In this document: positions 1-64,000 of the stretch, piece after piece
Layout: the number at the start of each line of letters is the position of its first letter
How positions within the stretch are numbered: the first letter of the stretch is position 1
Assembly: GCA_938009275.1 (NCBI GenBank)
Contig: CALLHY010000030.1
Span: 11,776 to 75,775, forward strand
Length of the DNA stretch: 64,000 bases
Direction of reading: 5' to 3'
DNA from: an uncultured bacterium
GTDB lineage: Bacteria; Cloacimonadota; Cloacimonadia; Cloacimonadales; Cloacimonadaceae
Notes under the pieces: model-generated
The model's input: the letters and a program-made list of their open reading frames with translations, nothing else
Database searches by the model: none
Told to the model about the DNA's origin: nothing
Position numbers and translations under genes: made by a program

Positions 1-453
1 AAAACAATGAAACACCGCTTCCTTAACAGATTCTCTTTTTAGTATGTTATAGCATTCCTGATGTGCTTGTCTATCGTGAACTACCACCGGTAAATCATAT
101 TCCACTGCCAGATGCGCCTGGTTGGCAAAAACCTCCCGCTGCACTGGGAAGGGTGATAGATTTCTAAAGAAATCCAAGCCTATCTCACCAATTGCAAGCA
201 CTTTCTTTTCTCTGGCCAATCTTTTTACTAATTCGGCATCAAAGTCTTGCGCATCATGAGGATGGAAGCCAACAGTAGAAAATATGTGCAAGTGTTTCTT
301 TGCCAATTCCAAAGAGCTTAAGGATGTTTCCTTATTGAATGCAATATTCAGGATATATTCTATCCCGCTGTTAAAACATTTACTGATCAAGCTTTCCCGA
401 TCGGAATCGAAATCAGGATGATCTAAATGAGCATGAGTTTCAAATAGCTTCAT
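1..453 (-). CDS. TatD-family metal-dependent hydrolase/DNase, N-terminal part only (gene runs off the window start)
   Basis: Absent from the ORF track because the window edge cuts it. My minus-strand translation from the ATG at complement 451-453 gives MKLFETHAHLDHPDFDSDRESL...FHPHDAQ...IGEIGLDF...VVVHDRQAH, which carries TatD/YcfH-type motifs. Confidence 0.8.
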   Translation of the reverse strand, partial: MKLFETHAHLDHPDFDSDRESLISKCFNSGIEYILNIAFNKETSLSSLELAKKHLHIFSTVGFHPHDAQDFDAELVKRLAREKKVLAIGEIGLDFFRNLSPFPVQREVFANQAHLAVEYDLPVVVHDRQAHQECYNILKRESVKEAVFHCF

Positions 454-585
454 TATCTGTTACTTAACCCCTGATTAATACTGAATGCAATAGAAATCTA
501 CTCTCATATTTCTGTCAAGCAGTTCCCCACATACTATCATACTTCTAGTTCTCAAGAATGTTATTATCAGATTGCCGAACGTAAG

Positions 586-654
586 CTTCCCTGCTGCTTC
601 CTTGCTGCTATCCTGTGTCGAATACAGGATAGCAGCAAGGAAGCAGCAGGGAAG
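586..654. repeat. Perfect palindrome (31-bp arms, 7-nt loop); copy 1 of a palindromic repeat family, probably a terminator for the Na/Pi gene
   Basis: The arm cttccctgctgcttccttgctgctatcctgt (586-616) is the exact reverse complement of 624-654. It lies just downstream of the minus-strand gene ending at 803. Related copies are at 17062-17133 and 22795-22815. Confidence 0.9.
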
Positions 655-802
655 AAGGCAGATAATACAAAGATCAGTCTGATTTTTTGTATGATGATAT
701 TGGGCAACAGGTATCTATTCGGCAAAGGCACCGTAGTTTCTCATAGCCGCGATCTGTTGAAATGTGAAACACAGACTGGGTATTGAGAGCGGGTTTGCTG
801 GA

Positions 803-2485
803 TCAGTCGCCTGATTCGTCCATAGGTTCTCGGTCTTGGCTGTAGATGAAGTTGTGACTTCCAGCTTTCACCAAGTTCTTTAGTTTATCGGCAATTATCT
901 CTACACCATCCAGGTAGTCGATGGTATTCAATCCGCCTGCTGCATCACAATCACCGTTTTGGATTTGCCTAAGCACTTCATCTCGTAGGGTTTGATGTTG
1001 TTCGTTAATTCTACCCTCTATTTCAATTATCTTATATGTGTAATCAATTTTCAGTTCTTCGAGATACTCAATGGATAGATCGATCATAAAAATCACTTTG
1101 GCATGTAGATCGTCTATCATCTTCACGAAAACTGGGCAAAGCTGATGCTTTTGGGCTGGAACCTGGTAGTTTAGAATTCTGTTTATATCTTCGGTGAAAT
1201 CACCTAGCTTTTCTATATCGTTAACGGTATGCAACAGGGCGGGAATCTTTTGGATGATGTCGTCTGCATTGGTACGCTCATTAACAGCAACCAGATAAAG
1301 AGTAATCTCCTTCTGCAGATTATCCACGGCAGTTTCTATCCGGCTAATCCTTATCTGCTTTTTGTAGTTTTTGTCTTTGAATGCTTCGTAGGACACGATA
1401 AGCCCCATGCGCACCAGACGTAGCATTTCACGCAATTCCTTCATCACCTGGCCAATGGCAAGCTCTGCGTCACTGATAATGTGATAATTCAAGTGTTTCG
1501 GTTCACCCAAAGACAGTGTTTCCTCTTTTCCCTGAGGTATAATTGCCTTTGCCAGTTTTGCCAATAGGCCTGCGAAAGGAAGAAACACAATTGTGCACAG
1601 GATATTGAAAAGAGTATGACCATTGGCTACGTGTCGGGCTACGTTCTCACCCGCAAACACGTTTCCGGGGGTAAAGCTATTTACTAGTGAAGTATAGAGC
1701 CCAACATATGTGAGCGTTCCTACCAGGATGGTGCCGAAAAGATTAAACAGAGTGTGCACCAAAGCTACTCGTTTGGCAGTAGTATTAGAGCCTATGCCTG
1801 CCAGCCAGGCGGTAATTGTAGTGCCGATATTATCACCAAAAACCAGATATAAGGCACCCTCAAATGGAATTAAGCCATTGTTCGCCAGAACTATAACGAT
1901 ACCAACTGAGGCCGATGAACTTTGGATAAGCATGGTAAATAGAGTGCCAGTAAGTATACCTAAAACCGGATTTGCAGCTATGCTAACCATGAAGTCTCTG
2001 GCAAGCTGGGATTCTTTTAATGGAGATACGGCAGCGGACATCACATTCAGCCCAACAAAAAGCAAGCCAAAGCCGATTAATATCTGACTCCAGCGTTCCA
2101 TTTTGCGGCTTTTCCGCATGAACAGCAGAATAACACCGGTTATAACAAATACGTAGGCATATTGACCTATGTTAAAGGCAATTAATTGAGCGGTGATGGT
2201 AGTACCAATATTGGCTCCCATCACTACTCCCACAGCTTGGTTCAGGGTCATTATCCCCGTATTTACCAGTCCAATCATCATCACTGTTGTAGCAGAGCTA
2301 CTTTGAATTAGGGCAGTAACTCCCAATCCTACAAAAACGCCTCTTAGAGGTGTGCTGGTGAGTTTCTTAAGAATCTTGCGAAATTCAGCTCCGGCAACGG
2401 CGTGCAGGTTGTCGCTCATTTTGTTCATCCCGAACAAAAACAGGGCTAAACCTCCAAGTAAATTAATGATTTGGAATAAGTTCAT
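803..2485 (-). CDS. Na+/phosphate cotransporter family protein with C-terminal PhoU-like domain
   Basis: 560-aa ORF. The N-terminus LLGGLALFLFGMNKMSDNL, the repeated QSSSA(T/S) motifs and multiple TM segments are typical of the Na/Pi-cotransporter II-related family. The C-terminal third is soluble and helical. Confidence 0.85.
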   Translation of the reverse strand: MNLFQIINLLGGLALFLFGMNKMSDNLHAVAGAEFRKILKKLTSTPLRGVFVGLGVTALIQSSSATTVMMIGLVNTGIMTLNQAVGVVMGANIGTTITAQLIAFNIGQYAYVFVITGVILLFMRKSRKMERWSQILIGFGLLFVGLNVMSAAVSPLKESQLARDFMVSIAANPVLGILTGTLFTMLIQSSSASVGIVIVLANNGLIPFEGALYLVFGDNIGTTITAWLAGIGSNTTAKRVALVHTLFNLFGTILVGTLTYVGLYTSLVNSFTPGNVFAGENVARHVANGHTLFNILCTIVFLPFAGLLAKLAKAIIPQGKEETLSLGEPKHLNYHIISDAELAIGQVMKELREMLRLVRMGLIVSYEAFKDKNYKKQIRISRIETAVDNLQKEITLYLVAVNERTNADDIIQKIPALLHTVNDIEKLGDFTEDINRILNYQVPAQKHQLCPVFVKMIDDLHAKVIFMIDLSIEYLEELKIDYTYKIIEIEGRINEQHQTLRDEVLRQIQNGDCDAAGGLNTIDYLDGVEIIADKLKNLVKAGSHNFIYSQDREPMDESGD

Positions 2486-2949
2486 ACGCTTATAATGTTC
2501 CTCTTAAGCCAAGATAAACAAGTCTTTTTTATGTGCCTGTAACGGTCAAGCAGTATTTATTTTGCATGTGACTTGTTTCAATTTTCGCAGAAGGGCTTTG
2601 CTTTATGCAACCCAATTATGAATTCTACTAATTCAGATTAGCAATAGCCTACTATCGCAGTAGAATATTTATGCAGGATTCGCTGATGAGGATTGTATTA
2701 TAAATGTGTGGCGAAAGATCAGCATTGGATTAGATTAGAATGTCCGGCTTGATTTTTGGCAAAACATATTTCGTGCATTATCTATCTGTATGTATGTCAA
2801 GCAGATTACATCATGTTTGATTTCGTTGGATATGGACAAGTGATATTTTAGTAATGGTTCGGCTTCATTCTTGCTTAAACCATATAAGTACGAAGAAGTG
2901 AAACCTTCAAATAGTGATTTTTAATGATTGAATTAAATAAGGAGTGGAA

Positions 2950-5900
2950 ATGAAAAACCACGCGTTGTTACTCGTATTGCTGGTTTTGGGATCATTGCTG
3001 TTTGCTGTCCCAGGAACCATCAAACTTCAGAATTCTCCCATGGCAGTTGAATTGCTGCGTAATGGCTCCGACGGGCTTAATGTCCGTTATGCCATAGATG
3101 AACTGCATCACAGACAAATCAACTCAAAAGAAGGTGTGTGGACAGAGCTGTCTATTTCGAATTACACCACAACCAACCGTGAGGGAGTTCCCTCACTGCC
3201 ATTAATCCGTCAGCTAATAGGTGTCCCCATTGGTGCTGAAGTATCGGTGTCCTTTGTAAACTCAGACACCAAGACCATAGATTTGACAGGAAGCGGCATT
3301 ACCTATCCCATTATTCCTCGTCAGGCATCTGTTGCCAAATGCGAAGACCCTGCCAGTCTTGCCTTCGCCGTGAATCGTGATTTTTACAATAGCAACTCCT
3401 GGACAGATGATCAACACATCAGTGTAACAGAATTAGGCATTTTACGCGGAACCCGTATATTTGCGCTGGACTTTGCTCCGGTTCGCTACAATCCATTACG
3501 GAAGAAAATTGAAGTTGTATACAACGCCGAAGTTCGTGTAAACTTCAGCGGATCTGACCTTGATGCCACCAGAGAGCTTAAAGAGCGCACCTATTCTCCA
3601 GCTTTCGAACGCAATCTGGCCGGAGTGTTGTTCAACTATGAACCCTCCAGGCCAAGCTTGAACCGTTACCCGATCGGATATGTTATCATCATGCCCGATA
3701 ACTATGCAAGCGCAATGCAGCCTTTTATCGATTGGAAGAGAAGAGAAGGTTACAATGTTATAGTATCCCCCACCTCTGTTACTGGTACCACAGCCAACAA
3801 CATTAAGACATACATGCAAAATTTGTGGAATAATGCCACTACCACCAATCCAGCTCCTTCTTATTTGCTAATTGTTGGGGACGTAGCCCAGGTTCCGGCA
3901 AATACCGGATCAACTGGTTCACATCCCACAGACTTGAATTATGTTCGTTTACAGGGCACAGATTATATGCCCGAGATGTATTTCGGCCGTTTCTCTGCTA
4001 CCAGCGTAGCGGAAGTTACCAATCAGGTTAACAAAACTCTCATGCATGAGCAATACACTATGCCCAACGACGAATACCTGGCAAAATCGGTACTAATAGC
4101 TGGTGTTGATAGTAGCTATGGCCCTTCACATGCCAATGGCCAGATAAATTATGGTGCAAACAACTATTTCAACGCTAATAATGGTATTACCAGCACCAAT
4201 TTTATGTATCCTGCGTCTGGTAGCTCTGCATCATCAATTGTGCAGAATGTATCTAACGGCGTTGGATATGTAAACTATACTGCTCATGGTTCTGAAACTA
4301 GCTGGTCTGATCCCAGCTTCACCATCAGTAATATAAACAGTTTACAAAATACCAATGAATACTCCTATGTAGTAGGAAACTGCTGCATCACGAATAAATT
4401 CGACGTAGGCACTTGCTTCGGCGAGGCTTGGTTACGCGCCAGTAATAAGGGTGCCATTATTTATATTGGTGGCACGAATAACACTTATTGGGATGAAGAC
4501 TATTATTGGGCTGTTGGCTACAAACCACCTGTGGTTAGCACCGGCTCACCTTTCGTGGCAAACCGGACTGGTGCTTATGACGCCATCTTCCATACTCACA
4601 ATGAAGCATTTGCAGATTGGGGTGGAAATGCAGGGAGCATGGTACTGATGGGTAATCTCGCTGTTGTAACATCTAATAGTAGCCGTATAAACTACTATTG
4701 GGAGATCTATTCCATTATGGGCGATCCCTCCCTAATCCCCTATCTTGGCATTCCTCAGCAGAACTCATTCCAAGCACCTCCCCAGATATTCTTGGGTGTA
4801 GGCAGCATGGATATCCAAGCCGATCCCTATACCTGGGTTTCATTATCTATGAATAATGTTATTCATGGCGTTGGGCTTACTAACGAAAGCGGTGCACTGA
4901 CTCTGAACTTTACCCCCTTTACTCAGCCAGGAAATGCTCAAATAGTAATGACCCGCTCACGCCGTCGTCCTCTTATAAACAACATTCAAGTAATAGCTAA
5001 TGTGGGACCCTACATTACCATGGGACAAATGCAGATTTCAGACGATAACAATGGAATCCCAGAAGCAGGAGAGACCATTAGCCTTTCCGCTCCCTTCAAT
5101 AACGTTGGTATTGAGAATGCCACCAACCTTAGCTGCACCCTAACGTCTGAAAGCGAATGGGTTCAGATAAACACTCCCCAGATTTCCATCCCGGATATCA
5201 GTGCCGGAAATAGTGTAAACATGAGCAATGCATACAATGTGGTTATAAATCCCAACATACCTGATCAGACTGATGTAGTATTTAACTTTATTGTTCAAAG
5301 TGGAGCCAATACTTGGGAGATTCAAAGAACCATTACCGTAGATGCCCCGAACATGATATTCGGCTCACCCGTTGTTTTCGACAGCAGCGGAGATGGCATA
5401 TATCAGAGCGGGGAAACCTTGAATGTTACTTTAGACATCAGCAATACTGGTCACATGCTAACTGGAAATGGTAGCGTGTCACTATTTGTGGCTACCGACA
5501 ATGCCTATATTGACGTAGTGAACTTCTCAATCCCCACATTGCCGATAGACTATGTTCTACCTCTAAACTTCAATGTGCAGATTAACGAAACTGCTGCCGA
5601 CGGCGACATAGTTCGGGTTGGTGTGCTCTTTAACTCAGGCGTACTAATGGCAAATAGCTCGTTGATATTCCCAGTAGGCCTGGTTGGAGAAGGATTTGAA
5701 TCCGGAACCTTTGGCGCATACCCGTGGGTAAACACCAGCAGTAGCCCCTGGACAATCACTACCGGAACCGGAAATGTACACAGCGGAAACTATAGTGCCA
5801 AATCAGGCCCTATCTCAAACTATGGCTCTACAACTCTTCAGATAACTCATACAGCTTCAGTTGATGGATATATGAAGTTCTGGCGTAAGGTGAGCAGTGA

Positions 5901-6738
5901 AACCGGTCATGACTACTTAACTTTCTACATCAACGGTGCCGTTATGGCCGCATGGAGCGGAGCACAAGACTGGACAGAGATGATGTATCCCGTTTCTGCT
6001 GGAACTAATATATATAAATGGACATACTCCAAAGATGGTTCAACAGCTAACGGAAGTGACTGCGCCTGGATAGATGATGTGGTCTTTCCCGGCTCTGGTA
6101 ACGTGAGCTTCCCTATGTTATATAGCTCAACCAGTAATATAGATTTTACAGGTGCTCAGCCAAATTCTACCCTCAGTTCGGATATTATTATCCGCAACTT
6201 AGGAAATGCTCCTTTAACAGGAACAATATCAGTGCCAACAGGCTTCAGCTTGAGTTTAAATGGAATCAGCCTGCCCATCGATTATTCTTACCAGATTGAT
6301 GCTGGGGTAACAAGATCATACTCTATTAGCTATACAACTGGACCTGTGGTATCTTATATTGATGAAGAGATTATGATCACAGCCAATGATCCAGATAATC
6401 CTGTTCTTATAATCCCGATAGTAGTTGGTACTGGTAACAGTGATGTAAACATTAGCCCTGTTGAAAACAATCTAGACAGGAACTACCCTAATCCGTTTAA
6501 TCCTGAAACAACCATCCGCTTCTCAATTAAGGAAGGCGGTAATGTGCAACTGAACGTTTACAACCTAAAGGGTCAGCTGATCCGTAGCTTGGTGAACGCC
6601 CAGTTATCTGCCGGCCAGCATCGGATAGTTTGGAATGGCAAAGATAATAATGGAAATGCCGTTGCCAGCGGTATATATCTATATAAGATGGAAACAGCAA
6701 ACTACTCTTCAATGCAGAAGATGATGCTAATGAAGTAA
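2950..6738 (+). CDS. Secreted gingipain-like cysteine peptidase (family C25) with Ig-like domains and a T9SS-type C-terminal sorting domain
   Basis: AGGAG at 2940-2944 precedes the ATG at 2950 (MKNHALLLVLLVLG signal peptide). Catalytic-type motifs are YTAHGSETSW (His) and VVGNCCITNKF (Cys). The C-terminus reads NYPNPFNPETTIRFSI...GIYLYKM...KMMLMK. Confidence 0.85.
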   Translation: MKNHALLLVLLVLGSLLFAVPGTIKLQNSPMAVELLRNGSDGLNVRYAIDELHHRQINSKEGVWTELSISNYTTTNREGVPSLPLIRQLIGVPIGAEVSVSFVNSDTKTIDLTGSGITYPIIPRQASVAKCEDPASLAFAVNRDFYNSNSWTDDQHISVTELGILRGTRIFALDFAPVRYNPLRKKIEVVYNAEVRVNFSGSDLDATRELKERTYSPAFERNLAGVLFNYEPSRPSLNRYPIGYVIIMPDNYASAMQPFIDWKRREGYNVIVSPTSVTGTTANNIKTYMQNLWNNATTTNPAPSYLLIVGDVAQVPANTGSTGSHPTDLNYVRLQGTDYMPEMYFGRFSATSVAEVTNQVNKTLMHEQYTMPNDEYLAKSVLIAGVDSSYGPSHANGQINYGANNYFNANNGITSTNFMYPASGSSASSIVQNVSNGVGYVNYTAHGSETSWSDPSFTISNINSLQNTNEYSYVVGNCCITNKFDVGTCFGEAWLRASNKGAIIYIGGTNNTYWDEDYYWAVGYKPPVVSTGSPFVANRTGAYDAIFHTHNEAFADWGGNAGSMVLMGNLAVVTSNSSRINYYWEIYSIMGDPSLIPYLGIPQQNSFQAPPQIFLGVGSMDIQADPYTWVSLSMNNVIHGVGLTNESGALTLNFTPFTQPGNAQIVMTRSRRRPLINNIQVIANVGPYITMGQMQISDDNNGIPEAGETISLSAPFNNVGIENATNLSCTLTSESEWVQINTPQISIPDISAGNSVNMSNAYNVVINPNIPDQTDVVFNFIVQSGANTWEIQRTITVDAPNMIFGSPVVFDSSGDGIYQSGETLNVTLDISNTGHMLTGNGSVSLFVATDNAYIDVVNFSIPTLPIDYVLPLNFNVQINETAADGDIVRVGVLFNSGVLMANSSLIFPVGLVGEGFESGTFGAYPWVNTSSSPWTITTGTGNVHSGNYSAKSGPISNYGSTTLQITHTASVDGYMKFWRKVSSETGHDYLTFYINGAVMAAWSGAQDWTEMMYPVSAGTNIYKWTYSKDGSTANGSDCAWIDDVVFPGSGNVSFPMLYSSTSNIDFTGAQPNSTLSSDIIIRNLGNAPLTGTISVPTGFSLSLNGISLPIDYSYQIDAGVTRSYSISYTTGPVVSYIDEEIMITANDPDNPVLIIPIVVGTGNSDVNISPVENNLDRNYPNPFNPETTIRFSIKEGGNVQLNVYNLKGQLIRSLVNAQLSAGQHRIVWNGKDNNGNAVASGIYLYKMETANYSSMQKMMLMK

Positions 6739-6749
6739 CTAATTGTTAT

Positions 6750-6782
6750 GGGTTTGACGTTCCTGATGGGAACGTCAAACCC
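6750..6782 (+). terminator. Hairpin between the two C25 peptidase genes
   Basis: gggtttgacgttcc (6750-6763) pairs perfectly with ggaacgtcaaaccc (6769-6782) around a 5-nt loop. There is no clean T-tract directly after it. Confidence 0.5.
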
Positions 6783-6842
6783 AATAATAGATATCATAGA
6801 TTTGTTTTTTTAGATTAAGTGCATAGAATACATGGAGGAACC

Positions 6843-9800
6843 ATGAGACCCATATTGATTATAATAAGCTTGCTAATAGCGATCACATCGCTTTTTGCAG
6901 CGCAGATCACGGTAAGTGGATATCAAAATGATTTTCGCATAACCAGTGGTACAAACAACAACATGGAATTGGAGTTTACTTTAGGAAGTTTCTATAGTAA
7001 CCCCATTAGCATAAACGGAAGTGAATGGCACACTGTTTCACTACCTAAGGAAGCCATATCGCTTGAAGCAGGCTTTCCCGAGCTTCCTATTGTTTCCCGA
7101 AGCGTAATTATTCCTGCTACCGCCGCGATGCAGCTAAGCACATTAAGCAGCGAATACGTAGATATTCAGATGCAAGTCGCGCCATCTAAGGGAAACCTGA
7201 CCAGAAACATAAATCCAGAGTCTGTAGCCTATAGCTTTGCGGATGTATATGAAAGTAATGAAGCTTATCCAGAGCAGATTACCAGCTTAACCGAGCCCTT
7301 TATTCTTCGTGATTATCGTGGAATAACCATTCGTGTAAACCCCTTCCAATACTTTCCCGCAACAGGAACTTTACGTGTTTACACCAAGCTAAGTCTTTCC
7401 CTACAAGTAAACGGAACAGACCTTAACAATGCCATATCATCTTCAAAATCCAGCTATGCCCGCAGTTTTGAAAGCATTTACCAGAACATGTTTTTAAACT
7501 TTGGTGACGCCAAATACCCCAGCTTAGGTGAAGAAGGCAGCATACTGGTTATCAAACACAGCATGTTTGATGCTACATTGCAACCTTGGGTGGACTGGAA
7601 GCGTCAGATTGGATTTGACGTTACTGTAGTAGATGTTACTACAACCGGTGCATCTGCCAACCAGATAAAAACCTATATTCAAAACTTCTATAATGCCGAT
7701 AACAACCTGATGTTCGTTCAGATTTTTGGCGATGCTCCCCAGGTTCCCTCCCTGTCTTCGGGTGGCGGTGGCAGTGATCCGTCTTATGCTCTTCTTGCTG
7801 GAAGTGACAACTATCCAGACATTTTTGTTGGCAGATTCTCTGCATCCAACGTTAATGACATGCAAACCCAGGTTCAGCGCAGCATCTATTACGAAAGAGA
7901 TATCCAGGTTGGTGCCGACTATCTGGCAAAAGCCATGGGAATCGCCTCTTCCGAAGGTGGTGGTGGACAGGGTGATAACAACGAAAGTGACATCCAACAC
8001 ATGAATCTCATCCGTACAGATTTGTTAAACTATGGCTACACCTCGGTAGACCAGGTTTACGATCCGAGCGCGTCTGCAGCAACAGTCAGCACCAATTTGA
8101 ACGCCGGACGAGGATTCATAAACTACGTTGGTCATGGTTCAGACACCTCCTGGGTAACCACAGGTTTTAGCAATTCTCACGTTAACAACCTTACAAACAG
8201 CAACATGCTGCCATTCATAGTATCCGTAGCCTGCGTTAATGGAAACTTTGTTAGTCAGACCTGTTTTGCAGAAGCTTGGATGCGTGCCACACACAATACC
8301 ACTGGTGCCCCAACTGGAGCAATAGCCATTTATGCCTCCACGGTTAATCAAGGGTGGAATCCGCCCATGCGTGGACAGGATGAAATAACAGACCTCCTGA
8401 TTGCCGAATCAAAACATAGAATTGGCAGCCTTTATTTTAATGGCTCATCCAAGATGATTGAGGCTTATGGCACCTCCGGTGTGTCTGAGTACAAAAACTG
8501 GACAATCTTTGGCGACGCTTCACTAATGGTGCGCACACAAAACCCCAGTCTGATGAATGCCAGCTACAATCCAGTGCTGCTAATGGGAGTATCAAACTTC
8601 AGCATCCAGACAGAGCCAAATGCCTACATTACCCTTAGCAATGCCGGAACTATATACGGTAAAGCAGTAGCCAATGCCACTGGTAATGCCTCAATTACTC
8701 TAAATCCTGCCCCAGCAGAACCGATGAACTTAACCTTAACTGTGGTGGCATTTAATAAGCAAACTCTTATTCAAACCATCCAGGTTCTGCCCAATGACGG
8801 CCCTTATCTGATGTTGGATAGTATTAGCATTAGCGATGATAACGACTCCATTCCCCAATATGGCGAACTGGTTCAGCTTTCACTAAATGTAAACAACATT
8901 GGCAGCGAAGCTGCAAACAACGTTTCTGTGTCACTAAGCACATCCGACAGTAATGTTACAATCGTAAATCCGATGTTTAGCATACCCACTGTTGATGCTA
9001 ATGGTGGCGGATTATTCGGTAACATCCCCATTCAAATTAGCTCTTCCATTCCCGATCAGCATGAAGTTATAATTAACGTACACATGCAAGAAGAAAATGG
9101 TGATACCTTCGATTTCGAACGCAGTTTCGTGGTTAACGCCCCACAAATCAGTTGGGGAACCATAGAGATTGACGATACAGATGGCAACAACAATGGCAGA
9201 GTGGACGCGGGTGAATCAATCGTTTTCACGCTTAACCTTAGCAATACAGGCCATGCTGATGCAACTGATATTAGCTCAACCATTCTTATTAACGGCGTAG
9301 ACCACTATTATGTAGAGCCGGTTCTTCCCGAGATTGCATCTGTCCCCGTGGGATTCCAGGAGATGCTTATCTACAGAGTATCATTCAGTTCTCAGATACC
9401 CACCGGCACCCAAATTCAGATAACAGCCATGGCTTTTCACGGTGACTATCTGGCAATGAATACCTATAGTCTTACCCTCGGATTAGAATTAGAGAATTTT
9501 GAAGCCGGCTTCTCTTCCATGCCCTGGACTTTCCAAGGCGGCACATGGTTAGATACTCAAAGCAGTTACAACGGTTCGATGGCTGCGAAATCTCCAGCCA
9601 TTAACCACGGCACAAACACAAGCATGAGCATCACCAAGAACATACAGAATGCCGGCAGCCTGTCCTTCTGGAAAAAGGTATCCAGTGAAGCTACTTACGA
9701 TAAGCTAACCTTCCATATAAACGGCCTTTTAATGGGTGAATGGAGCGGTACATCTGATAGCTGGAGCCAGGTAAGTTATCCTGTTCAGGCAGGACTCAAT

Positions 9801-10535
9801 ATCTTCACCTGGAAATATACCAAAGATGGCGGCGGCTCTGTTGGCAGTGACTGCGCCTGGATAGACGACATCATCTTCCCCTCTACCAACGAGATTCTGG
9901 GTGATCCCATCTTATCAGTCATTACCGAAAACATAAACTTTGGTGATGTTCCTGCTAATAACTCCATTAGCCAAACCATTACTATCACCAATAGTGGCAC
10001 TGCCGCCATGATGGGTGTGGTTAATAGCACAGCTCCCTTCTACTTAGGTGAAAATCCAGCACAGAATTCCTTAACAGAAAGCTATTACCTGCCCGCCGGT
10101 GAAACCATGGAAATGATGGTAACCTTCGCACCTACCTATGCCAATAACTACAGCGCAAATATTACTATCAGCTCAGACGATCCCAATATGCCAGAAGCCA
10201 TCGTACCGGTTTTGGGAACCAGCGGAACAGTCAGTAACCAGGATTTAGTAAACCCATTGGTTACTGCTTTACATGGAAACTATCCAAATCCCTTCAATCC
10301 CAATACCAACATCAAGTTCAGCCTCAAGGAGAACAGCCCAGTCCAACTGGATATCTACAATATCTCCGGGCAGAAAGTTCGAACATTGCTAAATGCCAAT
10401 ATGGCTGCAGGCAATCATATTGTAACATGGAACGGTTTGGATAACTCGGGTAGATCAGTTGGTAGCGGTGTGTATTTCTTCAAGATGAATTCCGGTAAAT
10501 ACACCAGCACCAAGAAAATGATTCTAATGAAATAA
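6843..10535 (+). CDS. Second gingipain-like C25 peptidase paralog with T9SS-type C-terminal sorting domain
   Basis: GGAGGA at 6834-6839 precedes the ATG at 6843 (MRPILIIISLLIAITSLFA). Motifs are YVGHGSDTSW (His), IVSVACVNGNF (Cys) and the shared module SDCAWIDD(V/I)(V/I)FP. The C-terminus reads NYPNPFNPNTNIKFSL...GVYFFKM...KMILMK. Confidence 0.85.
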   Translation: MRPILIIISLLIAITSLFAAQITVSGYQNDFRITSGTNNNMELEFTLGSFYSNPISINGSEWHTVSLPKEAISLEAGFPELPIVSRSVIIPATAAMQLSTLSSEYVDIQMQVAPSKGNLTRNINPESVAYSFADVYESNEAYPEQITSLTEPFILRDYRGITIRVNPFQYFPATGTLRVYTKLSLSLQVNGTDLNNAISSSKSSYARSFESIYQNMFLNFGDAKYPSLGEEGSILVIKHSMFDATLQPWVDWKRQIGFDVTVVDVTTTGASANQIKTYIQNFYNADNNLMFVQIFGDAPQVPSLSSGGGGSDPSYALLAGSDNYPDIFVGRFSASNVNDMQTQVQRSIYYERDIQVGADYLAKAMGIASSEGGGGQGDNNESDIQHMNLIRTDLLNYGYTSVDQVYDPSASAATVSTNLNAGRGFINYVGHGSDTSWVTTGFSNSHVNNLTNSNMLPFIVSVACVNGNFVSQTCFAEAWMRATHNTTGAPTGAIAIYASTVNQGWNPPMRGQDEITDLLIAESKHRIGSLYFNGSSKMIEAYGTSGVSEYKNWTIFGDASLMVRTQNPSLMNASYNPVLLMGVSNFSIQTEPNAYITLSNAGTIYGKAVANATGNASITLNPAPAEPMNLTLTVVAFNKQTLIQTIQVLPNDGPYLMLDSISISDDNDSIPQYGELVQLSLNVNNIGSEAANNVSVSLSTSDSNVTIVNPMFSIPTVDANGGGLFGNIPIQISSSIPDQHEVIINVHMQEENGDTFDFERSFVVNAPQISWGTIEIDDTDGNNNGRVDAGESIVFTLNLSNTGHADATDISSTILINGVDHYYVEPVLPEIASVPVGFQEMLIYRVSFSSQIPTGTQIQITAMAFHGDYLAMNTYSLTLGLELENFEAGFSSMPWTFQGGTWLDTQSSYNGSMAAKSPAINHGTNTSMSITKNIQNAGSLSFWKKVSSEATYDKLTFHINGLLMGEWSGTSDSWSQVSYPVQAGLNIFTWKYTKDGGGSVGSDCAWIDDIIFPSTNEILGDPILSVITENINFGDVPANNSISQTITITNSGTAAMMGVVNSTAPFYLGENPAQNSLTESYYLPAGETMEMMVTFAPTYANNYSANITISSDDPNMPEAIVPVLGTSGTVSNQDLVNPLVTALHGNYPNPFNPNTNIKFSLKENSPVQLDIYNISGQKVRTLLNANMAAGNHIVTWNGLDNSGRSVGSGVYFFKMNSGKYTSTKKMILMK

Positions 10536-10557
10536 TATCAACCTTAGATATGCCTTA

Positions 10558-10590
10558 AGGGAGGGGAGTTCACCCCTCCCTTTATGCTTT
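10558..10590 (+). terminator. Rho-independent terminator after the second C25 peptidase gene
   Basis: agggagggg (10558-10566) pairs with cccctccct (10573-10581) around a 6-nt loop, followed by ttatgctttt. Confidence 0.75.
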
Positions 10591-10635
10591 TAACTACTTA
10601 ATCTCGCAAGCAATATCGTGTCTCCAGATAAGATA

Positions 10636-10654
10636 AAGCTTCAAAATGAAGCTT
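10636..10654. repeat. Small palindrome aagcttca-aaa-tgaagctt; a second copy is at 63922-63940
   Basis: 8-bp arms with a 3-nt loop. The 20-nt strings aagcttcaaaatgaagcttc (here) and aagcttcaagatgaagcttc (63922-63941) differ at one position. Confidence 0.5.
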
Positions 10655-10936
10655 CCTTGAACGAATTACTAATGAATTACCCATGAAATACGGATGAGAT
10701 ACGTAATTCATGCGTAATTCTAGCGTAAATCGTGCAGGCAGAATGTAGGCAGTAGCTTGTATTGTAACAACGGTGGGAGTATCGATGAACGAATATTTAT
10801 CAGGTCATCAATACTTATTGACAACGTTCGCCGATAATATGGAATGGTAATTGCACACAGTTTTGGTGGCTGTCTTTGATACACCATCGGGAGCGGTGTG
10901 CAAAGATAGCTAACTTTGAGACTTACAGGGGAGTAA

Positions 10937-12127
10937 ATGACTGTTCTGATTCTTGCGACGTTGCTTCTGGTGATAAACTGGATAATAGAATACCGGAGGC
11001 ATACCCGTAATGTGTTATCCATTCCTATCAGGATACACGTGAACGGTACCAGAGGGAAATCCAGTGTTACACGATTGATAGCCGCGGGATTGCGCGCTGG
11101 CGGAAAGCGGACAGTGGCAAAGATTACCGGAACCCTTCCCAGAGTGGTGATGCCTGATGGCCAGGAAGCGGCCATAATTCGCTTGATGGGAGCTAACATC
11201 ATTGAGCAAAAGTATATCTTCCGTCATGCTGTAAGTCATAAGCCTGATGCTATTGTAATCGAATGTATGGCGGTAAATCCGGTATTTCAATGGATAACCG
11301 AACGCAAGTTTATCCGTAGCACCATAGCCGTTATTACCAATTGCAGACCAGATCACCTTGATCTGATGGGCTCAACCGTGCAAAGCGTAACCATGAGCCT
11401 TAGCAACACCATTCCCCGTAATGGAGTATGTTATACAGCCGAACATGAACACTTTGGTATATTGGAAAAGGTGGCAAAGAGCAGAAACTGCAAGATACAT
11501 AAGATTAGACCAAGCGATGTCACTCAGGAAGAAGTGGATAGTTTTCAATATATTGAACACTTAGAAAATGTGCAACTTGCCTTGGCAGTTTGCGCGGAAG
11601 CAGGCGTGCCCCGAGAGATTGCTTTAAAGGGTATGCAAAAAGCCCATCCAGACCCAGGAGCTCTTAAAAAATACCGCATTGTTGATGGCAATAAAGTGAT
11701 AAACTTTTATAACATCTTCGCAGCCAACGACCCGCAATCTACTGTAAGCATTATAAACATGATTACAGGTAATTTGAAAGGGGTGGAGAAGATTGTTATC
11801 CTTAATAGTCGCGCCGATCGTTTGTTCCGCAGCCAGCAACTGGTTGAAGCCGTCAAAGATACAGACTACTCCTATATTCTATTAACCGGAGAAATCCCGG
11901 AGAAAGTAGAAACCTTCGCCTTGCAAGCAGGCATTCCGAAAGATAAGCTCTTTGCTCTGGGAGAGCCCCTTACGGAAGTGATATATCAGAAGGTACTGGA
12001 ATTGACCGGAACCGAAGCACATGTGCTTGGTATCGGAAACATAGCGGGAAACATAAAATATGGAGCACAGATTGTAGCCCATTTCAAGCATAAAATGAAA
12101 GATATTAATAAAAGGAGCCGTAAGTGA
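10937..12127 (+). CDS. pgsB: Poly-gamma-glutamate synthase PgsB/CapB (Mur-ligase-like amide ligase)
   Basis: GGGGAG RBS. IPIRIHVNGTRGKSSVTRLIAAGLRAGGKRTVAKITGT, IVIECMAVNP and VITNCRPDHLDLMG match the PgsB/CapB signature regions. Confidence 0.85.
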   Translation: MTVLILATLLLVINWIIEYRRHTRNVLSIPIRIHVNGTRGKSSVTRLIAAGLRAGGKRTVAKITGTLPRVVMPDGQEAAIIRLMGANIIEQKYIFRHAVSHKPDAIVIECMAVNPVFQWITERKFIRSTIAVITNCRPDHLDLMGSTVQSVTMSLSNTIPRNGVCYTAEHEHFGILEKVAKSRNCKIHKIRPSDVTQEEVDSFQYIEHLENVQLALAVCAEAGVPREIALKGMQKAHPDPGALKKYRIVDGNKVINFYNIFAANDPQSTVSIINMITGNLKGVEKIVILNSRADRLFRSQQLVEAVKDTDYSYILLTGEIPEKVETFALQAGIPKDKLFALGEPLTEVIYQKVLELTGTEAHVLGIGNIAGNIKYGAQIVAHFKHKMKDINKRSRK

Positions 12128-12579
12128 TAGATGCAGTAGTGCAAGCCGCAGTCGGAATCGGCGTAATAATCAGCTTAATCTTTAGTGAACTATTGGGAGC
12201 ATCAGCAGGTGGTATTGTTGTGCCAGGCTACTTAGCTCTATATTTGGATAAACCACTTCAGATACTTGGAACCCTGTTAATCAGTTTGGCAACATGGGGT
12301 ATAATACGCATTATTGGTAATTTTACCCTGCTTTTTGGTAAGCGTAGAATGGTGCTTAGTATCCTTATTGGCTTCATCTTGGGTTGGGCATCCAGAATGT
12401 TGGTGTTCAATGACCTTACTGTCACTCAGTTGCAAATGCAATCAATTGGCTACATAGTCCCAGGCCTTATTGCTAACTGGTTTGAACGTCAAGGCTTCCT
12501 AAAAACCATTTCTACAATGGGTATCGCTGCAGTATTAGTACGTTTGGTGCTGATGGTAGTGTTCCATGGGGAGATATAA
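12124..12579 (+). CDS. pgsC: Poly-gamma-glutamate biosynthesis membrane protein PgsC/CapC
   Basis: GTG start overlaps the pgsB stop (GTGA). The 151-aa protein is polytopic and contains SELLGASAGGIVVPGYLALYLD, typical of CapC/PgsC. Confidence 0.8.
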   Translation: MIDAVVQAAVGIGVIISLIFSELLGASAGGIVVPGYLALYLDKPLQILGTLLISLATWGIIRIIGNFTLLFGKRRMVLSILIGFILGWASRMLVFNDLTVTQLQMQSIGYIVPGLIANWFERQGFLKTISTMGIAAVLVRLVLMVVFHGEI

Positions 12580-12580
12580 T

Positions 12581-13702
12581 ATGTACCGCCCATCATTAAA
12601 ATCTGGTCGCTCCCTTGTAGCTCTATTTGTGCTGTCTGTAGTTCTGTTCTACATAGCACAGGTTAATTATGTTCATATTAAAACAGATAATTACGACATG
12701 AAAGTAGCAGCCGCTCAGTTAATGAAAAACGCCATTGATACATTGCAGGTGGAGCTACAAAACAGAAACATGGAGATTGACCCCATAGATGATCCGCTAA
12801 AGACCGGACTGATTGGAATGCGCCTTAGCTCTATTACTACCGATAGAGGATTGTTATCCGAAAAGCGGGCAGCTATTAACCCCAATATTGCTGCAATTTT
12901 CGTAGAAGAATTCACCAGGCTAAAACTGTCCCCGGGAGATCATATAGCGGTAGGTATTACTGGCAGTAACCCGGCAGTGAACCTGGCACTTTATTCCGCT
13001 ATCCAAGTAATGGGCTTGAATCCTAAGATAATTTTAGCCGTATCCTCCGCTTCTTATGGAGCTAACAGGGAAGACCTGACCTGGCTGGACATCGAAAGCA
13101 TAATGCGTGAAAAACGTTTATTCAATTTTAGCAGCTCTTATGCGTCATTGGGCGGCAAAGAAGACCTTGCGGTTGGTCTGTCGGACAATGGCATAACTGC
13201 CTTACGTGAAGCAATGAACAGAAACCAGGTACCATTATTGATGGGTTCCAGCTTAATGGATAACATAGATATCAGAATGGCAGCTTACGAAGAACTACTG
13301 CCAGCAGATCAAAGATATCAGCTATTCGTGAACGTAGGTACCGGCTTGGCTAACGTTGGTAGCGAACCTAACGCCAACCTGATCCCAGAAGGGGTAAATA
13401 GGAAGCTGGCAGAACGTGCCTACGAAAAAGAAGGCGTTATGATGAAAATGGCTAAGCGTAATGTAACGGTCTTGCACGTCCGCCGTATCCTGCGTTGGGC
13501 AAAGAAGTATGACCTGCCAGTAAGCATAGATACCATGCCCAAGGTTGGAGAAGGCAAGGTGTTTAGTTCGCTAATCCACAATCAAACCGTAAACGTTATC
13601 TGCTTGTTTGTCCTGCTTGCAGCCATAATAGCAGTAATAGTGTTTGATCGTCATGACCGGCGTTTTATGGCCAACATCGTAGATCCAGACGAAGAATTAT
13701 AA
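12581..13702 (+). CDS. Membrane-anchored protein in the PgsA position of the operon; possible poly-gamma-glutamate system protein, not CapA-like by eye
   Basis: ATG at 12581 follows GGGGAG (12568-12573). It has one N-terminal and one C-terminal TM helix. The assignment rests on operon position only. Confidence 0.45.
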   Translation: MYRPSLKSGRSLVALFVLSVVLFYIAQVNYVHIKTDNYDMKVAAAQLMKNAIDTLQVELQNRNMEIDPIDDPLKTGLIGMRLSSITTDRGLLSEKRAAINPNIAAIFVEEFTRLKLSPGDHIAVGITGSNPAVNLALYSAIQVMGLNPKIILAVSSASYGANREDLTWLDIESIMREKRLFNFSSSYASLGGKEDLAVGLSDNGITALREAMNRNQVPLLMGSSLMDNIDIRMAAYEELLPADQRYQLFVNVGTGLANVGSEPNANLIPEGVNRKLAERAYEKEGVMMKMAKRNVTVLHVRRILRWAKKYDLPVSIDTMPKVGEGKVFSSLIHNQTVNVICLFVLLAAIIAVIVFDRHDRRFMANIVDPDEEL

Positions 13703-13713
13703 GGAAAGTATAA

Positions 13714-14538
13714 ATGATTAAACGTATTGCAATAGCCCTGACCATCGTATTGTTCGGCTGCACTATGTATGCCCAAACCAAACCCAGGTACAAAGCTCTG
13801 AACTTCGATAATCCTGGCACCAGACGAGTATTGAAAACCGAAGCAGGAAGCTTCTATTACTATCGCTCATTGCCAGAAAAGTCTATGAAGCTAAACACCA
13901 ATGGCATTCAAAAGCTACAGCTTCGCAGCTTTAGCACCGAACCACTGCGCAAGCCAGAGCTGATCACCATTGTAGCCAAAACCAGAACCACTCACTCATT
14001 AAAGCAGATTGCAACAGTAAAAACCTATTCTGTTTACGAAGATATTATCATAGACTTGCCTGTCGATACCAAAAGCATCGAAGTATTATGCTACTCCAGA
14101 GCCGTATATATGCGCGCCTTCCACGTAATACCACCGAAGCCAGCAAAGGCTGTGAAGCTTGCCAATTTGGTGCTGAAAGCACATGGCGGAGCAGTAAGCC
14201 TATTGCATAACGGCTCAAGTAGTGATTACTACAGCTTCCTGCCTTCACAAGCTCTGAAGTTCAGCGTTAATAACAAACACAATGCCGTAGTTTATGTACG
14301 CCCGCGCCTTCTTGACCGCAGCACTCCAAAACTTGGATTATATAAGAATGGAGAACTGGTAGAAACCATAGAATTCAGTTTAAAAAGGACAAACAAATAC
14401 CGTGTTCAAGGCATCAAGAACCTTGGAGTTGCAAAAAAGATTGATCTACCCCACAATAGTAACAATAGTGAGTATGAATTAAAAGCACTTAGCGATCACT
14501 TGTTTATCGCCAAACCAGTGCTGATTAAACAAAAGTAA
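13714..14538 (+). CDS. Predicted lipoprotein of unknown function in the pgs operon
   Basis: The signal peptide carries a lipobox (IVLFGC). The gene starts 11 nt after the upstream gene. Confidence 0.55.
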   Translation: MIKRIAIALTIVLFGCTMYAQTKPRYKALNFDNPGTRRVLKTEAGSFYYYRSLPEKSMKLNTNGIQKLQLRSFSTEPLRKPELITIVAKTRTTHSLKQIATVKTYSVYEDIIIDLPVDTKSIEVLCYSRAVYMRAFHVIPPKPAKAVKLANLVLKAHGGAVSLLHNGSSSDYYSFLPSQALKFSVNNKHNAVVYVRPRLLDRSTPKLGLYKNGELVETIEFSLKRTNKYRVQGIKNLGVAKKIDLPHNSNNSEYELKALSDHLFIAKPVLIKQK

Positions 14539-14549
14539 ACGGAGTTTGA

Positions 14550-15605
14550 ATGGCACTTATCTCATCGAAACATAATTCGTCATCACAAACACCACGCCGA
14601 ACTGATAACAGGAATCTGTTTGTATTCGGTTTGATAGCAGCTTTAAGCTTCATTAGCAGCATCTTAGCCGCACAGATTACGGGCAGTGTGTCCATCTATG
14701 CGAACTATAGTGATAACGCCTTTCAGCTTTCGGACTATGATTTTGACCGCTATAATAACGATCACAGGCTGTTAGATTTTGTGGAGACAACTGATGATGT
14801 AAACCTTGGCACCCAGATTGAAATTGGCTACCCATTGCATTACCGATGGTGGAAGTTTACTCCATCTGTGGTTGCCAACATAAACCAGAACCTTAGCAAC
14901 ACAGAGAAATACCGCCGCGACTCCACCGTAAAATTAAGAATTGACCGGTATTATTGGTACCTTATTGCCCGCTATCAATACCAACCCCACATCTATTTCA
15001 GAGACTTTAATGATGGCGATGGCACTGATAATCTGGAAAACTATAGCTACAGCCGTAACACTACCCGAGCCGATCTGGCTATAAGACCGCTACGAAACAC
15101 CACAGTAAAGGCCAATTTCAGAGTGGAAGACTATCGCTATAATGAATTCTTTACCGAAGCTGATGGTCAGGCATTAACCGGAGGCTTGGGGATATCCTAT
15201 CGCTTCCCAACTTTTACAGTTGATGCAGGTGTGGATTACCGCACCTATGATAATGATAATCGCACCACCGAAGCCGATGCTTCCTATGATGCCAATATCT
15301 ACAAGGCTAAACTAACCATGCCCAGAATGCCCGTTTCCGATACGGGCCACATGACTTGGCAACCATCTTTAGGCATCAATTATCAGGAGAAGTTTTATCA
15401 AGGCGGAGGTTCCTGGTATGGTGGAAGAGCCGACTATACCTACTCCATGACCGCAGGATTCGAATGGTTTTTTAATCCTCGCATCAATTTATCGCTTGAC
15501 TACTCACATGTATTCCGTAGTGTAGAGTCCAATAATAGTTCTGTAGTACAGCTAAAGGAATACAGTGAAAACAAGTTCGGTGCGTCAGTGAACTATAAGT
15601 TCTAA
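14550..15605 (+). CDS. Predicted outer-membrane beta-barrel protein in the pgs operon
   Basis: N-terminal signal/anchor, an alternating Y/R/D/N-rich sequence, and a C-terminal ...SVNYKF with terminal Phe typical of OMPs. Confidence 0.5.
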   Translation: MALISSKHNSSSQTPRRTDNRNLFVFGLIAALSFISSILAAQITGSVSIYANYSDNAFQLSDYDFDRYNNDHRLLDFVETTDDVNLGTQIEIGYPLHYRWWKFTPSVVANINQNLSNTEKYRRDSTVKLRIDRYYWYLIARYQYQPHIYFRDFNDGDGTDNLENYSYSRNTTRADLAIRPLRNTTVKANFRVEDYRYNEFFTEADGQALTGGLGISYRFPTFTVDAGVDYRTYDNDNRTTEADASYDANIYKAKLTMPRMPVSDTGHMTWQPSLGINYQEKFYQGGGSWYGGRADYTYSMTAGFEWFFNPRINLSLDYSHVFRSVESNNSSVVQLKEYSENKFGASVNYKF

Positions 15606-15620
15606 ATAAGTGAGGTTATT

Positions 15621-15947
15621 ATGCAGTTTCGTCAAGAAGATAACAGCAAGAAGATAAAAGAGTTTCTCGATCTGGTAGAAAACCATAAGGTGGACATCCG
15701 GCATTACAAAAGCCCCGTATTAGTATGGGCTGTTCAGGATGGCACAACATACTATTCATTTTGGGATGCTGATATTCTGATGCGCTTTGGTTTAGAAAAT
15801 GTTGATGGGTGGGATTTCGAAGAAGACTTGCTATTTTGCCCCGATTGGATGGCCGATAATGAGGACGAAGACTTGGATGATCTGGACGATGACGATGATG
15901 ATGATCTGGGGCTGATCTGTAACCTCAAGATAGACAACAAAAAGTAA
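15621..15947 (+). CDS. Small, highly acidic hypothetical protein with a poly-Asp tract
   Basis: 108-aa ORF containing DNEDEDLDDLDDDDDDDLGL. It sits 15 nt from each neighbour in the same operon. Confidence 0.45.
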   Translation: MQFRQEDNSKKIKEFLDLVENHKVDIRHYKSPVLVWAVQDGTTYYSFWDADILMRFGLENVDGWDFEEDLLFCPDWMADNEDEDLDDLDDDDDDDLGLICNLKIDNKK

Positions 15948-15962
15948 TCACTCATTGGCAAT

Positions 15963-16970
15963 ATGCGCATAGCAATAATCGGAGGCGGAGGATGGGGGCT
16001 TGCCCTGGCCAAGCTGCTTCATGATAATCATCACTCGGTTATTGTTTGGGAACACAACCCCGGATTTGTAAAAATCCTACAAAACACTCACAGCAATCCG
16101 CATTTGTTAAAGGGAGTTAGTCTCCCCCATGCTGTGAGATTTACCGACGATTTTAATGCCATTGTAAATGAGCAATCTGATGTGCTTCTTCTGGCCACCC
16201 CCTCTCAATTCATCCGTTCCACTCTGCGCAAAATACCCTCCGAGCTTTGGGAATCCCCAAACCTAAAGGCAGTGGTGAATGTTGCCAAAGGTATCGAAGA
16301 CGGTAGTTTGCAAACCATAGATGCTATCCTGAAAGAGGAACTCCCCGATCATCTGTCTCACCTCATTTGCGCCCTTTCAGGGCCTTCACATGCCGAGGAA
16401 GTGGCAAAGAGACTACCAACCACTGTTGTGATTGCCGGGAGTAATGAAGACCTGTTAAAACAACTGCAAGAGGCATTTAGCAATTCATATTTCCGGGTTT
16501 ACCGCAGTGATGATCTTATCGGTGTAGAGATTGGCGGAGCAGTTAAGAATATTATTGCGATTGCTGCCGGCATCATCCGCGGTTTAGGATTTGGGGACAA
16601 TACCATAGGAGCTTTGCTTACGCGAGGGATTGTAGAAATCAGTCGGCTCGGAATAGCCATGAATGCTCGCCCCGAAACGTTTTTAGGCTTATCTGGTATA
16701 GGCGACTTGATTACCACAGCCACCAGCCCGCATAGCCGCAACCGGCATGTAGGTGTGGAGATTGGTAAGGGCAGAAGGCTTACCGATATTTTGTCTGAAA
16801 TGAGCATGGTTGCAGAGGGAGTAACCACCACGCGCAGCGTGCATATGCTGGCTAGAAAACTCGGTGTAGACATGCCAATCGTTGATCAAGTCTATGCAGT
16901 GTTGTTTGAAGATAAACCACCCCTTGATGCTATCTCGGAACTAATGACCAGAGAGCTAAAAGCCGAGTAA
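15963..16970 (+). CDS. gpsA: NAD(P)H-dependent glycerol-3-phosphate dehydrogenase
   Basis: MRIAIIGGGGWGLALA Rossmann start, with GVEIGGAVKNIIAIAAG and GLSGIGDLITT motifs. Confidence 0.9.
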   Translation: MRIAIIGGGGWGLALAKLLHDNHHSVIVWEHNPGFVKILQNTHSNPHLLKGVSLPHAVRFTDDFNAIVNEQSDVLLLATPSQFIRSTLRKIPSELWESPNLKAVVNVAKGIEDGSLQTIDAILKEELPDHLSHLICALSGPSHAEEVAKRLPTTVVIAGSNEDLLKQLQEAFSNSYFRVYRSDDLIGVEIGGAVKNIIAIAAGIIRGLGFGDNTIGALLTRGIVEISRLGIAMNARPETFLGLSGIGDLITTATSPHSRNRHVGVEIGKGRRLTDILSEMSMVAEGVTTTRSVHMLARKLGVDMPIVDQVYAVLFEDKPPLDAISELMTRELKAE

Positions 16971-17061
16971 GTAACTATCTGCAACCCTATTAGTTAAGCT
17001 TAACACAGCCTCAATGTTTTTGTAGAAACATATATCCAGCAACAACAATGGGATACTACTC

Positions 17062-17133
17062 CTTCCCTGCTTCTTCCTTGCAGCTCTCCTGTGTCGAACA
17101 GGGGATAGCAGCAAGGAAGCAGCAGGAAAGAAG
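17062..17133. repeat. Imperfect copy 2 of the long palindromic repeat, between convergent gpsA and murA
   Basis: cttccctgcttcttccttgcagctctcctgtgtcgaacaggggatagcagcaaggaagcagcaggaaagaag is roughly 90 percent identical by eye to 586-657. Confidence 0.85.
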
Positions 17134-17209
17134 CCAGTTACTGGTACAAAAGTAAGACTTCTACAGCGAGCGCAGCTTCGCTACCTCTGCACCTACAGGT
17201 TTCGGCAGC

Positions 17210-18463
17210 CTAGGAATCCATACGGGTAATCTTTGCTCCAATGGAGTTTAGCTTTTCTTCTATCCGGTCATAACCTCTATCGATATGATATATGCGGGAG
17301 ACTGTTGTAGTTCCCTGGGCAACGATACCTGCAAGTACCAGGGCAGCACTCGCTCGCAGATCGGTTGCCATTACCTCAGCTCCGCTAAGCTGCTCCACTC
17401 CCTTTATTGATGCCACGTTTCTATCCATTCTTATGTTTGCCTGCAAGCGGTTAAGCTCGGCAACATGCATAAAACGATCGGGGAAGATGGTATCTTCCAC
17501 AAAGCTAATACCTTCAGAGAGTGCCATTAACACGCTGAACTGTGCCTGTAAGTCAGTCGGGAAGCCCGGATGAGGCAGGGTTATGATGTTCACCGGCTTA
17601 ATTCTAAGGGGTGGGTTCACGCAGATAAAGTTCTCGCCGATGTCAAACTCACAGCCTGCTTCGCGCATCTTGTCCAATAGCGCAGTTAAGTGCAATGGCT
17701 CGCAGTTCTCCACCGTGACTGGTGAAGTGCTTAATGCTCCAGCAACCAGGAAAGTTCCAGCTTCGATGCGGTCAGGAATCATGGTCATTTCCACTGGGAA
17801 GAGATCATCAACTCCATCTATACAAAGTGTGGTAGTCCCCTTACCACTTATTCTGGCACCCATTTTGTTCAGTATATCTATGGTAGTATCCACTTCTGGT
17901 TCCATAGCAGCATTGTACATGCGTGTATGCCCCTTTGCCAATACTGCTGCCATTAAGGCATTTATTGTTGCGCCTACGCTGGACTTTTCGAAGTAGATAT
18001 CTCCACCAGTAAGCTGTTTAGCCTGAGCGTGAATGTATCCGTGCTCAATCTCGATTTTTGCACCCAAAGCTTCCATGGCTTTGAGGTGTAAGTCAACTGG
18101 TCTGGTGCCAATAGCGCAGCCGCCTGGGAACGATACTCTCGCCTCACCCAAACGTGCCAACAGAGGCCCCAAAACATATATGGAAGCACGCATTTTGCTA
18201 ACCAATTCATAGGGAGCTTCTGTATAGCACACATCTTTGGAGTCTATACTCATGCTGCCCTTGCCATAATCCACTCTGGCCCCAAGCACGCGCAATAGAT
18301 GAGCCATCGCTTTCAAATCATTAAGATTGGGGACATTACGTAGCACCGACTTTCCCGGTGCAAGTAAACAAGCCGCCATTATTGGCAATATGGCGTTCTT
18401 GGCTCCGCTAACCTGGATTGAGCCGCAGAGATTGCGGTTACCTTCAATTACAAATCGTTCCAT
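17210..18463 (-). CDS. murA: UDP-N-acetylglucosamine 1-carboxyvinyltransferase
   Basis: 417 aa. The sequence MERFVIEGNRNLCGSIQVSGAKNAILPIMAA...RASIYVLGPLLAR...GGCAIGTRPVD matches MurA along its full length. Confidence 0.95.
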   Translation of the reverse strand: MERFVIEGNRNLCGSIQVSGAKNAILPIMAACLLAPGKSVLRNVPNLNDLKAMAHLLRVLGARVDYGKGSMSIDSKDVCYTEAPYELVSKMRASIYVLGPLLARLGEARVSFPGGCAIGTRPVDLHLKAMEALGAKIEIEHGYIHAQAKQLTGGDIYFEKSSVGATINALMAAVLAKGHTRMYNAAMEPEVDTTIDILNKMGARISGKGTTTLCIDGVDDLFPVEMTMIPDRIEAGTFLVAGALSTSPVTVENCEPLHLTALLDKMREAGCEFDIGENFICVNPPLRIKPVNIITLPHPGFPTDLQAQFSVLMALSEGISFVEDTIFPDRFMHVAELNRLQANIRMDRNVASIKGVEQLSGAEVMATDLRASAALVLAGIVAQGTTTVSRIYHIDRGYDRIEEKLNSIGAKITRMDS

Positions 18464-18493
18464 CTATAAACCTCATTCATTATAATACTAAAC

Positions 18494-19315
18494 TTATGGG
18501 TACACCAGCAGATACCTGTTTCTGCCCTGTAAATCGGAATATGGATCAAATCTGCTATAACCCATCTTTTGAGAAAGAATACCAATGTCAGCCCGTTGCA
18601 AAGCTCCATGCTCCAAGGCAATGAAACCACTTGGACTTAGGTGTTGCCTTGCTCTACCTAGAATAGTCCGGTAGCAATCCAAGCCATCTTCCCCGCCGAA
18701 CAATGCCTTCCATGGCTCATGATCTTTAACCCGCGTACCAAGTTGTTCCATCTCTGTGGCTGTCACATACGGAGGATTTGAGATGATGGCATCGTATTTG
18801 TTACCATTATCGGGAAACATATCACCCTGATAAAAAGTGATATCTGTACGGCAATCGGATGCGTTTTTCTTAGCTATCTCCAGAGCCTTTGGGCAAATGT
18901 CTATCGCTTCTACACTCAAGCTGGGACACGAGCTCTTTAATGCGATGGCAATAGCCCCGCTGCCTGTGCCAATGTCCAAAACCCTGTAATAATTCTTTAG
19001 CCTGGATAAAGCAAGTTCTACCAAGCCTTCGGTTTCTGGCCGGGGGATTAACACTCCAGGAGCTACGCTTAGTTCATTGCCGAAAAATGCTGCTTTCCCC
19101 GTAATGTATTGGGGAGGCTCTCCTGCTATCAGACGGTTAAAATCGATCAGTGCTCGATCAATCTCCACCTCAGATAGCTTCTTGTCGGAATTCAATGTCA
19201 GTTGTGCCCTACTAATCCCCACGAGTGGTTCTAAAACATAAAAGAAATCTGCTTCCGGTATTGCGGAAGATGCAGCCAGAGTTTTAGCCCTGTTAATCAG
19301 GTCACCCAACGTCAT
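18494..19315 (-). CDS. prmC: Peptide chain release factor N5-glutamine methyltransferase (HemK/PrmC)
   Basis: VLDIGTGSGAIAIAL SAM motif and IISNPPYV catalytic motif. Confidence 0.85.
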   Translation of the reverse strand: MTLGDLINRAKTLAASSAIPEADFFYVLEPLVGISRAQLTLNSDKKLSEVEIDRALIDFNRLIAGEPPQYITGKAAFFGNELSVAPGVLIPRPETEGLVELALSRLKNYYRVLDIGTGSGAIAIALKSSCPSLSVEAIDICPKALEIAKKNASDCRTDITFYQGDMFPDNGNKYDAIISNPPYVTATEMEQLGTRVKDHEPWKALFGGEDGLDCYRTILGRARQHLSPSGFIALEHGALQRADIGILSQKMGYSRFDPYSDLQGRNRYLLVYP

Positions 19316-19317
19316 GC

Positions 19318-20229
19318 TTAACCGCTATTAGTAATTTTCTTGCTTACCGACACTCTCCTGCCACCTTTGGAGAATTCTAATGTATCGGCAAGGTGATATA
19401 GCATGGATATTCCTCTTCCGTGTTCGTCGAGATTCAGCTTTGGTTCCTCTACTACGCGCTTCAGCCATTCCTCATAATCAAAACCGGGGCCGTCATCTTC
19501 TACGGCAATCTTGATTGTGTGAGCTTGATGGTCTATGCAAAACTCAAAACGTAATCTCTTTGCGGCAATCTCGGGGCGAGATAACCGCTCAGCGATAATC
19601 TGCTGCATCCCATTATGATCCAGCATTCGTTCACTAATGCTTAGCCCCAGAGTGCCATGGATGAATGCATTGTATATCATCTCGTCTACACAGATAAGCA
19701 ACTCATTCAGCAGGTTATGATTAAGCTGGAAGCTTTGTCGCAAGTAAGCGTTGAACACCTTGGATACCGCAAACTTGGAGAAACGTTTGGGGTCGATAAC
19801 AAACTGGAATTGGGCCAATTCTGTGTTCTGATAAAAGTCGCTAAAGTCGTTTCTTGTTCGCTTGCGTTCCATTAAACCGTGAATGGAGCGAATAATCTGT
19901 TTGGTATCCACTGGTTTGCGGATAAAATCAGACGCACCCAGCCTGATAGCTTCGATGAAGTAGTCGTGATCCAGGTAGCCAGTCATTAGAATCACGTCCA
20001 ATTCACGATCATAATCCCTACGAACTTTACCAAGAAGATCAAGCCCGGTAATCCCTGGCATTTCGATGTCGCAAATGATGATATCATATTCACCACTGTG
20101 TATCCTGCGCAGGGCATCACTGCCATTGAAGGCAGAATCCACCTCATAACCACTAACTTTCAGGATGGTACTGAGGCTGTTGACGATGGCTATGCTATCA
20201 TCAACCACCAGGATTTTCGCCTGCTTCAT
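19318..20229 (-). CDS. Response-regulator receiver domain fused to an RsbW/SpoIIAB-like HATPase (anti-sigma-type Ser kinase) domain
   Basis: REC domain: KILVVDDS...IIICDIEMPG...DFIRKP. C-terminal N-box EMIYNAFIHG, G1 box VEDDGPGFD and G2 box GRGISML. Confidence 0.75.
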   Translation of the reverse strand: MKQAKILVVDDSIAIVNSLSTILKVSGYEVDSAFNGSDALRRIHSGEYDIIICDIEMPGITGLDLLGKVRRDYDRELDVILMTGYLDHDYFIEAIRLGASDFIRKPVDTKQIIRSIHGLMERKRTRNDFSDFYQNTELAQFQFVIDPKRFSKFAVSKVFNAYLRQSFQLNHNLLNELLICVDEMIYNAFIHGTLGLSISERMLDHNGMQQIIAERLSRPEIAAKRLRFEFCIDHQAHTIKIAVEDDGPGFDYEEWLKRVVEEPKLNLDEHGRGISMLYHLADTLEFSKGGRRVSVSKKITNSG

Positions 20230-20538
20230 TTACCCCAGATTAACAGTGAAAAGCTGGTTCAGTTTCAGCATCGAAAACAGCTCATAAACGCTGTTTGAAC
20301 TCCGAATCACCTCGATTTCACCACCAGTTGAAATAAAGTCTTTGTAGAATAAAAGAATCTTGCCAATGCCTGTGGAGCTAATATTTCGGCAATCGAACAA
20401 ATCAAGTTCTAACAGGTTAGCCTTAGAAGCAACTACTTCAGCTAGCTTCTCTTGCAAAACGTGGGCGTTCTCGCTGTTGAGTATACCTTCAATCTTCATG
20501 TTAGCAACGTTGCCACTAATAACGAGATCAATATTCAT
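20230..20538 (-). CDS. STAS-domain anti-sigma-factor antagonist (SpoIIAA/RsbV-like)
   Basis: The start at 20538 (MNIDLV) is preceded by GAGGT on the minus strand; the ORF could instead extend to 20574. Its stop abuts the start of the REC-kinase gene. Confidence 0.7.
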   Translation of the reverse strand: MNIDLVISGNVANMKIEGILNSENAHVLQEKLAEVVASKANLLELDLFDCRNISSTGIGKILLFYKDFISTGGEIEVIRSSNSVYELFSMLKLNQLFTVNLG

Positions 20539-20606
20539 GTGTACCTCACTCGGCTTTTTTTTCTTTGTTTTCATAGATTAAGACATCCGCATTGATTGTC
20601 AAGCAT

Positions 20607-22718
20607 TTATTGCACATAGCCCCGTATCCGCTTCAAAACTTCGTTCTGAACATTAACGGGTGTTATCTCATATTTTTTGAATTCCAAGGTATAAATTGCC
20701 CGTCCCTGGCTTAATGAACGGATGCGGGTGGAATAGCCAAACAGCTCGGATAAAGGGGCTTCAGCAGTAAGCTCTTGCTGGTATTCGCTGTGTCTGCGCA
20801 TCACATCAATCTTGCCACGCTTGGCATTAATGTCGCTTATAATATCACCAATGAAGTCATCTGGGCTTAGTACTGTTAGCAGCATTATTGGCTCCATTAT
20901 AACCGGTGATGCCTCGCGTAAACCACGGCTTACTGCCATACCTGTGGCTATCTTGAAAGCAAGTTCGTTAGAATCAACCGGATTAAAGTCTCCTCCTATC
21001 AATTCTACTTTTACTCGTTCCACATTACCGCTAATCAATGGCCCATCATTCAGCGCGTTCAGAGCCGCTTCCTCTATTGCTTTATGGTATTCCAGTGGTA
21101 TTTGATCATCAGCAATGTTACTTACAAATACATTGCGTGCTTCATCGGGTAGCTCGCTAAGGGCAAGCGGAGTTATCCTGAACACCACCTTGGCATAGTT
21201 GCCCTTTCCGTTCATATCCCGCTGGAAAACCTCGGTAATTGATACCTGCTTGGTAATGGTTTCCTTATACGATACTTGCGGATTACCAACATTTGCCGCA
21301 ACCCCAAACTCACGCCGAAGTCTATCAACTATGATATCCAGATGCAGCTCCCCCATTCCTGATATCAGCATTTGCCCGCTATCTTTGTCGATATGCACTT
21401 TAAAAGTTGGGTCTTCCTCCTCCAGGCGGGTTAATGCCAAGCCCAGATTCTCTTGATCAGCCTTGGTTTTCGGTTCGATGGCAATGGAGATAACAGAATC
21501 AGGAAAATGCATCTTAGACAGTAAGATATCTATGTTTCCATCCGTTAGGGTGTCACCTGTTGCAATAAATTTGGCACCCACAATAGCCCCAATGTCACCG
21601 GCATGAAGGTTATCCAGATCATTCTTTCGGTTACTCATCATTTGCAGCATTCGCGAGATGCGTTCTTTCTTGCCGCTGGTTTGGTTATAAAACATCGCCC
21701 CCTTCTTTACCGTACCGGAATACACGCGAATGTACACCAGCTTCCCCAGATATTTATCGATCTGAACTTTGAAAGCCAAGGCCACAAACGGTTCATTGGG
21801 ATCGGGAGGCACTATTTTTTCTTCATGCGTTTGAGGATCAAAGCCTTTGGTTACGCCAATGTCCAGGGGTGAGGGAAGGAAGTCGCAAACAGCATCCAAC
21901 AGAAGCTGTAAGCCCTTGTTTTTAAGCGAGCTGCCGCATAGCACCGGGATGAACTTATGCTGTATGGTGGCAGTCCTGATTGCCTGTTTTAATAGTTCTA
22001 CAGGCACTTCTTCCCCCTCAAGAAACAGCATCATCAGTTCGTCGCTATACTCGCTTACCGCTTCCAACAGCTCTTCACGCATCTGCTTTGCAGTGGGTAA
22101 AAGCTTTTCGGGAATATCGGAGAGCTGAACTTCTGAGCCGGAAGTGAGGGGATCAAAATGCCATGCTTTCATAGTAATAAGGTCTATTACTCCCTCGAAA
22201 TTGTCTTCTTTGCCAATGGGGAAGTTTATTGGATGTGCATTAGGAGTTAAACGCTCATGTATCATTTGGATAACACGCTCATAATCCGCACCGGTTCTGT
22301 CCAACTTATTCACATAAGCCAGGCGCGGGACATTATATCTATCTGCTTGATGCCATACTGTTTCCGATTGAGGTTCCACACCTCCAACCGCGCAAAAGAC
22401 CCCAACGGCACCATCCAAAACACGCAGTGACCGCTCTACCTCTGCTGTGAAATCCACATGGCCAGGGGTGTCGATGATGTTTATCCGGTAGTTGTTCCAC
22501 AGGCATGTAACCGTGGCAGCGGTGATGGTAATACCGCGTTCGCGTTCTTGCTCCATCCAGTCGGTAAAGGCATTGCCATCATGCACTTCGCCCATCTTAT
22601 GCAGGAATCCGGTATAAAACAGTATTCTTTCGGTAGTTGTGGTTTTACCAGCGTCAATATGCGCCATTATGCCGATATTACGTATTTGGGAAAGCGGACT
22701 GTCCGCGTCGCTATTCAT
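20607..22718 (-). CDS. fusA: Elongation factor G family GTPase
   Basis: 703 aa with G1-G4 motifs [20 protein letters not shown] and NKLD, plus full EF-G domains II-V. It is not in an rpsL-rpsG-tuf context, so it may be an EF-G paralog. Confidence 0.85.
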
Positions 22719-22794
22719 AGATTATTCCTTTATAGTCGTGTGTAGGGACAAGAAAAACTTGGCGGGATTGTTTGTCTATCAAAAAAAGCTATTA

Positions 22795-22815
22795 CTGCTG
22801 CTTCCTTGCTCCTAC
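22795..22815. repeat. Half copy of the long palindromic repeat (left arm only)
   Basis: ctgctgcttccttgctcctac matches the left arm of 586-616. Confidence 0.5.
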
Positions 22816-22909
22816 TGCTTATGCAATAGGCATGAATTACGGATGAAACCCGTAGTTCTTCCTAATGATTCTGATGCCCGGGCAGGAGAAAAGCAACTGA
22901 TTATATAGC

Positions 22910-22940
22910 AAGGCTGATACATTTAGCACGTATCAGCCTT
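22910..22940 (-). terminator. Hairpin downstream of the efflux operon
   Basis: aaggctgatac (22910-22920) pairs with gtatcagcctt (22930-22940). It lies 25 nt past the permease stop on the minus strand and has no clear U-tract. Confidence 0.45.
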
Positions 22941-22964
22941 AAGTTATAGTATAATTGTTAATGC

Positions 22965-24182
22965 TTATTCGTATCTTAGGGCATCAATTAGATTAAGGTT
23001 AGCAGCTTTCGAGGCAGGATACCAACCAAAAAATATACCAATGGCCATAGAAAACCCAACGGATAAAACTACCGACCATGGGGTCACAGCCACGCTCCAC
23101 TTCATTATGTCACCCACAATCTTTGCTGCGGCAAAGCCGAGAAAGATGCCTAATATACCGCCTATGATGCTTATGGCAACTGCTTCTATTATGAATTGTA
23201 GCAAAACATCACGTTTCCCGGCACCAACCGCCATTCTAATCCCGATTTCTTTTATTCGTTCCGTTACCGAGACCAGCATGATGTTCATGATGCCTATTCC
23301 GCCAACCAGCAGCGAGATTCCAGCTATTGATGCCAGGAGAATAGTTAATGTATTAGATACACTGTTAGCTGTGTCAGCAAGTTCGGTTTGAGTTCTAACC
23401 GAGAACACTTCGCTGGTGGTTCCTCTATGCCTGCTTTGCAGCAGATCAAGTATATCTTGTTGCACTACTTGTATGGCTTCTTTGCTCTTTGCGGACACTA
23501 GCACCATCATATTGCGCCAACGTTGCCCCAGTAGCCTGGTATAAACCGTAGTGTAGGGTGCTATAACCGTGTCATCCTGATCCATGCCCATCACATTCTG
23601 GCCTTTAGCTTCCAGCACTCCTTTCACGGTAAAGGGGATATTTCGGATGCGTATTATCTTGTCCACGGGGTCAACATCTCCAAAGAGGTTGTCGGCAACT
23701 GTCTTGCCAATCACACACACTTTGGCACCCATCTCAACTTCAGAAGCATGGAACAGCTCACCTTGACTGGTCTTCATATCGCGAATGAAGAAATAATCCG
23801 CATCGACGCCCATTATACCTGTGCGCCAGTTACTGCCTTCAAACTTCAGCTGCCCCCAAGTGTTGTACACTGTAGATGCATACAGCACACCGTCAACGTT
23901 ATCCCTAATAGCTTCCACGTCTTCAACTTCCAGCAAGGTTCCGCCCCCTGCGGCTTGCCTGACGTTCGAAGAAGATTGCATAAAATTAACGGTTACCATT
24001 ATTACATTCGTGCCCATAGAGTTAACCTGGTCCTCCACAATCTTCTTAGCTCCCTGTCCGATGGCAAGCATGGTTATTACTGCTGCAACACCGATTATAA
24101 TGCCCAGCATAGTAAGAAAGGTTCTGGTTTTATTCCTGGTTAGCGATTTCAAGGCGATTCGAATAATTCCAAAGATAGACAT
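22965..24182 (-). CDS. ABC transporter permease, MacB/FtsX type
   Basis: IRIALKSLTRNKTRTFLTMLGIIIGVAAVI N-terminus, a large periplasmic domain and a C-terminal FtsX-like four-TM region. Confidence 0.85.
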   Translation of the reverse strand: MSIFGIIRIALKSLTRNKTRTFLTMLGIIIGVAAVITMLAIGQGAKKIVEDQVNSMGTNVIMVTVNFMQSSSNVRQAAGGGTLLEVEDVEAIRDNVDGVLYASTVYNTWGQLKFEGSNWRTGIMGVDADYFFIRDMKTSQGELFHASEVEMGAKVCVIGKTVADNLFGDVDPVDKIIRIRNIPFTVKGVLEAKGQNVMGMDQDDTVIAPYTTVYTRLLGQRWRNMMVLVSAKSKEAIQVVQQDILDLLQSRHRGTTSEVFSVRTQTELADTANSVSNTLTILLASIAGISLLVGGIGIMNIMLVSVTERIKEIGIRMAVGAGKRDVLLQFIIEAVAISIIGGILGIFLGFAAAKIVGDIMKWSVAVTPWSVVLSVGFSMAIGIFFGWYPASKAANLNLIDALRYE

Positions 24183-24943
24183 TAATCCTCCTCGTCCAAT
24201 GAAGGGAGATTCATTAAGTCATCCGTCGCAATGCGAGGACTTGGGTTAACCCTATCGCTAATAATCTTACCGTCACGGAAGGTTATCAGTCTATCTGAGT
24301 ATTGAGCAATATCGTTCTCATGGGTTACCAATACTATTGTTTTGCCCTGCCTGTGCAGTTCCTGGAACACAGCCATTACTTCTATGCTGGTGCGGGTATC
24401 AAGATTACCTGTAGGTTCGTCGGCAAGGATGAACACAGGATCATTTACTATAGCCCGAGCAATGGCCACACGCTGCTGCTGACCACCGGAAAGCTGGTTT
24501 GGGAAATGCTTTGCTCTATCGGCAATACCAACAATAGACAGTGCATGCCTGGCTTTTTCGTGCCTTTCGTGCAGTGAGCACTTTTTGCAATAGAGAAGTG
24601 GCAGTTCCACGTTCTCCAGTGCAGTAGTGCGGGGCAACAGGTAGAAGCTTTGGAATACATATCCAATCTTTTGGTTGCGTATCTGTGATAGCTCAGTTTC
24701 GCTCATTTGGTGCACGGCAATACCGTCCAGAATGTATGAACCAGATGTCGGTTTGTCAAGACAGCCGAGTAGATTCATGAACGTTGTTTTTCCGCTGCCA
24801 CTGGCACCCATAATGGCTATAAATTCACCAGTGTTTATGTTTAGGTCTATTCCGCGCAGAGCATGAACCTGAATGTCACCCATGGTATAGGTCTTTATCA
24901 GGTGTTCTGTGCTTAATAATCGTGTCTTATCCTGATTTGCCAT
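24182..24943 (-). CDS. ABC transporter ATP-binding protein (MacB/LolD type)
   Basis: Walker [10 protein letters not shown], signature [14 protein letters not shown] and Walker [12 protein letters not shown]. Confidence 0.9.
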
Positions 24944-24945
24944 AT

Positions 24946-26340
24946 TTAGAATCTACGCCCCATTCCCGGGCCAGTAGGCGATGTGTTATTATTCTGCTTT
25001 ATATCCTTGTAAATAACGCCCGTGATAAATGATGCTTTTTCGTCTAAGCCTTCTACCACCTCAACAAATGCACCGTCTGAGATTCCGATCTTTACCGGTA
25101 CCGGCTTCGGGGTATTTCCTTCAAGCACCCAAACTATAGCTGTTCTTGTTCTGGCTCCACTGCCGAACCCCATACTCATAGGCGCAAAGCCGGGACCGGC
25201 TCCACGTCCGCCACCACCGCCTTGTCGGGCTGCCATCTTTGCCTTTATACTGTCGGGCATGTTTCCGCCTTGTTTGAAAGTCGGTTTTGGCAATTCAGCT
25301 TTCTTTTCAGTGGCTTTGGCTTCACCTTGGGCAACGGATTTGGCTTTCTCAGCAGCAGCTTTCATGGCATTACGCCCTGCATTCAGAAGCTCATCATCCC
25401 ATTTGAGGCCAAACTGCTCCCAAATCTCCTGACTGGGTCTAAATCTGGTGGCAGTCTCTGGTATGCGCATAGTATTCTCTTTTGCCTGAATAACTATGGT
25501 TACATTTGTTGTCATGCCGGGTAACAGCTTGCGTTCCGGATTTGCCGCGTCTATTATAACGCTGTAAGACACCACATTGGAATCGGTTGTTGGATTAAGG
25601 CGTATCTGCTTCACCGAGCCTTCAAAGCGGTTCGTAGGATAGGCGTCAACGTTGAATTCTACTGGCAAGCCTATCTTTACCTTTCCGATATCTGCCTCGT
25701 CCACATTTGCTGTAATCTGCATCTGATCCAGGTTGTTTGCTATCTTGAACAAGGTTGGTGAACTCATGCTGGCTGCAACAGTTTGCCCTTCATCCACATC
25801 GCGTGATACTATTATGCCATCAATTGGACTGGTTATGGAGGCATTGTCCAGGTTCTTCTGTGCCCGCTGCAAGTTCAAACGGGCATTGGCAACCGATTGC
25901 TGGGCTGTTTCATACTTGAATCTAGCTTTGGTTACGTCGTATTCTGGTGTCATGTTCTTTTTGAATAGCTCTTTTAGCAGTTCATAGTCCAGCTTGGCCT
26001 CTTCCATTGCGGTAGTTGCCTTGGATAGATCACCCTTTGAAGCTTCCAGATTGGTTCTAAGTATCTCCGTATCGAGCTTGGCAAGCAATTCACCTTTCCT
26101 AACCCGATCATTAAAGTCCTTGTATATCTTGTCTATCTTCCCGCTAACTTCCGTGCCCACGGAGACTAACACATAAGGATTTAGCGATCCAGTTGCAGTT
26201 ACTACTTCTCTAACGGAGCCCTGAGATGCAGTGTCCGTTCTCCATTCCGGCATGTTTTTTTTCTTTTTATAGCGTCCCCAAAGCACCACAGATGCTACAA
26301 TGAGGATTATTACAACGATGAATTTTATGTATTTCTTCAT
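24946..26340 (-). CDS. Efflux periplasmic adaptor (HlyD/MacA family) with a Gly-rich insertion near the C-terminus
   Basis: Signal anchor, coiled-coil hairpin and barrel-sandwich segments, plus a QGGGGGRGAGPGFAPMSMGFGSG insert. Confidence 0.8.
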   Translation of the reverse strand: MKKYIKFIVVIILIVASVVLWGRYKKKKNMPEWRTDTASQGSVREVVTATGSLNPYVLVSVGTEVSGKIDKIYKDFNDRVRKGELLAKLDTEILRTNLEASKGDLSKATTAMEEAKLDYELLKELFKKNMTPEYDVTKARFKYETAQQSVANARLNLQRAQKNLDNASITSPIDGIIVSRDVDEGQTVAASMSSPTLFKIANNLDQMQITANVDEADIGKVKIGLPVEFNVDAYPTNRFEGSVKQIRLNPTTDSNVVSYSVIIDAANPERKLLPGMTTNVTIVIQAKENTMRIPETATRFRPSQEIWEQFGLKWDDELLNAGRNAMKAAAEKAKSVAQGEAKATEKKAELPKPTFKQGGNMPDSIKAKMAARQGGGGGRGAGPGFAPMSMGFGSGARTRTAIVWVLEGNTPKPVPVKIGISDGAFVEVVEGLDEKASFITGVIYKDIKQNNNTSPTGPGMGRRF

Positions 26341-26349
26341 GTTTGATAG

Positions 26350-27594
26350 TTACCATTTCCCTAAGATTTGCTGTGAGAGCAGCTTATTAATAGCTTCTTG
26401 TTTGGCTATTATCTGATACCTGTTTGCATTATAGGCAATATCGGCATCTATGTATTCAGTACGGGTCTTGTCCAGTTCCAATAGCTGAATAAGCCCCAGT
26501 TTATAGCGTTCTTCACCTTGCTTTATCTGTTCGCGGGATTGGGCAAGCCTCTCGCTATAAAGCTCGTCCAAACGCACCAGATACTGCAGTTCACGGTTCA
26601 TGTCGGCATAGTCACGCTCTAATTGATCCTTGGTGTCATCATAACTCAGCTTGGTGATATGCCTGCTAATCTTGGTTCGAATGTCGGATTCACGGTTTTT
26701 GAACTGATTCCACAGCGAATAAGATAGAGACAGGTTCACGCCATGATTGGTGCTGTAGCTGTCGAATTCAAAATCTTCACCGCCAACTCTTCGGGCAAAG
26801 CTATAGCCAACCGACACCTTGGGTAGGTAATCCAGAAAGCTTTGTTTCAAGTTCAAGTCTGCTTTCTTAAGATCATGTTCCAAAATCTTTAGCTCTGTAA
26901 CCCCGGAAGTAGTGAAAGCTGGTGCTTCCTTGTCAGTATGCACTTCGATGTCTGCCAGATCAAAGCCTTCATCTTGCATCTGCACCAAGGCAAATAGCTT
27001 GTTACGAGCCGAGGCAATGCTGTTTTCCAATTGGATAATGCCAATGCGCGAGTTCATTACTGCAATCTCACTTTGCTTTACTTCGAATGGCGTAGTTTTC
27101 CCAAGCTGTAATAGCACCTTGTTTTGCTCCCAAACTCTGGTTTGAATGGCTAAGTTTTCTTGCAGTGATTCCTGACGCTTGGAGGCGGAAAGAACATCCA
27201 CGTAAGCACTGAATACCTGATAGGCATAGTCCCGGTTAGATTGTTCAAGCCTTAGCTTCGCGCTTTCATTCTCAATGGATGACTGCCTATAGTTAAAGTA
27301 AGCTGCATCATTCAGGCTAATGGTTTTAGATATGGATATGCCTGCTGAACTGCTCAAATCCTTATTCTGTATCACAGGATCAAAGTCCTTATCCACACCC
27401 GCAGTAAGCATTGCATCGGGCAGCAGGTTCCACTTGGCAGAATTCAGATTGCTTAAGCTTGATTTGGCATTCAGCTCGTTACGCTGAACACTATAGCTAT
27501 GGCTTAGGCCATAGTTAATCATCTGCTCCAAGGTATATTCACCGGCCATCAAATATACCGGCAGCATCAATAATAGGAAGGCTAAGCGTTTCAT
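26350..27594 (-). CDS. TolC-family outer-membrane efflux protein
   Basis: The likely start is MKRLAFLLLMLPVYLMAG (residue 23 of the track ORF). It has two repeats of the coiled-coil/beta pattern typical of TolC-family proteins. Confidence 0.8.
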   Translation of the reverse strand: MKRLAFLLLMLPVYLMAGEYTLEQMINYGLSHSYSVQRNELNAKSSLSNLNSAKWNLLPDAMLTAGVDKDFDPVIQNKDLSSSAGISISKTISLNDAAYFNYRQSSIENESAKLRLEQSNRDYAYQVFSAYVDVLSASKRQESLQENLAIQTRVWEQNKVLLQLGKTTPFEVKQSEIAVMNSRIGIIQLENSIASARNKLFALVQMQDEGFDLADIEVHTDKEAPAFTTSGVTELKILEHDLKKADLNLKQSFLDYLPKVSVGYSFARRVGGEDFEFDSYSTNHGVNLSLSYSLWNQFKNRESDIRTKISRHITKLSYDDTKDQLERDYADMNRELQYLVRLDELYSERLAQSREQIKQGEERYKLGLIQLLELDKTRTEYIDADIAYNANRYQIIAKQEAINKLLSQQILGKW

Positions 27595-27868
27595 GTTCCC
27601 TCTTGTTATGTTAATCTGTAAAAATCTAAAAAACCTATCGAAGTGTGCGGCTAATGCCACCTTTGTCTATATGTCATACATTCGAAAGCCTGTTTTCCTG
27701 CAAGATATTTTTTGGCTCACGCTGCTTTACTCTACCCATTCTGTAGTGCATGTTGAACGCTGGCATACTTAGCTAAACTGAGCACCACGAAAAAAACCTC
27801 TTGCCTGAAAGCATGCAAGTTTAAAACTGGCACTTGGAAATAAACACATAATAATAAAGGAGATACCA

Positions 27869-28870
27869 ATGGCTTTCAACCTAAGAAACCGCCACTTCCT
27901 AACCCTGATGGATTTTAGCCCTAAGGAAATCAAGTATTTGCTCGATCTTTCTCTCGACCTCAAAAAAGCTAAATATGCCGGAACCGAACAGCAGAAACTG
28001 AAAGGCAAAAACATTGCCCTCATCTTCGAAAAAGACAGCACCCGTACCCGCTGCGCCTTCGAAGTTGCCGCTCTGGATCAGGGTGCCCACGTTACCTATC
28101 TTGGCCCCACCGGAAGCCAAATGGGCAAAAAGGAATCCATTGCCGATACAGCACGCGTGCTTGGCAGAATGTATGACGGCATAGAATACCGCGGTTATGG
28201 ACAGGAAATCGTGGAAGAGCTGGCTAAGTACGCTGGCGTACCAGTTTGGAACGGACTTACCACAGAAGACCACCCCACCCAGGTGCTGGCAGACTTTATG
28301 ACCGCCATGGAACACCTGAACAAGCCCACCCACGAGATGACCTTCGTATATGCCGGTGACGGACGCAACAACGTTGCCAATGCCCTGATGATTGGTGCTT
28401 GCAAAACAGGTATGGACTTCCGCATTGTTGCCCCCAAAAGCCTGTTCCCCGAAAAGAAACTCCTTGCCAAATGCCAGGCTGTTGCCAAAGAAACCGGTGC
28501 CAAGATTACCGTTACCGACGACATTGCCAAAGGTGTGAAAGGCGCAGACGTTATCTACACCGATGTTTGGGTTAGCATGGGCGAGCCGGACAGCGTTTGG
28601 GAAAGCCGTATTAAGCTGCTGAAACCCTATCAGGTGAATGCCGACATGATGAAGAAGACAGGGAAATCAACCACACTATTTATGCACTGCCTGCCTGCTT
28701 TCCACGATCTTAATACCACCGTTGGCAAACAGATTTACGAAAAGTTCGGGCTTACCAGCATGGAAGTTAGTGATGACGTTTTCGAAGGCCCCAATAGCGT
28801 GGTTTTCGATGAAGCCGAAAACAGAATGCACACTATTAAAGCAGTTATGGTGGCAACTTTAGGCGCGTAA
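27869..28870 (+). CDS. argF: Ornithine carbamoyltransferase
   Basis: STRTR, HPTQ, DVWVSMG and HCLPAF motifs. AAGGAG RBS. Confidence 0.9.
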
Positions 28871-28893
28871 CTGATACAAACTATAGCAACCCG

Positions 28894-28922
28894 GGAGAGG
28901 CTTAATCGCCTCTCCTTTCTTT
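28894..28922 (+). terminator. Rho-independent terminator of argF
   Basis: ggagaggc (28894-28901) pairs with gcctctcc (28908-28915), followed by tttcttt. Confidence 0.7.
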
Positions 28923-28932
28923 ACCCCAGCGC

Positions 28933-29110
28933 TTCTTCGACCTCTCGACTCCCCCGCACTCCAGCACTCCAGCACTTTCTATCACTCTTCCACTTTTCCA
29001 CTTTCGTAGCTACGGAAAGCTACGTTACCTCTCGACCCTCTCGACCTCTCGACCCCTCGACTTCTCGACCTCTCGACTCCCCCGCACGCCAGAACACCAG
29101 CACCCCAGCA
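28933..29110. repeat. Pyrimidine-rich cryptic repeat built of about 8-nt units ending in -gac or -cac, including a roughly 45-bp direct repeat
   Basis: The units read ctctcgac / cctctcgac / ccctcgac / ttctcgac / tccagcac / ttttccac. The block ttcgacctctcgactcccccgcac[t/g]ccag.ac.ccagcac occurs at about 28936-28975 and again at about 29062-29110. A central hairpin is cgtagc-tacggaaa-gctacg. Confidence 0.8.
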
Positions 29111-29334
29111 CATATCACACTCTATCCACTCATAAAAGACCTCGGCATTTTGCATACCTCTACTATACTGGGGGTGGACAAAAATGAAAAATAATGGACA
29201 AAAACTAGATATATTTTGTGCGCATTGCCATAAGCATCTGCATATAGTAGCGTAAGAATGTTAGGCTTTGATGTAATATGGGCTAACCCCATTGTCGTTC
29301 CCGACTCAATCGGGAATCCAGTTCTGTATCAACA

Positions 29335-29339
29335 CCGTT
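29335..29339. repeat. Left copy of the putative 5-bp target-site duplication CCGTT
   Basis: CCGTT immediately precedes the left inverted repeat. The same pentamer immediately follows the right inverted repeat at 60411-60415. Confidence 0.5.
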
Positions 29340-29370
29340 TATAAACTGACACCCAAAGCTGCAAGTTGTG
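29340..29370 (+). repeat. Left terminal inverted repeat
   Basis: tataaactgacacccaaagctgcaagttgtg compared with the reverse complement of 60380-60410 (tgcaaactgacaacgaaaactgcatattgtg) gives 24 of 31 matches, including a 9-nt core aaactgaca. Confidence 0.6.
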
Positions 29371-29549
29371 ACACAAGGTGAAAGTGGGGATAAGGCTTTA
29401 TGTGGTGGTGATATACGATGGACTTGCTTTGGAAATGTCCAAGCGCCTATTTGGACGTAATTGGACTGATTGCTGACACTTTAGCTGCAAATTAGGGGGG
29501 CGTTTGGACAGGCTTTGGAAAGAGCAGTTGGGAATTTTATTCTAGCAAA

Positions 29550-30305
29550 TTAATAAAAGCGCAATTGGAGTGCGATTGTGCCGATCAAGAAAGCTCCGTA
29601 ATTCCAATCTGAGTCTAAAACCAGAACCGGATAGTCTATATTAAATGGTTGGAGGATAATCTGTTGCCTGTGGTGGTCGATCTGCACCTTCTTGATGGTG
29701 AGACCATCGTCAGTCCTTACAACTGCAATTTTACCATCTGCATTTTCCCAGCTTAGATCACTCTTGATGACCACGATGTCCTGATGTAGGATCACAGGCT
29801 CCATGCTCTTGCCATTTATTTGAAAGACAGTGTATTGCTTGGGATTGCCAGGCAGAAATGAGATTGGCAATTGAATCTGTCCCACCTGACTCCACTCGTC
29901 TTTAATCTCTATCGGAGGTCCGGCAGCTATTTCACCAACTATGGGAAAGGTGATAGACCGAGTAGGATCGAAGTCCTGATTGTTGATGGGATGCAGGATT
30001 GGTGATACTATTGATGGAGTTGAGTTATCTGTATTGGTTTGCTTAGTGGGCGTCTGATTGGACTGGATAAGCTCCTGGAACTCATCTTTGGCATACATAG
30101 AACCGTTTCCAGTAAAGAGCCAGTGGAGGTTGATCTGATCTTTGGAGAGGGCTTCCAAGAACTCCGGATCGGGATAGCGCTCATTCAGCTTGTATCTTGA
30201 TAGGGAGGCACGAGAGATGCCATACTTATTGGCAAACTGGTAATCCTTCAGGCGCATGGCCTTAATCACCAAGCTAAGACGTTGTCCTATTGTAGGTTTA
30301 TTCAT
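29550..30305 (-). CDS. CI/LexA-like repressor (XRE HTH plus S24 autopeptidase domain)
   Basis: N-terminal HTH: IGQRLSLVIKAMRLKDYQFANKYGISRASLSRY. C-terminal GKSMEPVILHQDIVVI (Ser) and a downstream TIKKV (Lys). It is transcribed toward the left end, like Mu c. Confidence 0.85.
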   Translation of the reverse strand: MNKPTIGQRLSLVIKAMRLKDYQFANKYGISRASLSRYKLNERYPDPEFLEALSKDQINLHWLFTGNGSMYAKDEFQELIQSNQTPTKQTNTDNSTPSIVSPILHPINNQDFDPTRSITFPIVGEIAAGPPIEIKDEWSQVGQIQLPISFLPGNPKQYTVFQINGKSMEPVILHQDIVVIKSDLSWENADGKIAVVRTDDGLTIKKVQIDHHRQQIILQPFNIDYPVLVLDSDWNYGAFLIGTIALQLRFY

Positions 30306-30602
30306 TGTTAACTCCGTATAGCAACTTTACCATTGACCGTTTCCTTGTGGCTGCAGTTATGGTTCCTGATGCCAGTCTACCGGGAGGTGGATTGGAGTCA
30401 ATACTAAAGTGCATACTGTGACTCTGACAAATAATAAGTGATTGCCGGACAATCTTTAAGAAATCCCACAAACTTAACAGAAAGGACTTCCCAAGATTCT
30501 GCCGCTGTTGTTGTTAGCACCCTACTAATACATAAGAGAGGTGTAGTATGACTACAGCGAAAGCAAGACCAATCGGAAGGCAGAAACTGGCGAAATGTGG
30601 GG

Positions 30603-30734
30603 ATGTCCAAGCGGGTAGCCCTGTCCAAGTGGGGGGTGAAAAACAGCCTAACTCATTGATAACTATGATGAGAGGGCAAAATGTCCAAGCGCTTAGCCTC
30701 ATTTTACGGCAGTCTCTGGGAAAATGTCCAAGTG
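30603..30734 (+). promoter_or_regulatory. Array of four direct ATGTCCAAG(C/T)G-type sites in the divergent repressor/early-operon control region (putative operators)
   Basis: Sites are at 30603-30613, 30622-30631 (tgtccaagtg), 30681-30691 and 30724-34. A fifth copy is at 29435-29445, and TGGACA (the reverse complement) recurs at 29176, 29196, 29453 and 29505. Confidence 0.55.
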
Positions 30735-30760
30735 GGTCACGGTTCTTAAAGGATATACAG

Positions 30761-31126
30761 ATGGATTGTAGAGTCGATTACATCTGGCTGCCCTTGGACA
30801 GGGTGGCCATGCTGCTGGGCAAGAACCTGAAGACGATCAGGCGTATGGTTGCAGCCGGGAAACTGATAGCGCTGAAGCATCAGATCCCCACCAAGAACGG
30901 AGCCACGATCAAAACCTTCATCCTGGCTACGGAAGAGATCATAGCAGCCGAGTATGAGCGGTATCGGGATAAGTTGAGAAGGCCAGAACTCTATTTCGAG
31001 GAAGAGATTAAACTGGGCGAATGTAGCTTCCCCAGTGTTTTCCTAGTCTACTATGAAGATGCTTTAATGGACACAAATGGTCCCACTAACACAACTATCG
31101 GAGGCAATGATGTATCCGCTCGATGA
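30761..31126 (+). CDS. Small HTH DNA-binding protein in the Ner position (excisionase/MerR-like HTH)
   Basis: I prefer the internal start MDCRVDYIWLPLDRVAMLLGKNLKTIRRMVAAGKLIAL. The upstream part of track ORF 30548-31126 is occupied by the operator repeats. Confidence 0.5.
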   Translation: MDCRVDYIWLPLDRVAMLLGKNLKTIRRMVAAGKLIALKHQIPTKNGATIKTFILATEEIIAAEYERYRDKLRRPELYFEEEIKLGECSFPSVFLVYYEDALMDTNGPTNTTIGGNDVSAR

Positions 31127-33656
31127 AAGACCCACTCCTGAGTTCTTCGACCAGTATAAGGCAAAGCTGGCAGAATTGAATGAGCTATTGAAGAACCAAG
31201 GGCTATCCCTGGAGATCAAGCCAGGCGGCAGATGCTTTGTGGTGGACAGAACCAGAAAGGATGCTCCGGAACCCGAGAAGAGCCATCTGATCGCCTATGC
31301 GGAGCAGTTCAATAAGGATACCACGCTGCCTGATAAAGACGAATCTGATAAAGAAGACTACTATGGCTATGACGAACAGCAGTTCTTTGAAGTGGTGATC
31401 TCTCAGATACACGAAGCCAAAGATAATGATGTGGTGATCGATCTTTTTCCAGACTACATTGATCTGGCTCCGGTGGAAGAGGAGAAGCTACTGCACAAGG
31501 AAGAGGCGCAGCTCTATGCCCAGTTCTGCTTCGAGGCGATCAAGAGGCTGGATGCGGCACAATCGCGCACCACTGCCTGGAAGAGGATCACCACCGACTA
31601 CAACGCGGGCAGGATAGTACCGGAACTGAGGGAACTCAAAGGTCCGAGGCAGGAAAGGGCACTACGGGAATGGATCAAAACCTATTATGAGAGCAACTTC
31701 AACATGTTTGCCCTGATCCATAAGAGCAAGAGCACCCGCAAGGAACGCAAGATCACCTTTCACGAACAGCAGTATCTGCTCAACAAGCTGCTCAGTCCCA
31801 ACCGAATCAAGATCGGTTCCGCCATCGTCAATATGAAGCAGATGGCCAGGCAGGGCTTTCTGGATTCACCAACCCATGAACGGACTCTAAGACGCTGGTG
31901 CGAGGAATGGGCGGAGACCCATCCGGCTGAGTGGTATCAGGCCAGAGAGGGCAGTAAATATGTATCGGAGCGAGTCATAAAGTCTATCCGCAGAGACGAT
32001 AGCAGCTTAGCTGTGGGCGAAGTATGGGTGGCCGATGGACATACCCTATCCTTTGATATCATCAATCCCCAGACCGGCAGAGCCCAACGCATGACCATGA
32101 TCATGGTGATGGACTGGGCAAGCAGGTATCCGGTGGGAGCATCTTTAGCCTTTACCGAAGATAGTCAACATATCCTGACCGCTTTCCGCAATGGCTTCAT
32201 CAACGCCTCGCAGATTGCCGATAATGATAGGCAGACCATGGCGGTGTTACCCCAGTATGTCTATCTGGATAATGGCAAGGCCTTCAGGTCAAAGCTCTTT
32301 CATGAACAATGGGAGGATCATGACCTGAACAAGGAACTGGGTGGCATCTTCCCCCGACTCGATATAGGAGTCAGGTTCGCAGAGAGTTACAATGCCAAAG
32401 CCAAAATCATCGAGCGGTTCTTCAAGACCTTTCAGGAGCAGTTTGAGCGGTTCATCTCCACTTTCAGAGGTGCAAGCGTCGCCGATAAGCCAGCCCACTA
32501 CGGCAGAAACGAGAAGTGGGCAAAGAAGCTGTATACCGGCAAGCCGCCTACCATAGAAGAGACGATGCAGATGATCAACTTCTACGTATGCAAATGCTAT
32601 GGCGAGACACCACATGGATCACTGCAGCATCGGACTCCCTATGAGGTATTCAGTGCTGCCAGGATAGCCGAGAATCGCCAGATCGAGATATCCAAGCTCA
32701 ACTTCATGATGATGGCAATGGAACGCAAGAACATCCGCAACGAGGGCATCCGGCTCAACAAGCTGCTCTACTGGGACAGAAAGCTGGTCGATCATGTGGG
32801 ACAGCCCTGCATCATTCGGTATGACTATAGTGATGCCAGATGGATAGTGGTCTATGACAAGAACGATACCTTCATCTGCCAGGCGGCACTACGTCAGACC
32901 CAGCATCCCTTCATAGAAGTATCGATGGACAAAGCGGTCTCGCATAAGGCACTCAACAAGGAATACAATGAGATCAAGAAGCTGAGACGGGATAAGGAAC
33001 GCAGCGCTCAGAAATGGGTGATGTCTACCCAGGAATCGGTGGACGCGCTCTTGAGGCAACATGCGAAAAGGCCAGAAGTGCCAGATGAACTGGAAGACAA
33101 GGAATCGCTGTTCAATAGCCCACCCATGCTGGAAGCACCGCCACCTGATCCGGATGAAATCATCGAAGAGATGACCAGGCAAGCCATGCGCAACATGCCG
33201 CTGCATCCGAGTATGCTTGATAACAGAGCAAACCCTGAGAATCAGGATGATGAAACCGAACATGAGAATCCATTTGAAGCTCAGCGCAGGAAAGATGCTG
33301 AAATCAGAACCGTGCTTGAGCGGATGGGCTTTGATTGTCGGGAATTCAGGGGTGAGATACCTCAGTTCTTTATCGACATGGCCAATAACCAAATCCGCAA
33401 GCAGCAAGCAGAACAAAACAAAGCACAGGCAAACACTGATACAAAGCCTGAAAAAGCAGCAAGCGAGCAGAACAAATACCCAGATCAGGACAGTACAGAT
33501 AAACGCCAACACACACTTGATGAGATAGATATTGAACTAATGCGCTCTGAGGGCATCCCCATCCCCGGTGAAGACGATAAGGATGATGATAATCCTAAGG
33601 AGCCTATAGAATACCTAGATAAAGAGACGCTCCGCAGAATCGGGATCATCAAGTAG
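31107..33656 (+). CDS. DDE transposase of the MuA/TnsB/TniA (rve integrase-core plus Mu-transposase C-terminal barrel) type
   Basis: Candidate DDE triad: VWVADGHTLSF, YVYLDNGKAFRS and AKIIERFFKT. It has a beta-barrel-type segment IRNEGIRLNKLLYW and a long charged C-terminal tail. The start could be 31077, 31107 or 31110. Confidence 0.8.
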   Translation: MMYPLDERPTPEFFDQYKAKLAELNELLKNQGLSLEIKPGGRCFVVDRTRKDAPEPEKSHLIAYAEQFNKDTTLPDKDESDKEDYYGYDEQQFFEVVISQIHEAKDNDVVIDLFPDYIDLAPVEEEKLLHKEEAQLYAQFCFEAIKRLDAAQSRTTAWKRITTDYNAGRIVPELRELKGPRQERALREWIKTYYESNFNMFALIHKSKSTRKERKITFHEQQYLLNKLLSPNRIKIGSAIVNMKQMARQGFLDSPTHERTLRRWCEEWAETHPAEWYQAREGSKYVSERVIKSIRRDDSSLAVGEVWVADGHTLSFDIINPQTGRAQRMTMIMVMDWASRYPVGASLAFTEDSQHILTAFRNGFINASQIADNDRQTMAVLPQYVYLDNGKAFRSKLFHEQWEDHDLNKELGGIFPRLDIGVRFAESYNAKAKIIERFFKTFQEQFERFISTFRGASVADKPAHYGRNEKWAKKLYTGKPPTIEETMQMINFYVCKCYGETPHGSLQHRTPYEVFSAARIAENRQIEISKLNFMMMAMERKNIRNEGIRLNKLLYWDRKLVDHVGQPCIIRYDYSDARWIVVYDKNDTFICQAALRQTQHPFIEVSMDKAVSHKALNKEYNEIKKLRRDKERSAQKWVMSTQESVDALLRQHAKRPEVPDELEDKESLFNSPPMLEAPPPDPDEIIEEMTRQAMRNMPLHPSMLDNRANPENQDDETEHENPFEAQRRKDAEIRTVLERMGFDCREFRGEIPQFFIDMANNQIRKQQAEQNKAQANTDTKPEKAASEQNKYPDQDSTDKRQHTLDEIDIELMRSEGIPIPGEDDKDDDNPKEPIEYLDKETLRRIGIIK

Positions 33657-33665
33657 GGGGCGGCC

Positions 33666-34373
33666 ATGAAACAGGGAAAACTGATAACTACAGCCAATGT
33701 AGTCAAGGCTGATCGTGCCATTGAATATCTGCAGCGCAGACCGAAACTGGAGTTGGTGGGATTGGGACTGGTGTATGGCAAACCCGGGCTGGGTAAAAGC
33801 ACTTGGGCAAGCAGAACCGCCTTCAATAAGGGCTACATCTATCTCCGGCTGGAATCCACTACTACTCCCAAGAACTTCGCACAAAGGCTGCTCAACTCAC
33901 TGGCAAGCAGATACAACTACGGGAATGTGCCCACCTGTGGAGCTACCAATACCATCTTCAAGCGCTGCAAGGCAATCCTGGAGAACCATGAGGATGCAGT
34001 AATCATAGTTGATGAGATCGACTATGCATTCAGCAACAAGCAGCTCTTGGGTGCGATCCGGGATATAGTGGATGAGACCCTGGCCATCGTGATCCTGGTG
34101 GGCATGCAGAATGCCAAAGAGAAGCTGCTGCAGGTAAACGAATACTACTTTGACCGCTGCAATGTGTTCTGCGAGTTCAGCAGCAGTAACAAGAAAGATA
34201 TCTCAGAACTCTGCCGGCAGGTAATGGATAAAACGCCAAATGAGTCCATGAAAGAGATGATCTATCGTGAATCGACAGGGAACTTGAGACGAGCAGTTAA
34301 GCTCATCTATGGCGTCGAGAATGCGATTGGTGGCAATCATAATACTACCGCTCAAGCAAGCGAGATCAACTGA
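33666..34373 (+). CDS. AAA+ transposition ATPase (MuB/TniB-like)
   Basis: Walker A GKPGLGKST and Walker B VIIVDEIDYA. It lies directly downstream of the transposase. Confidence 0.8.
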   Translation: MKQGKLITTANVVKADRAIEYLQRRPKLELVGLGLVYGKPGLGKSTWASRTAFNKGYIYLRLESTTTPKNFAQRLLNSLASRYNYGNVPTCGATNTIFKRCKAILENHEDAVIIVDEIDYAFSNKQLLGAIRDIVDETLAIVILVGMQNAKEKLLQVNEYYFDRCNVFCEFSSSNKKDISELCRQVMDKTPNESMKEMIYRESTGNLRRAVKLIYGVENAIGGNHNTTAQASEIN

Positions 34374-34380
34374 GGTGAAC

Positions 34381-34950
34381 ATGGGAACCGAAGGAACGAC
34401 AAAACAAGATCATCCCACATGCTCAAGCCCACAACTGGCTGATAAAGCCGAGATACTGGTTCGCAACTTCGTGAGCCAGTATCGTCGGCCGTTCTCTGCA
34501 GAAACAATCGCAATCTATACTGGCATATCCACCAAACGGCTGAAGCCAATCATAGACCGACTTATCGCAGATCAGCAGATCAAGGTAGTATCCATTGATC
34601 CTGAGCAGATATATGTTAAGGCTAATCGCTATATGGGGATATACGAAAAGACGCATGATCATAATCGCTGGAATTTTGATCCAGACAAGGCGATGATCTT
34701 ACTGAAGGAAGTCGAAGCCAACAAACATAGGAACGTCCGAACCATTTCCAAGGCCATCGGTAAATCCAGGCAGTGGGTGTATGTGTATCTGGAAGCCCTT
34801 GCTTCGATCGGAGCAATTGAGAAAGTGGATGGTTGTTACAAGTTAATCACTAAGGACTTTGTGTGGGCTATTGGAACGAATATCAAAAAGGGGATACTGG
34901 CGAGCAAAAAAAGTGATTCGCTCATCTGCTTGCCACTCAATCAAGTATAG
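34381..34950 (+). CDS. Hypothetical protein with two winged-helix-like segments
   Basis: ATG at 34381 follows GAGGTG. The segments FSAETIAIYTGISTKRLKPIIDRLIADQQIKVV and RTISKAIGKSRQWVYVYLEALASIGAIEKV look like wHTH units. Confidence 0.45.
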   Translation: MGTEGTTKQDHPTCSSPQLADKAEILVRNFVSQYRRPFSAETIAIYTGISTKRLKPIIDRLIADQQIKVVSIDPEQIYVKANRYMGIYEKTHDHNRWNFDPDKAMILLKEVEANKHRNVRTISKAIGKSRQWVYVYLEALASIGAIEKVDGCYKLITKDFVWAIGTNIKKGILASKKSDSLICLPLNQV

Positions 34951-34985
34951 GTCGATCTTGCTTTTGTCTTGCGGAGATGCTGAAG

Positions 34986-35029
34986 ATTCTCATTGACAAA
35001 ATATGCTATTACTACACGTATGTCCATAA
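34986..35029 (+). promoter_or_regulatory. Conserved element GATT(T)TCTCATTGACA-N8-TA.TA upstream of cargo operon 1, followed by an ATGTCCA operator-like word
   Basis: gattctcattgacaaaatatgctattac (34986-35013) resembles gattttctcattgacagaagaagctaatat (44356-44385) upstream of cargo operon 2. An atgtcca word sits at 35021-35027. Confidence 0.35.
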
Positions 35030-35043
35030 GGAGTTATTGAAAG

Positions 35044-35712
35044 ATGATAGTATTAAGTTTATCAAGATTGAGTGTACTCGAAAGAGCTGCAAAGGCCTAT
35101 TCAGAAGGCGATCTTAGAGAGATTGAGATAAGTGCCCAACGCTTGTATCCAGATGGGAACTACCCCTTTGTTGTATCACCGGAGTTCCCCTTCCCCTTGC
35201 ATCTGTTCAGTCCGCGTTTAACGGCTATGCTCACTAAGGATGAAGATCAATTAGAGGCTATGGCTATGTGGAGCCGGATAACTGCTAGGGAGAACATTAT
35301 CCGCATGATCACAGCTACAGAACTTGAACGAACCGCAGCGGAAAGCCTTGGCAAGCAGTTTGAGGTTATCTATAAGAAAGATACTGATGATGTGAAAATG
35401 AAGCGGAAACAGATGATTGGCTATATGATAAAAGTGGTGATGGAGTGTTTTGGGTACCTGGTTTATAGCAGTCGTATGCTGGTAAACACCCGCAGAGGCG
35501 ATGAAAATGATGCAAAGCGGAAATCCAATTACTTCACAACTGCTACCAGATACGCACTGATGAGCAAAAGGGACAGAAATGCTCTCTTAAACTTGGTTGA
35601 TGAGAAACACAAGACATCGTTCCTTTCTATAACGGACAGCCTTCTGGAGCGTAATACGAAGTATCAATCCAAATTCAATATTGATGGCATGACGAACTGG
35701 GAATCACTGTAG
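35044..35712 (+). CDS. Hypothetical protein, first gene of the nine-gene cargo operon
   Basis: AAGGAG RBS, 222 aa, no motif I recognise. Confidence 0.55.
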   Translation: MIVLSLSRLSVLERAAKAYSEGDLREIEISAQRLYPDGNYPFVVSPEFPFPLHLFSPRLTAMLTKDEDQLEAMAMWSRITARENIIRMITATELERTAAESLGKQFEVIYKKDTDDVKMKRKQMIGYMIKVVMECFGYLVYSSRMLVNTRRGDENDAKRKSNYFTTATRYALMSKRDRNALLNLVDEKHKTSFLSITDSLLERNTKYQSKFNIDGMTNWESL

Positions 35713-35724
35713 GGAGAAGATAGG

Positions 35725-37542
35725 ATGAAGATCGAGGGTATTGAACCAGTAGAAATCCTGCACAAGCTGATTGAATTGAAACCAATGAAACATGATATGG
35801 AGGATGAGCAGGAACCTACTCAAAATGCCGTTACTACTGCTATTGATGCCTCCAATGCTAAGCTAATCAACAAGCATGTTCGCCAATTGATTAAACACCC
35901 ACTGTTTGAGAGTTACAGCCTTTCTCAACAGGATGTGATGGTAATCGCCGATCTCTGGCAATTTCATCTCGAACTGCCTGGCAGGGGCAGTAGCTGGGCA
36001 AGTATCTGCGCCAGTGCCAAGATTAGGCGTTATCAGGCGATTGCATGCCTGAAATACGTTACCGGGCTCTTAGAACGCAATATCATCTGCTTTGATGAGA
36101 GGATTGAGGGAAACTACTATCTTAATCCTATGATCCTGCAATCTGCCGAATACACTCTCAGCAAAGACCTCATCCTGAAGATATTGGGGAGGGATATAAG
36201 AGAAGACCTGGAACTGGTCATCAAAGATAACTGGCAGGATGATAAGGACTTCATGAGTGACCTGAGACTGATTTTTAATCTCTGCTACAATACCTTTGGC
36301 GAATTGGGCAGCAGGTCTCCTGTACTGGAGTATCCGATTCTATCGGCTTGCTTGCATCTTCTCAAAGACAGAATACTGGCTGCTCCGGATAGCCTGGGCA
36401 TAAAAGAACTCATACGCCAACATAGCCTAAGAGAAGACCAGCTGTTCATAATACTTGTGGTCATGTATCACCAACTATGTTGTGATGATAGAATAACTGA
36501 GGCAGATCTGGCTCTCTCTCTGGCCCCAGATCCCAGATTCAGGTGGCTGCAGCAACAACTCCTTAGCGATGATTCCGTCTTGATATCTTCCGGGCTTATC
36601 AGCAGAGAACAACGCTTCCATCGGGCCCAGGTGAACACTATAGGTATTCCGCATGAAACACTTAAAACGCTGGGGTATAGGTCTAAAACCTCTGAAGATG
36701 TGGTGATAAAGCTTACCCCATACTTTCAAAAGTGCCAGCCCAAGCAGACCCTGGGTGATGTGATTATTCCCGAATCAGATAAGCAACTTATTTCCCAGAT
36801 AATAACAAAGTGCAAGCCTTATAAACGCAGAGACCTGGAAAAATGGGGATTCAAGATCGAAAGTAATAAACAAGGTGCGGTACTGCTGTTGTACGGTGCT
36901 CCTGGAACCGGCAAGACTTTTACTGCCGGCGCCATAGCCAATGAACTTCACAGAGATTTGGTCACTCTCAACGTACCCGAACTAAGAAACAAATACTACG
37001 GAGAGACCGAGAAGCTGATCAAGAAAGCTTTCTGCGAGATGCGGGAGCTGGCTACTAAGGAAGAGAATGCTCCAGTGTTTCTGCTCAATGAAGCAGATCA
37101 ATTGATCCATGAAAGGATCTCCATCACTTCAACCTGCAGCACTATCGAGAACTCCATCCAGAGCATTATATTGGAGGAAATGGAAACTTTCCCGGGCATC
37201 CTGATCCTAACCACGAACCTTGAGACTAACCTCGATGAGGCCTTCTTTCGCCGCTTTGATCTCAAGTTCAGATTTGGACTACCGGATCTCGAAAGCAGAC
37301 GCAAGCTGTGGAGGATGTATCTCAGAAAGGAGATTCCAGGATCAGAGGATATCGATGTTGAGCCATTAGCGCAGAAATATCAGTTCAGCGGCGCACAGAT
37401 CGCACTGGTGGTGCAAAACGCCTGTATTGAAGCGATTGGTCGAACTGGAAAATCAAAACGGCTCTATCTTCAAGACCTACTTAAATATGCAGATCTTGAG
37501 CTACCTTGGGCAGACAAAGTAAATAAAAGTATAGGGTTTTAG
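35725..37542 (+). CDS. Classic-clade AAA+ ATPase with a roughly 370-aa N-terminal domain of unknown function
   Basis: Walker A GAPGTGKT, Walker B-like VFLLNEADQL (Asn in place of the usual Asp) and an SRH region LTTNLETNLDEAFFRRFD. Confidence 0.8.
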   Translation: MKIEGIEPVEILHKLIELKPMKHDMEDEQEPTQNAVTTAIDASNAKLINKHVRQLIKHPLFESYSLSQQDVMVIADLWQFHLELPGRGSSWASICASAKIRRYQAIACLKYVTGLLERNIICFDERIEGNYYLNPMILQSAEYTLSKDLILKILGRDIREDLELVIKDNWQDDKDFMSDLRLIFNLCYNTFGELGSRSPVLEYPILSACLHLLKDRILAAPDSLGIKELIRQHSLREDQLFIILVVMYHQLCCDDRITEADLALSLAPDPRFRWLQQQLLSDDSVLISSGLISREQRFHRAQVNTIGIPHETLKTLGYRSKTSEDVVIKLTPYFQKCQPKQTLGDVIIPESDKQLISQIITKCKPYKRRDLEKWGFKIESNKQGAVLLLYGAPGTGKTFTAGAIANELHRDLVTLNVPELRNKYYGETEKLIKKAFCEMRELATKEENAPVFLLNEADQLIHERISITSTCSTIENSIQSIILEEMETFPGILILTTNLETNLDEAFFRRFDLKFRFGLPDLESRRKLWRMYLRKEIPGSEDIDVEPLAQKYQFSGAQIALVVQNACIEAIGRTGKSKRLYLQDLLKYADLELPWADKVNKSIGF

Positions 37543-37550
37543 GGGGTATA

Positions 37551-38462
37551 ATGAAACCTGACAGAATGATAAATCGGAAAATGGTGGAAGCTGCCTTGAT
37601 TATGAAACAGATCAATGGCGAAATAATTCAAACCATCTCACATGACGTGGATTTGAAACACGTATACTGCGCCAACTATGCAAACAGCGTGATCGATGGC
37701 ATCTCTGCTGATATGTTCTGCTGCGACCTTATTCGTGGAGATGGAGGAGAACTGAGCAATTCATCAGGATCAGCACCAAAATTCAATTCAATTTCATCCT
37801 CAGCAGCACTCGCGGTTAGCACATTTGCGCCATGGAAGACCCACTTGGATGATCTAACAGTTGATCTCGGAACAAAGCAAATGGCAGGATTTGACAAACT
37901 GGAATTTGAACATATTGCCGAAACCGCCATCCCCAAAGCCAAGAAGCATCCTAATCTGGATGTTTGGCTGGAATCTGATGATGCAATCCTCGCTGTTGAG
38001 TGTAAGTTTTGCGAGTTCCTATCCGGGAGAACTGAGAAAGCAAGTCTGCATAGTGCCTACAAAAGGCTTGCAGCAACTATGGAGCAAAGTAATCCTTGGG
38101 TGAAGGCGATTGATTTTTTTACAAACGAGATGGGCGAATGTAAATACAGGTTCTTTGATGCTGTTCAAATCATTCGTCATTACTTTGGTGTTTTGAACTC
38201 CGGCCAGAAAGAGAAACATCTGCTCTATCTATACTGGCATCCGGCAAACGAGGATTGGATGGATATCCATCCCTTTGATTTGCACATGAAGGAACTGAAG
38301 GAGTTTTCGGGGCTTGTATCACAGGCAACGGATGTCAGTTTCCACTATATGAGTTTCAATGAGCTTTGGGAGCAATGGGCTGCCACTGATAAAAAAGTAG
38401 TTCAGAAGCATATCAAAGCGCTGAGACAGAAATACTCTGTAAATATAACTGAAAAACAATAA
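37551..38462 (+). CDS. Putative PD-(D/E)xK-fold nuclease, paralog 1
   Basis: LDVWLESDDAILAVECKF has D-x13-E-x-K spacing, followed by AVQIIRHY. Confidence 0.5.
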   Translation: MKPDRMINRKMVEAALIMKQINGEIIQTISHDVDLKHVYCANYANSVIDGISADMFCCDLIRGDGGELSNSSGSAPKFNSISSSAALAVSTFAPWKTHLDDLTVDLGTKQMAGFDKLEFEHIAETAIPKAKKHPNLDVWLESDDAILAVECKFCEFLSGRTEKASLHSAYKRLAATMEQSNPWVKAIDFFTNEMGECKYRFFDAVQIIRHYFGVLNSGQKEKHLLYLYWHPANEDWMDIHPFDLHMKELKEFSGLVSQATDVSFHYMSFNELWEQWAATDKKVVQKHIKALRQKYSVNITEKQ

Positions 38463-38480
38463 ACATAAGGAGATAAGGTC

Positions 38481-39398
38481 ATGGACATCAACGACATAAT
38501 CAATAGTTGCGGTAACCTTCTACAGCAGAATCAGAATGTAGCAGGACACATAAAAAAGTTTCGAAATAGAGCGCAAATTGATCACGATGAGACATTGCTG
38601 ACCTTAGTTTTAGCAAATGCCTTTGATGCAGATAAGGTCAATAACTATGCAAGTGTTAGCAGCTTACTTGGCCAAGTTATGTCACACAGAAATTTAAAAA
38701 CAAATGCCCCTGTATTTTCGAAAGATCACTCTGTGTATATAGAATACCAGACACCAAACTTGAAACACTACAACAAGTTTATTCGAGAAAACTGGTTTAA
38801 TGACTCCTTCCCAAAACACCCATACAAAGACAGAGTTAAAAGAATTGAAGACAGGTTAAAAAAAGGTGATAGACACGATATAGAGGGTAGCACACACTTC
38901 GATATGGTTATCACTTGTCCAAATAAGGACAAAGTGTATTTTGAATGTAAGTATCTCTCAGACATTGATTGCAAGACTACTTATGTTCCGTGTCGTGACC
39001 AGATATCCAGATGTTTGGATGCAGCATTATGTGATGCAACCGATAAATTAAAGAATCCAGAGGGACTGCAACATCTATGGTTTTTCTTGATAACACCTGA
39101 GATGTTTCGTATCAAAGAATTTGGTGGCTCACGTAATAACAACAGAATCTTCCATCCAGAAAGATCACGTTTATACGGCTACAAAATGAGGGATTTGGTA
39201 GATGAGAAGTACTTAGGCTATAACTTCCCACATTTACCCAAATCAATTAATCTGAAATTGCTTAGTGAACGTATTTTCTGGATGACGTGGGAAGAAGCAG
39301 CGCAATATGTTGTAAACAATATTCTCGTTGTACAGCATGCCGATTTAGTAAGGTCCATCTTTAATGATAGAAATCTGTGGAGAGGAAACAATGAATAA
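38481..39398 (+). CDS. Putative PD-(D/E)xK-fold nuclease, paralog 2
   Basis: FDMVITCPNKDKVYFECKY has the same D-x13-E-C-K spacing as the upstream gene, followed by RDQISRCL. Its length is similar (305 vs 303 aa). Confidence 0.5.
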   Translation: MDINDIINSCGNLLQQNQNVAGHIKKFRNRAQIDHDETLLTLVLANAFDADKVNNYASVSSLLGQVMSHRNLKTNAPVFSKDHSVYIEYQTPNLKHYNKFIRENWFNDSFPKHPYKDRVKRIEDRLKKGDRHDIEGSTHFDMVITCPNKDKVYFECKYLSDIDCKTTYVPCRDQISRCLDAALCDATDKLKNPEGLQHLWFFLITPEMFRIKEFGGSRNNNRIFHPERSRLYGYKMRDLVDEKYLGYNFPHLPKSINLKLLSERIFWMTWEEAAQYVVNNILVVQHADLVRSIFNDRNLWRGNNE

Positions 39399-40305
39399 CA
39401 CCAATCGAGTTGTTAGCAATAAGGAGTTTGACGAAAGAGTGAAAGCAGTTACAACTAAACATCTCCGTGCCATACACGAGAGACTGCATGACTTGACTGC
39501 TCTCAAACTTTCTTGGGAAGATAAAAGGAAAACGCCTAATCAGTCTTCTCCACACTCGAAAGCATCCCAAAGAATTCCAGTTGATATTGTAGTTTTTGAC
39601 ACTGCTACTTTGTTGAACAAGCTAGGTATTGACTATGAATTCGATTTTTGGTATGCGCTACTTCGAGGCTTTTCTGACCCAGTCTTTGATAGATTATCGA
39701 TAGACCATATGTGCGATGACAATGGAATTCCCGTGGCAGCTGAAGGTATATTATCAAAGATAAGAAGACTTTCTGATGAGTTTGAAAATAGTTATGATGA
39801 CTTGTCGGTGTTTTTAGGGAAGATACTTCGTGAAGAGTGGTTTGGAGAATCAAACAAGCATGTTGAAGACCTTCTGGGTGTATTTTTCTCCTGTGAAGAC
39901 ATCAGAATAGAGCTATACGCACAAGTAATAGCATTTTACTCAATTATCTTGGGCGTGTCGAGTGAATTGCTAGCTGTCGTAGTTCTAATCCATGAACAGG
40001 CTCATGCCTACACGATGGCAGGTTTTGATATTAGTGGCAACAGGGGTAGGTTATTATGCTCCTATTATGACAAATACGTTATCGAGGGATTAGCCCAGTA
40101 TTATACTGAAGCAGTCTGCGGTCAATTGGAGAATTCTATTACTGGAGTAAGTGACGCCTTCTTTAAGCTGCGCGCAGGGCAAAGAGAGCCTTACACAGAC
40201 TATCAACAATGGATGGGTAGTGGTGTTTTTGACCATGAAAGAGTAAGAAAAGAGCTGATGTTGTACAGAGGAAGTGTTTCAAGCTTAGAGCCTGCACTTT
40301 GGTGA
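39391..40305 (+). CDS. Putative gluzincin-type metallopeptidase (HExxH ... E)
   Basis: VLIHEQAHAY has a Glu 27 residues after the second His (IEGLAQYY). The ATG at 39391 overlaps the upstream stop (ATGAATAA). Confidence 0.45.
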   Translation: MNNTNRVVSNKEFDERVKAVTTKHLRAIHERLHDLTALKLSWEDKRKTPNQSSPHSKASQRIPVDIVVFDTATLLNKLGIDYEFDFWYALLRGFSDPVFDRLSIDHMCDDNGIPVAAEGILSKIRRLSDEFENSYDDLSVFLGKILREEWFGESNKHVEDLLGVFFSCEDIRIELYAQVIAFYSIILGVSSELLAVVVLIHEQAHAYTMAGFDISGNRGRLLCSYYDKYVIEGLAQYYTEAVCGQLENSITGVSDAFFKLRAGQREPYTDYQQWMGSGVFDHERVRKELMLYRGSVSSLEPALW

Positions 40306-40339
40306 ATATAACAAACATCCGACTTGAAAAGGGGGTTGC

Positions 40340-41149
40340 GTGCTTTCAAAAATTGATCAGTTATTGCTGGATGCTGGAACTGGTAATGCAGACGCTCAAA
40401 ACCAGTTAGGAGATGCTTACTTCGATGGAATCGGAATTGAGCAAGACCGCGCTAAAGCATTCGAATGGTATCTCCGAGCTGCTGAACAGGGTCATGGAAA
40501 GGCTCAATATAACGTAGCCTATGCTTATGCCAATGGAATTGGAACTCAGAAGAACACATCTGAAGCTATCAAATGGTACGGCAAATCAGCAGATCAGGGT
40601 GTGGCTCTGGCTCAGTATGTCCTGGCGAAGTTACTAATCGATGGGCAGTACGTAGAACAAGACTTAGGCCAAGGTCTGGATTTGCTGCAAAATGCCTCAG
40701 ATCAAGGACTAGATCTTGCGCAATATGATCTGGGGACTATCTTCCTAGATGGCAAGATCGTCGTGCCCGATGTAAGCAAGGGTATCAGGATACTAACTCT
40801 TGCAGCCGAGCAAGGGAATAAAGACGCTCAATTCAATCTTGGCTTGGCCTATTCCAGTCTACCCGAACCAAACTGTCCCAAAGCCGAGAAATACCTTCGA
40901 GAAGCATCATTCAATGGCCATTTTAAGGCGATGTTCGAGTTATCCAGACTATACACGATCAACATGAGAGACTACAAGCAGGGCCTATTGTGGACAATTG
41001 TAGCCTTAGAATACTGTGAAAAACAGGATGAACAGAGGATTTGTCGGGTCAAGCATAACTTGGAAAACAAGCTGAATACGGCCGAGTGTGAAGCAGTTAT
41101 ATTTCAGGCAAGGGACATCATAACCAGATTGGACGCAAGGCTTAGTTGA
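40340..41149 (+). CDS. Sel1-like repeat (SLR/TPR-family) protein
   Basis: At least five repeats of the A.QxxLGxxYxxGxGVxQDxxKAxxWYxKAAxQG type. GTG start. Confidence 0.85.
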   Translation: MLSKIDQLLLDAGTGNADAQNQLGDAYFDGIGIEQDRAKAFEWYLRAAEQGHGKAQYNVAYAYANGIGTQKNTSEAIKWYGKSADQGVALAQYVLAKLLIDGQYVEQDLGQGLDLLQNASDQGLDLAQYDLGTIFLDGKIVVPDVSKGIRILTLAAEQGNKDAQFNLGLAYSSLPEPNCPKAEKYLREASFNGHFKAMFELSRLYTINMRDYKQGLLWTIVALEYCEKQDEQRICRVKHNLENKLNTAECEAVIFQARDIITRLDARLS

Positions 41150-41178
41150 CCTGGTCAAGAGTCGATTAAGGAGGATAG

Positions 41179-42546
41179 ATGAGTTTTGTTCATTTACACG
41201 TACACAGCGAATATAGCTGGTTGGATGGAGCCTGCATCATCGATGATCTGGTGCAGAGAGCGGTGCAGTATAAGATGCCGGCAGTGGCGATCACCGATCG
41301 CAATAGTGTGGCGGGGGCGTTCCGCCTCTGGCAAGCTTGCGTAAAAGCTGGCATCAAACCGATCATTGGGCTGGAGATAGCAGTCCTAAACAATCCCGGA
41401 GATGGCAGAGCCTTTTCCGTTATCCTGCTGGCCAGGAATGGCTCCGGTTACGAAAATCTCTGCCATCTGGTCTCTCTGGCTTATGAGCAGGATGCTCTAG
41501 CCCCAAAGATCACTAAAAACCAATTGGCAGAGCATGCTCAAGATCTGATCTGCCTATCCTTCAGCGTAGTGGGAGAGCTTTGCACCCTGTTGTTGGAGGG
41601 CAGAGATGTCGAGGCAAGGCAGGTTTCGGATTGGTATCATGAGGTCTTTGGCGAAGATTACTTCTACGAAATCCAGAACCACGAGCTGCCCTCTGAAGCG
41701 GTTGCCATGAATAAAGTTCTGAATCTGGCTTACCAGACCAAGATACCCGTGGTTCTCACCAATGACTGTCATTGCATGGATCGTAGTGACTCTATCTCGA
41801 TCGATGCCCTGAACTGCATCAGAAAGGGCTTGGATTTCGCTCATTCGGAAGCCAAACGCTTTGCCTGCAATGAGTACTATCTCAAATCGCCCAAAGAGAT
41901 GAAAGCGCTCATTGGTTTCCCACCTCAGCTTATCAAGAACACTCTGGATATAGCCAATAAAATCGATGTAACGGATGGCTATATACCTGTTTCTGAGAGC
42001 GATCTATCCGTATCCAAGGTGGTGGGATTACTAAGCAGCTACTCATCCACCTTGAAGATCAAATTCAAGCCCAGCAGCAGGCATATTTCTTTATCTTTGA
42101 TGGATCATCAGTCCGCGGATGTATTGGAGCATCTCCGCCAGCAACTGCCAGATTTTGAGTTCATTCACTTTACTGAGTATGATCCCTGGACGCCAAGAAG
42201 TATCTATGCCGCTGTCCTGAATGCAATGAAGGTCCCGGAAGAGAAGATCAGGGATCTTTGTGGTTTGATCCCTGCTGAGGCAAAGACCCTCCGAGAAGCC
42301 GTCTTGATCGATAGCGATTTCTCCTGTCTATCCAGTGAGGACTATGTTTGTTCATTGGCTGCAGAGATAGGCGATACCTTGATTAGTACTTACAAAGAAG
42401 AAAGACCGGCGAGACACAGTTATGCCTTGATCCCTAAGGATATGCCAGTTCCGATAGTCCGAGATATGTATGGACAGCAAAGATGCCAGTACGACTTGTG
42501 CATGATTACCCAGGCTGGCATAATCAGCCTGGAGTTTCAAATATGA
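41179..42546 (+). CDS. Stand-alone DnaE-type PHP (polymerase/histidinol-phosphatase) domain protein with an unrelated C-terminal half
   Basis: MSFVHLHVHSEYS, AITDRNSVAG, GLEI, FYEIQNH and VLTNDCHC parallel the N-terminal PHP region of Pol III alpha. No palm or fingers sequence follows. Strong AAGGAGG RBS. Confidence 0.75.
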   Translation: MSFVHLHVHSEYSWLDGACIIDDLVQRAVQYKMPAVAITDRNSVAGAFRLWQACVKAGIKPIIGLEIAVLNNPGDGRAFSVILLARNGSGYENLCHLVSLAYEQDALAPKITKNQLAEHAQDLICLSFSVVGELCTLLLEGRDVEARQVSDWYHEVFGEDYFYEIQNHELPSEAVAMNKVLNLAYQTKIPVVLTNDCHCMDRSDSISIDALNCIRKGLDFAHSEAKRFACNEYYLKSPKEMKALIGFPPQLIKNTLDIANKIDVTDGYIPVSESDLSVSKVVGLLSSYSSTLKIKFKPSSRHISLSLMDHQSADVLEHLRQQLPDFEFIHFTEYDPWTPRSIYAAVLNAMKVPEEKIRDLCGLIPAEAKTLREAVLIDSDFSCLSSEDYVCSLAAEIGDTLISTYKEERPARHSYALIPKDMPVPIVRDMYGQQRCQYDLCMITQAGIISLEFQI

Positions 42547-42580
42547 GATTAGTCAAAATCAATCATATTGAGGAGATAAA

Positions 42581-43465
42581 ATGAATAGGGAGACTAAGCC
42601 AAGGAAACTGAAGGACAGCTCCAAAACGAGAGTGATGCCTTTCTTTACTTACCTATTCGAACATTATGGCATTGGACCCAGTTGGATTCCCACCTTACTT
42701 GGGATGGCTACAAAGAATCAGGATCTCGCTAACATGATGTCTGCGATGAATTGCAGTATCAGCACCGACAAAAGAAAACAGACGACAACCAAGCAGGTTG
42801 ATAGCCAACAGAATAGGAAGAATTGCTTTGAATACTCCATAGCACCTTCTGTTGCTTTTCTCAAATGGCTTATCTTGAATCCGGGAAAATTGACATGGCC
42901 AAAAACCAAGGGGGTTGAGAAGGTTTTCAATAACTTAAGAACACAAAAAATGAGAACGTCCCTGATTCATCCTGCCAACGCCAATGAAAGGGAGGTTGTA
43001 CAGCAGTATGCTCTGAATCAGCTTATGCTGATTAGTAATAGAGGAATCGTAGTTAAAACCTCTAAGGACAAAGCTGAAGCTTGGGTTAAGTTTGAAGGAT
43101 ACACAAGGTTGGATTGTTTGCTTGAGACTGCGGATTATGTCCTGGCTATTGAAGGTAAAAGAAATGAGGGTGTATCAAGATCGATTCATTGGTATCCTCA
43201 ACGTAACCAAATTGTTAGAAACCTGGAAGTTCTCCGAGAGTATGCTGGGACTAAACAATACGCATTAATCCTTATGAACAAAGATGGAACAGATCCTATT
43301 AAGGATGCTGATTTTGTATTGAGTCTACCCCATATGAGCAGAAAGGCAGTTCAAGAAATCTCACGTCACTACTTAGGGAGCATATCGTGGAGAGAAGCAT
43401 GTGAAGTACTCAATGTACCATACTCTAATCTTCCAGATACGATCTGTGATGCGATTAAACAATAA
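42581..43465 (+). CDS. Putative PD-(D/E)xK-fold nuclease, paralog 3
   Basis: RLDCLLETADYVLAIEGKRNEG has D-x12-E-x-K spacing, followed by RNQIVRNL. Confidence 0.45.
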   Translation: MNRETKPRKLKDSSKTRVMPFFTYLFEHYGIGPSWIPTLLGMATKNQDLANMMSAMNCSISTDKRKQTTTKQVDSQQNRKNCFEYSIAPSVAFLKWLILNPGKLTWPKTKGVEKVFNNLRTQKMRTSLIHPANANEREVVQQYALNQLMLISNRGIVVKTSKDKAEAWVKFEGYTRLDCLLETADYVLAIEGKRNEGVSRSIHWYPQRNQIVRNLEVLREYAGTKQYALILMNKDGTDPIKDADFVLSLPHMSRKAVQEISRHYLGSISWREACEVLNVPYSNLPDTICDAIKQ

Positions 43466-43506
43466 AAGCGAGTTACCCATCGGTAATATGAAACTATGAG
43501 GAGACT

Positions 43507-44229
43507 ATGATACCAATCACATTCTTGTCCCACGCTTGCGATATTCTCGCAGACACAAATGCAGGGTTGCCCGGTTCAAAGATTGCAGAATACTGCGCAG
43601 CATACGCTGTAGACTACAACGTTGATATACCTTATGGCACCTATCCTTTTTTCGATAGTCCAAACAAGCGAACGGCACTCCCTAAGAATCTCCAGGCTTT
43701 CAAACCAGAGCAGCAGTTCGCAATCATCAAGGAGTTGTGTGAATTAGAAAAGTGGTCTGACGAATCCAAGATCAAAGACCTGAAAATCAAACTAATATCA
43801 CGATTTGGCAGTTTGTTTCAGGGTTCTGAGTGCATCAACGAGATACTGATTGAAGAAACCAAGCACTGGCTGGAACCTTATACAAAGTCAAAGCAAAACT
43901 ACTTATATGCCTTGGACAAATTCAATAATGGCGTGTTTCTTAGGAATTCTCTTGATGACCTAAGGCTGTCTCTTGAATTGCTACTGCAAGAAATCTTTGG
44001 AAATTCTAAGTCATTGGAGAACCAAATCAATGAAGTTGGGTCATTGGTTATCTCGATGGGAGGATCGAAAGAATTCGCCAATATGTTTCAGAAACTCGTG
44101 GAGTACTATACCAAGTATCAAAACACCTATATCAAGCATGACGACAGGGTCATGGAGCTTGAGATTGAGTTTATTTTTGAGCTCACATCGTCTTTCATGA
44201 AGCATTTTGTTAGGCTATCTGATCGCTAA
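43507..44229 (+). CDS. Hypothetical protein, last gene of the nine-gene operon
   Basis: GAGGAG RBS, 240 aa, helical by eye, no motif recognised. Confidence 0.5.
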   Translation: MIPITFLSHACDILADTNAGLPGSKIAEYCAAYAVDYNVDIPYGTYPFFDSPNKRTALPKNLQAFKPEQQFAIIKELCELEKWSDESKIKDLKIKLISRFGSLFQGSECINEILIEETKHWLEPYTKSKQNYLYALDKFNNGVFLRNSLDDLRLSLELLLQEIFGNSKSLENQINEVGSLVISMGGSKEFANMFQKLVEYYTKYQNTYIKHDDRVMELEIEFIFELTSSFMKHFVRLSDR

Positions 44230-44355
44230 AAGCATAGTTTGGTAATGTATTCATCATCGGAGAATCGCTGGTCTGGATCAGAAACCAATGTCTAATACAA
44301 ATCAAGGTTCAATTAGAATCAAACACGAATGATCCTTTCTGCTAGGGTGGAAAAG

Positions 44356-44386
44356 GATTTTCTCATTGACAGAAGAAGCTAATATG
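44356..44386 (+). promoter_or_regulatory. Second copy of the TCTCATTGACA-N8-TA.TA element, upstream of cargo operon 2
   Basis: See 34986-35029. TTGACA is at 44366-44371. Confidence 0.35.
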
Positions 44387-44408
44387 ATTGTTTGACTTTT
44401 GGCGTGTA

Positions 44409-44686
44409 ATGGCCGAAATTAATGATGCGACTAAACGCTTGAAAGAGGCAACTGATCAGACCTTGGGAGTGTTAGGCGGATCATCTAGTTCTTTTTTTAA
44501 GGAATCAGGATGATGAGATTAGAAGACATTAAGGCAGGAGCCCTGATTCAGGGCATGGAACCAGGGGAAGTAGTGCGCATTGTTACCAGTGAGCCTATCA
44601 GGATTTTGTTTCCATGCAATTCTTCAAATCAGCACGCTTACAGCCTTATCCAAGTACTTGCAGATATGTTGGGAACAATGATATAG
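44409..44686 (+). other. Two short overlapping ORFs (34 aa and 58 aa, ATGA junction); either small leader genes or the remnant of a decayed gene
   Basis: My translations are 44409-44513 [34 protein letters not shown] and 44510-44686 [58 protein letters not shown]. Both fall below the ORF-track length cutoff. Confidence 0.25.
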
Positions 44687-44702
44687 ACGGAGGCGACAGA
44701 GA

Positions 44703-47700
44703 GTGAAGAACCTAGCCAAGAGCATCTTAAACTACTACTCTACCTACAACGAGACCAGATTCCGCTTTGATACCAGGATAAACTTTGCCTGGAGCAATGA
44801 CGACAAGACGCTGGATATTCCCTTTTTTCCTGAAGTCGCCCAAAACCTGTTAAATGAGATACAGGAGGGTAAAAGGATACATCTTTCAATCCATCCTGAA
44901 GAGCACAGCATTTCTTTGGATAGAAGGGCATTTATTGATGAGGTTTCCAGGGAAGCCAAAGATCTGTTTCCCAGATTACCAGAGACCTTTGACCCGGCAA
45001 ATCAAGAAACCAACAATGCTCTCAGGCAGTTCAATCTGGATCTTCGCTCCAAAGTCCAGGCTATACAATACAACATGCAAGCCCAGAAGATTGCCGAACT
45101 GCAAAATCTGCATGGGACATCGCATCAGCCCAAAACTAGCTTCAACCCTAGCATCAATGAGCAACTTATCTATGACAGCATCCAACGTGAGATAAACGTC
45201 ACGACTGATATTGAGCACTTTAAAGAGGCAGTCCTGCAGATCATCAAGAATTCCGAGTATACACTGGTCCTGTTTGACTTGTTTGCCCAGTTGAGGGATT
45301 TGGATAGGAAGATTGGTCTGGACAGAGTCTATCTCTTTGCCCACCAAATCAGTAATGAAGTTGGCAGCTATCCCCTCTACTTTGTTGAGTTGAGCATTGA
45401 CAACCAATTTGCTTCCATTAGTCTGGTGCAGACCCAGAAGATCATCTACTTGAATACACCAGCTATCAACGCCAACAAGCCCCAAGATGTACTGACATTA
45501 CCACGTGCTGAAGAAATGAGCAACGCACTGGCTACCATACGTCAGTTGAATGGCTTTCTAAATACCATCTACCACGGCCCCCAGGATTTTCTGATGCAGG
45601 ACAAATTCCCCAGCTTGATTTTGCCCAACTATCCAGAGATCTCCTCCCGGGTGGGATTTCAGATCGTAAAACAGGACTCAAACAACCTCCTGGATTACTC
45701 AGAATTACTAGCGCTATCTGACTCTTCAGTAGGGCAGAAATTCCTCAATTTAATAGACCAATACATCAATTCCAATGTTCCCTCTACGCAAAAAGAAGTA
45801 GAACAGCAATACTGGGATAAATACCCTCCCCGGGATGTCTGGAACATTGTCGATGACAATCCCTTCCCCTTAAACAAGTCTCAGAAAAAGATCCTTTTGG
45901 CTGCCCAAAATGAGAAAAACAAGATTATCGTTGTGGAAGGTCCTCCCGGTACCGGGAAATCGCATACTATCTCTGCGCTTGTCTATATGGCTTCAGGCTT
46001 GGGTAAAAGCGTTTTGATCACATCACACAAGAAGCAAGCGCTGGATGTCATCGAAGGTTATCTGACTGCTAAGTTTAGAAGCTTGAATCAAACAGGCAAG
46101 CCAGCCATCATCAGAATGGACAAGGCAAGCGATGGAATCGCCAATCCACCCGCTCAGACTCTGGCTAATCCAGCTTTCAACGGAGCCGCCAATAGGGTTC
46201 AGAGAATTAATATTACTGCAACAGAGCAAAAACTACAAGAGACTCTGGATAGGATCAAAGAGCAGAACCAAGTCTATTGGAAGCAGTTCAATTCGGCTTT
46301 GGTTTCGAATGATCTCATCTCCGAATACCTCGATCTGGAAAAGGATCTACAACTCCCGGAGAGCGAGATTTTTATATGTAACTTCACAGAGAAGGACGCT
46401 TCCGATCTGCTCGGATTCTTCAACCAGTTGCAGGAGATTGATTTCCCCCTCAGTTATCAGCACTTGAAGGAGTATTTCCAGAAAAGGGAAAGGTACGAGG
46501 CCTATAGAAAAGCACTGGAGCATCTAAACAAAGAAAAGACCATACCGACCTCAGCCGCTCCTGAAAGCGTAGATTTATCTTCACTGGAGGGCTTTAGCCA
46601 GATAGTTAAAGCATTAGCCATATCAATAAAAGGCGGTTTCAGTGTTTTCCAAGATGATTTGAAACCCATCAAGTTGCGCTGGGGGGATAAGTATCTTCCC
46701 CGGGCAGATGAGTTGGAATCGCTATCGGCTCTGCTAAATGATATCGAAAAGCACAGCGGATTACTGGCTGGCAAGGAAAGTAAAAAGAAACGCGAAGAGG
46801 CGGAACATGCCCTTGAACAGGATCACCCGGAGTTCTGTGACCAGGTCTTCAAGCTTAGAAAGGTCAAGGAAGCCAGAAAATACCTGGATGAAATCAAAAA
46901 GAAACTGGCTCAAAACTCAAGCGACTCCCAATTCACAGATGCTTATCTGCTGGCTGAGCACAAAAGAGTCAGCTTTGAAAGTATTAAGAGCAACCTTCAG
47001 CAGCTCGGGCATATAGATCATGCTGAGCTTATCCAAACCATAGCCGATCAAACCGGAAAAAAGAAAGATGACCTCACATTGCAGGACCTTGTAACTGGAG
47101 TTGACCTATTAGGATCTCAGAACGAGACTGGCCTGGCAAACAGCCTGATTGAAGAGCTGGCAGCCATGTTGGAAACCGATGTCAGCGCTCTTCCCCTGAT
47201 TAATACCAGATTAAAAAGAGCGCATGAGGTAGTAAGCAAGATTCAGGATACTGACTGGGATTGGTTTGATAAACTATATGATACATACCCAGCCTGGCTG
47301 GAACATCTGGGCATCGGATTGCACGATCTGAGCAACTGGAAGCAGATCCCCGCCGAAATGTTCGAGAAGATGCTCAGGTTGATCCAACTGCAGAATGAAC
47401 TGGCTGCCTTATCGGGAGCAAGTAAACCTGCACAACAGGACATTCAGGAATTCTATCGCCTTGTCCATCAGAGATATGAATATCAAAACGATGAACGCTA
47501 TTCCGACCTGATGAATTTCACAGGAGATATCAGCCGGATGCAGACCTCGATCCTCACTAAAAAACGCCTCTCCTCAGAACAAACCAGTGTGATGAACCAG
47601 CATCTAACCTGCGTGATCGCCCAACCCAGCCTGATCACGGATTACTTTCCCATGGAGGAGGATATCTTTGATTACCTGATCATCGATGAAGCTTCCCAGG

Positions 47701-49109
47701 TCTCGATTGCGGATTCATTATCGCTGATCCTGCGGGCCAAACAGGTGATCATATTTGGAGACGAACTCCAATATGGCGCGGTCAGCGCGGTTAACGTGGC
47801 AGAGCATTATGCCAGTGCCTATTTCAAGGAGATCATCCGCAGCTATAGCAAAGATCAAAACTTCCATGTCTCAGATGAAGATACTGACAGGCTGAGCCGC
47901 GAGGTCAGCAAGGCCTCTGTTGATGAAGATGAGGAGGAGACTTCCCGGATTTTCCTGCCCTCAGCCGGGAACATCGAATGGCTGAAAACCTTCAGCATCA
48001 GGACTTCCACCTTGGCTTTCTGCAGGGCGATGGCCAATTACAGTTCTGCCCTTGATGTTCACTTCCGCAGTTTCCAGGAGATCATCTCCTATTCTGCCCA
48101 GTTCTTTTACAAACAAAACAGCATCGATCTGATCATCAACCGGATCAGGACCAAACCCATCAAGCAGGTACTTAGATTTATCAGGGTAGAAACCAAAACC
48201 CATTCAGCCTCAAACGTGAACCTTGATGAGATCGAAGTGATCATGGATGAATTGAAACAACTGCACGAGCAAAATTTCAAGGGTACTGTCGGCGTGATCT
48301 GCTCTTTCAAAGAACAGCAGGCCAGGATGGAAAAGGAATTCCGGAACAAGAACTATATTACCCATTTGAAGGCTGATAATAATCTGAAGGTCTGGTTTGT
48401 AGGAGACGTGCAAGGTGAAGAGAGAGACCTGATCTTCTATTCCTTTGTCCAGGACGATAAATATAAGACAGCCGATCTCCGGACCATCTATCCTGTGGTG
48501 GGCGGCACAGCCGACAATATCCGCAAACTGAAGATGCAAAGGCTGAATGTGGGCTTTTCCCGCGCCAAGGACACCATGGTCTTCGTACATAGCATGCCCT
48601 TGGAAAAATATAACGATACCACTCTGGGCGCTGCTCTGCAACATTATCATGAGCAATTGGAAAACACACGGGACAACTATATTGAGGATGAGGGCATATT
48701 CGAATCTGAAGCAGAGAAAGAGCTGTATCGTCTGATCACGCAAACTGAGTTTTACCAGAAGCACAAGGATAAGATCAAGCTGGTGGCACAGTTCGAGATC
48801 GGTAAATACCTGGAAGATCAATACCAGCGTTATATCCCCAAATACCGGGTGGACTTTCTGCTTACTCTCAGCCAGGGAGGCAGGGAAAGATCGCTGATCC
48901 TGGAGTATGACGGCTTTGAATACCACTTTGATCCCAACTCGCCCCACGACCCCCAATATCTGGAGTATGACCTGGCCCGCCAATTGGAACTTGAGAGCTA
49001 TGGCTACAAGTTCCTACGCATAAATAAATTCAATCTGCTGCCCTCAGACCCGGCGCAGACCAAGATAAGCACCCTGAACAAATATTTGCAACAAGCCCTG
49101 GAGGAATAA
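44703..49109 (+). CDS. Large SF1 (Upf1/DNA2-like) helicase with a C-terminal DUF559/Vsr-like endonuclease-fold domain
   Basis: GTG start after GGAGG. Motifs are VVEGPPGTGKSHT (Walker A), YLIIDEASQV (motif II), IIFGDELQ and LNVGFSRAKDTMVFV (motif VI). The C-terminus reads YRVDFLL...LILEYDGFEYHF...YGYKFLRINKF. Confidence 0.85.
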   Translation: MKNLAKSILNYYSTYNETRFRFDTRINFAWSNDDKTLDIPFFPEVAQNLLNEIQEGKRIHLSIHPEEHSISLDRRAFIDEVSREAKDLFPRLPETFDPANQETNNALRQFNLDLRSKVQAIQYNMQAQKIAELQNLHGTSHQPKTSFNPSINEQLIYDSIQREINVTTDIEHFKEAVLQIIKNSEYTLVLFDLFAQLRDLDRKIGLDRVYLFAHQISNEVGSYPLYFVELSIDNQFASISLVQTQKIIYLNTPAINANKPQDVLTLPRAEEMSNALATIRQLNGFLNTIYHGPQDFLMQDKFPSLILPNYPEISSRVGFQIVKQDSNNLLDYSELLALSDSSVGQKFLNLIDQYINSNVPSTQKEVEQQYWDKYPPRDVWNIVDDNPFPLNKSQKKILLAAQNEKNKIIVVEGPPGTGKSHTISALVYMASGLGKSVLITSHKKQALDVIEGYLTAKFRSLNQTGKPAIIRMDKASDGIANPPAQTLANPAFNGAANRVQRINITATEQKLQETLDRIKEQNQVYWKQFNSALVSNDLISEYLDLEKDLQLPESEIFICNFTEKDASDLLGFFNQLQEIDFPLSYQHLKEYFQKRERYEAYRKALEHLNKEKTIPTSAAPESVDLSSLEGFSQIVKALAISIKGGFSVFQDDLKPIKLRWGDKYLPRADELESLSALLNDIEKHSGLLAGKESKKKREEAEHALEQDHPEFCDQVFKLRKVKEARKYLDEIKKKLAQNSSDSQFTDAYLLAEHKRVSFESIKSNLQQLGHIDHAELIQTIADQTGKKKDDLTLQDLVTGVDLLGSQNETGLANSLIEELAAMLETDVSALPLINTRLKRAHEVVSKIQDTDWDWFDKLYDTYPAWLEHLGIGLHDLSNWKQIPAEMFEKMLRLIQLQNELAALSGASKPAQQDIQEFYRLVHQRYEYQNDERYSDLMNFTGDISRMQTSILTKKRLSSEQTSVMNQHLTCVIAQPSLITDYFPMEEDIFDYLIIDEASQVSIADSLSLILRAKQVIIFGDELQYGAVSAVNVAEHYASAYFKEIIRSYSKDQNFHVSDEDTDRLSREVSKASVDEDEEETSRIFLPSAGNIEWLKTFSIRTSTLAFCRAMANYSSALDVHFRSFQEIISYSAQFFYKQNSIDLIINRIRTKPIKQVLRFIRVETKTHSASNVNLDEIEVIMDELKQLHEQNFKGTVGVICSFKEQQARMEKEFRNKNYITHLKADNNLKVWFVGDVQGEERDLIFYSFVQDDKYKTADLRTIYPVVGGTADNIRKLKMQRLNVGFSRAKDTMVFVHSMPLEKYNDTTLGAALQHYHEQLENTRDNYIEDEGIFESEAEKELYRLITQTEFYQKHKDKIKLVAQFEIGKYLEDQYQRYIPKYRVDFLLTLSQGGRERSLILEYDGFEYHFDPNSPHDPQYLEYDLARQLELESYGYKFLRINKFNLLPSDPAQTKISTLNKYLQQALEE

Positions 49110-49110
49110 A

Positions 49111-51318
49111 GTGAGCAAGATCCATCTATCCGACCAAGAAAAAGAGATCATCGCCAAATGCATCAATGAGAATGTCGAGTTTCCGCTGGAAATAGTAAAA
49201 AAGATCGCCCCCGGGTTCTTTGACAAGCTCGCCCAAGCCGGTGAGTTCGATTATAGACGGCTCGATAAATACAAAATCCCCATTCTGGATTATGAGGGAA
49301 AACGCAGCGAACCTGCCATCCTCGCTTCAGCCGCGCTCTTGGGTGAAAGCTCACCTCTGCAGATCCTGCGCTATTTTGACGGTAAAGAATTCAAGCACAA
49401 CGGTGACAGCCAGGAAGAGATCTTCGATATTCTGGAGAAGCAGAAGCGTGGCGAAGATGACTGGCGCAACCTGATCGTCCAGGGCGACAATCTGCTCTTT
49501 CTCAAAGCCTGCTACCTGAATCAGGACCCTTTGATCAAGGACAAGGTCAAAGGCAAGGTCAAACTGGTCTATATCGACCCGCCTTTTGGAACTGGTGATG
49601 AGTATGGGGATACGGGTGGAGTTATGAGTTATAGTGCTAAGTTAGCCGGAGCAGAGTTTATCGAATCCGTTAGAGAAAGGCTTATCTTTCTAAAGCAAAT
49701 GCTTATGGATGAAGGCAGTATCTTTGTCCGTCTTGATTATCATTTTAGTAACTATGTTAAAGTTGTTATGGATGAAGTTTTCGGATCTGAGAACTTCAGG
49801 AATGAGATTGTTATCGGAAGAACAAAAACTGCTTATTATGCTAATGTTCAAAGAACTAACCCTAAGAACTTGAGTATAAACTACGATGTTTTGTTTTGGT
49901 ACAGCATCCGACCCGAAACTACATTCAAAAATCTTAACAACGAAGTTATTATCGAGGCTAGGGATGCTTACTGGAAGGATCTCAAAACGTTTTACCCAAG
50001 ACCTGAGAAGAGGTATGAGCTTCTAGGAGTCACAATTGATGATAATTGTAGTTGGATGTGGAAGAAGGAAGACGCGCTAAAAGCAGATCATAACTATCAA
50101 GAATTTCTCGAAGTTAATAAAAAAAGGAAAGTTAGCTTGGAGGATTATTGGGAAGAGCATGACAGAGCCATTAGATTCATCCGTAGAGAAAATAACACAG
50201 TGAAGTACTGGATTGAGCCCATTAGTAAGGTTCCACATAACAACTGGATCAATATCGAGGGTTATTCTCGCGCATATGGTTATCCCACTGAGAACTCAGA
50301 AACCCTTTTAGAGAGAGTAATTGTTATGGCATCAGATTCTGATGAACTTGTTATGGATGTGTTTGGCGGCTCTGGAACAACTGCTGCAGTAGCTGAAAAA
50401 CTTGGACGAAGATGGATAACGGGAGACTTTGGAAAGCATTCTATATATACGATGCAAAAACGGATTTTAACTATCGCTGATTCAAAGAAACTTAGTTCCA
50501 ATGAGAGTAAAGGTGATAAATACGGTAAGAACGCTAAGCCATTCATAATTGCCTCAGTTGGCAGCTTCGACTTCAGCCGGATTGTTAACTTAAGGCAGCA
50601 CAAGGAAGCCTACATCAATTTCATACTAACTCTGTTCAACATCCAGGAGCGCAGTTCTGAGGAGCTGGCAAAGTACAAATTGCCCAATATCTATGGTCTG
50701 AAGGATGGCGATCCGGTGGAGATCTATCCCATCTGGGAAGACGACTACCTGAAGAATATCAAGATCGATAAGGAATACCTGAAAGGCCTGGCTGAAGCAG
50801 AGGGTGGCAAGCTCAAGGGTAACTATTATATCATTGCCCCGGAGATCTGTGACCGGGTGGGCGACTGGGATTATAGAACCTCCCAGGGCAATACCGTTAG
50901 CTTCAAGATCCTGAGCTACCCATACAAGATATTGGAAGAGATCAGCCGCTCCCAGCAGCTTTCCGAGCAGCCGGGCAGCTCTTCCGAGATCAATAAACTC
51001 ATCTCATCCACTCGTTTCTATTTTAACCAGGAAGTAACATGTAAGCTCAAATGGCATCCTCAGGGTTTAGTGATATCTGATCTTGAGACAGCCATCACCG
51101 ACAAAGCCGGTAATGAGATCCAAGGTCTGGACGCCCTGGCCATGGTGCTGATCGATAAGAACTACGACGGCAAGATGTTCACCATGGAAGCTGCGGTCTA
51201 CCGCAAGGACATCAAAGACGATGGCATCATCAACGTGGATAAGCTAACCGATAAAGTGGCGGTGATCGTGATCGACCGGCATGGCAACGAAAGTAAGATC
51301 ATAATCCTGGAGAAATGA
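49111..51318 (+). CDS. mod: Type III-like DNA methyltransferase (beta-class N6A/N4C, Mod)
   Basis: Motif IV VYIDPPFGTG precedes motif I VMDVFGGSGTTAAVA, which is the beta-class order. The GTG start is 1 nt after the upstream stop. Confidence 0.85.
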   Translation: MSKIHLSDQEKEIIAKCINENVEFPLEIVKKIAPGFFDKLAQAGEFDYRRLDKYKIPILDYEGKRSEPAILASAALLGESSPLQILRYFDGKEFKHNGDSQEEIFDILEKQKRGEDDWRNLIVQGDNLLFLKACYLNQDPLIKDKVKGKVKLVYIDPPFGTGDEYGDTGGVMSYSAKLAGAEFIESVRERLIFLKQMLMDEGSIFVRLDYHFSNYVKVVMDEVFGSENFRNEIVIGRTKTAYYANVQRTNPKNLSINYDVLFWYSIRPETTFKNLNNEVIIEARDAYWKDLKTFYPRPEKRYELLGVTIDDNCSWMWKKEDALKADHNYQEFLEVNKKRKVSLEDYWEEHDRAIRFIRRENNTVKYWIEPISKVPHNNWINIEGYSRAYGYPTENSETLLERVIVMASDSDELVMDVFGGSGTTAAVAEKLGRRWITGDFGKHSIYTMQKRILTIADSKKLSSNESKGDKYGKNAKPFIIASVGSFDFSRIVNLRQHKEAYINFILTLFNIQERSSEELAKYKLPNIYGLKDGDPVEIYPIWEDDYLKNIKIDKEYLKGLAEAEGGKLKGNYYIIAPEICDRVGDWDYRTSQGNTVSFKILSYPYKILEEISRSQQLSEQPGSSSEINKLISSTRFYFNQEVTCKLKWHPQGLVISDLETAITDKAGNEIQGLDALAMVLIDKNYDGKMFTMEAAVYRKDIKDDGIINVDKLTDKVAVIVIDRHGNESKIIILEK

Positions 51319-54185
51319 GCATGGCCAGGGAATACAGAAACAAAATCAGCCTCTCGGAATTGACCCTGGATATCGATCACCGGAAGTATGATATCGGGCA
51401 ATTTGATTTTTCCGAGATCGAAGAGTATGTGCGAGAAATCTCCAATGGCAGGCAGTATCAGTTTGACGCTATCCGGCAGATTATGGTCTACCTCTGGGGC
51501 GGGCGCTATGAATCGATAGAGGACCTGGCCCGGCAGAACTTCAAAAAGAAGGAAGCCATCCGGCAGAGGTTCTCATCGGAAAAAAAACTGCTCTCCCAGA
51601 TCCCTTTACCCGGCAAGCTCTCCGGGGTTTGCTACATGGCCACCGGAGCGGGAAAATCCTATGTGATCTTTGCTATTGCCTATCTTTCGATCCTCTTGGG
51701 GAAAGTGAAACGGGTGCTGGTGCTGGGGCCTCCCTCCACGGTAATCGAACAAGGATTGACAGAAAAATTCCGGGATTATATGTACTCACCCAAGGGACTG
51801 GCAATGAAGAATAAATTGCCGGAGAAATACCGGAACATCCAGGTCAGCCTGTGCAACGCCAATGACATTGTGGATGATTACAGCATCGTTATCGAGAATA
51901 TTAACGCTGTCTATACCAAAGGCGAGAATGCGATCACGGATATGCTCTTCAAGCATACCGAAGAAGTACTGGTTTTGAGCGATGAAGTGCACCACGCCTA
52001 TTCCCACTTGAAATTTGGCGATGCCGGAGTAGCCTTCGATTTCGATGGTATGAATTTCGGTAAAGGCGAAGATAAGAATGAGCGCTTGTGGATGAAGTTT
52101 CTGCGGGACAATCTTCTGGAAGACCAGAAACTGAGCGAGGAAACCAAGATCAAGCGCCATATTGGCTTCACGGGGACGCCTTATAACCAGAACGATTTCT
52201 TCCCTGACGTGATCTTTGATTATTCGATCAAGGACGCCCTGGAGGAGGGGATCATCAAGAGGATCAATCCTTTGCTGAAGATCAAGACCTCGGATGATGA
52301 TTCCGATCTTACCCAGGATCAGAGATATGAGCAGATCATCCAGACCCATCTGGATAACAAGGATAGATATTCCTACGGAGGGAAGGTAAAACCCATAAGC
52401 ATCTTTATCAACAACACCCAAAAAGCCGCCCAGGATAATGCAGACAAGTTTTACACAGTTTACAGCCGTTATCTTGCAAAGCATGATCCATTTTATCAAG
52501 GCCAAACCGTTAACGCTATCGAAGGTCTGCTACGTAATGACAAAGTGGTGATTGTAGCTACATCCTCAGCCAATCGGGAAGACTACCTGGATCAACTGAA
52601 CAGGATCGAGGAAACTGATCCAGTTAAAACCGGGGGCAGGACAGAATTTATCTTTGCGGTGAATAAACTCTCCGAAGGGTGGGATGTGGACAATGTGTTC
52701 CAGATCGTTCCCATGCAGGAGAAGGTGTTCAACTCCAAGCTGCTGATCTCTCAAGTTTTGGGAAGAGGGCTCAGGTTACCTCGTAAGGTTTCGTATTTTG
52801 AGCTTAAGGGCAACTACCCCGAAGTGGTGATCACCAATCATGAGAAGTTTGGCGAGACAGTGCGCAATCTCCTGGATGAGGTGCGTGAATGTGATTTGAT
52901 CGTATCTTCTAAGGTGTTTACATCAAAAGACGAGAGTCCGCGATTTAATCATCATTTCACTTTGTTCAACCTGGATTATGACTTGGTAAAAGAAATCGTG
53001 GATAAAGAGCCGGAACAGGAATCAAACCGGTCTTTGACGTTGAAACCTCAGACCAGTTCTATGACGGCGGATGTGCAATATCTACATGGGGAAAAGACTT
53101 TCACTCTGACCAAGGACTTCAGCTCTTTGGATGAGGTGGTTCTGAGCGTTTTCAGGAAGATGAAGAATGTGGAGTTTGAAAATCAGCGTCTAAACTTGGA
53201 TCGTTCTCTTGATCTGTCAAAACTCACCAACCGTGATTATATTAGAGAAGTCATCCGTGCAGCCATGCAGGATGCTGGTATCACGCAAGATGCGCTCACA
53301 AACGAGAATAAGAAGGCTGTGGAGCTTTATTTCAACAGCTTCCTGCCCCGGGGTGAGAAGAGTGTCAGGTTTGATAGAAAAGTCAATCTGGCTACTGCCT
53401 TGCGAACTCTGGAAATGAACGCCAGCAGCGTCCGGGCCGGAGCACTGGATCAAAGCAGTTCGCTGTTTGTCTCGGATGATTGGGAAAATGAGCTATCGAA
53501 TGAGTATCACATTTTTATCAATGAACTTGCCCTAACATCAGGCAAATCTGCTGATCAAACCACGATATTTGATACTGGCATTTCCGATCTGGATACCGAT
53601 CTGATCCAGAAACCGTATGAGGGCAAGAGATTCTTTACCGTAAATCTTAGCGCTTTCAAAACACCCCAAAACTGCGTTGTTTGCTCCCATATCCCGGAGA
53701 CCAACTTCATCATCGGATTGATCAAACATGCAGCCTATCTTGAGAGCTGGATCAAGTCCCCGGATATGGGTTTCTACTCCCTGGGCTATGAATACTGGAA
53801 AAGGGGCAAGGACAGGGTCCGGCGATTCTTTAATCCGGATTTCTTCATCCGCATTGATCTGGCCCGTTATCTCACGAATTGTGGTAAGAACATGCATGAT
53901 TCGGATAAAAGAAAGCTGATAGGTTTGCAGGATCAGGGTATCAGGGAACTGGTCTGCGTCGTGGAGATCAAAGCCGAAGATGATTTTGAAGAAGTAACCA
54001 ATGCTAAGGATGAGCACGGTTCCCGCCACTTTGAAGAGCTAAACAAGGAACTCAAACAAGCCAATCCGATCGATCTGCACCTAACCAGCCGGGAAACAAA
54101 GGATCAGCACTACTCCTTCTTCCTGCTGAGAGCGGATGGATTCGAATCTTGGTTCAGAAAGCTCAGGAATGGGGCTTTGATATAG
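51315..54185 (+). CDS. res: Type III restriction enzyme Res subunit (SF2 helicase plus C-terminal PD-(D/E)xK nuclease)
   Basis: ATGA overlap with mod. Motifs are MATGAGKSYV, LSDEVHHAY and NKLSEGWDVDNVFQIV. The C-terminus has NPDFFIRIDL...VVEIKAEDD. Confidence 0.85.
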   Translation: MSMAREYRNKISLSELTLDIDHRKYDIGQFDFSEIEEYVREISNGRQYQFDAIRQIMVYLWGGRYESIEDLARQNFKKKEAIRQRFSSEKKLLSQIPLPGKLSGVCYMATGAGKSYVIFAIAYLSILLGKVKRVLVLGPPSTVIEQGLTEKFRDYMYSPKGLAMKNKLPEKYRNIQVSLCNANDIVDDYSIVIENINAVYTKGENAITDMLFKHTEEVLVLSDEVHHAYSHLKFGDAGVAFDFDGMNFGKGEDKNERLWMKFLRDNLLEDQKLSEETKIKRHIGFTGTPYNQNDFFPDVIFDYSIKDALEEGIIKRINPLLKIKTSDDDSDLTQDQRYEQIIQTHLDNKDRYSYGGKVKPISIFINNTQKAAQDNADKFYTVYSRYLAKHDPFYQGQTVNAIEGLLRNDKVVIVATSSANREDYLDQLNRIEETDPVKTGGRTEFIFAVNKLSEGWDVDNVFQIVPMQEKVFNSKLLISQVLGRGLRLPRKVSYFELKGNYPEVVITNHEKFGETVRNLLDEVRECDLIVSSKVFTSKDESPRFNHHFTLFNLDYDLVKEIVDKEPEQESNRSLTLKPQTSSMTADVQYLHGEKTFTLTKDFSSLDEVVLSVFRKMKNVEFENQRLNLDRSLDLSKLTNRDYIREVIRAAMQDAGITQDALTNENKKAVELYFNSFLPRGEKSVRFDRKVNLATALRTLEMNASSVRAGALDQSSSLFVSDDWENELSNEYHIFINELALTSGKSADQTTIFDTGISDLDTDLIQKPYEGKRFFTVNLSAFKTPQNCVVCSHIPETNFIIGLIKHAAYLESWIKSPDMGFYSLGYEYWKRGKDRVRRFFNPDFFIRIDLARYLTNCGKNMHDSDKRKLIGLQDQGIRELVCVVEIKAEDDFEEVTNAKDEHGSRHFEELNKELKQANPIDLHLTSRETKDQHYSFFLLRADGFESWFRKLRNGALI

Positions 54186-54212
54186 TATCATTACACATTA
54201 AGGAAGTATTGT

Positions 54213-55265
54213 ATGACAAACACAACTGATAAAGCGCTGCTGGTTGGCAATGGCATCAACAGGGTGTTTTGCGATTCAGACTACTCCTGGAGTGATCTAT
54301 TACAGGATCTGTCAAACATTCGTTCGGGAAATATTGATCTGAGTAATCCCTTTAAGCCTTTACCTCTAGCCTTTGAAGAGATTCTTAAAGCTAAAAACAA
54401 CGATTATAAAAATGCTGTTCGAGTGTTGAAAAAGAAAACTGCTGAGATATTTGCAAAGCTTCCTGTTCGGGAAGTCCACAGAATGATAGCCGGTAATACT
54501 AAGTATCGGAATATAATGACCACAAATTACGAGTATACTTTGGAAAAAGCTTATGCAGAGATTCATTATCCAAATAGTGACTTCAGGGATCATTGCATAA
54601 GTAAGTTAAGCACAAATGAAGAAATTCACAGTCTTATGAGAAAGTATGAGTTTGCTGATGAGCGCCTTGTAGTTTGGCATATCCATGGTGAGATTAATCA
54701 TACCAAGTATTCAAATGCGGAAAAAATCCTGCCTAGCAATTCAATCTTGATCGGATACAATCAATACATATCATATCTTGATACTATCTATCGGTATTTC
54801 TTTACAAATAAGAAGACCAAATATACAGAATACTCATCTCTACAGGAGAAAATGACTAAATGCATGGCTGACCTGAATAGATTGGACATCGACACCTGGA
54901 TCGATTTCTTCTTTTTCAGAGATATTGATATCATTGGACTTACACTGGACTTCTCAGAGATGCATCTTTGGTGGATACTCAATCGCCGATTTAGCCTAAT
55001 CAAAGACTCTGATATATTCAATGAGGAGTCTGATAAAAAGGCATCATTTAACCCAACAAACACGATCACATACTACTACCCCAAACTAAGCAAGAACTGC
55101 TTGGAAGAGAAGTGCTCTGATGCCCTGAATGATGTTAAACAAAAGGCAATATTGAATATGCTCGAAGTGTTAGGAGTAATCACCAAAGCCGTAAAGTGTA
55201 GATCCTATGAAGATTATTATACTCATGTATTGGGTAATAACGTAATCGCTTCGCAGCGAGCATAA
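54213..55265 (+). CDS. AbiH-like / SIR2_2-like protein (tentative)
   Basis: The N-terminal ALLVGNGINRVF...YSWSDLL and the later VVWHIHGEINH resemble the GNG/GAG start and the (K/H)xHG motif of AbiH and SIR2_2-type defence proteins. This is recollection only. Confidence 0.4.
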   Translation: MTNTTDKALLVGNGINRVFCDSDYSWSDLLQDLSNIRSGNIDLSNPFKPLPLAFEEILKAKNNDYKNAVRVLKKKTAEIFAKLPVREVHRMIAGNTKYRNIMTTNYEYTLEKAYAEIHYPNSDFRDHCISKLSTNEEIHSLMRKYEFADERLVVWHIHGEINHTKYSNAEKILPSNSILIGYNQYISYLDTIYRYFFTNKKTKYTEYSSLQEKMTKCMADLNRLDIDTWIDFFFFRDIDIIGLTLDFSEMHLWWILNRRFSLIKDSDIFNEESDKKASFNPTNTITYYYPKLSKNCLEEKCSDALNDVKQKAILNMLEVLGVITKAVKCRSYEDYYTHVLGNNVIASQRA

Positions 55266-55338
55266 GCGCTAAAAGGCTGTTTCGGCATTAGCATTATTGC
55301 ATACAGTTTTTATTGCTTTGGGGATATTGGGAGAATGA

Positions 55339-58300
55339 ATGTCATACAAAGCTTTGGATGAAGTTCTAAGCAACTTTCAAGATAGAATAATCGGCGTAAA
55401 ATCGATCGATTCTCGTGAGGCTGTATATGAGTCTATACCGGAAAGTTGCCATAGCTCCATTAAGAAGGGGCTGGCAACTTTGGGTATCAAGCAATTGTAT
55501 AGCCACCAAGCCAAGATGTTTTCGGAAGTATACGAGGGCAGGAATGTTATCATTACCACGGGTACTTCCAGTGGAAAATCTTTGGCTTTTTACCTGCCAG
55601 TACTACAAAGTATCATTGAAGATTCACGCGTAAGAGCACTCTTTGTCTATCCAACCAAAGCTCTGGCACAAGATCAAAAAGCAAGCCTGGAGAAGTTCCT
55701 TAAAGCAATCAAATGCAAACCAGAGATAACTGTTGGAGTATACGATGGAGACACTCCGCCCTCAGAACGAAAGAGCATACGAGACCATGCGAATATCATA
55801 CTGACCAATCCGGACATGCTGAATGTCAGCTTCCTGCCAAACCATAATAAGTATGGATTCCAAGAGATCTTTCGATATCTTGACTTTGTGGTCCTGGATG
55901 AGTTGCATGTTTATCGAGGAGCCTTCGGGACACATGTGGCAAATCTCATGCGCAGATTACTCCGTATCTGTAACTACCACGGAGTATCTCCACAATTTCT
56001 TTGCAGCAGTGCCACCATTGCCAATCCTCTTGAACTAGCGCAAAATATCTGTTCCAAACCATTTATCCATCTCGAACAGGATGGTTCGTTCAATTCCGGG
56101 AAAAAGCTGGTTTTTTGGCAGTGTCCACTTCATAATGATTCTCTCAATGAGGTTACAAACCTGATACCTGATCTGGTTGTTAATGATATCAGTAGCATCA
56201 CATTCTGTCAGAGCCGGCGAGACGTAGAGGTTGCTTCACGGGAGATCTGTGGAATCCTGGCTCAGCAGCACGGAAGTATTCATCTACAAAACAAAGTGTC
56301 GGCTTATCGCTCTGGCCTCACTCCCAATGAGAGAAGATCTATCGAGTTTAACCTGCGCACGGGAAAACTTAGAGGAGTGATTTCGACTAATGCGCTCGAA
56401 TTGGGTATAGATATTGGATCATTGGATGCGGTTGTAATGGCAGGATTCCCGGGAACCAAAGCTAGCTTCTGGCAACAAGCTGGTAGAGCAGGCAGAAGAT
56501 CCGGGGATGCTTGGATAGTAATCATTCTATCCAATCGGCCTATTGAACATTACATTGCCCAAGACCTCGATTGGTTAACAGATTCCAGCGTGGAAAATGC
56601 GATAATAGATATCAGCAATATTTTCATTCAGATGGCTCACATCAGAGCCGCAGCATATGAGTTACCGCTATCAAGAACAGACATCAAGTACTTCCATGAT
56701 CTTGGTGTAATAGCTCAAAAGCTAGTTGAGACTGGCGAACTGACTCAGGAAAGTGATCAATTCCTATGGGCTCATAAAAACAATACTAATCCCGCAATGG
56801 AGATCAGTTTACGTAACATGAGCAACGAAAGCATCGATGTTGTGGATAGACAGAGTGAAAAGACTATTACATCTACAGATCTGATTACCGCAAAGTATGA
56901 GCTTTTCCCGGGAGCTATCTACCTCCATGACGGTGTTCAGTATAAAGTACTGGCATTAGATTTTGAACAAAAACAAGCCATATTAACCGGAGTTAACAGC
57001 AACCACTACACTGTGCCTTTCGTGAATACCTCGGTCAGAATACTCGGAACAGTACATCATAAACCAATATTCAGGTGTAAGGCTGCTTGGGGTGACGTCA
57101 AAGTAACTGCCCTAATCAATGCTTATAAAAAAATAGCATATTTCACTCATGAGAACCTTGGCTATGAAGAACTGGATACCGATCAAAGGGTTGATTTGGA
57201 TACCGAGGGTACCTGGATATTGCTGCCGGAAAACCTGCAAGCATTGCCTTCAAGACTAGGATCTGGAGAAGAATCTCCCGTGAACAGAGACTCCAAATAT
57301 GATATTGATGGATTGGTCTTTGCCCTGGTAAACGCGGCATCGATCAGAACAATGGCTTCTTATAGTGATATCGGCGGTACGGTATTTGGGATCGATAAAC
57401 CCCCCAAGTCATCTCTGTTGATCTATGACAAATACAATGGAGGGCTTGGATTTGCCCAGAAGATCTACGAAGTGATTGATGATGTGATCCTGGATGCGAT
57501 AAAAATTGTCGAATCCTGTCCATGTAAACATGGCTGTCCTTCATGTGTTGGACATATGCAAATTGATAAGAACATCGTTTTATGGGCACTGCGCAATCTA
57601 AGGGTAGAATCGCCTATGCCAGAATCTCTGGAGCTGTTACAACAAACTCCCTTAGTAAATCCTAATCCAATCATCCGGGAAAAGTACAAATTGAACTGGA
57701 TCGAAGAGCATTGGAGCGAATTCGCCGATAGTTTCAAGCTAAGCTATCCAGATACCTATCAATTTCTCTTACTCGTACAAGGAGTAACTATACTGGAAAG
57801 CACGATTCACATAGCGGTTTGGAAGTCCAGGATTTATTTTTTGCCAGATTACAAGGACTACTTATCGTCGGTCAGGGAAGATATCCGGAAGTCGATTCAT
57901 GAGCCAGTGGAGGTTATAATTGACTTAGAGGATGATCCTGGGCTTCAAGCAAAGCAAGCAAAACTTGATAGGCATTTCAACAAAAGCCCTGCCATCGAAG
58001 TAAAAGGTTCAAGTCCTCCAGAGGGGGGTATACAATCTACTGCTACTAAAAAATCTTCTGCAGATTCTCAGAAGAGCGAGTCTCTTGACGATGCCGGTGC
58101 CATGGTTACAGAATTCGATTCAAGTACTTCTGAATTGCTTCTTTGGTGCCTGGAGTATGAAGATTATGAACAAGTACTGGATCTGCCAAACAAAGTCTTA
58201 GTATCGATCCTTACGCAAAAATCGGGAAGCCAAGTTATAAAAGCAATCCGTAGCTCTGCAAACTACCAAAAGTTGCTGAAATATATCGTTAAAATGCATC

Positions 58301-60117
58301 GTTCATCTAGTGTCCAATGCACTGCATTAAGCCTTGTAGAAGATGATTTATTCATTGTTGACACAGCTCTCAATAGTCTTTATGCCAGTATTCGCCAAAC
58401 AGCTGCTGATATGATCGTCGACCCGCAATTGCTTCTAAAGATAGCATTGAATGACAGAAGCAGTAAGATACGGGCATCTATGGTGGAGAGAATTAAAGAT
58501 CCAGCATTGTTAGAGCAGGTAGTTCTGGATAGCAAAGAGCAGGATACCATGAAGCAAGCGCTCAAATTAATCGATGACATTGATATTTTAACAAGATTGT
58601 CGTCAGAAAGTAAGTTTGCTGCAATTAGAAACATGGCTTTATCACGACTAAATAAAACACGAAACCGAATCGAAAAAGCTGAGAGAGCCGCAGAAAATGA
58701 AGGGCAAAATCATAAGCCACAAAAACAACAATCAGCTTTCGATAAAATGATGAAGGCAACCGGTACTGTCAAACCGATTTATCAACGAGGCAAAGGACCT
58801 GAAAAACGAAAAACACCATGGGTAGAATTGAGGGACAAGTATCAGGAGGAGTTTTCAGGTATCAAGATTGAACGTCCGCAATTGAATTTAGAAGTATTCA
58901 ACAAGAGCAAGGACTTAACCAAGCTGATCAGGTCCATCTTAGTAGAAGAGAACACCTGGGTACAGGAACAAGACCTCTTTATTGTAGAAGAGGACTCATG
59001 GGAACAGGTACAAGACCTATACACTCTCGTTGCACTGAAGAAAATTGCGTTTGAACTTTCTGGCAAAAAATCTAACGCTAAACTAACGATTGAAACCGAA
59101 TCAGTTTTTAAGGATATTGTTCTAAGTAAAAGAAGCCAGAAATCCAAGCTGGCTGCTATACGGGGTATTGATGATCAACAATTCTTAAAATACCTGCTTT
59201 TTGCCGGAGCAGATAAAGATCATCGCTTGGCTGCAGTGCAAAACATAACCGACCTGTATTTATTGGAACAACTCACTAAACTGGATCGTAGCAAGGATGT
59301 CCGCGAGCAAGCTTATCATAGGTTGTTAGATCTCAAATGGGCAGCTACTAGAGGTGATGGAATTGATAATAGTCTGGCAGTTTTTTTTAAAAAGTCTAGT
59401 CTTGTTGTTATCGACACAGAAACAACTGGATTGACTCCAACCGATCGGATCTGTCAACTTGCTCTTGTTAAGTTTGATTCGTCCGGTGTTGAGACTTTTT
59501 CTGACTACTGTAATCCTCATGTTCCAGTTAATCCCTTTGCTTATATGGTTCATGGCTTATCAGACTCGTTTCTAAAGAAACAGAAAGATATCAAGAAAAC
59601 TCCAACCTACAAGAAGTTGAATGAGTTTATCGCTGAAAAATGCGTTTTCGTTTTTCACAATGCTCCATTTGATCTTCGTTTCCTGTCTTACGCTGGTGTT
59701 AAGATTAATAATCCTGTGGTAGATACCTTGAAAATAATCAGGCAGATGAAGTGTTTCCAGGATAATAAGCTGAGCACAGCATTAACATTTCTAAAGAGAA
59801 TCTTCCCTGACTTGAATGTCAAACCACATGATGCTCTGGGCGATGCTATGACCACTCTGCATTTATTAAAATGGCTGTACCAAGCTTATCCTTGTCACGT
59901 TGGTAGAATGATCTACGAGGGTGGCAATTATTCAGCACATACTGACACTGTTCCACGCACGCCTACCCGATCCCGTAAAAAGAGTAGTAAAAAGCCAAAA
60001 AGTAAGGTTGTCAAAGAACCCAAGGCGAAATCTATAAGTAATGTATCCTTTGACGAGGAAGAAGATGACTTATTCGAATTATACGACGATTTAGAAGATG
60101 ATTTTTACGATTTCTAG
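55339..60117 (+). CDS. YprA/MrfA-type DEAD/DEAH helicase with DUF1998 zinc module, fused to HEAT-like repeats and a C-terminal DnaQ-like DEDDh 3'-5' exonuclease
   Basis: Helicase: LYSHQ, TGTSSGKSLAFYLP, PTKALAQDQ, VLDELHVYRG, TNALELGIDIG and QQAGRAGRR. DUF1998: YDKYNGGLGF...CPCKHGCPSCV. Exonuclease: VVIDTETTGL, FHNAPFDLRFL and HDALGDA. The tail reads ...EEEDDLFELYDDLEDDFYDF. Confidence 0.85.
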   Translation: MSYKALDEVLSNFQDRIIGVKSIDSREAVYESIPESCHSSIKKGLATLGIKQLYSHQAKMFSEVYEGRNVIITTGTSSGKSLAFYLPVLQSIIEDSRVRALFVYPTKALAQDQKASLEKFLKAIKCKPEITVGVYDGDTPPSERKSIRDHANIILTNPDMLNVSFLPNHNKYGFQEIFRYLDFVVLDELHVYRGAFGTHVANLMRRLLRICNYHGVSPQFLCSSATIANPLELAQNICSKPFIHLEQDGSFNSGKKLVFWQCPLHNDSLNEVTNLIPDLVVNDISSITFCQSRRDVEVASREICGILAQQHGSIHLQNKVSAYRSGLTPNERRSIEFNLRTGKLRGVISTNALELGIDIGSLDAVVMAGFPGTKASFWQQAGRAGRRSGDAWIVIILSNRPIEHYIAQDLDWLTDSSVENAIIDISNIFIQMAHIRAAAYELPLSRTDIKYFHDLGVIAQKLVETGELTQESDQFLWAHKNNTNPAMEISLRNMSNESIDVVDRQSEKTITSTDLITAKYELFPGAIYLHDGVQYKVLALDFEQKQAILTGVNSNHYTVPFVNTSVRILGTVHHKPIFRCKAAWGDVKVTALINAYKKIAYFTHENLGYEELDTDQRVDLDTEGTWILLPENLQALPSRLGSGEESPVNRDSKYDIDGLVFALVNAASIRTMASYSDIGGTVFGIDKPPKSSLLIYDKYNGGLGFAQKIYEVIDDVILDAIKIVESCPCKHGCPSCVGHMQIDKNIVLWALRNLRVESPMPESLELLQQTPLVNPNPIIREKYKLNWIEEHWSEFADSFKLSYPDTYQFLLLVQGVTILESTIHIAVWKSRIYFLPDYKDYLSSVREDIRKSIHEPVEVIIDLEDDPGLQAKQAKLDRHFNKSPAIEVKGSSPPEGGIQSTATKKSSADSQKSESLDDAGAMVTEFDSSTSELLLWCLEYEDYEQVLDLPNKVLVSILTQKSGSQVIKAIRSSANYQKLLKYIVKMHRSSSVQCTALSLVEDDLFIVDTALNSLYASIRQTAADMIVDPQLLLKIALNDRSSKIRASMVERIKDPALLEQVVLDSKEQDTMKQALKLIDDIDILTRLSSESKFAAIRNMALSRLNKTRNRIEKAERAAENEGQNHKPQKQQSAFDKMMKATGTVKPIYQRGKGPEKRKTPWVELRDKYQEEFSGIKIERPQLNLEVFNKSKDLTKLIRSILVEENTWVQEQDLFIVEEDSWEQVQDLYTLVALKKIAFELSGKKSNAKLTIETESVFKDIVLSKRSQKSKLAAIRGIDDQQFLKYLLFAGADKDHRLAAVQNITDLYLLEQLTKLDRSKDVREQAYHRLLDLKWAATRGDGIDNSLAVFFKKSSLVVIDTETTGLTPTDRICQLALVKFDSSGVETFSDYCNPHVPVNPFAYMVHGLSDSFLKKQKDIKKTPTYKKLNEFIAEKCVFVFHNAPFDLRFLSYAGVKINNPVVDTLKIIRQMKCFQDNKLSTALTFLKRIFPDLNVKPHDALGDAMTTLHLLKWLYQAYPCHVGRMIYEGGNYSAHTDTVPRTPTRSRKKSSKKPKSKVVKEPKAKSISNVSFDEEEDDLFELYDDLEDDFYDF

Positions 60118-60245
60118 CCATTGTATACTTATTATTCATAGATTAGTTCTAGCTTGCGATAGTTAATACTTGTTTGAAGTCTCGGGCAGGATGTTTAGAA
60201 CTTTTGAGATCACCTAGGCATCCATTATCAGCAGTAAACATTTCA

Positions 60246-60410
60246 TTTGCAGAAATCCTGTCAGAATTTGCAGTTTTCGGTGATCCGATTTGCAGAAAGC
60301 CTGTCCAAAACCACCTAAACAGGTCTTGGGAAGGATGAGCAAGGATGTCCCACGATGCGACAGTTTGCAGATTTCGCTGCACAATATGCAGTTTTCGTTG
60401 TCAGTTTGCA
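60246..60410. repeat. Right-end array of TTTGCAG-type sites (putative transposase-binding sites), including the right terminal inverted repeat 60380-60410
   Basis: TTTGCAG occurs at 60246, 60267, 60289 and 60364, TATGCAG at 60385 and the terminal TTTGCA at 60405-60410. The inverse CTGCAA(A/G) is at 29359 and 29485 in the left end. Confidence 0.6.
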
Positions 60411-60415
60411 CCGTT
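60411..60415. repeat. Right copy of the putative 5-bp target-site duplication CCGTT
   Basis: It immediately follows ...TGTCAGTTTGCA. Confidence 0.5.
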
Positions 60416-60682
60416 ACTTTATCACTCCTTCACCCTATTGGCTCGTTTTTTCTTGACAATTGAACTACACACAAAAAACTCCGCAAAGCTATATTTTGTA
60501 ACAACGAGAGCTTGCATATAAAAACAGCTAAAGGCAGTGTGTATGAAGGATGAATGCAGTTTGGCATCATCATTTCATGAGGATATGCTTGTTAAGCCCA
60601 ACATATCCAAAGACATTCATTAGAATACCCGCTTGTGTTTCGTGTAGATGAGAGATTAAGAACATAATGAACTGGAGGTAAT

Positions 60683-61396
60683 GTGATTACGATACTTTCG
60701 TTAATCATTAATGTGTTAATTATTATTGCAGGACTTGCTTTTGGATTCTCGTGGAAGCATTGGGCTCCTCGTTTGCTTGAATATGCCTTCGACAAGAAGC
60801 TCATCAAATACAAAACCGATTTGGAGACAGAGAAGGAAAAGCAACTCGCGGAATATGGAAAAACCATAACCGGGTTTAATAAGTGCTTCGATAAAAAATA
60901 CGAAATCTATCCGGTTTTATACGGAAGTATTATAAAGCTTCATGGAGAGTTAAAAAACAGCTGGGATCAGATTCCAGATACTCACGATTTCCAAGTACAA
61001 ACAGAAGGTGAATTCAGCGATTACATAGACACGTTTATATTCTCAAGCCCAGATAGGTGGGGTCTAGTAGAAAAGAAAAAAAATGGTCACATAATCAAGC
61101 AAGATATCCTTAGATTATTGCCTCAGCACTTTCTTCTAAGCATAGGAGAAACAAACAACTACTTTTTGGAGCAACTGATATTCATCTCAAGAGATATTGA
61201 ATCGTTGTTTGAAAAGTTCCGCGAGAATGCTAAAACGATACATTCAGCATACCGGCAAATAACTTCATATCCTAACATCGGAGATCAATGGGGTGTAATT
61301 GAAACAACATGCGAAGAAAATCGTAAGTTAGTAGAGGATATATTACGTCAAATGCGTTCAGAATTAGAACATAATATCTCTAGTCAGGATTCATGA
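60683..61396 (+). CDS. Hypothetical protein with a single N-terminal TM helix
   Basis: GTG start 5 nt after GGAGG. The sequence begins MITILSLIINVLIIIAGLAFGFSW and continues into a soluble helical domain. Confidence 0.5.
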   Translation: MITILSLIINVLIIIAGLAFGFSWKHWAPRLLEYAFDKKLIKYKTDLETEKEKQLAEYGKTITGFNKCFDKKYEIYPVLYGSIIKLHGELKNSWDQIPDTHDFQVQTEGEFSDYIDTFIFSSPDRWGLVEKKKNGHIIKQDILRLLPQHFLLSIGETNNYFLEQLIFISRDIESLFEKFRENAKTIHSAYRQITSYPNIGDQWGVIETTCEENRKLVEDILRQMRSELEHNISSQDS

Positions 61397-61406
61397 GGGA
61401 TAAGAA

Positions 61407-62861
61407 ATGGATAAAAAGGGAAGATTCAAAGTATTCATATCTTACAGTTGGGATCCCAACCATTTTGATAAGAAGGTTGAGTATATAGTTACAAGACTTC
61501 TCAACAATGGGGTAGATGTCATTTTCGACAAGTATGATTGTAAGCCAGGTAATAATGTTTACAAGTTTATGGAAGACTCGGTAAACAATCCTATTGTGGA
61601 TCACGTTCTGATAATGTGCACAGAAGCTTACAAGAAGAAAGCAGACGACAGAGAAAAAGGGGTTGGTGCTGAGACACTGATTATCTCTCCAAAAGTATAT
61701 CAGAATTGCATGCAAAGTAAATTCATTCCAGTTATCTTGGAAAATGATGGTAATGGAAAACCCTATAAGCCAACCTATATTGAGTCCAATATTCATATTG
61801 ACTTGTCGGATGAAGCAGAATTCGAGGCTGAGTTTGACAAGCTTCTAAGATTCATATACAATAAGCCGCTACTTGTTAAACCAGAATTGGGGTCACCTCC
61901 TGCGTTTCTGGAAAATGAGGAAAAAGGGATTATTATAAACTCTCCATTAAAGTACAAAGCATTCCATAAAGCATTAGTAAACGGCAAACCTAACTATCTG
62001 CAACTTCTGCATGAATTTGGAGAGGAGTTTATAAATGATATGGCTCAATTCGAAATCCCAAAAAGCGAAGTAGAGAATCTTGCTTCCGACAAAATAGATG
62101 AGTTAATTCTTAAGAAGATAGAAGAAACAATAACACTCAGCCAAACACTTGAAGAACTGGCTATTGATTTTGGCTATTACTGGGATATGATAATAGAAAC
62201 GGAAGTTATCCAATTTATAGAAAATTATGCATCTTATGCAGTATCATTAGAAACTAGATACAAACATGAATTATCAACTCGAGATTATAGATCTGATGTG
62301 GTAAGGTTCATCCTGTATTTGTTCATTGTTATGTTATCAGCAGCACTAATCCAAAGAAGACGATGTAAAGAATTGAAAACACTGATCGAGCATAAATACC
62401 AGGTTTTCAATACTCTGGATTATACTCAAACTACAGAGCATGATGTGCTAGCCTTCGCGAAGTTCTCATTTTTTCCTTTATCGATTAGTAACATGACTAG
62501 CAGGAACAACACAAATCCAAGGGTTGCTCTGCAAAAAACACTGTCTTCACGCCTTCATAAATTCAAACTCCATGACTTTCAAGAGGCTGACTTTGTGTTG
62601 GGTTTTGTTTCATATACTAGAGCAGAAGTTCAAAAGGTTAAAGGTGAGCATTGGCGGAGCTTTACGCTTACTAACATTCCAGATGTTAAATTGCTACACC
62701 AAATGTGCTCAAAAGCCATTTACGATGCAGCTAAGTGTCTTTTTGGAATTGATGATCCAAGAGAGTTAAGCATGAAATATGGCAGCTATGCGTATAATTA
62801 CAACCCTGGTTTCCCTTCGAACGTTTTTTATCCCTACTATGAGTTTGCTACGCTACCTTAA
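61407..62861 (+). CDS. TIR/SEFIR-like domain protein with a roughly 330-aa C-terminal domain of unknown function
   Basis: FKVFISYSWDPNHFDKKVEYIVTRLLNNGVDVIFDKYDCKPGNN...HVLIMCTEAYKKKADDREKGVGAE follows the bacterial TIR/SEFIR pattern, including a candidate catalytic Glu. Confidence 0.65.
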   Translation: MDKKGRFKVFISYSWDPNHFDKKVEYIVTRLLNNGVDVIFDKYDCKPGNNVYKFMEDSVNNPIVDHVLIMCTEAYKKKADDREKGVGAETLIISPKVYQNCMQSKFIPVILENDGNGKPYKPTYIESNIHIDLSDEAEFEAEFDKLLRFIYNKPLLVKPELGSPPAFLENEEKGIIINSPLKYKAFHKALVNGKPNYLQLLHEFGEEFINDMAQFEIPKSEVENLASDKIDELILKKIEETITLSQTLEELAIDFGYYWDMIIETEVIQFIENYASYAVSLETRYKHELSTRDYRSDVVRFILYLFIVMLSAALIQRRRCKELKTLIEHKYQVFNTLDYTQTTEHDVLAFAKFSFFPLSISNMTSRNNTNPRVALQKTLSSRLHKFKLHDFQEADFVLGFVSYTRAEVQKVKGEHWRSFTLTNIPDVKLLHQMCSKAIYDAAKCLFGIDDPRELSMKYGSYAYNYNPGFPSNVFYPYYEFATLP

Positions 62862-62876
62862 AATCGAGGTCAATTA

Positions 62877-63782
62877 ATGATCTCGTTACCAGTAACTGAG
62901 CAGTACGATACCTCAATTATATGGGACGTATTTTATGATGAGTGCAAAGCGGATGGATATTGGCATTGTTTCCTGTTTATTCCACAAAGTAAGATACAAT
63001 GCATATATGAACTTATCAGCAAAGCGCGTTCCGTTTCTCGGTTTAATGACGCTATTCACTACAAAAACATAGGGCAAAGTGCGAAGCTGAAGAGCAATAG
63101 GGTGGTATTCGTTCGCGTGCTTATGGATATTCTATTATATATCATACAACAACAGAAGATTGATGCAGTGATAGAATGGAATGGAAAAAGGGAGAAATTT
63201 TCACATCCGATTGGAGCCAGGTTGGTGATACTTCGCAAAACAACTGAACTTGTTAACGCTTCTGAGTCTCAAACGCTAGTTGAGGCTACTTTTCGGATGG
63301 GGTTAAAAGGTGCACTTCATTACTTGTTCACTCAGGAAACACCAGTTATCGACAATATATTCGTTGACTATTCCGAGGAATCATTCAAAAGATGTTTTAA
63401 TGAAGACAATATGTGGGAATCAGTTAAGACAGAACTAAGAAATAATATCACTTTCACTAGCGGTTCGTCGTTAAAATTCATAAGTAAACAAGATTACAGC
63501 CTAGATTGCCCAACTAGTCAGATAATGCAATTTGTAGACGTGATTCTCGGTTCATTCCGCACATGCGTAATGCAAAACACTGAATTCCATGCTAGGTATG
63601 TCGCAGCAGAACAGATTAGACGCGTGCTATTAAAGGATTACGAGAATCATGCCAGGATGAAGGAAAGCAGGTATTATAAAGGATACAGCTTGTCTGAAGC
63701 AAGGCTTGTTAATAATTGGATGTTTGATCCTATGAAAATTAAGGTAGATAAGAGTCAGTATGAGATATTCGATTTATTATGA
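62877..63782 (+). CDS. Hypothetical protein, possibly DUF3800-like
   Basis: 301 aa, 15 nt after the TIR gene. VFYDECKADGYWHCFLFIP faintly resembles the DUF3800 N-terminal DE motif. Weak. Confidence 0.35.
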   Translation: MISLPVTEQYDTSIIWDVFYDECKADGYWHCFLFIPQSKIQCIYELISKARSVSRFNDAIHYKNIGQSAKLKSNRVVFVRVLMDILLYIIQQQKIDAVIEWNGKREKFSHPIGARLVILRKTTELVNASESQTLVEATFRMGLKGALHYLFTQETPVIDNIFVDYSEESFKRCFNEDNMWESVKTELRNNITFTSGSSLKFISKQDYSLDCPTSQIMQFVDVILGSFRTCVMQNTEFHARYVAAEQIRRVLLKDYENHARMKESRYYKGYSLSEARLVNNWMFDPMKIKVDKSQYEIFDLL

Positions 63783-63921
63783 TTTGCTGATCAGTAAGAA
63801 ATGTATAAGGAGAACGATTCGGCATTCACAGTAGCTGTATACTTGTCAGTACTGTCTTAGACATATAAGTTGTCTGTATCCGTTTCATTGTTCAACTGCA
63901 TCCTGATGTTTGCATTAAGAA

Positions 63922-63940
63922 AAGCTTCAAGATGAAGCTT
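63922..63940. repeat. Second copy of the aagcttca-N3-tgaagctt palindrome
   Basis: See 10636-10654. Confidence 0.5.
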
Positions 63941-64000
63941 CTACCATACCCGTCAGGATGGCGTGTCCACGACTTATCAGTACGATTAGCATGGTGGATA

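Follow-up and report, generated by a model that had tools for sequence, protein, structure and literature searches.

Both Mu-type transposition outside of phages and the carriage of defence genes by transposons are already known. Non-phage "Mu transposons" holding type I-A or type V CRISPR modules have been described as CasMu (Altae-Tran et al. 2023, PMC10910872; review PMC11656645), and Tn7-like transposons are known defence-gene carriers (Benler et al. 2021, PMC8649781). Here we describe a 31,071-bp element at positions 29340-60410 of a 64,000-nucleotide stretch of DNA (the window) from an uncultured member of the Cloacimonadota. From sequence comparisons, we are confident that it represents an intact copy of an autonomous, phage-derived family of Mu-type transposons in Candidatus Cloacimonadota. 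It very likely retains only five genes of a Mu-like phage, those for transposition and control, with the remainder filled by changeable anti-phage defence genes.

The element resembles transposable phages (Mu, D3112/DMS3, BalMu-1, KS10 and SuMu) in its gene order, in which an outward-facing repressor and a small HTH protein are followed by A and then B, in the several putative transposase sites at its asymmetric ends, and in its 5-bp duplication, N-Y-N-R-N-type preference and near-random site choice. It differs from them in lacking lysis, packaging, head and tail genes, in carrying ~25 kb of interchangeable cargo, in an extra acidic C-terminal region of ~170 aa on A (859 versus 682 aa), in a left tip of 5'-TA and in the marginal similarity of A to MuA of Escherichia coli. 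Like CasMu, by description rather than by sequence, it is a MuA/MuB-type transposon with cargo in place of virion genes, but its cargo comprises classical defence systems and its insertion sites are dispersed. With Tn7-like transposons it shares a heteromeric DDE transposase and AAA+ regulator, 5-bp duplications, asymmetric multi-site ends, and a large variable cargo in which defence systems and nested mobile elements abound. Unlike them, it has a phage-type repressor, lacks TnsA, a TniQ/TnsD selector and an attachment site, and is probably replicative rather than cut-and-paste.

The end sequences quoted in an earlier sequence-only reading of this DNA were located in the window, and the terminal inverted repeats and CCGTT duplication that it had proposed were borne out. 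The terminal 31-mers agree, inverted, at 24 of 31 positions, and the pentamer is identical at 29335-29339 and 60411-60415. A degenerate 24-mer spanning both termini matched the window only at the two element tips, in inverted orientation, against an expectation of 0 matches (100 shuffles). The left end (29340-29545, plus strand) contains the terminal site TATAAACTGACACCCAAAGCTGCAAG and further subterminal repeats, one of the TGACAC...CTGCAAAT type at about 29472-29493 and two of the TGGACnnGCTTTGGAAA type at 29419-29435 and 29505-29521. Roughly 200 bp of this end is conserved across 80 unique left ends among the matches listed, and conservation ends near the repressor gene. The right end (60241-60410, minus strand) holds five 22-bp sites of the type nnTGaCAnnnAAAnCTGCAAAT, two adjacent at the tip and, after a gap of ~53 bp, three more adjacent to each other; ~170 bp is conserved in 28 unique right ends, and the family consensus of the right tip is TGCAACGTGACAACGAAAACTGCAAATTGTGCAG. 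Canonical tips of Mu-type ends are 5'-TG...CA-3'. In this family ~97% of copies depart from this at the left tip, which reads 5'-TA, and most have TG at the right tip. The end repeats, conserved and arranged asymmetrically between left and right, are putative transposase sites. Developers of large-cargo insertion tools may be interested in the well-defined ends (~210 bp left, ~170 bp right) and in the compact A/B pair, which would move loads of ~30 kb.

A search for further copies of the ends, as that reading had proposed, uncovered a large family with the same boundary base everywhere. The end pattern was found at no fewer than 80 left ends in JGI metagenomes and at 76 ends in 42 species-representative MAGs of GTDB, almost all Cloacimonadota; genomes hold several copies, the highest load noted being nine ends in one MAG. 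Among the matches listed, 136 junctions are distinct (108 left-end and 28 right-end). Homology begins at the identical base in all of them and the flank is different every time, so the limits of the element are biological and not due to chance, and the 108 distinct left junctions place the left boundary at 29340. Most relatives are visible only within 8-14 kb of one end. Two other complete copies have perfect 5-bp duplications, ATCGG (30,414 bp) and TTTTT (27,424 bp). The claim of a delimited transposon thus stands on this copy, these two and the statistics of the 136 junctions. A matching duplication is absent from two of five same-contig end pairs, namely that on JASKKR010000016.1 and a 6.6-kb mini-element in locus L073; possible reasons for the unmatched flanks are chimeric assembly, recombination between copies and intramolecular transposition. 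Direct signs of activity, such as excision or junction reads, were not seen, and no empty site was recovered for this copy. The target logo of the 136 unique junctions follows a symmetric N-Y-N-R-N rule, with C/T at 71% and G at 9% in position 2, A/G at 72% and C at 6% in position 4, and no G/C enrichment in position 3. Read from either end, this pattern is unchanged, as only a 5-bp stagger would allow. The insertions are scattered, with no fixed attachment site among the 136 differing flanks.

Only five genes are conserved in the family, encoding a LexA-like S24 repressor, an HTH protein, the DDE transposase A, the AAA+ ATPase B and a winged-HTH protein. In this copy all five ORFs are intact and both ends fit the family consensus; the order previously read from the sequence, from the outward S24 repressor through the HTH protein and DDE transposase to the AAA+ ATPase, was confirmed. 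The repressor (251 aa; 29550-30305, minus strand) has an N-terminal CI-type HTH and a C-terminal S24 (LexA-like) self-cleaving domain (Peptidase_S24, 3e-17; Phage_CI_repr; phrog_4 transcriptional repressor, 9.7e-30), is transcribed towards the left end and is present in 78 related loci. Aligned to LexA, it retains the Ala-Gly site of cleavage (IAAGPP) together with the Ser (GKSM) and Lys (TIKK) of the dyad. The intact cleavage site and Ser/Lys dyad make SOS inducibility of the element, which the earlier reading put too firmly, plausible. A divergent intergenic region (30306-30547), taken as regulatory by its position, separates the repressor from the early operon; the weak promoter-like matches and two imperfect inverted repeats within it were not above chance. 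The small HTH protein (192 aa; 30548-31126, plus strand) lies in a Ner/Cox-like position and gives weak wHTH and Phage_Cox matches; its gene overlaps the start of the transposase gene and is conserved in 53 related loci and in a related prophage. A (859 aa; 31077-33656, plus strand) contains an rve core and a Mu-transpos_C barrel (9.2e-17), matches phrog_310 over residues 153-805 (8.5e-77), and ends in a long acidic extension whose C-terminal tail is conserved. The catalytic triad of TnsB corresponds in alignment to D320, D398 and E446, none of which varies among 30 homologues. The best characterised relatives of A are the transposases of phages BalMu-1, phiRTG5 and KS10 (105-107 bits). Against PDB sequences, compared by similarity scores, A matched ShCAST TnsB (6e-11) and only marginally the core of E. 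coli MuA (E 0.57); the basis for the label "Mu-type" is therefore the wider family of transposable-phage transposases. B (235 aa; 33666-34373, plus strand) is a predicted AAA+ target-capture ATPase (AAA_22, 5.4e-15; TniB, 4.3e-5; phrog_296 "DNA transposition protein", 2.4e-23). The winged-HTH protein (~189 aa; 34381-34950, plus strand) matches TrmB and HTH_29, starts at the ATG at 34381 (the mechanical ORF begins at 34309), and is conserved in 20 loci and in the related prophage, where it has 167 aa.

That prophage, a Mu-like prophage in Cloacimonadota (L166/L170), encodes TerL (9.5e-54), Mu F, lysozyme and a portal protein. It has five left-module genes, and only those, in common with the element, with A ~57% identical and with the repressor and small HTH regulator arranged alike, and its left end is collinear with that of the element (141 of 219 positions identical, 64%). 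Its TerL, Mu F and DUF3164 proteins had no tblastn match in any family locus. Since this prophage has all five module genes and a left end homologous to that of the element, the Mu-type assignment is sound; together with the phrog_310 and phrog_296 matches, the prophage also substantiates the suggestion that the left module belongs to the type found in transposable phages. A clear evolutionary transition is visible, as the phylum still contains the phage relative, and a transposable phage and a cargo transposon with a common five-gene module and end sequences support a continuum between Mu, Tn7-like elements and CASTs.

The cargo lies in two blocks, both on the plus strand. Block 1 (35044-44229) starts with a 222-aa protein of no assigned function, followed by an IetA-like AAA+ ATPase (35725-37542), a REase-ARP nuclease (37551-38462), two unknowns, a Sel1-repeat protein, a PHP-domain protein (41179-42546), one unknown and PDC-S32 (43507-44229). 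The AAA/PHP/PDC-S32 scaffold is common to the closest relatives only (L005-L007 and L028), with a different insert between the genes. Block 2 (44703-60117) opens with a 1468-aa SF1 helicase-nuclease (MkoA/Hhe-like) and continues with an N6/N4 DNA methylase (49111-51318), a ResIII/SNF2 helicase (51315-54185), a SIR2-like protein (54213-55265) and a 1592-aa DEAD helicase fused to MZB/DUF1998 and a DEDDh exonuclease (55339-60117); it resembles type III restriction-modification, DISARM or Druantia modules. No block 2 genes were found in related elements, which marks them as copy-specific cargo. Across the family, a small sample gave 83 non-core protein clusters, many unannotated, and the best 25 families of each survey include BrxL, ZacABC, CBASS cyclase, SspB, DpdF, reverse transcriptase, GmrSD, AEP-TOTE and nested IS elements. 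The defence functions are predictions from profile matches. Defence cargo is thus real here and family-wide, but the earlier wording that the element holds only defence-type genes was too strong, since six cargo ORFs have no defence assignment (the 222-, 305-, 313- and 294-aa proteins, the Sel1 protein and the PHP protein). Its claim that lysis, head and tail genes are missing did hold: there are none among the 19 ORFs of the element, no phage structural genes in the window beyond 60.4 kb, and no virion genes in ~160 related loci among the best 25 families of each cargo survey. A complete Mu-like prophage was rejected, as terminase and portal genes were likewise missing from the 19 ORFs and from beyond 60.4 kb. 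The element adjoins another defence gene, bSEFIR. One element family would be the vehicle for dozens of different defence systems, with several copies each in at least 42 species-level genomes. This accounts for the assembly and movement of defence islands in an uncultured phylum dominant in many anaerobic digesters, and makes the hypervariable cargo a focused place to seek new defence systems.

Phage ancestry is also compatible with an immobile remnant, a dead and decayed Mu-like prophage in which a host defence island took the place of the late genes. Its left module would then naturally be the same as that of a true prophage, the neighbouring bSEFIR defence gene would fit this picture, and the failure to recover an empty site for this copy would be expected. 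We regard this as very improbable given the intact core ORFs and consensus ends, the occurrence of near-identical cores (A 95-97% identical) with other cargo at other sites, the 136 distinct junctions, the multiple copies in a genome, the target-site rule, and a right end that is conserved beside unrelated cargo in every copy. Assignment to the Tn7-like or Tn5053/Tn402-like transposons instead of the Mu type would accommodate the 5-bp duplication, the TnsB/TniA-type transposase with an AAA+ partner weakly matching TniB, and the defence cargo, which is typical of Tn7-like elements (PMC8649781); moreover, the only solved structures found by the A sequence are type V-K CAST TnsB. It is nonetheless highly unlikely, because a Mu-like prophage has the whole module for regulation and transposition in common with the element, as well as the left end, and by tblastn A scores 105-107 bits with transposable-phage transposases versus ~65 bits with Tn552-type proteins on plasmids. 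The Tn7-like class was rejected for want of TnsA and TniQ/TnsD among the ORFs and because the 136 flanks all differ, with dispersed sites and no attachment site; the Tn5053/Tn402 family was rejected as no TniQ domain or resolvase was found.

A different question is whether the element travels between cells. It might be a helper-dependent "transposable satellite" that moves by its own A/B transposition and spreads by headful packaging in the capsids of a co-resident Mu-like phage. Such an element would have descended from a Mu-like phage, lost the virion genes, and kept the ends, the repressor switch and the A/B replication-by-transposition engine, with a packaging signal in the phage-like left end; upon induction of a related helper phage, it would amplify and be packaged by headful from that end. 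The collinear left end, which shares 64% identity with its counterpart in the Cloacimonadota prophage, and the intact phage-type repressor/Ner/A/B/wHTH module are consistent with this, as are the sizes of the four copies measured, complete or nearly so, which span 27.4-31.1 kb although their cargo is unrelated, and the lack of other visible transfer machinery. However, terminase, capsid-remodelling and other satellite hallmark genes were not found, the size sample is only four and a 6.6-kb copy exists, and the family had no match in the viral contig collection. The phage has also diverged in its left-end sites (64%) and A protein (57%), rendering cross-recognition uncertain. No description of a Mu-type satellite was found in the literature searched, and we consider this account unlikely; if true, ~25 kb of interchangeable defence systems would be ferried between Cloacimonadota cells.

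For the autonomous Mu-type transposon that we favor, A would bind the repeated sites at both ends and pair them, while B would load on target DNA and hand the target to A, which would join the 3' ends across the 5-bp stagger. The element ORFs revealed neither a TnsA-like second nuclease nor a resolvase, which makes replication or repair the probable way of resolving the strand-transfer joint, as in Mu and TnsA-less CASTs. Replicative resolution would raise copy number and could yield rearranged copies with non-matching flanks. The repressor would keep the A/B operon silent, and its intact self-cleavage site suggests derepression following DNA damage. The cargo is expected to block phages, a benefit to the host that would favor retention of the element.

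PADLOC and Pfam scans gave no matches to Cascade or Cas12 in the element, and no Rfam families were found in the window. With no Cas effector module in these scans and no CRISPR array noted, nothing suggests RNA-guided targeting, and membership of CasMu was rejected on the scans. The only Cas-labelled matches were to the 1592-aa protein, whose helicase core matched Cas3/Cas3d models (E 1.9e-20) much more weakly than DruE and whose exonuclease domain matched a DEDDh model, and to the winged-HTH protein, which matched CasR models weakly.

The Mu-type transposon occupies positions 29340-60410 of the window (31,071 bp), and both junctions quoted in the sequence-only reading were found in the sequence. 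CCGTT flanks it on the left (29335-29339) and on the right (60411-60415), and its terminal 31-mers, compared in inverted orientation, are identical at 24 of 31 positions. A degenerate 24-mer fitted to both tips matched the 64-kb window only twice, at the tips themselves, with no match expected from 100 shuffles. The element is thus delimited by TIRs and a CCGTT duplication, which confirms the original observation. The accompanying interpretation, that of a phage-gene-free transposon carrying defence cargo, is also supported, apart from SOS induction and the exclusiveness of the defence genes. Because no tRNA gene, tmRNA gene or Rfam family is present in the window, a tRNA-targeted island was rejected.

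The transposase (A) has 432 homologues, of which all named ones originate from Candidatus Cloacimonadota MAGs. A 95%-identical A was found in other genomic contexts, where homology to the window starts exactly at base 29340. The search for further copies of the 31-bp ends that had been proposed was productive. An end-pattern scan of JGI metagenomes yielded at least 80 loci, all of them left ends, and a slightly looser pattern applied to one genome per GTDB species yielded 76 ends in 42 MAGs; with two exceptions, these are labelled as Cloacimonadota or unclassified. A single MAG carried four left and five right ends. Once sites assembled more than once had been collapsed, 108 left and 28 right junctions were distinct, and every flank was different. 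Conservation throughout the family extends over roughly 200 bp at the left end and 170 bp at the right, and both stretches contain repeated 22-bp units. At the right end, two units at the tip are followed by a gap of ~53 bp and three more units, a layout unlike that of the left end, where the repeats are more spread out. IMG/VR viral contigs contained no match to the end pattern. A few family ends or transposases (L130, L133 and protein P0006) occurred in bins that carry the labels Kiritimatiellae, Gracilibacteraceae or Synergistaceae, which could reflect either mis-binning of a mobile element or genuine spread between phyla.

Facing left and right ends were present on three contigs (n = 3 pairs). 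Perfect duplications flank the 30,414-bp copy (ATCGG) and the 27,424-bp copy (TTTTT); the pentamers flanking the 30,578-bp copy differ. A 6.6-kb mini-copy (L073, 7919-14475) has both ends and no B gene, its transposase gene is split into ORFs of 252 aa and 548 aa, and its flanks (GTTAA and ATAGT) are likewise unmatched. Such unmatched pairs could result from a multi-copy repeat having been assembled chimerically, from recombination between copies, or from intramolecular replicative transposition. In the pooled flanks, position 2 of the duplication is C or T in 71% of cases and G in 9%, and position 4 is A or G in 72% and C in 6%. This pattern is identical when seen from either end and is independent of how ends are paired. 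Its symmetry about the third base is as expected of strand cuts staggered by 5 bp under a palindromic preference. The two perfect copies and the pooled target logo together uphold the 5-bp duplication as a family trait. The target rule of Mu is N-Y-(G/C)-R-N, and that of the family agrees with it except at the middle base. Among the 136 junction flanks (L005-L163), the base three positions out from the duplication, on either side, is hardly ever C (4%), which suggests target contacts past the 5-bp stagger.

ORFs and their domain and PHROG matches substantiate the phage-like layout described for the left end. An outward-pointing repressor (29550-30305, minus strand, 251 aa) with CI-type HTH and Peptidase_S24 domains is followed by an HTH protein (30548-31126, 192 aa) and by A, a DDE transposase (31077-33656, 859 aa) with rve and Mu-transpos_C (9.2e-17) domains that matches phrog_310 over residues 153-805 (8.5e-77). 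Next come B, an AAA+ ATPase (33666-34373, 235 aa; AAA_22 and TniB) matching phrog_296, 'DNA transposition protein' (2.4e-23), and a winged-HTH protein (34381-34950), the fifth gene inward from the left end. The catalytic residues of A, D320, D398 and E446, line up with the TnsB triad and show no variation in 30 homologues. The repressor, when aligned with LexA, retains both the Ala-Gly cleavage site and the Ser/Lys catalytic dyad. Only these five genes recur in related loci, with counts bounded by the reach of each locus: the repressor in 78, the HTH protein in 53, A in 34, B in 24 and the winged-HTH protein in 20. Promoter, terminator and operator scans of the repressor and early-operon region returned nothing above chance. 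Residues ~640-859 of A (window 33000-33656) include an acidic, low-complexity C-terminal extension of ~170 aa that is present in the transposon lineage and absent in the prophage lineage described below. It closes with a conserved tail (...E-x-L-x-x-I-G...) that recalls, only by analogy, the MuB/ClpX-interaction region at the C-terminus of MuA.

A lineage with a shorter A (682-701 aa, ~57% identical in the core), found at three sites, is a Mu-like prophage. The same order of repressor, HTH protein, A, B and winged-HTH protein is followed there by DUF3164, a small-terminase-like protein, TerL (phrog_38, 9.5e-54) and Mu F and, past an accessory block, by phage lysozyme and portal. This lineage had also been considered as a satellite with only TerS, TerL and Mu F, which was ruled out once the extended locus showed lysozyme and portal. 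The left end of the prophage is collinear with that of the window copy (141 of 219 positions identical), and two prophage copies are homologous from exactly that left end onward. When prophage genes were compared with the transposon loci by tblastn, only the five left-module genes matched; TerL, Mu F, DUF3164 and the others did not. We placed A by ranking tblastn and PDB profile searches. Its best characterised relatives by tblastn are the transposases of BalMu-1, phiRTG5 and KS10 (105-107 bits), compared to ~65 bits for Tn552-type plasmid proteins. Against solved structures, the family profile matched TnsB of a type V-K CAST at 6e-11 and the E. coli MuA core just barely, at 0.57. 'Mu-type' therefore denotes the transposable-phage transposase family and not close kinship to Mu.

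The remaining ~25 kb of the window element was said to hold only defence-type genes. Defence-type cargo is indeed present, encoding an IetA-like AAA+ ATPase, a REase-ARP nuclease, a PDC-S32 match (8.5e-80), a 1468-aa MkoA/Hhe-like SF1 helicase-nuclease, an N6/N4 methylase paired with a ResIII/SNF2 protein (resembling type III R-M or DISARM), a SIR2-like protein, and a 1592-aa DEAD helicase fused to MZB/DUF1998 and a DEDDh exonuclease (DruE/DrmA-like). 'Only' was an overstatement, as a Sel1-repeat protein and a PHP-domain protein have no defence assignment and four further ORFs match nothing. The claimed absence of phage genes held, with no ORF resembling lysis, packaging, head or tail proteins in the element or in the window beyond 60.4 kb. 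Across ~45 loci, interior ORFs formed 100 clusters, 83 of them non-core and mostly singletons. These include BrxL, Azaca ZacABC, HEC-05, PD-T4-4, CBASS cyclase, SspB and DpdF, as well as reverse transcriptases, GmrSD, AEP-TOTE, dynamin-like proteins and nested IS elements. Among the best 25 PHROG or Pfam families listed per cargo survey, none is a head or tail family. Nearly every copy has different genes adjoining its right end, the opposite of what is expected of a phage. We consider it improbable that the element is a 'transposable satellite' packaged by a helper, a reading hinted at only by its phage-like left end and the 27-31 kb sizes of four copies. Homologue contigs of 29-34 kb were dropped as evidence of a size constraint, as their coordinates show most to be a partial element plus flank.

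For the element as a transposon, a mechanism can be proposed from Mu, Tn7 and CAST. A would assemble on the repeats at the two ends, B would capture target DNA, and strand transfer would occur across 5 bp. Since neither a TnsA-like nuclease nor a resolvase was found among the element ORFs, the product would be processed by replication or repair, which fits a rise in copy number. The repressor would silence A and B until inactivated, perhaps, judging by its LexA-like residues, through RecA-stimulated self-cleavage.

No empty site for the window copy was obtained from argF contigs, SEFIR-gene contigs or homologues of the 237-aa protein of the right flank. In a 97.7%-identical strain, argF-bearing contigs end in 8-bp tandem repeats ~230-380 bp short of the insertion. 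The window itself has four adjoining 8-bp tandem-repeat arrays just downstream of argF (28956-29111; GCACTCCA, CACTTTTC, ACCTCTCG and CCCCAGCA), and the repeat arrangement of that strain differs. All contigs bearing the right-flank SEFIR gene also bear the element, and the 237-aa protein has only 20 homologues, all of at most 67% identity. An all-against-all comparison of flanks among the fetched loci returned only repeat assemblies of the same insertions. Beyond 60.4 kb lie the unassigned 237-aa ORF, bSEFIR, an unassigned 301-aa ORF and a T9SS-type secreted protein. The segment directly right of the element (60683-63782) has 37% GC, and its bSEFIR defence protein (61407-62861; PADLOC 3.7e-78) is located between the 237-aa and 301-aa ORFs. 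Judging by this neighbourhood, the transposon inserted next to a pre-existing variable or defence region. A family member in a different Cloacimonadota species (L156, 1-6273) lies ~5.6 kb downstream of an argF orthologue of 85% identity and is inverted relative to the window copy; its location is either coincidence or a regional preference.

Non-phage 'Mu transposons' with CRISPR modules, CasMu-I and CasMu-V, were reported in 2023 (PMC10910872) and have been described in a review as phage-like cargo carriers (PMC11656645). For Tn7-like transposons, the carriage of defence systems is well established (PMC8649781). A literature search of incomplete coverage turned up no account of this Cloacimonadota family, nor of any Mu-type transposon that carries ordinary defence systems or keeps a LexA-like repressor. 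The element fits an established conceptual frame and is a clean, abundant and well-delimited example in which the transition from phage to transposon is visible.

Several loci depart from the common structure. In five (L094, L118, L053, L125 and L066), what directly follows a complete left end is not the core but unrelated genes, one of them a 1863-aa ORF beginning 134 nt from the tip; these copies could have arisen by deletion or interruption, or could be non-autonomous elements. A third lineage (L164/L165, ~8137-13718) has an 830-aa A (54% identical) and a repressor gene split into 84 aa and 182 aa. Its right end was not found, and host-like genes start ~5.6 kb from its left end; the element could be minimal or have decayed. 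In the prophage, an ~11-kb accessory block between the Mu F gene and the lysozyme and portal genes (L170, 7659-18423) encodes a nucleoid-associated protein, a DNA methylase and, on the opposite strand, two large proteins with T9SS signals (Por_Secre_tail); in other prophage copies this position is taken by an Abi protein together with type III R-M, or by different genes. The closest relatives of the window copy (L005, L006, L007 and L028) share with window 35725-44229 a conserved scaffold of AAA+ ATPase (~87% identical), PHP-domain protein (~80%) and PDC-S32 (~95%). The interior between the ATPase and PHP genes is exchanged, with REase-ARP, unassigned ORFs and Sel1 in the window and other ORFs in the relatives, and these genes may together form one multi-gene system whose parts can be exchanged.

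What the first reader, a model, noticed from the sequence alone, without database searches (positions are those of the whole stretch)
35044..44229. Nine-gene cargo operon that matches no defence system I know
Nine co-directional genes have gaps of 41 nt or less, including one 8-nt overlap, and most have good RBSs. In order they encode:
- an unknown 222-aa protein
- a classic-clade AAA+ ATPase with a ~370-aa novel N-domain
- two adjacent ~304-aa paralogs with D-x13-E-C-K nuclease-type motifs
- an HExxH...E protein
- a Sel1-repeat protein
- a stand-alone DnaE-type PHP domain
- a third D-x12-E-x-K protein
- an unknown 240-aa protein

The operon sits inside a mobile element next to a type III R-M operon, which is a defence-island context. 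It has no methyltransferase, reverse transcriptase, STAND NTPase or cyclase, so it does not fit R-M, BREX, DISARM, CBASS, retron, Gabija, Septu, Shedu or Zorya layouts as I remember them. Several candidate nucleic-acid hydrolases (three nucleases and one PHP) sit beside an ATPase, a peptidase and a repeat scaffold. That suggests a regulated multi-effector system.
Basis: partly seen in the sequence, partly recalled or inferred. Interest (0 to 1): 0.85.

Follow-up and report, generated by a model that had tools for sequence, protein, structure and literature searches.

The report
Transposon-borne ATPase, dead polymerase, swappable nucleases
The nine genes are real but are not one fixed unit: three conserved genes (an unknown protein, a protein-remodelling ATPase and a dead fragment of the replicative DNA polymerase) bracket slots where different DNA-cutting enzymes are swapped in and out, which looks like an undescribed phage-defence system carried by a jumping gene in Cloacimonadota bacteria.

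Summary
In detail: nine co-directional ORFs (35044-44229) with gaps of -8 to 41 nt and Shine-Dalgarno-like sites.

In 30 non-redundant related loci (all Cloacimonadota) the conserved part is a three-gene core:
- g1, an unknown fold
- g2, a classic-clade AAA+ ATPase
- g7, a remnant of DnaE

All three occur together in 27 of 30 loci. At least one PD-(D/E)xK-motif nuclease cassette occurs in 27 of 30, or 29 of 30 once family c101 is counted. There are at least nine cassette families. Loci whose g2 is 96-98.5% identical carry different families, giving 22 architectures in 38 loci.

Other parts:
- g5 (HExxH) and g6 (Sel1) form an optional pair, in 9 and 8 of 30 loci.
- g9 matches the PADLOC single-gene candidate PDC-S32 and is probably a separate unit.
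- g3 and g4 are not detectable paralogs.
- g7 is not a plain PHP domain. It is PHP plus thumb and half the palm of DnaE, has no polymerase aspartates, and has lost 3 of 9 PHP metal ligands.

The operon is the first cargo of a 31,071-bp Mu-like transposon (29340-60410; terminal inverted repeats; 5-bp duplication CCGTT) filled with defence-type genes. No named system matches the core.

Best reading: an undescribed ATPase-controlled multi-nuclease defence system. The mechanism is inferred, not shown.

The parts
34981..35043 (+). Upstream leader of the module. DNA homology to other copies of the system restarts here. Contains the motif TTCTCATTGACA..GCTA.TA and an AAGGAG ribosome-binding site.
   Evidence: blastn against L027, L028, L030 and L008 restarts at 34981/34982 at 83-87% identity, although the preceding wHTH gene matches at about 67-70% over part of its length at most. 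The same motif recurs at 44360-44384.
35044..35712 (+). g1: core gene 1, 222 aa, unknown fold. Its central domain (about residues 67-172) belongs to a widespread, unannotated family of small proteins.
   Evidence: No Pfam, NCBIfam, PHROG or PADLOC hit. AF2 pLDDT 87.7, pTM 0.87. No PDB or BFVD fold match. Profile search: 9 hits below 1e-30, the full-length ones being of this type, and about 300 further hits to small proteins. It is the first gene of the system in all 75 loci where a g1 ORF was called.
35725..37542 (+). g2: core gene 2, 605 aa. A classic-clade AAA+ ATPase with an N-terminal region of about 370 aa, which the model shows as two helix-plus-hairpin units that look like winged helices.
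   Evidence: PF00004 E 2.9e-25. Foldseek matches to Vps4, Rix7, Rpt, p97 and FtsH. Walker A GAPGTGKT, KYYGE pore-loop-like motif, invariant N455-E456 at the Walker B position, R509/R510. Directly follows g1 in 28 of 30 loci.
37551..38462 (+). g3: variable cassette, PD-(D/E)xK nuclease of Pfam family REase-ARP.
   Evidence: PF22558, 75.2 bits against a cut-off of 27. D...ECK is invariant in 13 homologs. Present in some loci and replaced by other families in others.
38481..39398 (+). g4: variable cassette, 305 aa with a D-x13-E-C-K motif. A singleton.
   Evidence: No homolog among the 82 loci clustered. No family hit. Unrelated to g3.
39391..40305 (+). g5: optional module, candidate zincin metallopeptidase (HExxH...E).
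   Evidence: Invariant H201, E202, H205 and E232 in 9 homologs. Only sub-threshold hits to SprT-like, M91, M61 and M48. No PDB sequence match. Present in 9 of 30 loci. g6 follows it directly wherever the sequence downstream of g5 is intact.
40340..41149 (+). g6: optional module, Sel1-repeat protein.
   Evidence: PF08238 E 1.2e-40, four repeats. Present in 8 of 30 loci.
41179..42546 (+). g7: core gene 3, 455 aa. A DnaE remnant: PHP domain plus thumb and part of the palm. The polymerase site is dead.
   Evidence: A family profile aligns to Taq Pol III alpha 6-285 and 465-620. About 180 aa of palm are missing and the catalytic aspartates are not kept. Forms of 662-684 aa in other loci add a fingers segment. 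TDH is replaced by TDR (R41 nearly invariant), hHL by S, and SGC by SFS; the other PHP ligands are kept. Present in 29 of 30 loci.
42581..43465 (+). g8: variable cassette, 294 aa with a D-x12-E-G-K motif.
   Evidence: D..ET...EGKR is invariant in 7 homologs. Found after g7 or between g2 and g7 in other loci. No family hit.
43507..44229 (+). g9: PADLOC candidate PDC-S32. Probably a separate single-gene unit attached to the operon.
   Evidence: PDLC04998 E 8.5e-80, covering 6-232 of 237 model positions. Present in only 4 of 30 loci, always last.
29340..60410 (.). The 31,071-bp Mu-like transposon that carries the operon as its first cargo.
   Evidence: Terminal inverted repeats TATAAACTGACACCCAAAGCTGCAAGTTGTG and (right end, reverse complement) TGCAAACTGACAACGAAAACTGCATATTGTG. 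Identical 5-bp flanks CCGTT at 29335-29339 and 60411-60415. Homology to other copies of the element starts at 29339/29340.
29550..34950 (.). Transposition and regulation module: CI/S24 repressor (29550-30305, minus strand), 192-aa ORF, MuA-type transposase (31077-33656), MuB/TniB-like ATPase (33666-34373), wHTH protein (34309-34950).
   Evidence: Pfam Peptidase_S24, rve plus Mu-transpos_C, AAA_22/TniB, TrmB/HTH_29. The same module sits directly upstream of g1 in 10 of 42 non-redundant loci.

Best explanation
**What it is.** A candidate anti-phage or anti-mobile-DNA system found so far only in Cloacimonadota. It has a fixed three-gene core and exchangeable effectors.

**Core.**
- g1: a 222-aa protein of unknown fold.
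- g2: a classic-clade AAA+ ATPase whose N-terminal region looks like two winged helices in the model.
- g7: a polymerase-dead remnant of the replicative polymerase DnaE, made of PHP, thumb and half the palm.

**Effectors and extras.**
- One to three PD-(D/E)xK nuclease cassettes from at least nine mostly unrelated families sit in two slots, between g2 and g7 and after g7.
- A zincin-like protein plus a Sel1-repeat protein (g5, g6) is an optional add-on.
- g9 (PDC-S32) is a neighbouring independent unit.

**Inferred mechanism (not shown).** The DnaE remnant and/or g1 act as the platform or sensor that recognises foreign DNA or a phage activity directed at the replisome. The AAA+ hexamer uses ATP to remodel the complex. 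This licenses the nuclease cassettes to cut DNA. Rapid cassette replacement would reflect an arms race with nuclease inhibitors or DNA modifications.

**What is shown.** Gene order conservation, cassette turnover, domain identities, loss of the polymerase site, and the mobile-element and defence-island context.
For: **Core conservation.** Of 30 non-redundant loci with at least 7 kb downstream of g1, g2 is adjacent in 28, g7 is present in 29 and both in 27. At least one nuclease-motif cassette is present in 27. Two of the other three loci carry c101, which is REase-ARP at E 7.6e-37.

**Operonic integration.** 165 non-redundant junctions have a median gap of 12 nt, and 83% are 60 nt or less.

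**Cassette turnover.** There are 22 architectures in 38 complete loci. Pairs with g2 96-98.5% identical carry different families.

**Cassettes look like nucleases.** The D...(E)xK residues are invariant within each cassette family that has homologs. g3 and c101 are Pfam REase-ARP. c14 is DUF6946, described as a putative restriction endonuclease in PMC10584680.

**Defence context.**
- In the window: type III Mod/Res, SIR2_2, an SF1 helicase, a DEAD+MZB+RNase_T protein and PDC-S32.
- Elsewhere: type I R-M plus GmrSD, Card1, BrxB and GmrSD-HNH, CRISPR arrays directly after g7 in L016 and L069, SNF2+NOV_C and PLD+SNF2 helicases, and PADLOC hits to ZacC, DrmA/D, BrxH, HmaA and PDC-S05 among neighbours.

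**Accessory and mosaic.**
- Only 17 species-representative genomes carry it.
- One MAG carries two divergent copies (L012 and L022).
- Modules recombine independently of each other.

**A link beyond the phylum.** In L091, two small g1-like genes directly precede a REase-ARP gene.
Against: - There is no experimental evidence of defence.
- The system is confined to one mostly uncultured phylum.
- A classic-clade AAA+ with a KYYGE pore loop normally acts on proteins, not DNA, so how it couples to nucleases is unknown.
- The Walker B position reads N-E rather than D-E (invariant), so ATPase competence is unproven.
- g7's PHP lacks 3 of 9 canonical metal ligands, and its role is a guess.
- g1 has no recognisable fold.
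- The Mu transposition module lies directly upstream in 10 of 42 loci, including a very divergent copy (L077). This also fits a role in the element's own biology.
- Defence-neighbour enrichment was not tested against a background.
Confidence: 0.55

Rival explanations
1. **Hotspot model.** g1, g2 and g7 form a conserved module with some other function. The two slots beside g7 are recombination hotspots. Independent, self-sufficient single-gene nucleases (type IV-like restriction enzymes or selfish nuclease genes) land there. This would resemble the defence hotspots between conserved genes of P2/P4-like elements.
For: Very fast cassette turnover between nearly identical flanks. The cassette families are mutually unrelated. 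DUF6946 and REase-ARP also occur outside this system. g9, a candidate independent system, has also been appended at the operon's end.
Against: Apart from the g5-g6 pair and small unassigned ORFs (for example the 96-aa c32), the slots hold only PD-(D/E)xK-motif proteins. They never hold toxin-antitoxin, methyltransferase, Abi or other system types. The cassettes are always co-oriented and tightly spaced. A core without any cassette is rare, 1-3 of 30 loci. The g1-like plus REase-ARP pairing recurs in an unrelated genome.
Confidence: 0.2
2. **Transposon accessory or maintenance module.** The core serves the Mu-like element itself. The AAA+ could remodel the transpososome, as ClpX does for phage Mu. 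The DnaE remnant could recruit or mimic the replisome for replicative transposition. Alternatively the module could act as an addiction system that stabilises the element.
For: The module is the first cargo directly after MuA-MuB-wHTH in 10 of 42 non-redundant loci, including L077, where g1, g2 and g7 are only 37-42% identical to the window's. From established knowledge, Mu needs an AAA+ unfoldase and Pol III for the switch from transposition to replication.
Against: 32 of 42 loci with upstream sequence lack the transposition genes next to g1. Module and transposase identities are uncoupled: MuA 95% with g1 52% in L058, against MuA 62% with g1 82% in L027. g7 lacks the beta-clamp-binding and C-terminal regions through which E. 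coli DnaE contacts the clamp and tau (established knowledge; extent of g7). Hypervariable nucleases are not expected of a transposition helper.
Confidence: 0.1
3. **Housekeeping DNA repair or replication factor set.** A PHP phosphoesterase, nucleases and an ATPase that happen to lie in an island.
For: g7 derives from DnaE. A 35%-identical stand-alone paralog of g2 sits in a conserved chromosomal context. Two small g1-like genes lie near dnaE or holC in other bacteria.
Against: Patchy distribution, with only 17 species representatives. Mobile-element carriage, mosaicism and cassette turnover. The polymerase site is dead and the PHP site is degraded. Two divergent copies occur in one MAG.
Confidence: 0.05
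4. **Chance juxtaposition.** Nine unrelated genes that happen to be adjacent.
For: g4 is unique to this window and g9 is an independent candidate system.
Against: The order g1-g2-[cassettes]-g7-[cassettes] recurs in 27 of 30 loci from different contexts.
Confidence: 0.02

Closest known systems
McrBC and other NTP-dependent type IV restriction systems
   Same: An AAA+ NTPase is encoded next to a PD-(D/E)xK nuclease. There is no methyltransferase. The setting is a defence island.
   Different: g2 is a classic-clade AAA (PF00004; Vps4/p97/FtsH-like fold), not a McrB-type GTPase (AAA_5 only at E 0.056). There are two further core genes, g1 and the DnaE remnant. The nucleases are several and interchangeable.
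IetAS (Gao et al. 2020; name and composition from my own knowledge)
   Same: The best PADLOC and NCBIfam defence hit of g2 is IetA/IteA, a defence-associated AAA+ ATPase.
   Different: The match covers only the AAA domain. NCBIfam IteA scores 84 bits against a cut-off of 510. No S8 protease (IetS) is present. The partner genes are entirely different.
Ppl (PHP domain fused to an OLD/ABC-type ATPase; Rousset et al. 2022; from my own knowledge)
   Same: A PHP domain and an ATPase appear together in a mobile-element defence hotspot.
   Different: g7 has no PADLOC hit. Its PHP is of DnaE type, attached to dead palm and thumb, on a separate polypeptide from a different ATPase class.
Defence cargo of Tn7-like transposons (Benler et al. 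2021, PMC8649781) and variable defence hotspots of P2/P4 elements
   Same: A DDE transposon with an AAA+ regulator carries a long cargo made of defence systems. Modules are exchanged rapidly between conserved flanks.
   Different: This element is Mu-type (rve plus Mu-transpos_C, MuB-like ATPase, 5-bp duplication), not Tn7-like. The turnover happens inside one operon and, apart from the g5-g6 pair and small unassigned ORFs, involves only nuclease-fold genes.
DnaE (C-family replicative polymerase alpha subunit)
   Same: g7 aligns to Taq Pol III alpha 6-285 (PHP) and 465-620 (palm/thumb). Long forms add part of the fingers.
   Different: About 180 aa of palm are deleted. The catalytic aspartates, the beta-binding region and the OB region are absent. 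Three PHP ligands are replaced.
Pfam REase-ARP (PF22558) and DUF6946 (PF22187) nuclease families
   Same: g3 and c101 are members of REase-ARP, and c14 is a member of DUF6946.
   Different: These are domain families, not described systems. I could not find what 'ARP' stands for. One outside locus pairs REase-ARP with small g1-like proteins.

Membership tests
IetAS defence system | IetA-family ATPase scoring at family level over its whole length | tested here: not met
   NCBIfam IteA_antiphage scores 84.2 bits against a cut-off of 510. The PADLOC IetA match covers only g2 residues 336-574.
IetAS defence system | Adjacent IetS subtilisin-like serine protease | tested here: not met
   None of the nine proteins has a Peptidase_S8 or any IetS hit.
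McrBC-type restriction | McrB-type (AAA_5) GTPase motor | tested here: not met
   The best Pfam hit is PF00004 (E 2.9e-25), while AAA_5 reaches only E 0.056. The fold matches Vps4, p97 and FtsH.
McrBC-type restriction | Partner PD-(D/E)xK nuclease | tested here: met
   g3 is REase-ARP at 75.2 bits. The D..ExK residues are invariant in the cassette families that have homologs.
Ppl | PHP domain fused to an OLD/ABC-type ATPase in one protein | tested here: not met
   g7 has no PADLOC hit and no ATPase domain.
R-M types I-III, BREX, DISARM | A DNA methyltransferase within the operon | tested here: not met
   None of the nine proteins has a methyltransferase domain. The N6_N4 methyltransferase at 49111-51318 belongs to the separate type III operon.
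PADLOC candidate PDC-S32 (applies to g9 only) | Full-length match to the PDC-S32 model | tested here: met
   E 8.5e-80, protein residues 8-237 against model positions 6-232 of 237.
Pfam REase-ARP PF22558 (applies to g3 only) | Score above the gathering cut-off | tested here: met
   75.2 bits against a cut-off of 27.
C-family DNA polymerase (DnaE) (applies to g7) | PHP domain of DnaE type | tested here: met
   PF02811 E 1.3e-43. NCBIfam PRK05673 E 3.8e-71 over residues 1-265. The family profile aligns to Taq alpha 6-285.
C-family DNA polymerase (DnaE) (applies to g7) | Complete palm with the three catalytic aspartates | tested here: not met
   The profile aligns only to Taq 465-620 and about 180 aa of palm are missing. 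The positions of the Asp triad are not Asp in the window protein or the family consensus.
C-family DNA polymerase (DnaE) (applies to g7) | Fingers, beta-binding and OB domains | tested here: not met
   g7 ends at the palm boundary at residue 455. Only the 662-684-aa relatives keep part of the fingers.
Active PHP exonuclease/phosphoesterase (applies to g7) | Nine canonical metal ligands | tested here: inconclusive
   HxH, D16, E66, H168, D196 and H198 are kept. TDH is replaced by TDR, hHL by S and SGC by SFS. Activity cannot be judged from sequence.
Classic-clade AAA+ ATPase (applies to g2) | Walker A, Walker B, pore loop and arginine fingers | tested here: inconclusive
   GAPGTGKT, KYYGE and R509/R510 are present. 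The Walker B position reads N455-E456 (invariant) instead of D-E.
Mu-type DDE transposon (the carrier element) | rve/Mu-transpos_C transposase plus MuB/TniB-like ATPase | tested here: met
   Pfam hits.
Mu-type DDE transposon (the carrier element) | Terminal inverted repeats and a 5-bp target-site duplication | tested here: met
   The ends at 29340 and 60410 are inverted-repeat related, and CCGTT is present on both flanks.
Transposable phage (Mu-like virus) | Head, tail and lysis genes within the element | tested here: not met
   No ORF of 150 aa or more between 29340 and 60410 has a phage structural-protein match. The Pfam scans cover all of them, and PHROGs was run only on the nine operon proteins and the wHTH protein. 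The matches found are defence-type or transposition domains; g1, g4, g5, g8, g9 and the 192-aa ORF at 30548-31126 have no Pfam match at all.

The most novel reading that the evidence does not exclude
**Replisome-mimic guard.** The core would be built from co-opted replisome parts. g7 is a catalytically dead DnaE fragment. The g1 domain family was seen next to dnaE or holC in two of the nine contexts examined outside the phylum. Together they would act as a decoy for phage factors that hijack or inhibit the host Pol III. When the decoy is engaged, the AAA+ unfoldase would remodel it and release or activate the exchangeable nucleases. This would be a new sensing principle: immune surveillance of replisome takeover through a pseudo-polymerase.
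Probability: 0.1. Interest if true: 0.9.

Novelty: new variant of a known kind. Interest (0 to 1): 0.6.

Why it matters
If it is a defence system, it adds an unusual design with three notable features:
- A protein-remodelling AAA+ ATPase and a dead fragment of the replicative polymerase serve as the invariant chassis.
- Nuclease effectors are swapped on a very short evolutionary timescale.
- The whole unit is spread by a Mu-type transposon whose 31-kb cargo consists of defence-type genes.

It would give a function to four things:
- A DnaE-derived pseudoenzyme.
- The unannotated g1-like small-protein family, which is widespread in mobile elements.
- The REase-ARP and DUF6946 nuclease families.
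- Part of the immune repertoire of Cloacimonadota, which are abundant in anaerobic digesters.

The cassette slots also offer a natural experiment on how effectors are exchanged within a defence operon.

Tried and rejected
1. **g3 and g4 as paralogs.** Rejected. BLASTP E 1.3 and hhalign probability 0.3%. Only c3~c22 (97%) and g3~c101 (77%) are related at profile level.
2. **A named defence system.** PADLOC, NCBIfam, PHROGs and Pfam give nothing for g1, g4, g5 or g8, and only domain-level hits for g2 and g7.
3. **g1 fold.** The model is confident, but there is no match in the PDB or BFVD.
4. **g2 N-terminal domain.** A profile against PDB sequences gives nothing significant. The full-model Foldseek search is dominated by the AAA domain.
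5. **g5.** The profile has no PDB hit, and only sub-threshold zincin families match.
6. **Meaning of 'ARP' in REase-ARP, and any paper describing the system.** Nine literature searches and a term search inside the 2020 eLife conflict-systems paper found nothing relevant.
7. **Full-length relatives of g7 in phages or of g2 in plasmids.** Only the PHP or AAA domains match.
8. **Transposable-prophage idea.** Rejected. The element ends at 60410 and no phage structural genes were found.
9. **Neighbour scan by pooled PADLOC search.** It returned only per-family counts dominated by helicase cross-hits. It is qualitative support, not an enrichment test.
10. **Small g1-like proteins as a consistent Pol III neighbour.** Seen in only 2 of the 9 outside contexts. 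Kept as a lead only.

Full report
**1. The observation**

The nine + strand ORFs are present at the stated coordinates. With g5 starting at the ATG at 39391, the start that its homologs support, the inter-gene distances are 12, 8, 18, -8, 34, 29, 34 and 41 nt. Each start has a GGAG-type site upstream. The block is separated by 93 nt from the gene upstream and by 473 nt from the gene downstream.

Domain calls:

| Gene | Result |
|---|---|
| g1 | No hit in any library |
| g2 | AAA PF00004 at residues 387-518. PADLOC IetA and NCBIfam IteA match only over the AAA domain (84 bits against a cut-off of 510) |
| g3 | Pfam REase-ARP, 75 bits |
| g4 | Nothing |
| g5 | Nothing |
| g6 | Sel1 repeats |
| g7 | PHP, with DnaE-type similarity over residues 1-265 |
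| g8 | Nothing |
| g9 | PADLOC PDC-S32, E 8.5e-80 |

- g3 and g4 share no detectable similarity (BLASTP E 1.3; hhalign probability 0.3%).
- g9 is a known candidate family.
- g7 is more than a PHP domain (section 4).

**2. Source and relatives**

Close homologs of g1, g2 and g7 that carry an organism name are almost all assigned to Cloacimonadota (Cloacimonas, Syntrophosphaera). The few exceptions are one partial PHP protein labelled Marinimicrobia and, among distant g2 relatives, one from Methanolobus.

- A scan of 185,579 species-representative genomes with a g1 profile found 17 loci. All are Cloacimonadota MAGs apart from one contig binned as Pirellulaceae, which may be a mis-binning.
- IMG/VR gave one locus.
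- JGI metagenomes gave 56 loci.

I called ORFs in all loci, clustered them by BLASTP, and mapped the window's genes onto them.

**3. What is conserved and what is not**

Among the 30 non-redundant loci with at least 7 kb downstream of g1:

| Feature | Loci (of 30) |
|---|---|
| g2 directly follows g1 | 28 |
| g7 present | 29 |
| g2 and g7 both present | 27 |
| At least one nuclease-motif cassette | 27 |
| g5 | 9 |
| g6 | 8 |
| g9 | 4 |

Two of the three loci without a counted cassette carry c101, which is REase-ARP at E 7.6e-37. The simplest loci are g1-g2-g7 plus one cassette (for example L020).

*The cassette slots.* Between g2 and g7, and after g7, lie genes from the following families:
- g3 and c101 (REase-ARP)
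- c3 (related to c22 at 97% hhalign probability)
- c5
- c14, which is Pfam DUF6946 and was described as a putative restriction endonuclease in PMC10584680
- c22
- c24
- g8
- g4, which occurs only in this window

Each family with homologs keeps an invariant D...(E)xK core. Apart from c3~c22 and g3~c101, the families are not related at profile level.

*Turnover.* 38 complete loci show 22 architectures. Loci whose g2 proteins are 96-98.5% identical carry different cassette families. The cassettes are nevertheless tightly integrated into the operon. Across 165 non-redundant junctions the median gap is 12 nt, and 83% are 60 nt or less.

*Conclusion for the window.* The nine genes resolve into four parts: core (g1, g2, g7), three cassettes (g3, g4, g8), the optional g5-g6 pair, and an appended PDC-S32 gene (g9).

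**4. The core proteins**

*g7.* A family profile aligns to Thermus aquaticus Pol III alpha at residues 6-285 (PHP) and 465-620 (end of palm, thumb, second palm segment).
- About 180 residues of palm that would hold the first two catalytic aspartates are missing, and the third position is not Asp.
- The protein ends exactly at the palm-fingers boundary.
- Relatives of 662-684 aa keep part of the fingers, with recognisable but diverged DnaE motifs. The family therefore looks like a progressively reduced, polymerase-dead DnaE.
- In the PHP domain, HxH, D16, E66, H168, D196 and H198 are conserved. Three canonical ligands are replaced family-wide: TDH by TDR, hHL by S, and SGC by SFS. Hydrolase activity is therefore uncertain.

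*g2.* The AlphaFold model (pLDDT 82) matches Vps4, Rix7, proteasomal Rpt subunits, p97 and FtsH.
- It has Walker A GAPGTGKT, a KYYGE pore-loop motif and R509/R510.
- The Walker B position is an invariant N-E.
- The N-terminal region folds as two helix-bundle-plus-hairpin units that look like winged helices. This reading rests on the secondary-structure pattern alone.
- A profile of the N-terminal region finds nothing in PDB sequences.
- A 35%-identical paralog stands alone in a conserved chromosomal context without g1 or g7.

*g1.* The model is confident (pLDDT 87.7, pTM 0.87) but has no fold match in the PDB or BFVD.
- A profile search of 1.84 billion representatives finds only nine proteins below 1e-30, the full-length ones being of this type.
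- It also finds about 300 small proteins of about 110-130 aa that match g1 residues ~67-172.
- The ten of these small proteins that I scanned have no Pfam, NCBIfam or PHROG annotation.
- They occur in Alphaproteobacteria, Shewanella, Psychromonas, Fusobacteria, Spirochaetota and prophages.
- They are often next to integrases or in islands.
- In L091, two such genes directly precede a REase-ARP gene, which matches my g3 HMM at E 1.8e-19. The g1-domain-plus-REase-ARP pairing therefore exists outside Cloacimonadota. This small protein may be the 'ARP' of the Pfam name, but I could not verify what the acronym means.

**5. Context**

*The carrier element.* The operon is cargo of a Mu-type transposon.
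- Homology to other copies of the element begins at 29339/29340.
- The two ends are inverted-repeat related.
- Both flanks carry CCGTT (29335-29339 and 60411-60415), a 5-bp target duplication.
- The element spans 29340-60410 (31,071 bp).

*Its gene content.*
- Transposition and regulation: a CI/S24 repressor, a MuA-type transposase, a MuB/TniB-like ATPase and a wHTH protein.
- Cargo, in order: this operon, an SF1 helicase of 1468 aa, type III Mod/Res, a SIR2_2 protein, and a 1592-aa DEAD+MZB+RNase_T protein.
- No phage structural genes were found.

*The same association elsewhere.* The transposition module lies directly upstream of g1 in 10 of 42 non-redundant loci. Identities are uncoupled, so the modules recombine independently:

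| Locus compared with window | MuA | g1 | g2 | g7 |
|---|---|---|---|---|
| L058 | 95% | 52% | 87% | 79% |
| L027 | 62% | 82% | 86% | 77% |
| L077 | 56% | 37% | 40% | 42% |

*Other neighbourhoods.* Elsewhere the system sits next to:
- type I R-M plus GmrSD
- Card1, BrxB and GmrSD-HNH
- CRISPR arrays (L016 and L069)
- SNF2+NOV_C and PLD+SNF2 helicases
- neighbours with PADLOC hits to ZacC, DrmA/D, BrxH, HmaA and PDC-S05

One MAG carries two divergent copies (L012 and L022).

**6. Interpretation**

The evidence supports a single recurrent module with a fixed chassis and exchangeable PD-(D/E)xK effectors. It is accessory, mosaic, carried by mobile elements and embedded among defence genes. I therefore favour an undescribed defence system.

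*Proposed mechanism, inferred only.*
- g7 and/or g1 provide the recognition platform.
- The AAA+ ATPase remodels the complex.
- This licenses the nucleases.
- The g5-g6 pair adds an optional regulatory or proteolytic layer.

*Main rivals.*
- A hotspot model, in which independent nucleases land between conserved genes. Against it, apart from the g5-g6 pair and small unassigned ORFs the slots hold only nuclease-fold genes, spacing is tight, and cores without a cassette are rare.
- A role in the transposon's own biology. Against it, most loci lack the transposase next to g1, and module and transposase identities are uncoupled.

**7. Comparison with known systems and novelty**

The nearest functional analogues are McrBC-like AAA-plus-nuclease restriction, IetAS (an AAA+ defence ATPase) and Ppl (PHP plus ATPase). 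The defining features of each were tested and are not met (see the membership table). The carrier resembles the defence-cargo Tn7-like transposons (PMC8649781) but is Mu-type.

I found no paper describing the core. Against phages, g7 matches over its PHP domain only; against plasmids, g2 matches over its AAA domain only.

I rate it a new variant of a known kind, namely ATPase-plus-nuclease defence-island systems. Its unusual features are the DnaE-derived pseudoenzyme and the intra-operon effector shuffling. Function and mechanism remain untested, which limits the score.

Noticed in passing
window 29340-60410: A complete 31,071-bp Mu-type transposon with imperfect terminal inverted repeats and a 5-bp target duplication (CCGTT). 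It carries only defence-type cargo and no phage structural genes.
   Followed up: yes
window 34987-35011 and 44360-44384: A shared 25-nt motif (TTCTCATTGACA..GCTA.TA) lies upstream of g1 and again upstream of the next operon (SF1 helicase plus type III R-M). It may be a common operator or promoter element of the transposon's cargo.
   Followed up: partly
window 44703-49109: A 1468-aa SF1 helicase (AAA_11/AAA_12, Upf1/DNA2-like) lies immediately upstream of the type III Mod/Res genes. It may be a separate defence gene or part of the R-M operon.
   Followed up: no
window 54213-60117: A SIR2_2 protein (350 aa) is followed by a 1592-aa fusion of a DEAD helicase, an MrfA Zn-binding (MZB) domain and an RNase_T/DEDDh exonuclease. 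This is another likely defence pair at the right end of the element.
   Followed up: no
window 61407-62861: A TIR/SEFIR-domain protein (484 aa) with unannotated neighbours lies just outside the transposon's right end. The element therefore inserted next to another defence-type gene.
   Followed up: no
window 28929-29111: An array with 8-nt periodicity (TCGACNNC/CCAGCAC-like units) lies between the ornithine carbamoyltransferase gene and the transposon's left end.
   Followed up: no
window 2944-10535: Two tandem gingipain-like C25 peptidases of about 1250 aa, each with a T9SS C-terminal sorting domain.
   Followed up: no
L091 5597-7472; L090 2952-4808; L092, L094; L085; L087: The central domain of g1 defines a widespread, unannotated small-protein family of about 110-130 aa. 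Contexts seen: two tandem copies directly before a REase-ARP gene (L091); a copy directly before a DnaB_C/AAA_25 ATPase beside an integrase (L090); integrase-proximal copies in viral contigs (L092, L094); and copies near dnaE (L085) or holC (L087). Some copies are followed by a small partner protein with an RFGxTG..PNYQI motif.
   Followed up: partly
L016 ~5800-6700; L069 ~5800-8000: CRISPR arrays lie directly downstream of g7. They appeared in my ORF calls as repeated 'FSLTPNSYRVI' translations.
   Followed up: no
L004-L006 (gene at 10001-11941 in L004 and L005; 6898-8838 in L006): A 646-aa paralog of g2 (35% identity, same N-terminal region) stands alone in a conserved chromosomal context next to an RNase_H_2-like gene. 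It has no g1 or g7 nearby.
   Followed up: partly
L021 5478-12061: A variant locus in which g1-g2 is followed not by g7 and nucleases but by a DUF676 esterase-SHOCT protein and an RCK-domain K+ channel-like protein. These may be alternative effectors.
   Followed up: no
L025 700-7804 (Methanolobus): A distant g2-like AAA+ (34% identity) in an archaeon is followed by a 277-aa protein, a Sel1-like protein and a BRCT+FGE-sulfatase protein. The AAA-plus-Sel1 association therefore extends beyond Cloacimonadota.
   Followed up: no

Follow-up and report, generated by a model that had tools for sequence, protein, structure and literature searches.

Analysis of a 64,000-nt stretch of DNA from an uncultured bacterium, here called the window, revealed five tightly packed defence-type genes (P1, Mod, Res, P4 and P5) in a Cloacimonadota defence island. 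We think it rather probable that this block is modular, consisting of a conserved P1-Mod-Res triad, a NADase gene of the kind hosted as a guest by restriction-modification (R-M) operons, and a gene for an MrfAB fusion protein, the modules not being mutually obligatory. The five genes are probably co-transcribed, yet do not form one obligatory system. P1-Mod-Res is apparently an undescribed and unnamed three-gene variant of type III restriction; the literature gave no relevant description of a helicase plus type III Mod/Res triad, of 'ProA' or of 'PDC-S37', which is not proof of novelty. The features are the following:

44230-44702, + strand: leader, the 474-nt intergenic region 5' of P1, a probable regulatory region with a putative promoter
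44703-49109, + strand: P1, a 1468-aa Upf1-like SF1 helicase with a Vsr/DUF559-like nuclease (Pfam, PADLOC, NCBIfam, invariant motifs)
49111-51318, + strand: Mod, a 735-aa beta-class N6/N4 DNA methyltransferase (Pfam N6_N4_Mtase, 107 bits; PADLOC MTase_III, 145 bits)
51315-54185, + strand: Res, a 956-aa SF2 helicase with a C-terminal PD-(D/E)xK nuclease (Pfam ResIII, SWI2_SNF2)
54213-55265, + strand: P4, a 350-aa SIR2_2-family protein (Pfam SIR2_2, 29.6 bits against a cut-off of 24.5)
55339-60117, + strand: P5, a 1592-aa fusion of an MrfA/YprA-type helicase and a DEDDh exonuclease (Pfam, PDB, TIGR03817, AF2)
60246-60410, + strand: right flank with five TTTGCAG-type repeats, four exact and one with a single mismatch

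The ORF listing showed that five co-directional + strand ORFs fill 44703-60117, and together with the domain searches it bore out the layout, gaps and domains of the original prediction, with exactly the same coordinates. From 5' to 3', the gaps are 1, -4, 27 and 73 nt: the P1 stop lies 1 nt 5' of the Mod start (TAA-A-GTG), Mod and Res share an ATGA stop/start overlap (51315-51318), and a GGAG-type ribosome-binding site precedes all five starts. None of the four junctions contains a + strand terminator-like hairpin, the first lying beyond P5 at 60376-60392, and these short or overlapping, hairpin-free junctions confirm the operon-like packing proposed earlier. The intergenic regions around the block are long (474 nt upstream and 566 nt downstream). 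At the nucleotide level, the leader is 92-94% identical in related loci L085 and L001 and 90% identical over 288 nt in L174-176; it contains one promoter-like site (44360-44388), such sites occurring at chance density throughout the region. Promoter and terminator scans across the block also gave matches at chance density (32 against 35.7 expected and 14 against 14.3, respectively), and thus no evidence for or against internal promoters. Two small ORFs in the leader (41 and 58 aa) were rejected, nothing having been found to support gene status. The five-gene order was found again on at least five other contigs (L085, L171, L172/173 and L174/175), indicating that the arrangement is not due to chance.

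Type III R-M counts as a system of two proteins (Mod and Res), in which Mod hemimethylates DNA and cleavage is ATP-dependent, requiring two inversely oriented unmethylated sites. The locus is richer than such a plain pair, as had been predicted, and the pair itself has type III features. Mod is a beta-class enzyme in which DPPF (residues 156-159, nt 49576-49587) precedes a variable target-recognition region (about aa 200-400, nt ~49708-50310) and then FGGSG (residues 418-422, nt 50362-50376); alleles are 14-38% identical within aa 200-400 and mostly more than 85% identical elsewhere, and the best PDB match is EcoP15I Mod. The mod gene lies directly 5' of res, the same order being found in every homologous locus. 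Res carries the helicase motifs TGAGKS, DEVHH, TGTPYN and GRGLR and the nuclease motifs PDFF (residues 841-844, nt 53835-53846) and VEIK (residues 883-886, nt 53961-53972), which are invariant in 12-18 homologs and as expected of a type III Res. Its matches to curated type III models were weak: 39 bits for PADLOC REase_III, which it covers in part, and 62.9 bits for NCBIfam BPTD_3080, whose cut-off is 800. Of the Res models compared, Pfam ResIII alone was above its cut-off (49.8 against 22.5), no PDB sequence matched at E <= 0.01, and a Pfam scan of Res residues from about 546 to 812 gave nothing credible. Mod-Res relatives at about 30% identity occur as plain pairs without P1, and a plasmid collection contained three Mod-Res-type relatives (27-30% identity), one distant P1 relative and no P1-type triad.

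The prediction that P1 is an SF1 helicase with a Vsr-like nuclease agrees with its Pfam matches (an AAA_11/AAA_12 SF1 helicase and a weakly MTES_1575/Vsr-like C-terminus) and with its invariant motifs. Walker A (GPPGTGKS, nt 45939-45962) and DEASQ (nt 47685-47699) mark the helicase, an insertion of about 460 aa separates the RecA lobes, and the C-terminal nuclease motifs RVDF...EYDGFEYH occupy nt 48846-48926, the pattern RVDF...EYDGxEYH being invariant across homologs. The N-terminal domain (aa 1-350) is family-specific: a Foldseek search of the PDB with its AF2 model (pLDDT 84) gave no fold match (best E 0.048, TM 0.12), only 99 clusters among 1.84 billion representatives matched it, and all full-length matches were large proteins (1329-1663 aa) with the domain at the N-terminus. 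Pfam scans of P1 residues 1-386 and about 500-980 found nothing credible, and in tblastn searches the first ~190 residues were unmatched in most stand-alone relatives. The nearest PADLOC models are single-gene systems or helicase components (PDC-S37, MkoA/C and Hhe).

The evidence for the triad comes mainly from the surroundings of P1 homologs. Among metagenomic homologs at 36% identity or above, Mod lay downstream in 21 of 23, and both Mod and Res were present in 12 of the 13 with at least 3.5 kb of downstream flank; this sampling was anchored on P1, such that same-clade Mod-Res pairs without P1 would escape it. P1 is always 5' of Mod-Res on the same strand, the catalytic motifs of the triad are all intact, and a further example occurs on a 1.9-Mb contig. 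Below 36% identity (24-35%), P1 relatives stand alone, with Mod downstream in 0 of 27. P1, Mod and Res co-vary in their pairwise identities (r = 0.92-0.97), with a co-divergence of r = 0.96 down to 40% identity. This conservation and co-divergence indicate that P1 is not randomly stacked beside Mod-Res. In contrast, P4 and P5 were absent from all 13 diverged triad loci with enough flank. In 8 of about 24 triads, P1 and Mod are separated by other genes (Fic, DUF1016, ORF6N, Schlafen/AlbA_2 and Abi_2), suggesting that the triad behaves like a guest-hosting R-M operon. The original suggestion of a new methylation-linked system rather than a stack is supported for P1, conserved and co-diverging with Mod-Res, but not for the five genes, which are not a conserved unit. 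The independent occurrence of components elsewhere, which it took as the mark of simple stacking, was seen for P4 and P5 but not for P1.

P4 is predicted from its sequence to be an NAD-consuming effector of the R-M 'guest' type. It contains GNGIN (aa 12-16), an invariant T104-N105-Y106 and HIHG (aa 156-159), scores above the gathering threshold of SIR2_2 (Pfam PF13289), and keeps N105, H156, H158 and G159 invariant in 43 homologs. Of the earlier description 'AbiH/SIR2-like', the SIR2 part stands, SIR2_2 being the only match of P4 itself, whereas AbiH (PF14253) is limited to a few distant homologs. Searches of PADLOC and NCBIfam gave no match, and thus no named SIR2 defence model (ThsA, DSR, SIR2-HerA). 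P4 stands alone in L086-088 and lacks the triad in 77 genome loci as well. Of 79 distant homologs, 17 have R-M genes no more than three genes away, for the most part type I hsdR/S/M, and several of these homologs are located between hsdS and hsdM.

Judged by sequence, P5 is a member of the MrfAB repair branch as defined by Bell et al. 2025, a branch of the YprA family that includes MrfB-associated and MrfB-fused helicases and for which an uninterrupted OB-CON-DUF1998 module is a criterion. Pfam identified DEAD, Helicase_C, WHD_HRQ1, MZB/DUF1998 and RNase_T domains. The helicase with DUF1998 spans aa 2-739 (nt 55342-57555) and aligns in one colinear stretch with residues 4-732 of YprA (PDB 6znp; 488 bits, E 3.7e-145), amounting to full-length colinearity with MrfA. 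The MrfB-type DEDDh 3'-5' exonuclease (aa 1356-1510, nt 59404-59868; RNase_T, 90.8 bits over residues 1356-1509) has invariant DTETTG, HNAPFD and HDALGD motifs and fold matches to DnaQ and TREX1. Between them (~aa 785-1350), the AF2 model places a small alpha/beta domain, a disordered linker and long helical repeats; a Pfam scan of residues 740-1354 gave nothing credible, and a search of PDB folds with the C-terminal model matched the DEDDh domain alone, leaving the repeats without a match. The score of P5 against TIGR03817 (566 bits) is below the cut-off of 874.1, suggesting a divergent member or sister group of MrfA/YprA. The long fusion form is rare (11 clusters), and the nearest non-fused homologs (~45% identity) are for the most part those of named isolates and MAGs in the Bacteroidota and Bacillota.

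These results argue against the expectation that P5 is a DUF1998 helicase of the DISARM or Druantia type: compared with 488-566 bits for MrfA/YprA, DrmA scored 74.7 bits and DruE 138, the latter in three fragments of a 2023-position profile. The block contains neither a PLD-domain gene nor Druantia partner genes (DruA-D or DruH), no Drm methylase was among the best 25 of 41 PADLOC matches of Mod, and Res had no Drm match. The structure of a 2108-aa DEAD/DEAH helicase (PDB 9tu7) matched P5 with only 66 bits. ARMADA is defined by an ARMADA-clade YprA helicase, a BrxHII-like helicase and a PglX-like methylase; here Mod is N6_N4 beta-class, Res has no BrxHII match and P5 is MrfA-type.

Comparison of sister loci showed how the block varies. 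The triads of L171 and L172 are 97-100% identical to the window, with P4 at 69-71% and P5 at 78-82%, and the five-gene order persists with P4 diverged down to 67% identity. L001 has a triad 96/76/95% identical to that of the window, a truncated P4 and no P5, and L081-084 carry Mod-Res-P4 without P5. In L168 (P1 57% and P5 44% identical to the window), P5 lies beside the triad in divergent orientation and P4 is absent; this locus also has a TniB-like, AAA and PHP gene block, suggesting that it is probably the same island, diverged. P5-type fusions without the triad occur in L169/170, and in L184 an RT gene follows P5, the flank there being too short to judge the triad. Wherever P5 was seen, its neighbours were variable genes of defence type, whether the triad, TaqI_C/HTH/Fic genes or an RT gene. 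A two-gene P4-P5 module was rejected, P4 occurring without P5 in L081-088 and P5 without P4 in L168, L169 and L184; in L026/L027, where an MrfA-like gene lies near P4 homologs, four opposite-strand genes stand in between.

All full five-gene copies have flanks of 82-94% nucleotide identity, pointing to one evolutionary event, and the five genes together were seen in one lineage only, beside TniA/TniB-like transposition genes, which lie ~11 kb upstream of the block; neighbouring defence genes are bSEFIR and an IetA-like ATPase. On the right, homology with L085, L171, L172, L001 and L081/082/084 ends at about 60393-60413 in every comparison, and this flank, conserved across P4/P5 variants, is an island boundary and possibly the end of a mobile element. 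A search for the left end of a possible transposon turned up no target-site duplication and only a weak inverted match of 14 nt near 29.5 kb.

The modular reading has to be weighed against both more and less integration. Pure stacking of four units in a hotspot (an Hhe/PDC-S37-like P1, a two-gene type III R-M, a SIR2 Abi gene and an MrfAB fusion) would fit the PADLOC models nearest to P1, the solitary P1 relatives at 24-35% identity, the Mod-Res relatives found alone, the guests accepted at the P1-Mod junction in about a third of loci, and the defence-island surroundings with TniA/TniB-like genes nearby. We consider it unlikely, since the linkage in 21 of 23 homologs, the constant position of P1 5' of Mod-Res on one strand, the co-divergence, the 1-nt spacing of P1 stop and Mod start, and an N-terminal region unmatched in most stand-alone relatives would not be expected from chance co-location. 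The P1-less Mod-Res pairs (~30% identity) and the stand-alone P1 relatives nonetheless weigh against the triad, and by them P1 could be just another autonomous neighbour. At the other extreme, all five genes could form one methylation-linked system in which P1 (an SF1B Upf1-type 5'-3' motor) and P5 (an MrfA-type 3'-5' motor with exonuclease) process the Res break with opposite polarities, as RecBCD does, and P4 kills by NAD depletion. The terminator-free packing, the order kept on at least five contigs while P4/P5 diverged (67-89%), the persistence of P5 near the rearranged triad of L168 at 44-57% identity and a parts list parallel to ARMADA type II and DISARM speak for it. Nevertheless, none of 13 diverged triads has P4 or P5, P5 (L169/170) and P4 (L086-088 and the 77 genome loci) occur without the triad, intact triads lie in the same island without P5 (L001, L081-084), and the full copies, with shared flanks, and probably L168 trace to one island, making this reading quite unlikely. 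Its more specific form, a lineage-specific, methylation-gated DNA-destruction machine with a first cut by Mod-Res, resection of both strands by P1/P5 and SIR2 as fail-safe, we regard as very unlikely.

For P5 alone, a housekeeping role at the island edge, repairing bulky adducts or cross-links as a fused MrfAB unrelated to defence, would suit its colinearity with B. subtilis MrfA, the intact DEDDh site as in MrfB, the assignment of MrfB-associated and MrfB-fused YprA helicases to the repair branch (Bell et al. 2025), and the non-fused homologs in Bacteroidota and Bacillota. That role seems highly improbable: the long fusion is rare and patchy, always amid variable defence-type genes in the contexts seen, and its variable presence among sister loci inside conserved island flanks is unlike that of a core repair gene. 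Against the modular reading itself, L168 could owe its arrangement to a functional tie between P5 and the triad instead of the common descent of an element, and the five-gene order has outlasted the divergence of P4.

Under the modular explanation, knowledge of the type III family suggests that Mod would methylate an asymmetric site that its exchangeable recognition domain specifies. It would also direct Res, in which an SF2 motor driven by ATP is joined to a PD-ExK nuclease, to foreign DNA lacking this methylation. P1, made from one message with Mod-Res, most likely acts on the DNA that they target, and may load at Res-made nicks or ends, unwind and cut, such that a single restriction event would destroy the invader irreversibly. 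P4, as a SIR2-type NADase, is most likely an abortive-infection backup. P5, a putative 3'-5' helicase plus 3'-5' exonuclease, may degrade 3'-ended invader DNA or trim damage, and the fusion appears to travel through defence islands on its own. In the Cloacimonadota lineage, the three modules lie within one probable transcription unit.

The two-protein picture of type III restriction would be extended by a clade whose mod-res pairs almost always have a gene for a 1,400-1,660-aa helicase-nuclease on their 5' side, usually sharing their message and co-evolving with them: if true, some restriction systems employ a dedicated third motor-nuclease, and whether restriction needs, or gains from, a post-cleavage processing helicase becomes a testable question. 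The PADLOC check proposed originally yielded no member-level PADLOC or NCBIfam match for P1, P4 or P5 and a weak one for Res, so standard tools would probably miss the system. The locus further exemplifies modular turnover within one defence island, by swaps of the Mod recognition domain, guest insertion and P4/P5 replacement, and shows an MrfAB-type 'repair' fusion in defence surroundings. The five-gene machine, if real, would mean that repair-branch MrfAB was recruited to immunity, a DISARM/ARMADA-like solution from non-homologous parts.

Compared with known systems, P5 resembles B. subtilis MrfAB (YprA/YprB) in its helicase, including the DUF1998/MZB zinc module, and in the DEDDh partner activity, and fused MrfAB-like forms are mentioned in Bell et al. 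2025. Unlike MrfAB, P5 combines both activities in a single 1592-aa protein, where ~600 aa of additional alpha/beta and helical-repeat domains separate them, and it lies in variable defence islands rather than at a housekeeping position. DISARM class 1 and ARMADA type II offer an analogy in their Swi2/Snf2-like helicase, adenine methylase, YprA-family DUF1998 helicase and SF1 helicase fused to a nuclease or toxin domain. However, their methylase is PglX-like and their YprA-family helicase belongs to the DrmA/ArmC defence branch, whereas here Mod is of another class and P5 is of the MrfA branch; the block also lacks the PLD nuclease DrmC, has a different gene order, and does not conserve P5 with the methylase module.

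Defence genes are known to sit within R-M, BREX or Hma operons, among them PrrC in type I R-M, TgvAB and the 'guilt-by-embedding' candidates (Payne et al. 2024). P4 and its relatives resemble these, the relatives by being co-directional with and inside or beside type I R-M operons in 17 of 79 loci, and P4 by its position 27 nt after Res; the triad with its Fic, DUF1016, ORF6N, Schlafen and Abi_2 guests is similar to the host operons. P4 differs in being a SIR2_2 protein rather than an ABC-ATPase anticodon nuclease, and it has no PADLOC model match.

The architecture of P1 had been likened to that of the single-gene Hhe system. P1 does share three features with Hhe, PDC-S37 and CnuH of type III-B CoCoNuT: the Upf1-like core (AAA_11/AAA_12), the large helical segment inserted behind Walker A and the Vsr-type PD-(D/E)xK nuclease at the C-terminus. 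Still, P1 is not Hhe: its scores are far under those for membership (NCBIfam Hhe, 80.6 bits against 2000; PADLOC Hhe, 66.6 bits in three fragments; ProA, 102 against 1500; PDC-S37, 99 bits in pieces), Pfam found no DUF4011, and P1 has an N-terminal domain of its own that matched no PDB fold. Its partners are Mod and Res, whereas the others occur with McrBC/CnuE or as a solo gene. With type III R-M (EcoP15I/EcoP1I), the common features are a beta-class Mod in which an exchangeable recognition domain lies between DPPF and the later FGGSG, mod directly 5' of res with an ATGA overlap, and an SF2 plus PD-(D/E)xK Res, although Res here is very divergent. Unlike EcoP15I/EcoP1I, the system described here has a third gene, P1, upstream of the pair, almost always present and co-diverging with it.

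All five open reading frames of the block were recovered on the plus strand in the ORF listing, at exactly the coordinates of the original prediction:

44703-49109, plus strand, P1 (1468 aa), SF1 helicase-nuclease
49111-51318, plus strand, Mod (735 aa), methylase
51315-54185, plus strand, Res (956 aa), SF2 helicase-nuclease
54213-55265, plus strand, P4 (350 aa), SIR2_2 protein
55339-60117, plus strand, P5 (1592 aa), helicase-exonuclease

The packing of these genes is operon-like in sequence, with a 1-nt P1/Mod junction (TAA-A-GTG), an ATGA overlap between Mod and Res, gaps of 27 nt (Res/P4) and 73 nt (P4/P5), a GGAG-type ribosome-binding site ahead of all five starts, and non-coding flanks of 474 nt upstream and 566 nt downstream. 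A hairpin scan found no plus-strand terminator-like hairpins within any of the four junctions. Because consensus promoter and terminator matches across the block occurred at chance density overall, co-transcription of the five genes is likely rather than certain. The conserved leader upstream of P1 (44388-44686) contains two small putative ORFs (41 and 58 aa) that share 4 nt; at the equivalent position a 67-aa gene is called in two homologous loci (L175/176). Names within the same 90%-identity protein clusters and the near-identical sister locus L001 agree on Candidatus Cloacimonadota as the source.

Neighborhood surveys anchored in turn on P1, P4 and P5 revealed that P1, Mod and Res (the triad) are conserved together and co-diverging. 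Among the 79 loci obtained by a metagenome scan with the P1 alignment, Mod lay downstream on the same strand in 21 of 23 P1 homologs with at least 36% identity and a 3' end inside the contig, and both Mod and Res were present in 12 of 13 homologs of at least 36% identity having at least 3.5 kb of flank, so that the type III linkage raised for the 1468-aa protein proved recurrent. A further triad lies among housekeeping genes on a 1.9-Mb contig. Pairwise identities of the three proteins co-vary with r = 0.92-0.97 (11 loci, pairs below 70% identity included). Mod was downstream of none of the 27 P1 relatives below 36% identity, most of whose matches begin only at about residue 160-390, and Mod-Res relatives at about 30% identity, from viral contigs and a Mucilaginibacter plasmid, were plain pairs lacking P1. 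These plain pairs and distant relatives would suit a pure stacking of genes in which P1 too is independent, a reading that we consider unlikely given the linkage and covariation among closer homologs. About one-third of diverged triads carry a guest gene between P1 and Mod (Fic, DUF1016/YhcG, ORF6N, Schlafen/AlbA_2 or Abi_2), as already described for R-M, BREX and Hma operons.

Mod is a beta-class N6/N4 methylase in which DPPF precedes FGGSG, and its closest solved structure is EcoP15I Mod. Mod alleles of the sister loci are mostly more than 85% identical, falling to 14-38% in a block at about aa 200-400 (window 49708-50310); this pattern is that of classic recognition-domain swapping, implying differing methylation specificities among otherwise near-identical operons. 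Res is distant in sequence from curated type III Res models. Its SF2 motifs (TGAGKS, DEVHH, TGTPYN, GRGLR) and the PDFF...VEIK motif of its C-terminal nuclease are all invariant in homologs. The triad of the 1.9-Mb contig (L187, 15644-17786) has an Abi_2 gene lodged after P1 and before Mod, whose coding sequence breaks into two frames near residues 119-139; a pseudogene, phase variation or an assembly error could each explain the break.

P1 is an Upf1-like SF1 helicase (Pfam AAA_11/AAA_12) with Walker A GPPGTGKS and DEASQ motifs, RecA lobes separated by an insertion of ~460 aa, and a C-terminal Vsr/DUF559-type nuclease whose RVDF...EYDGxEYH motif is invariant among homologs. Its scores were below member level for every PADLOC and NCBIfam defense model (PADLOC: MkoA 107, PDC-S37 99 and Hhe 67 bits; NCBIfam: ProA 102 against a cut-off of 1500, Hhe 81 against 2000), and the proposed likeness to Hhe thus extends to architecture but not to membership. 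Residues 1-350 have a confident predicted fold (pLDDT 84), and a fold search with this model returned no PDB match. This N-terminal domain is rare, matching 99 clusters among 1.84 billion representatives; its full-length matches are all large proteins (1329-1663 aa) with the domain N-terminal in each.

P4 passes Pfam SIR2_2, retains the SIR2-site Asn and His, and matched no PADLOC or NCBIfam model. A scan of genomes of 185,579 species yielded 80 P4 loci, only one of which (L001) contains the triad. R-M genes, mostly type I hsdR/S/M with P4 often between hsdS and hsdM, lay at most three genes away in 17 of 79 loci and at none of the remaining loci; one homolog 54% identical to P4 is solitary among housekeeping genes. 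By these sequence comparisons, P4 belongs to an unnamed SIR2_2 family tending to associate with R-M operons.

P5 had been linked to DISARM or Druantia through its DUF1998 helicase. Its residues 2-739 align colinearly with YprA/MrfA of B. subtilis (E 3.7e-145, 488 bits; TIGR03817 566 bits), whereas matches to DrmA (75 bits) and DruE (138 bits) are fragmentary. Past the helicase follow a small alpha/beta domain, a disordered linker, long helical repeats and an intact DEDDh exonuclease. The YprA family comprises a repair branch and a defense branch (DISARM, Dpd, Druantia, ARMADA), and only in the latter is the OB-CON-DUF1998 module broken by inserts (Bell et al. 2025). In P5 the module is uninterrupted and MrfB-fused; therefore the DISARM/Druantia lead fails, and P5 is, by its architecture, an MrfAB-branch fusion.

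The long P5 form is rare (11 clusters) and occurs in the island of the window (L085, L171, L172/173, L174/175), in L168, which has Res, Mod and P1 transcribed divergently from P5 and lacks P4, and in L169/170, which adjoin TaqI_C, HTH and Fic genes with no triad seen. L168 (P1 57%, P5 44% identical to the window) has the window's TniB-like, AAA and PHP genes, so its P5-triad neighborhood may reflect shared descent rather than independent coupling. In L168, a separate 383-aa RNase_T (MrfB-like) gene (14984-16135) follows the diverged P5 homolog, so fused and free exonucleases occur at one locus. In L184 (325-6283), a 539-aa reverse-transcriptase gene (RVT_1) starts 59 nt after a P5-type MrfA-DEDDh fusion of 1426 aa; the contig has only 324 nt upstream of P5, too little to judge a triad. 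Window positions 60473-60571, a stretch of ~100 nt lying beyond the right flank of the island, are 76% identical to L169/L170 9830-9926, directly ahead of the solo P5 homolog in Cloacimonetes HGW-3, and may represent a shared regulatory or attachment sequence.

The surroundings of the block contain the following features:

31077-33656, Mu-type DDE transposase (rve + Mu-transpos_C), heading the stretch 30548-44229
33666-34373, TniB-like ATPase, after the transposase
35725-37542, IetA-like AAA ATPase, upstream co-directional block
37551-38462, REase-ARP, same block
40340-41149, Sel1, same block
41179-42546, PHP, same block
61407-62861, bSEFIR-type TIR/SEFIR defense gene (PADLOC 262 bits)

The conserved co-directional block after the TniB-like ATPase, which includes an HTH protein and then a 222-aa gene, also lies ahead of the triad in L174-176 and recurs in part in L168; it may be transposon cargo and itself a candidate multi-gene defense system. 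The leader ahead of P1 and ~290 nt past P5 are conserved at 82-94% nucleotide identity in the other five-gene loci. The right flank is also kept in variants lacking P5, namely L001 (triad, P4 cut off at residue 172, two unrelated small genes) and L081-084 (Mod-Res, two small genes, P4, two other genes). It holds five TTTGCAG-type repeats, TTTGCAG(W3)NC, on one strand (60246-60410), possibly a transposase-binding end, and homology with all sister loci ends just past the last repeat (~60393-60413). A weak 14-nt inverted match lies near 29.5 kb (29486-29517), and no target-site duplication was found. The island may be cargo of a Tn7/Tn5053-like element. The bSEFIR gene lies just beyond the conserved flank, between unannotated ORFs (60683-61396 and 62877-63782). 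Elsewhere, at window positions 2944-10535, a tandem pair of paralogs (1264 and 1238 aa) encodes gingipain-like C25 peptidases that end in T9SS sorting domains, consistent with an FCB-group (Cloacimonadota) host.

We propose that the block probably combines a triad core with P4 and P5 as separate modules. P4 and P5 were absent from all diverged triads, even with 4-5 kb past Res or 10 kb ahead of P1. Compared with the window, L171 and L172 have a triad of 97-100% identity but a P4 of only 69-71% and a P5 of 78-82%, a contrast indicating a recombination breakpoint between Res and P4. The hybrid five-gene, methylation-linked system originally envisaged thus finds little support, conserved linkage holding for P1-Mod-Res but not for P4 and P5; the tight packing would suit a truly integrated five-gene system, which these absences make improbable, slightly more so than stacking. 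Least probable of all is that P5 is plain housekeeping repair, as its MrfAB-branch ancestry might suggest, given its place in the island.

All catalytic motifs of the block are intact in sequence. By analogy with the type III family, Mod would methylate an asymmetric site and recruit Res, whose ATP-powered communication between unmethylated sites would lead to cleavage by its PD-ExK domain. P1, presumably translated from the same message, could dock on Mod-Res through its clade-specific N-terminal region; it would then load at the nick or DNA end, unwinding and cutting so that restriction becomes irreversible or phage repair evades it less easily. P4 would most likely provide an NAD-depleting backup of the kind lodging in R-M operons, and P5, as a 3'-5' helicase and 3'-5' exonuclease, might digest 3'-ended DNA of the invader or repair collateral damage, acting independently or in loose synergy.

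A literature search of incomplete coverage found no published description of the triad. P1 is alike in architecture to Hhe, PDC-S37 and CnuH but belongs to none of them. The P1-Mod-Res core has the architecture of a type III R-M system and would work like one, but its Res is very divergent and a third gene is conserved alongside the pair; as such it offers a concrete, testable extension of type III restriction.
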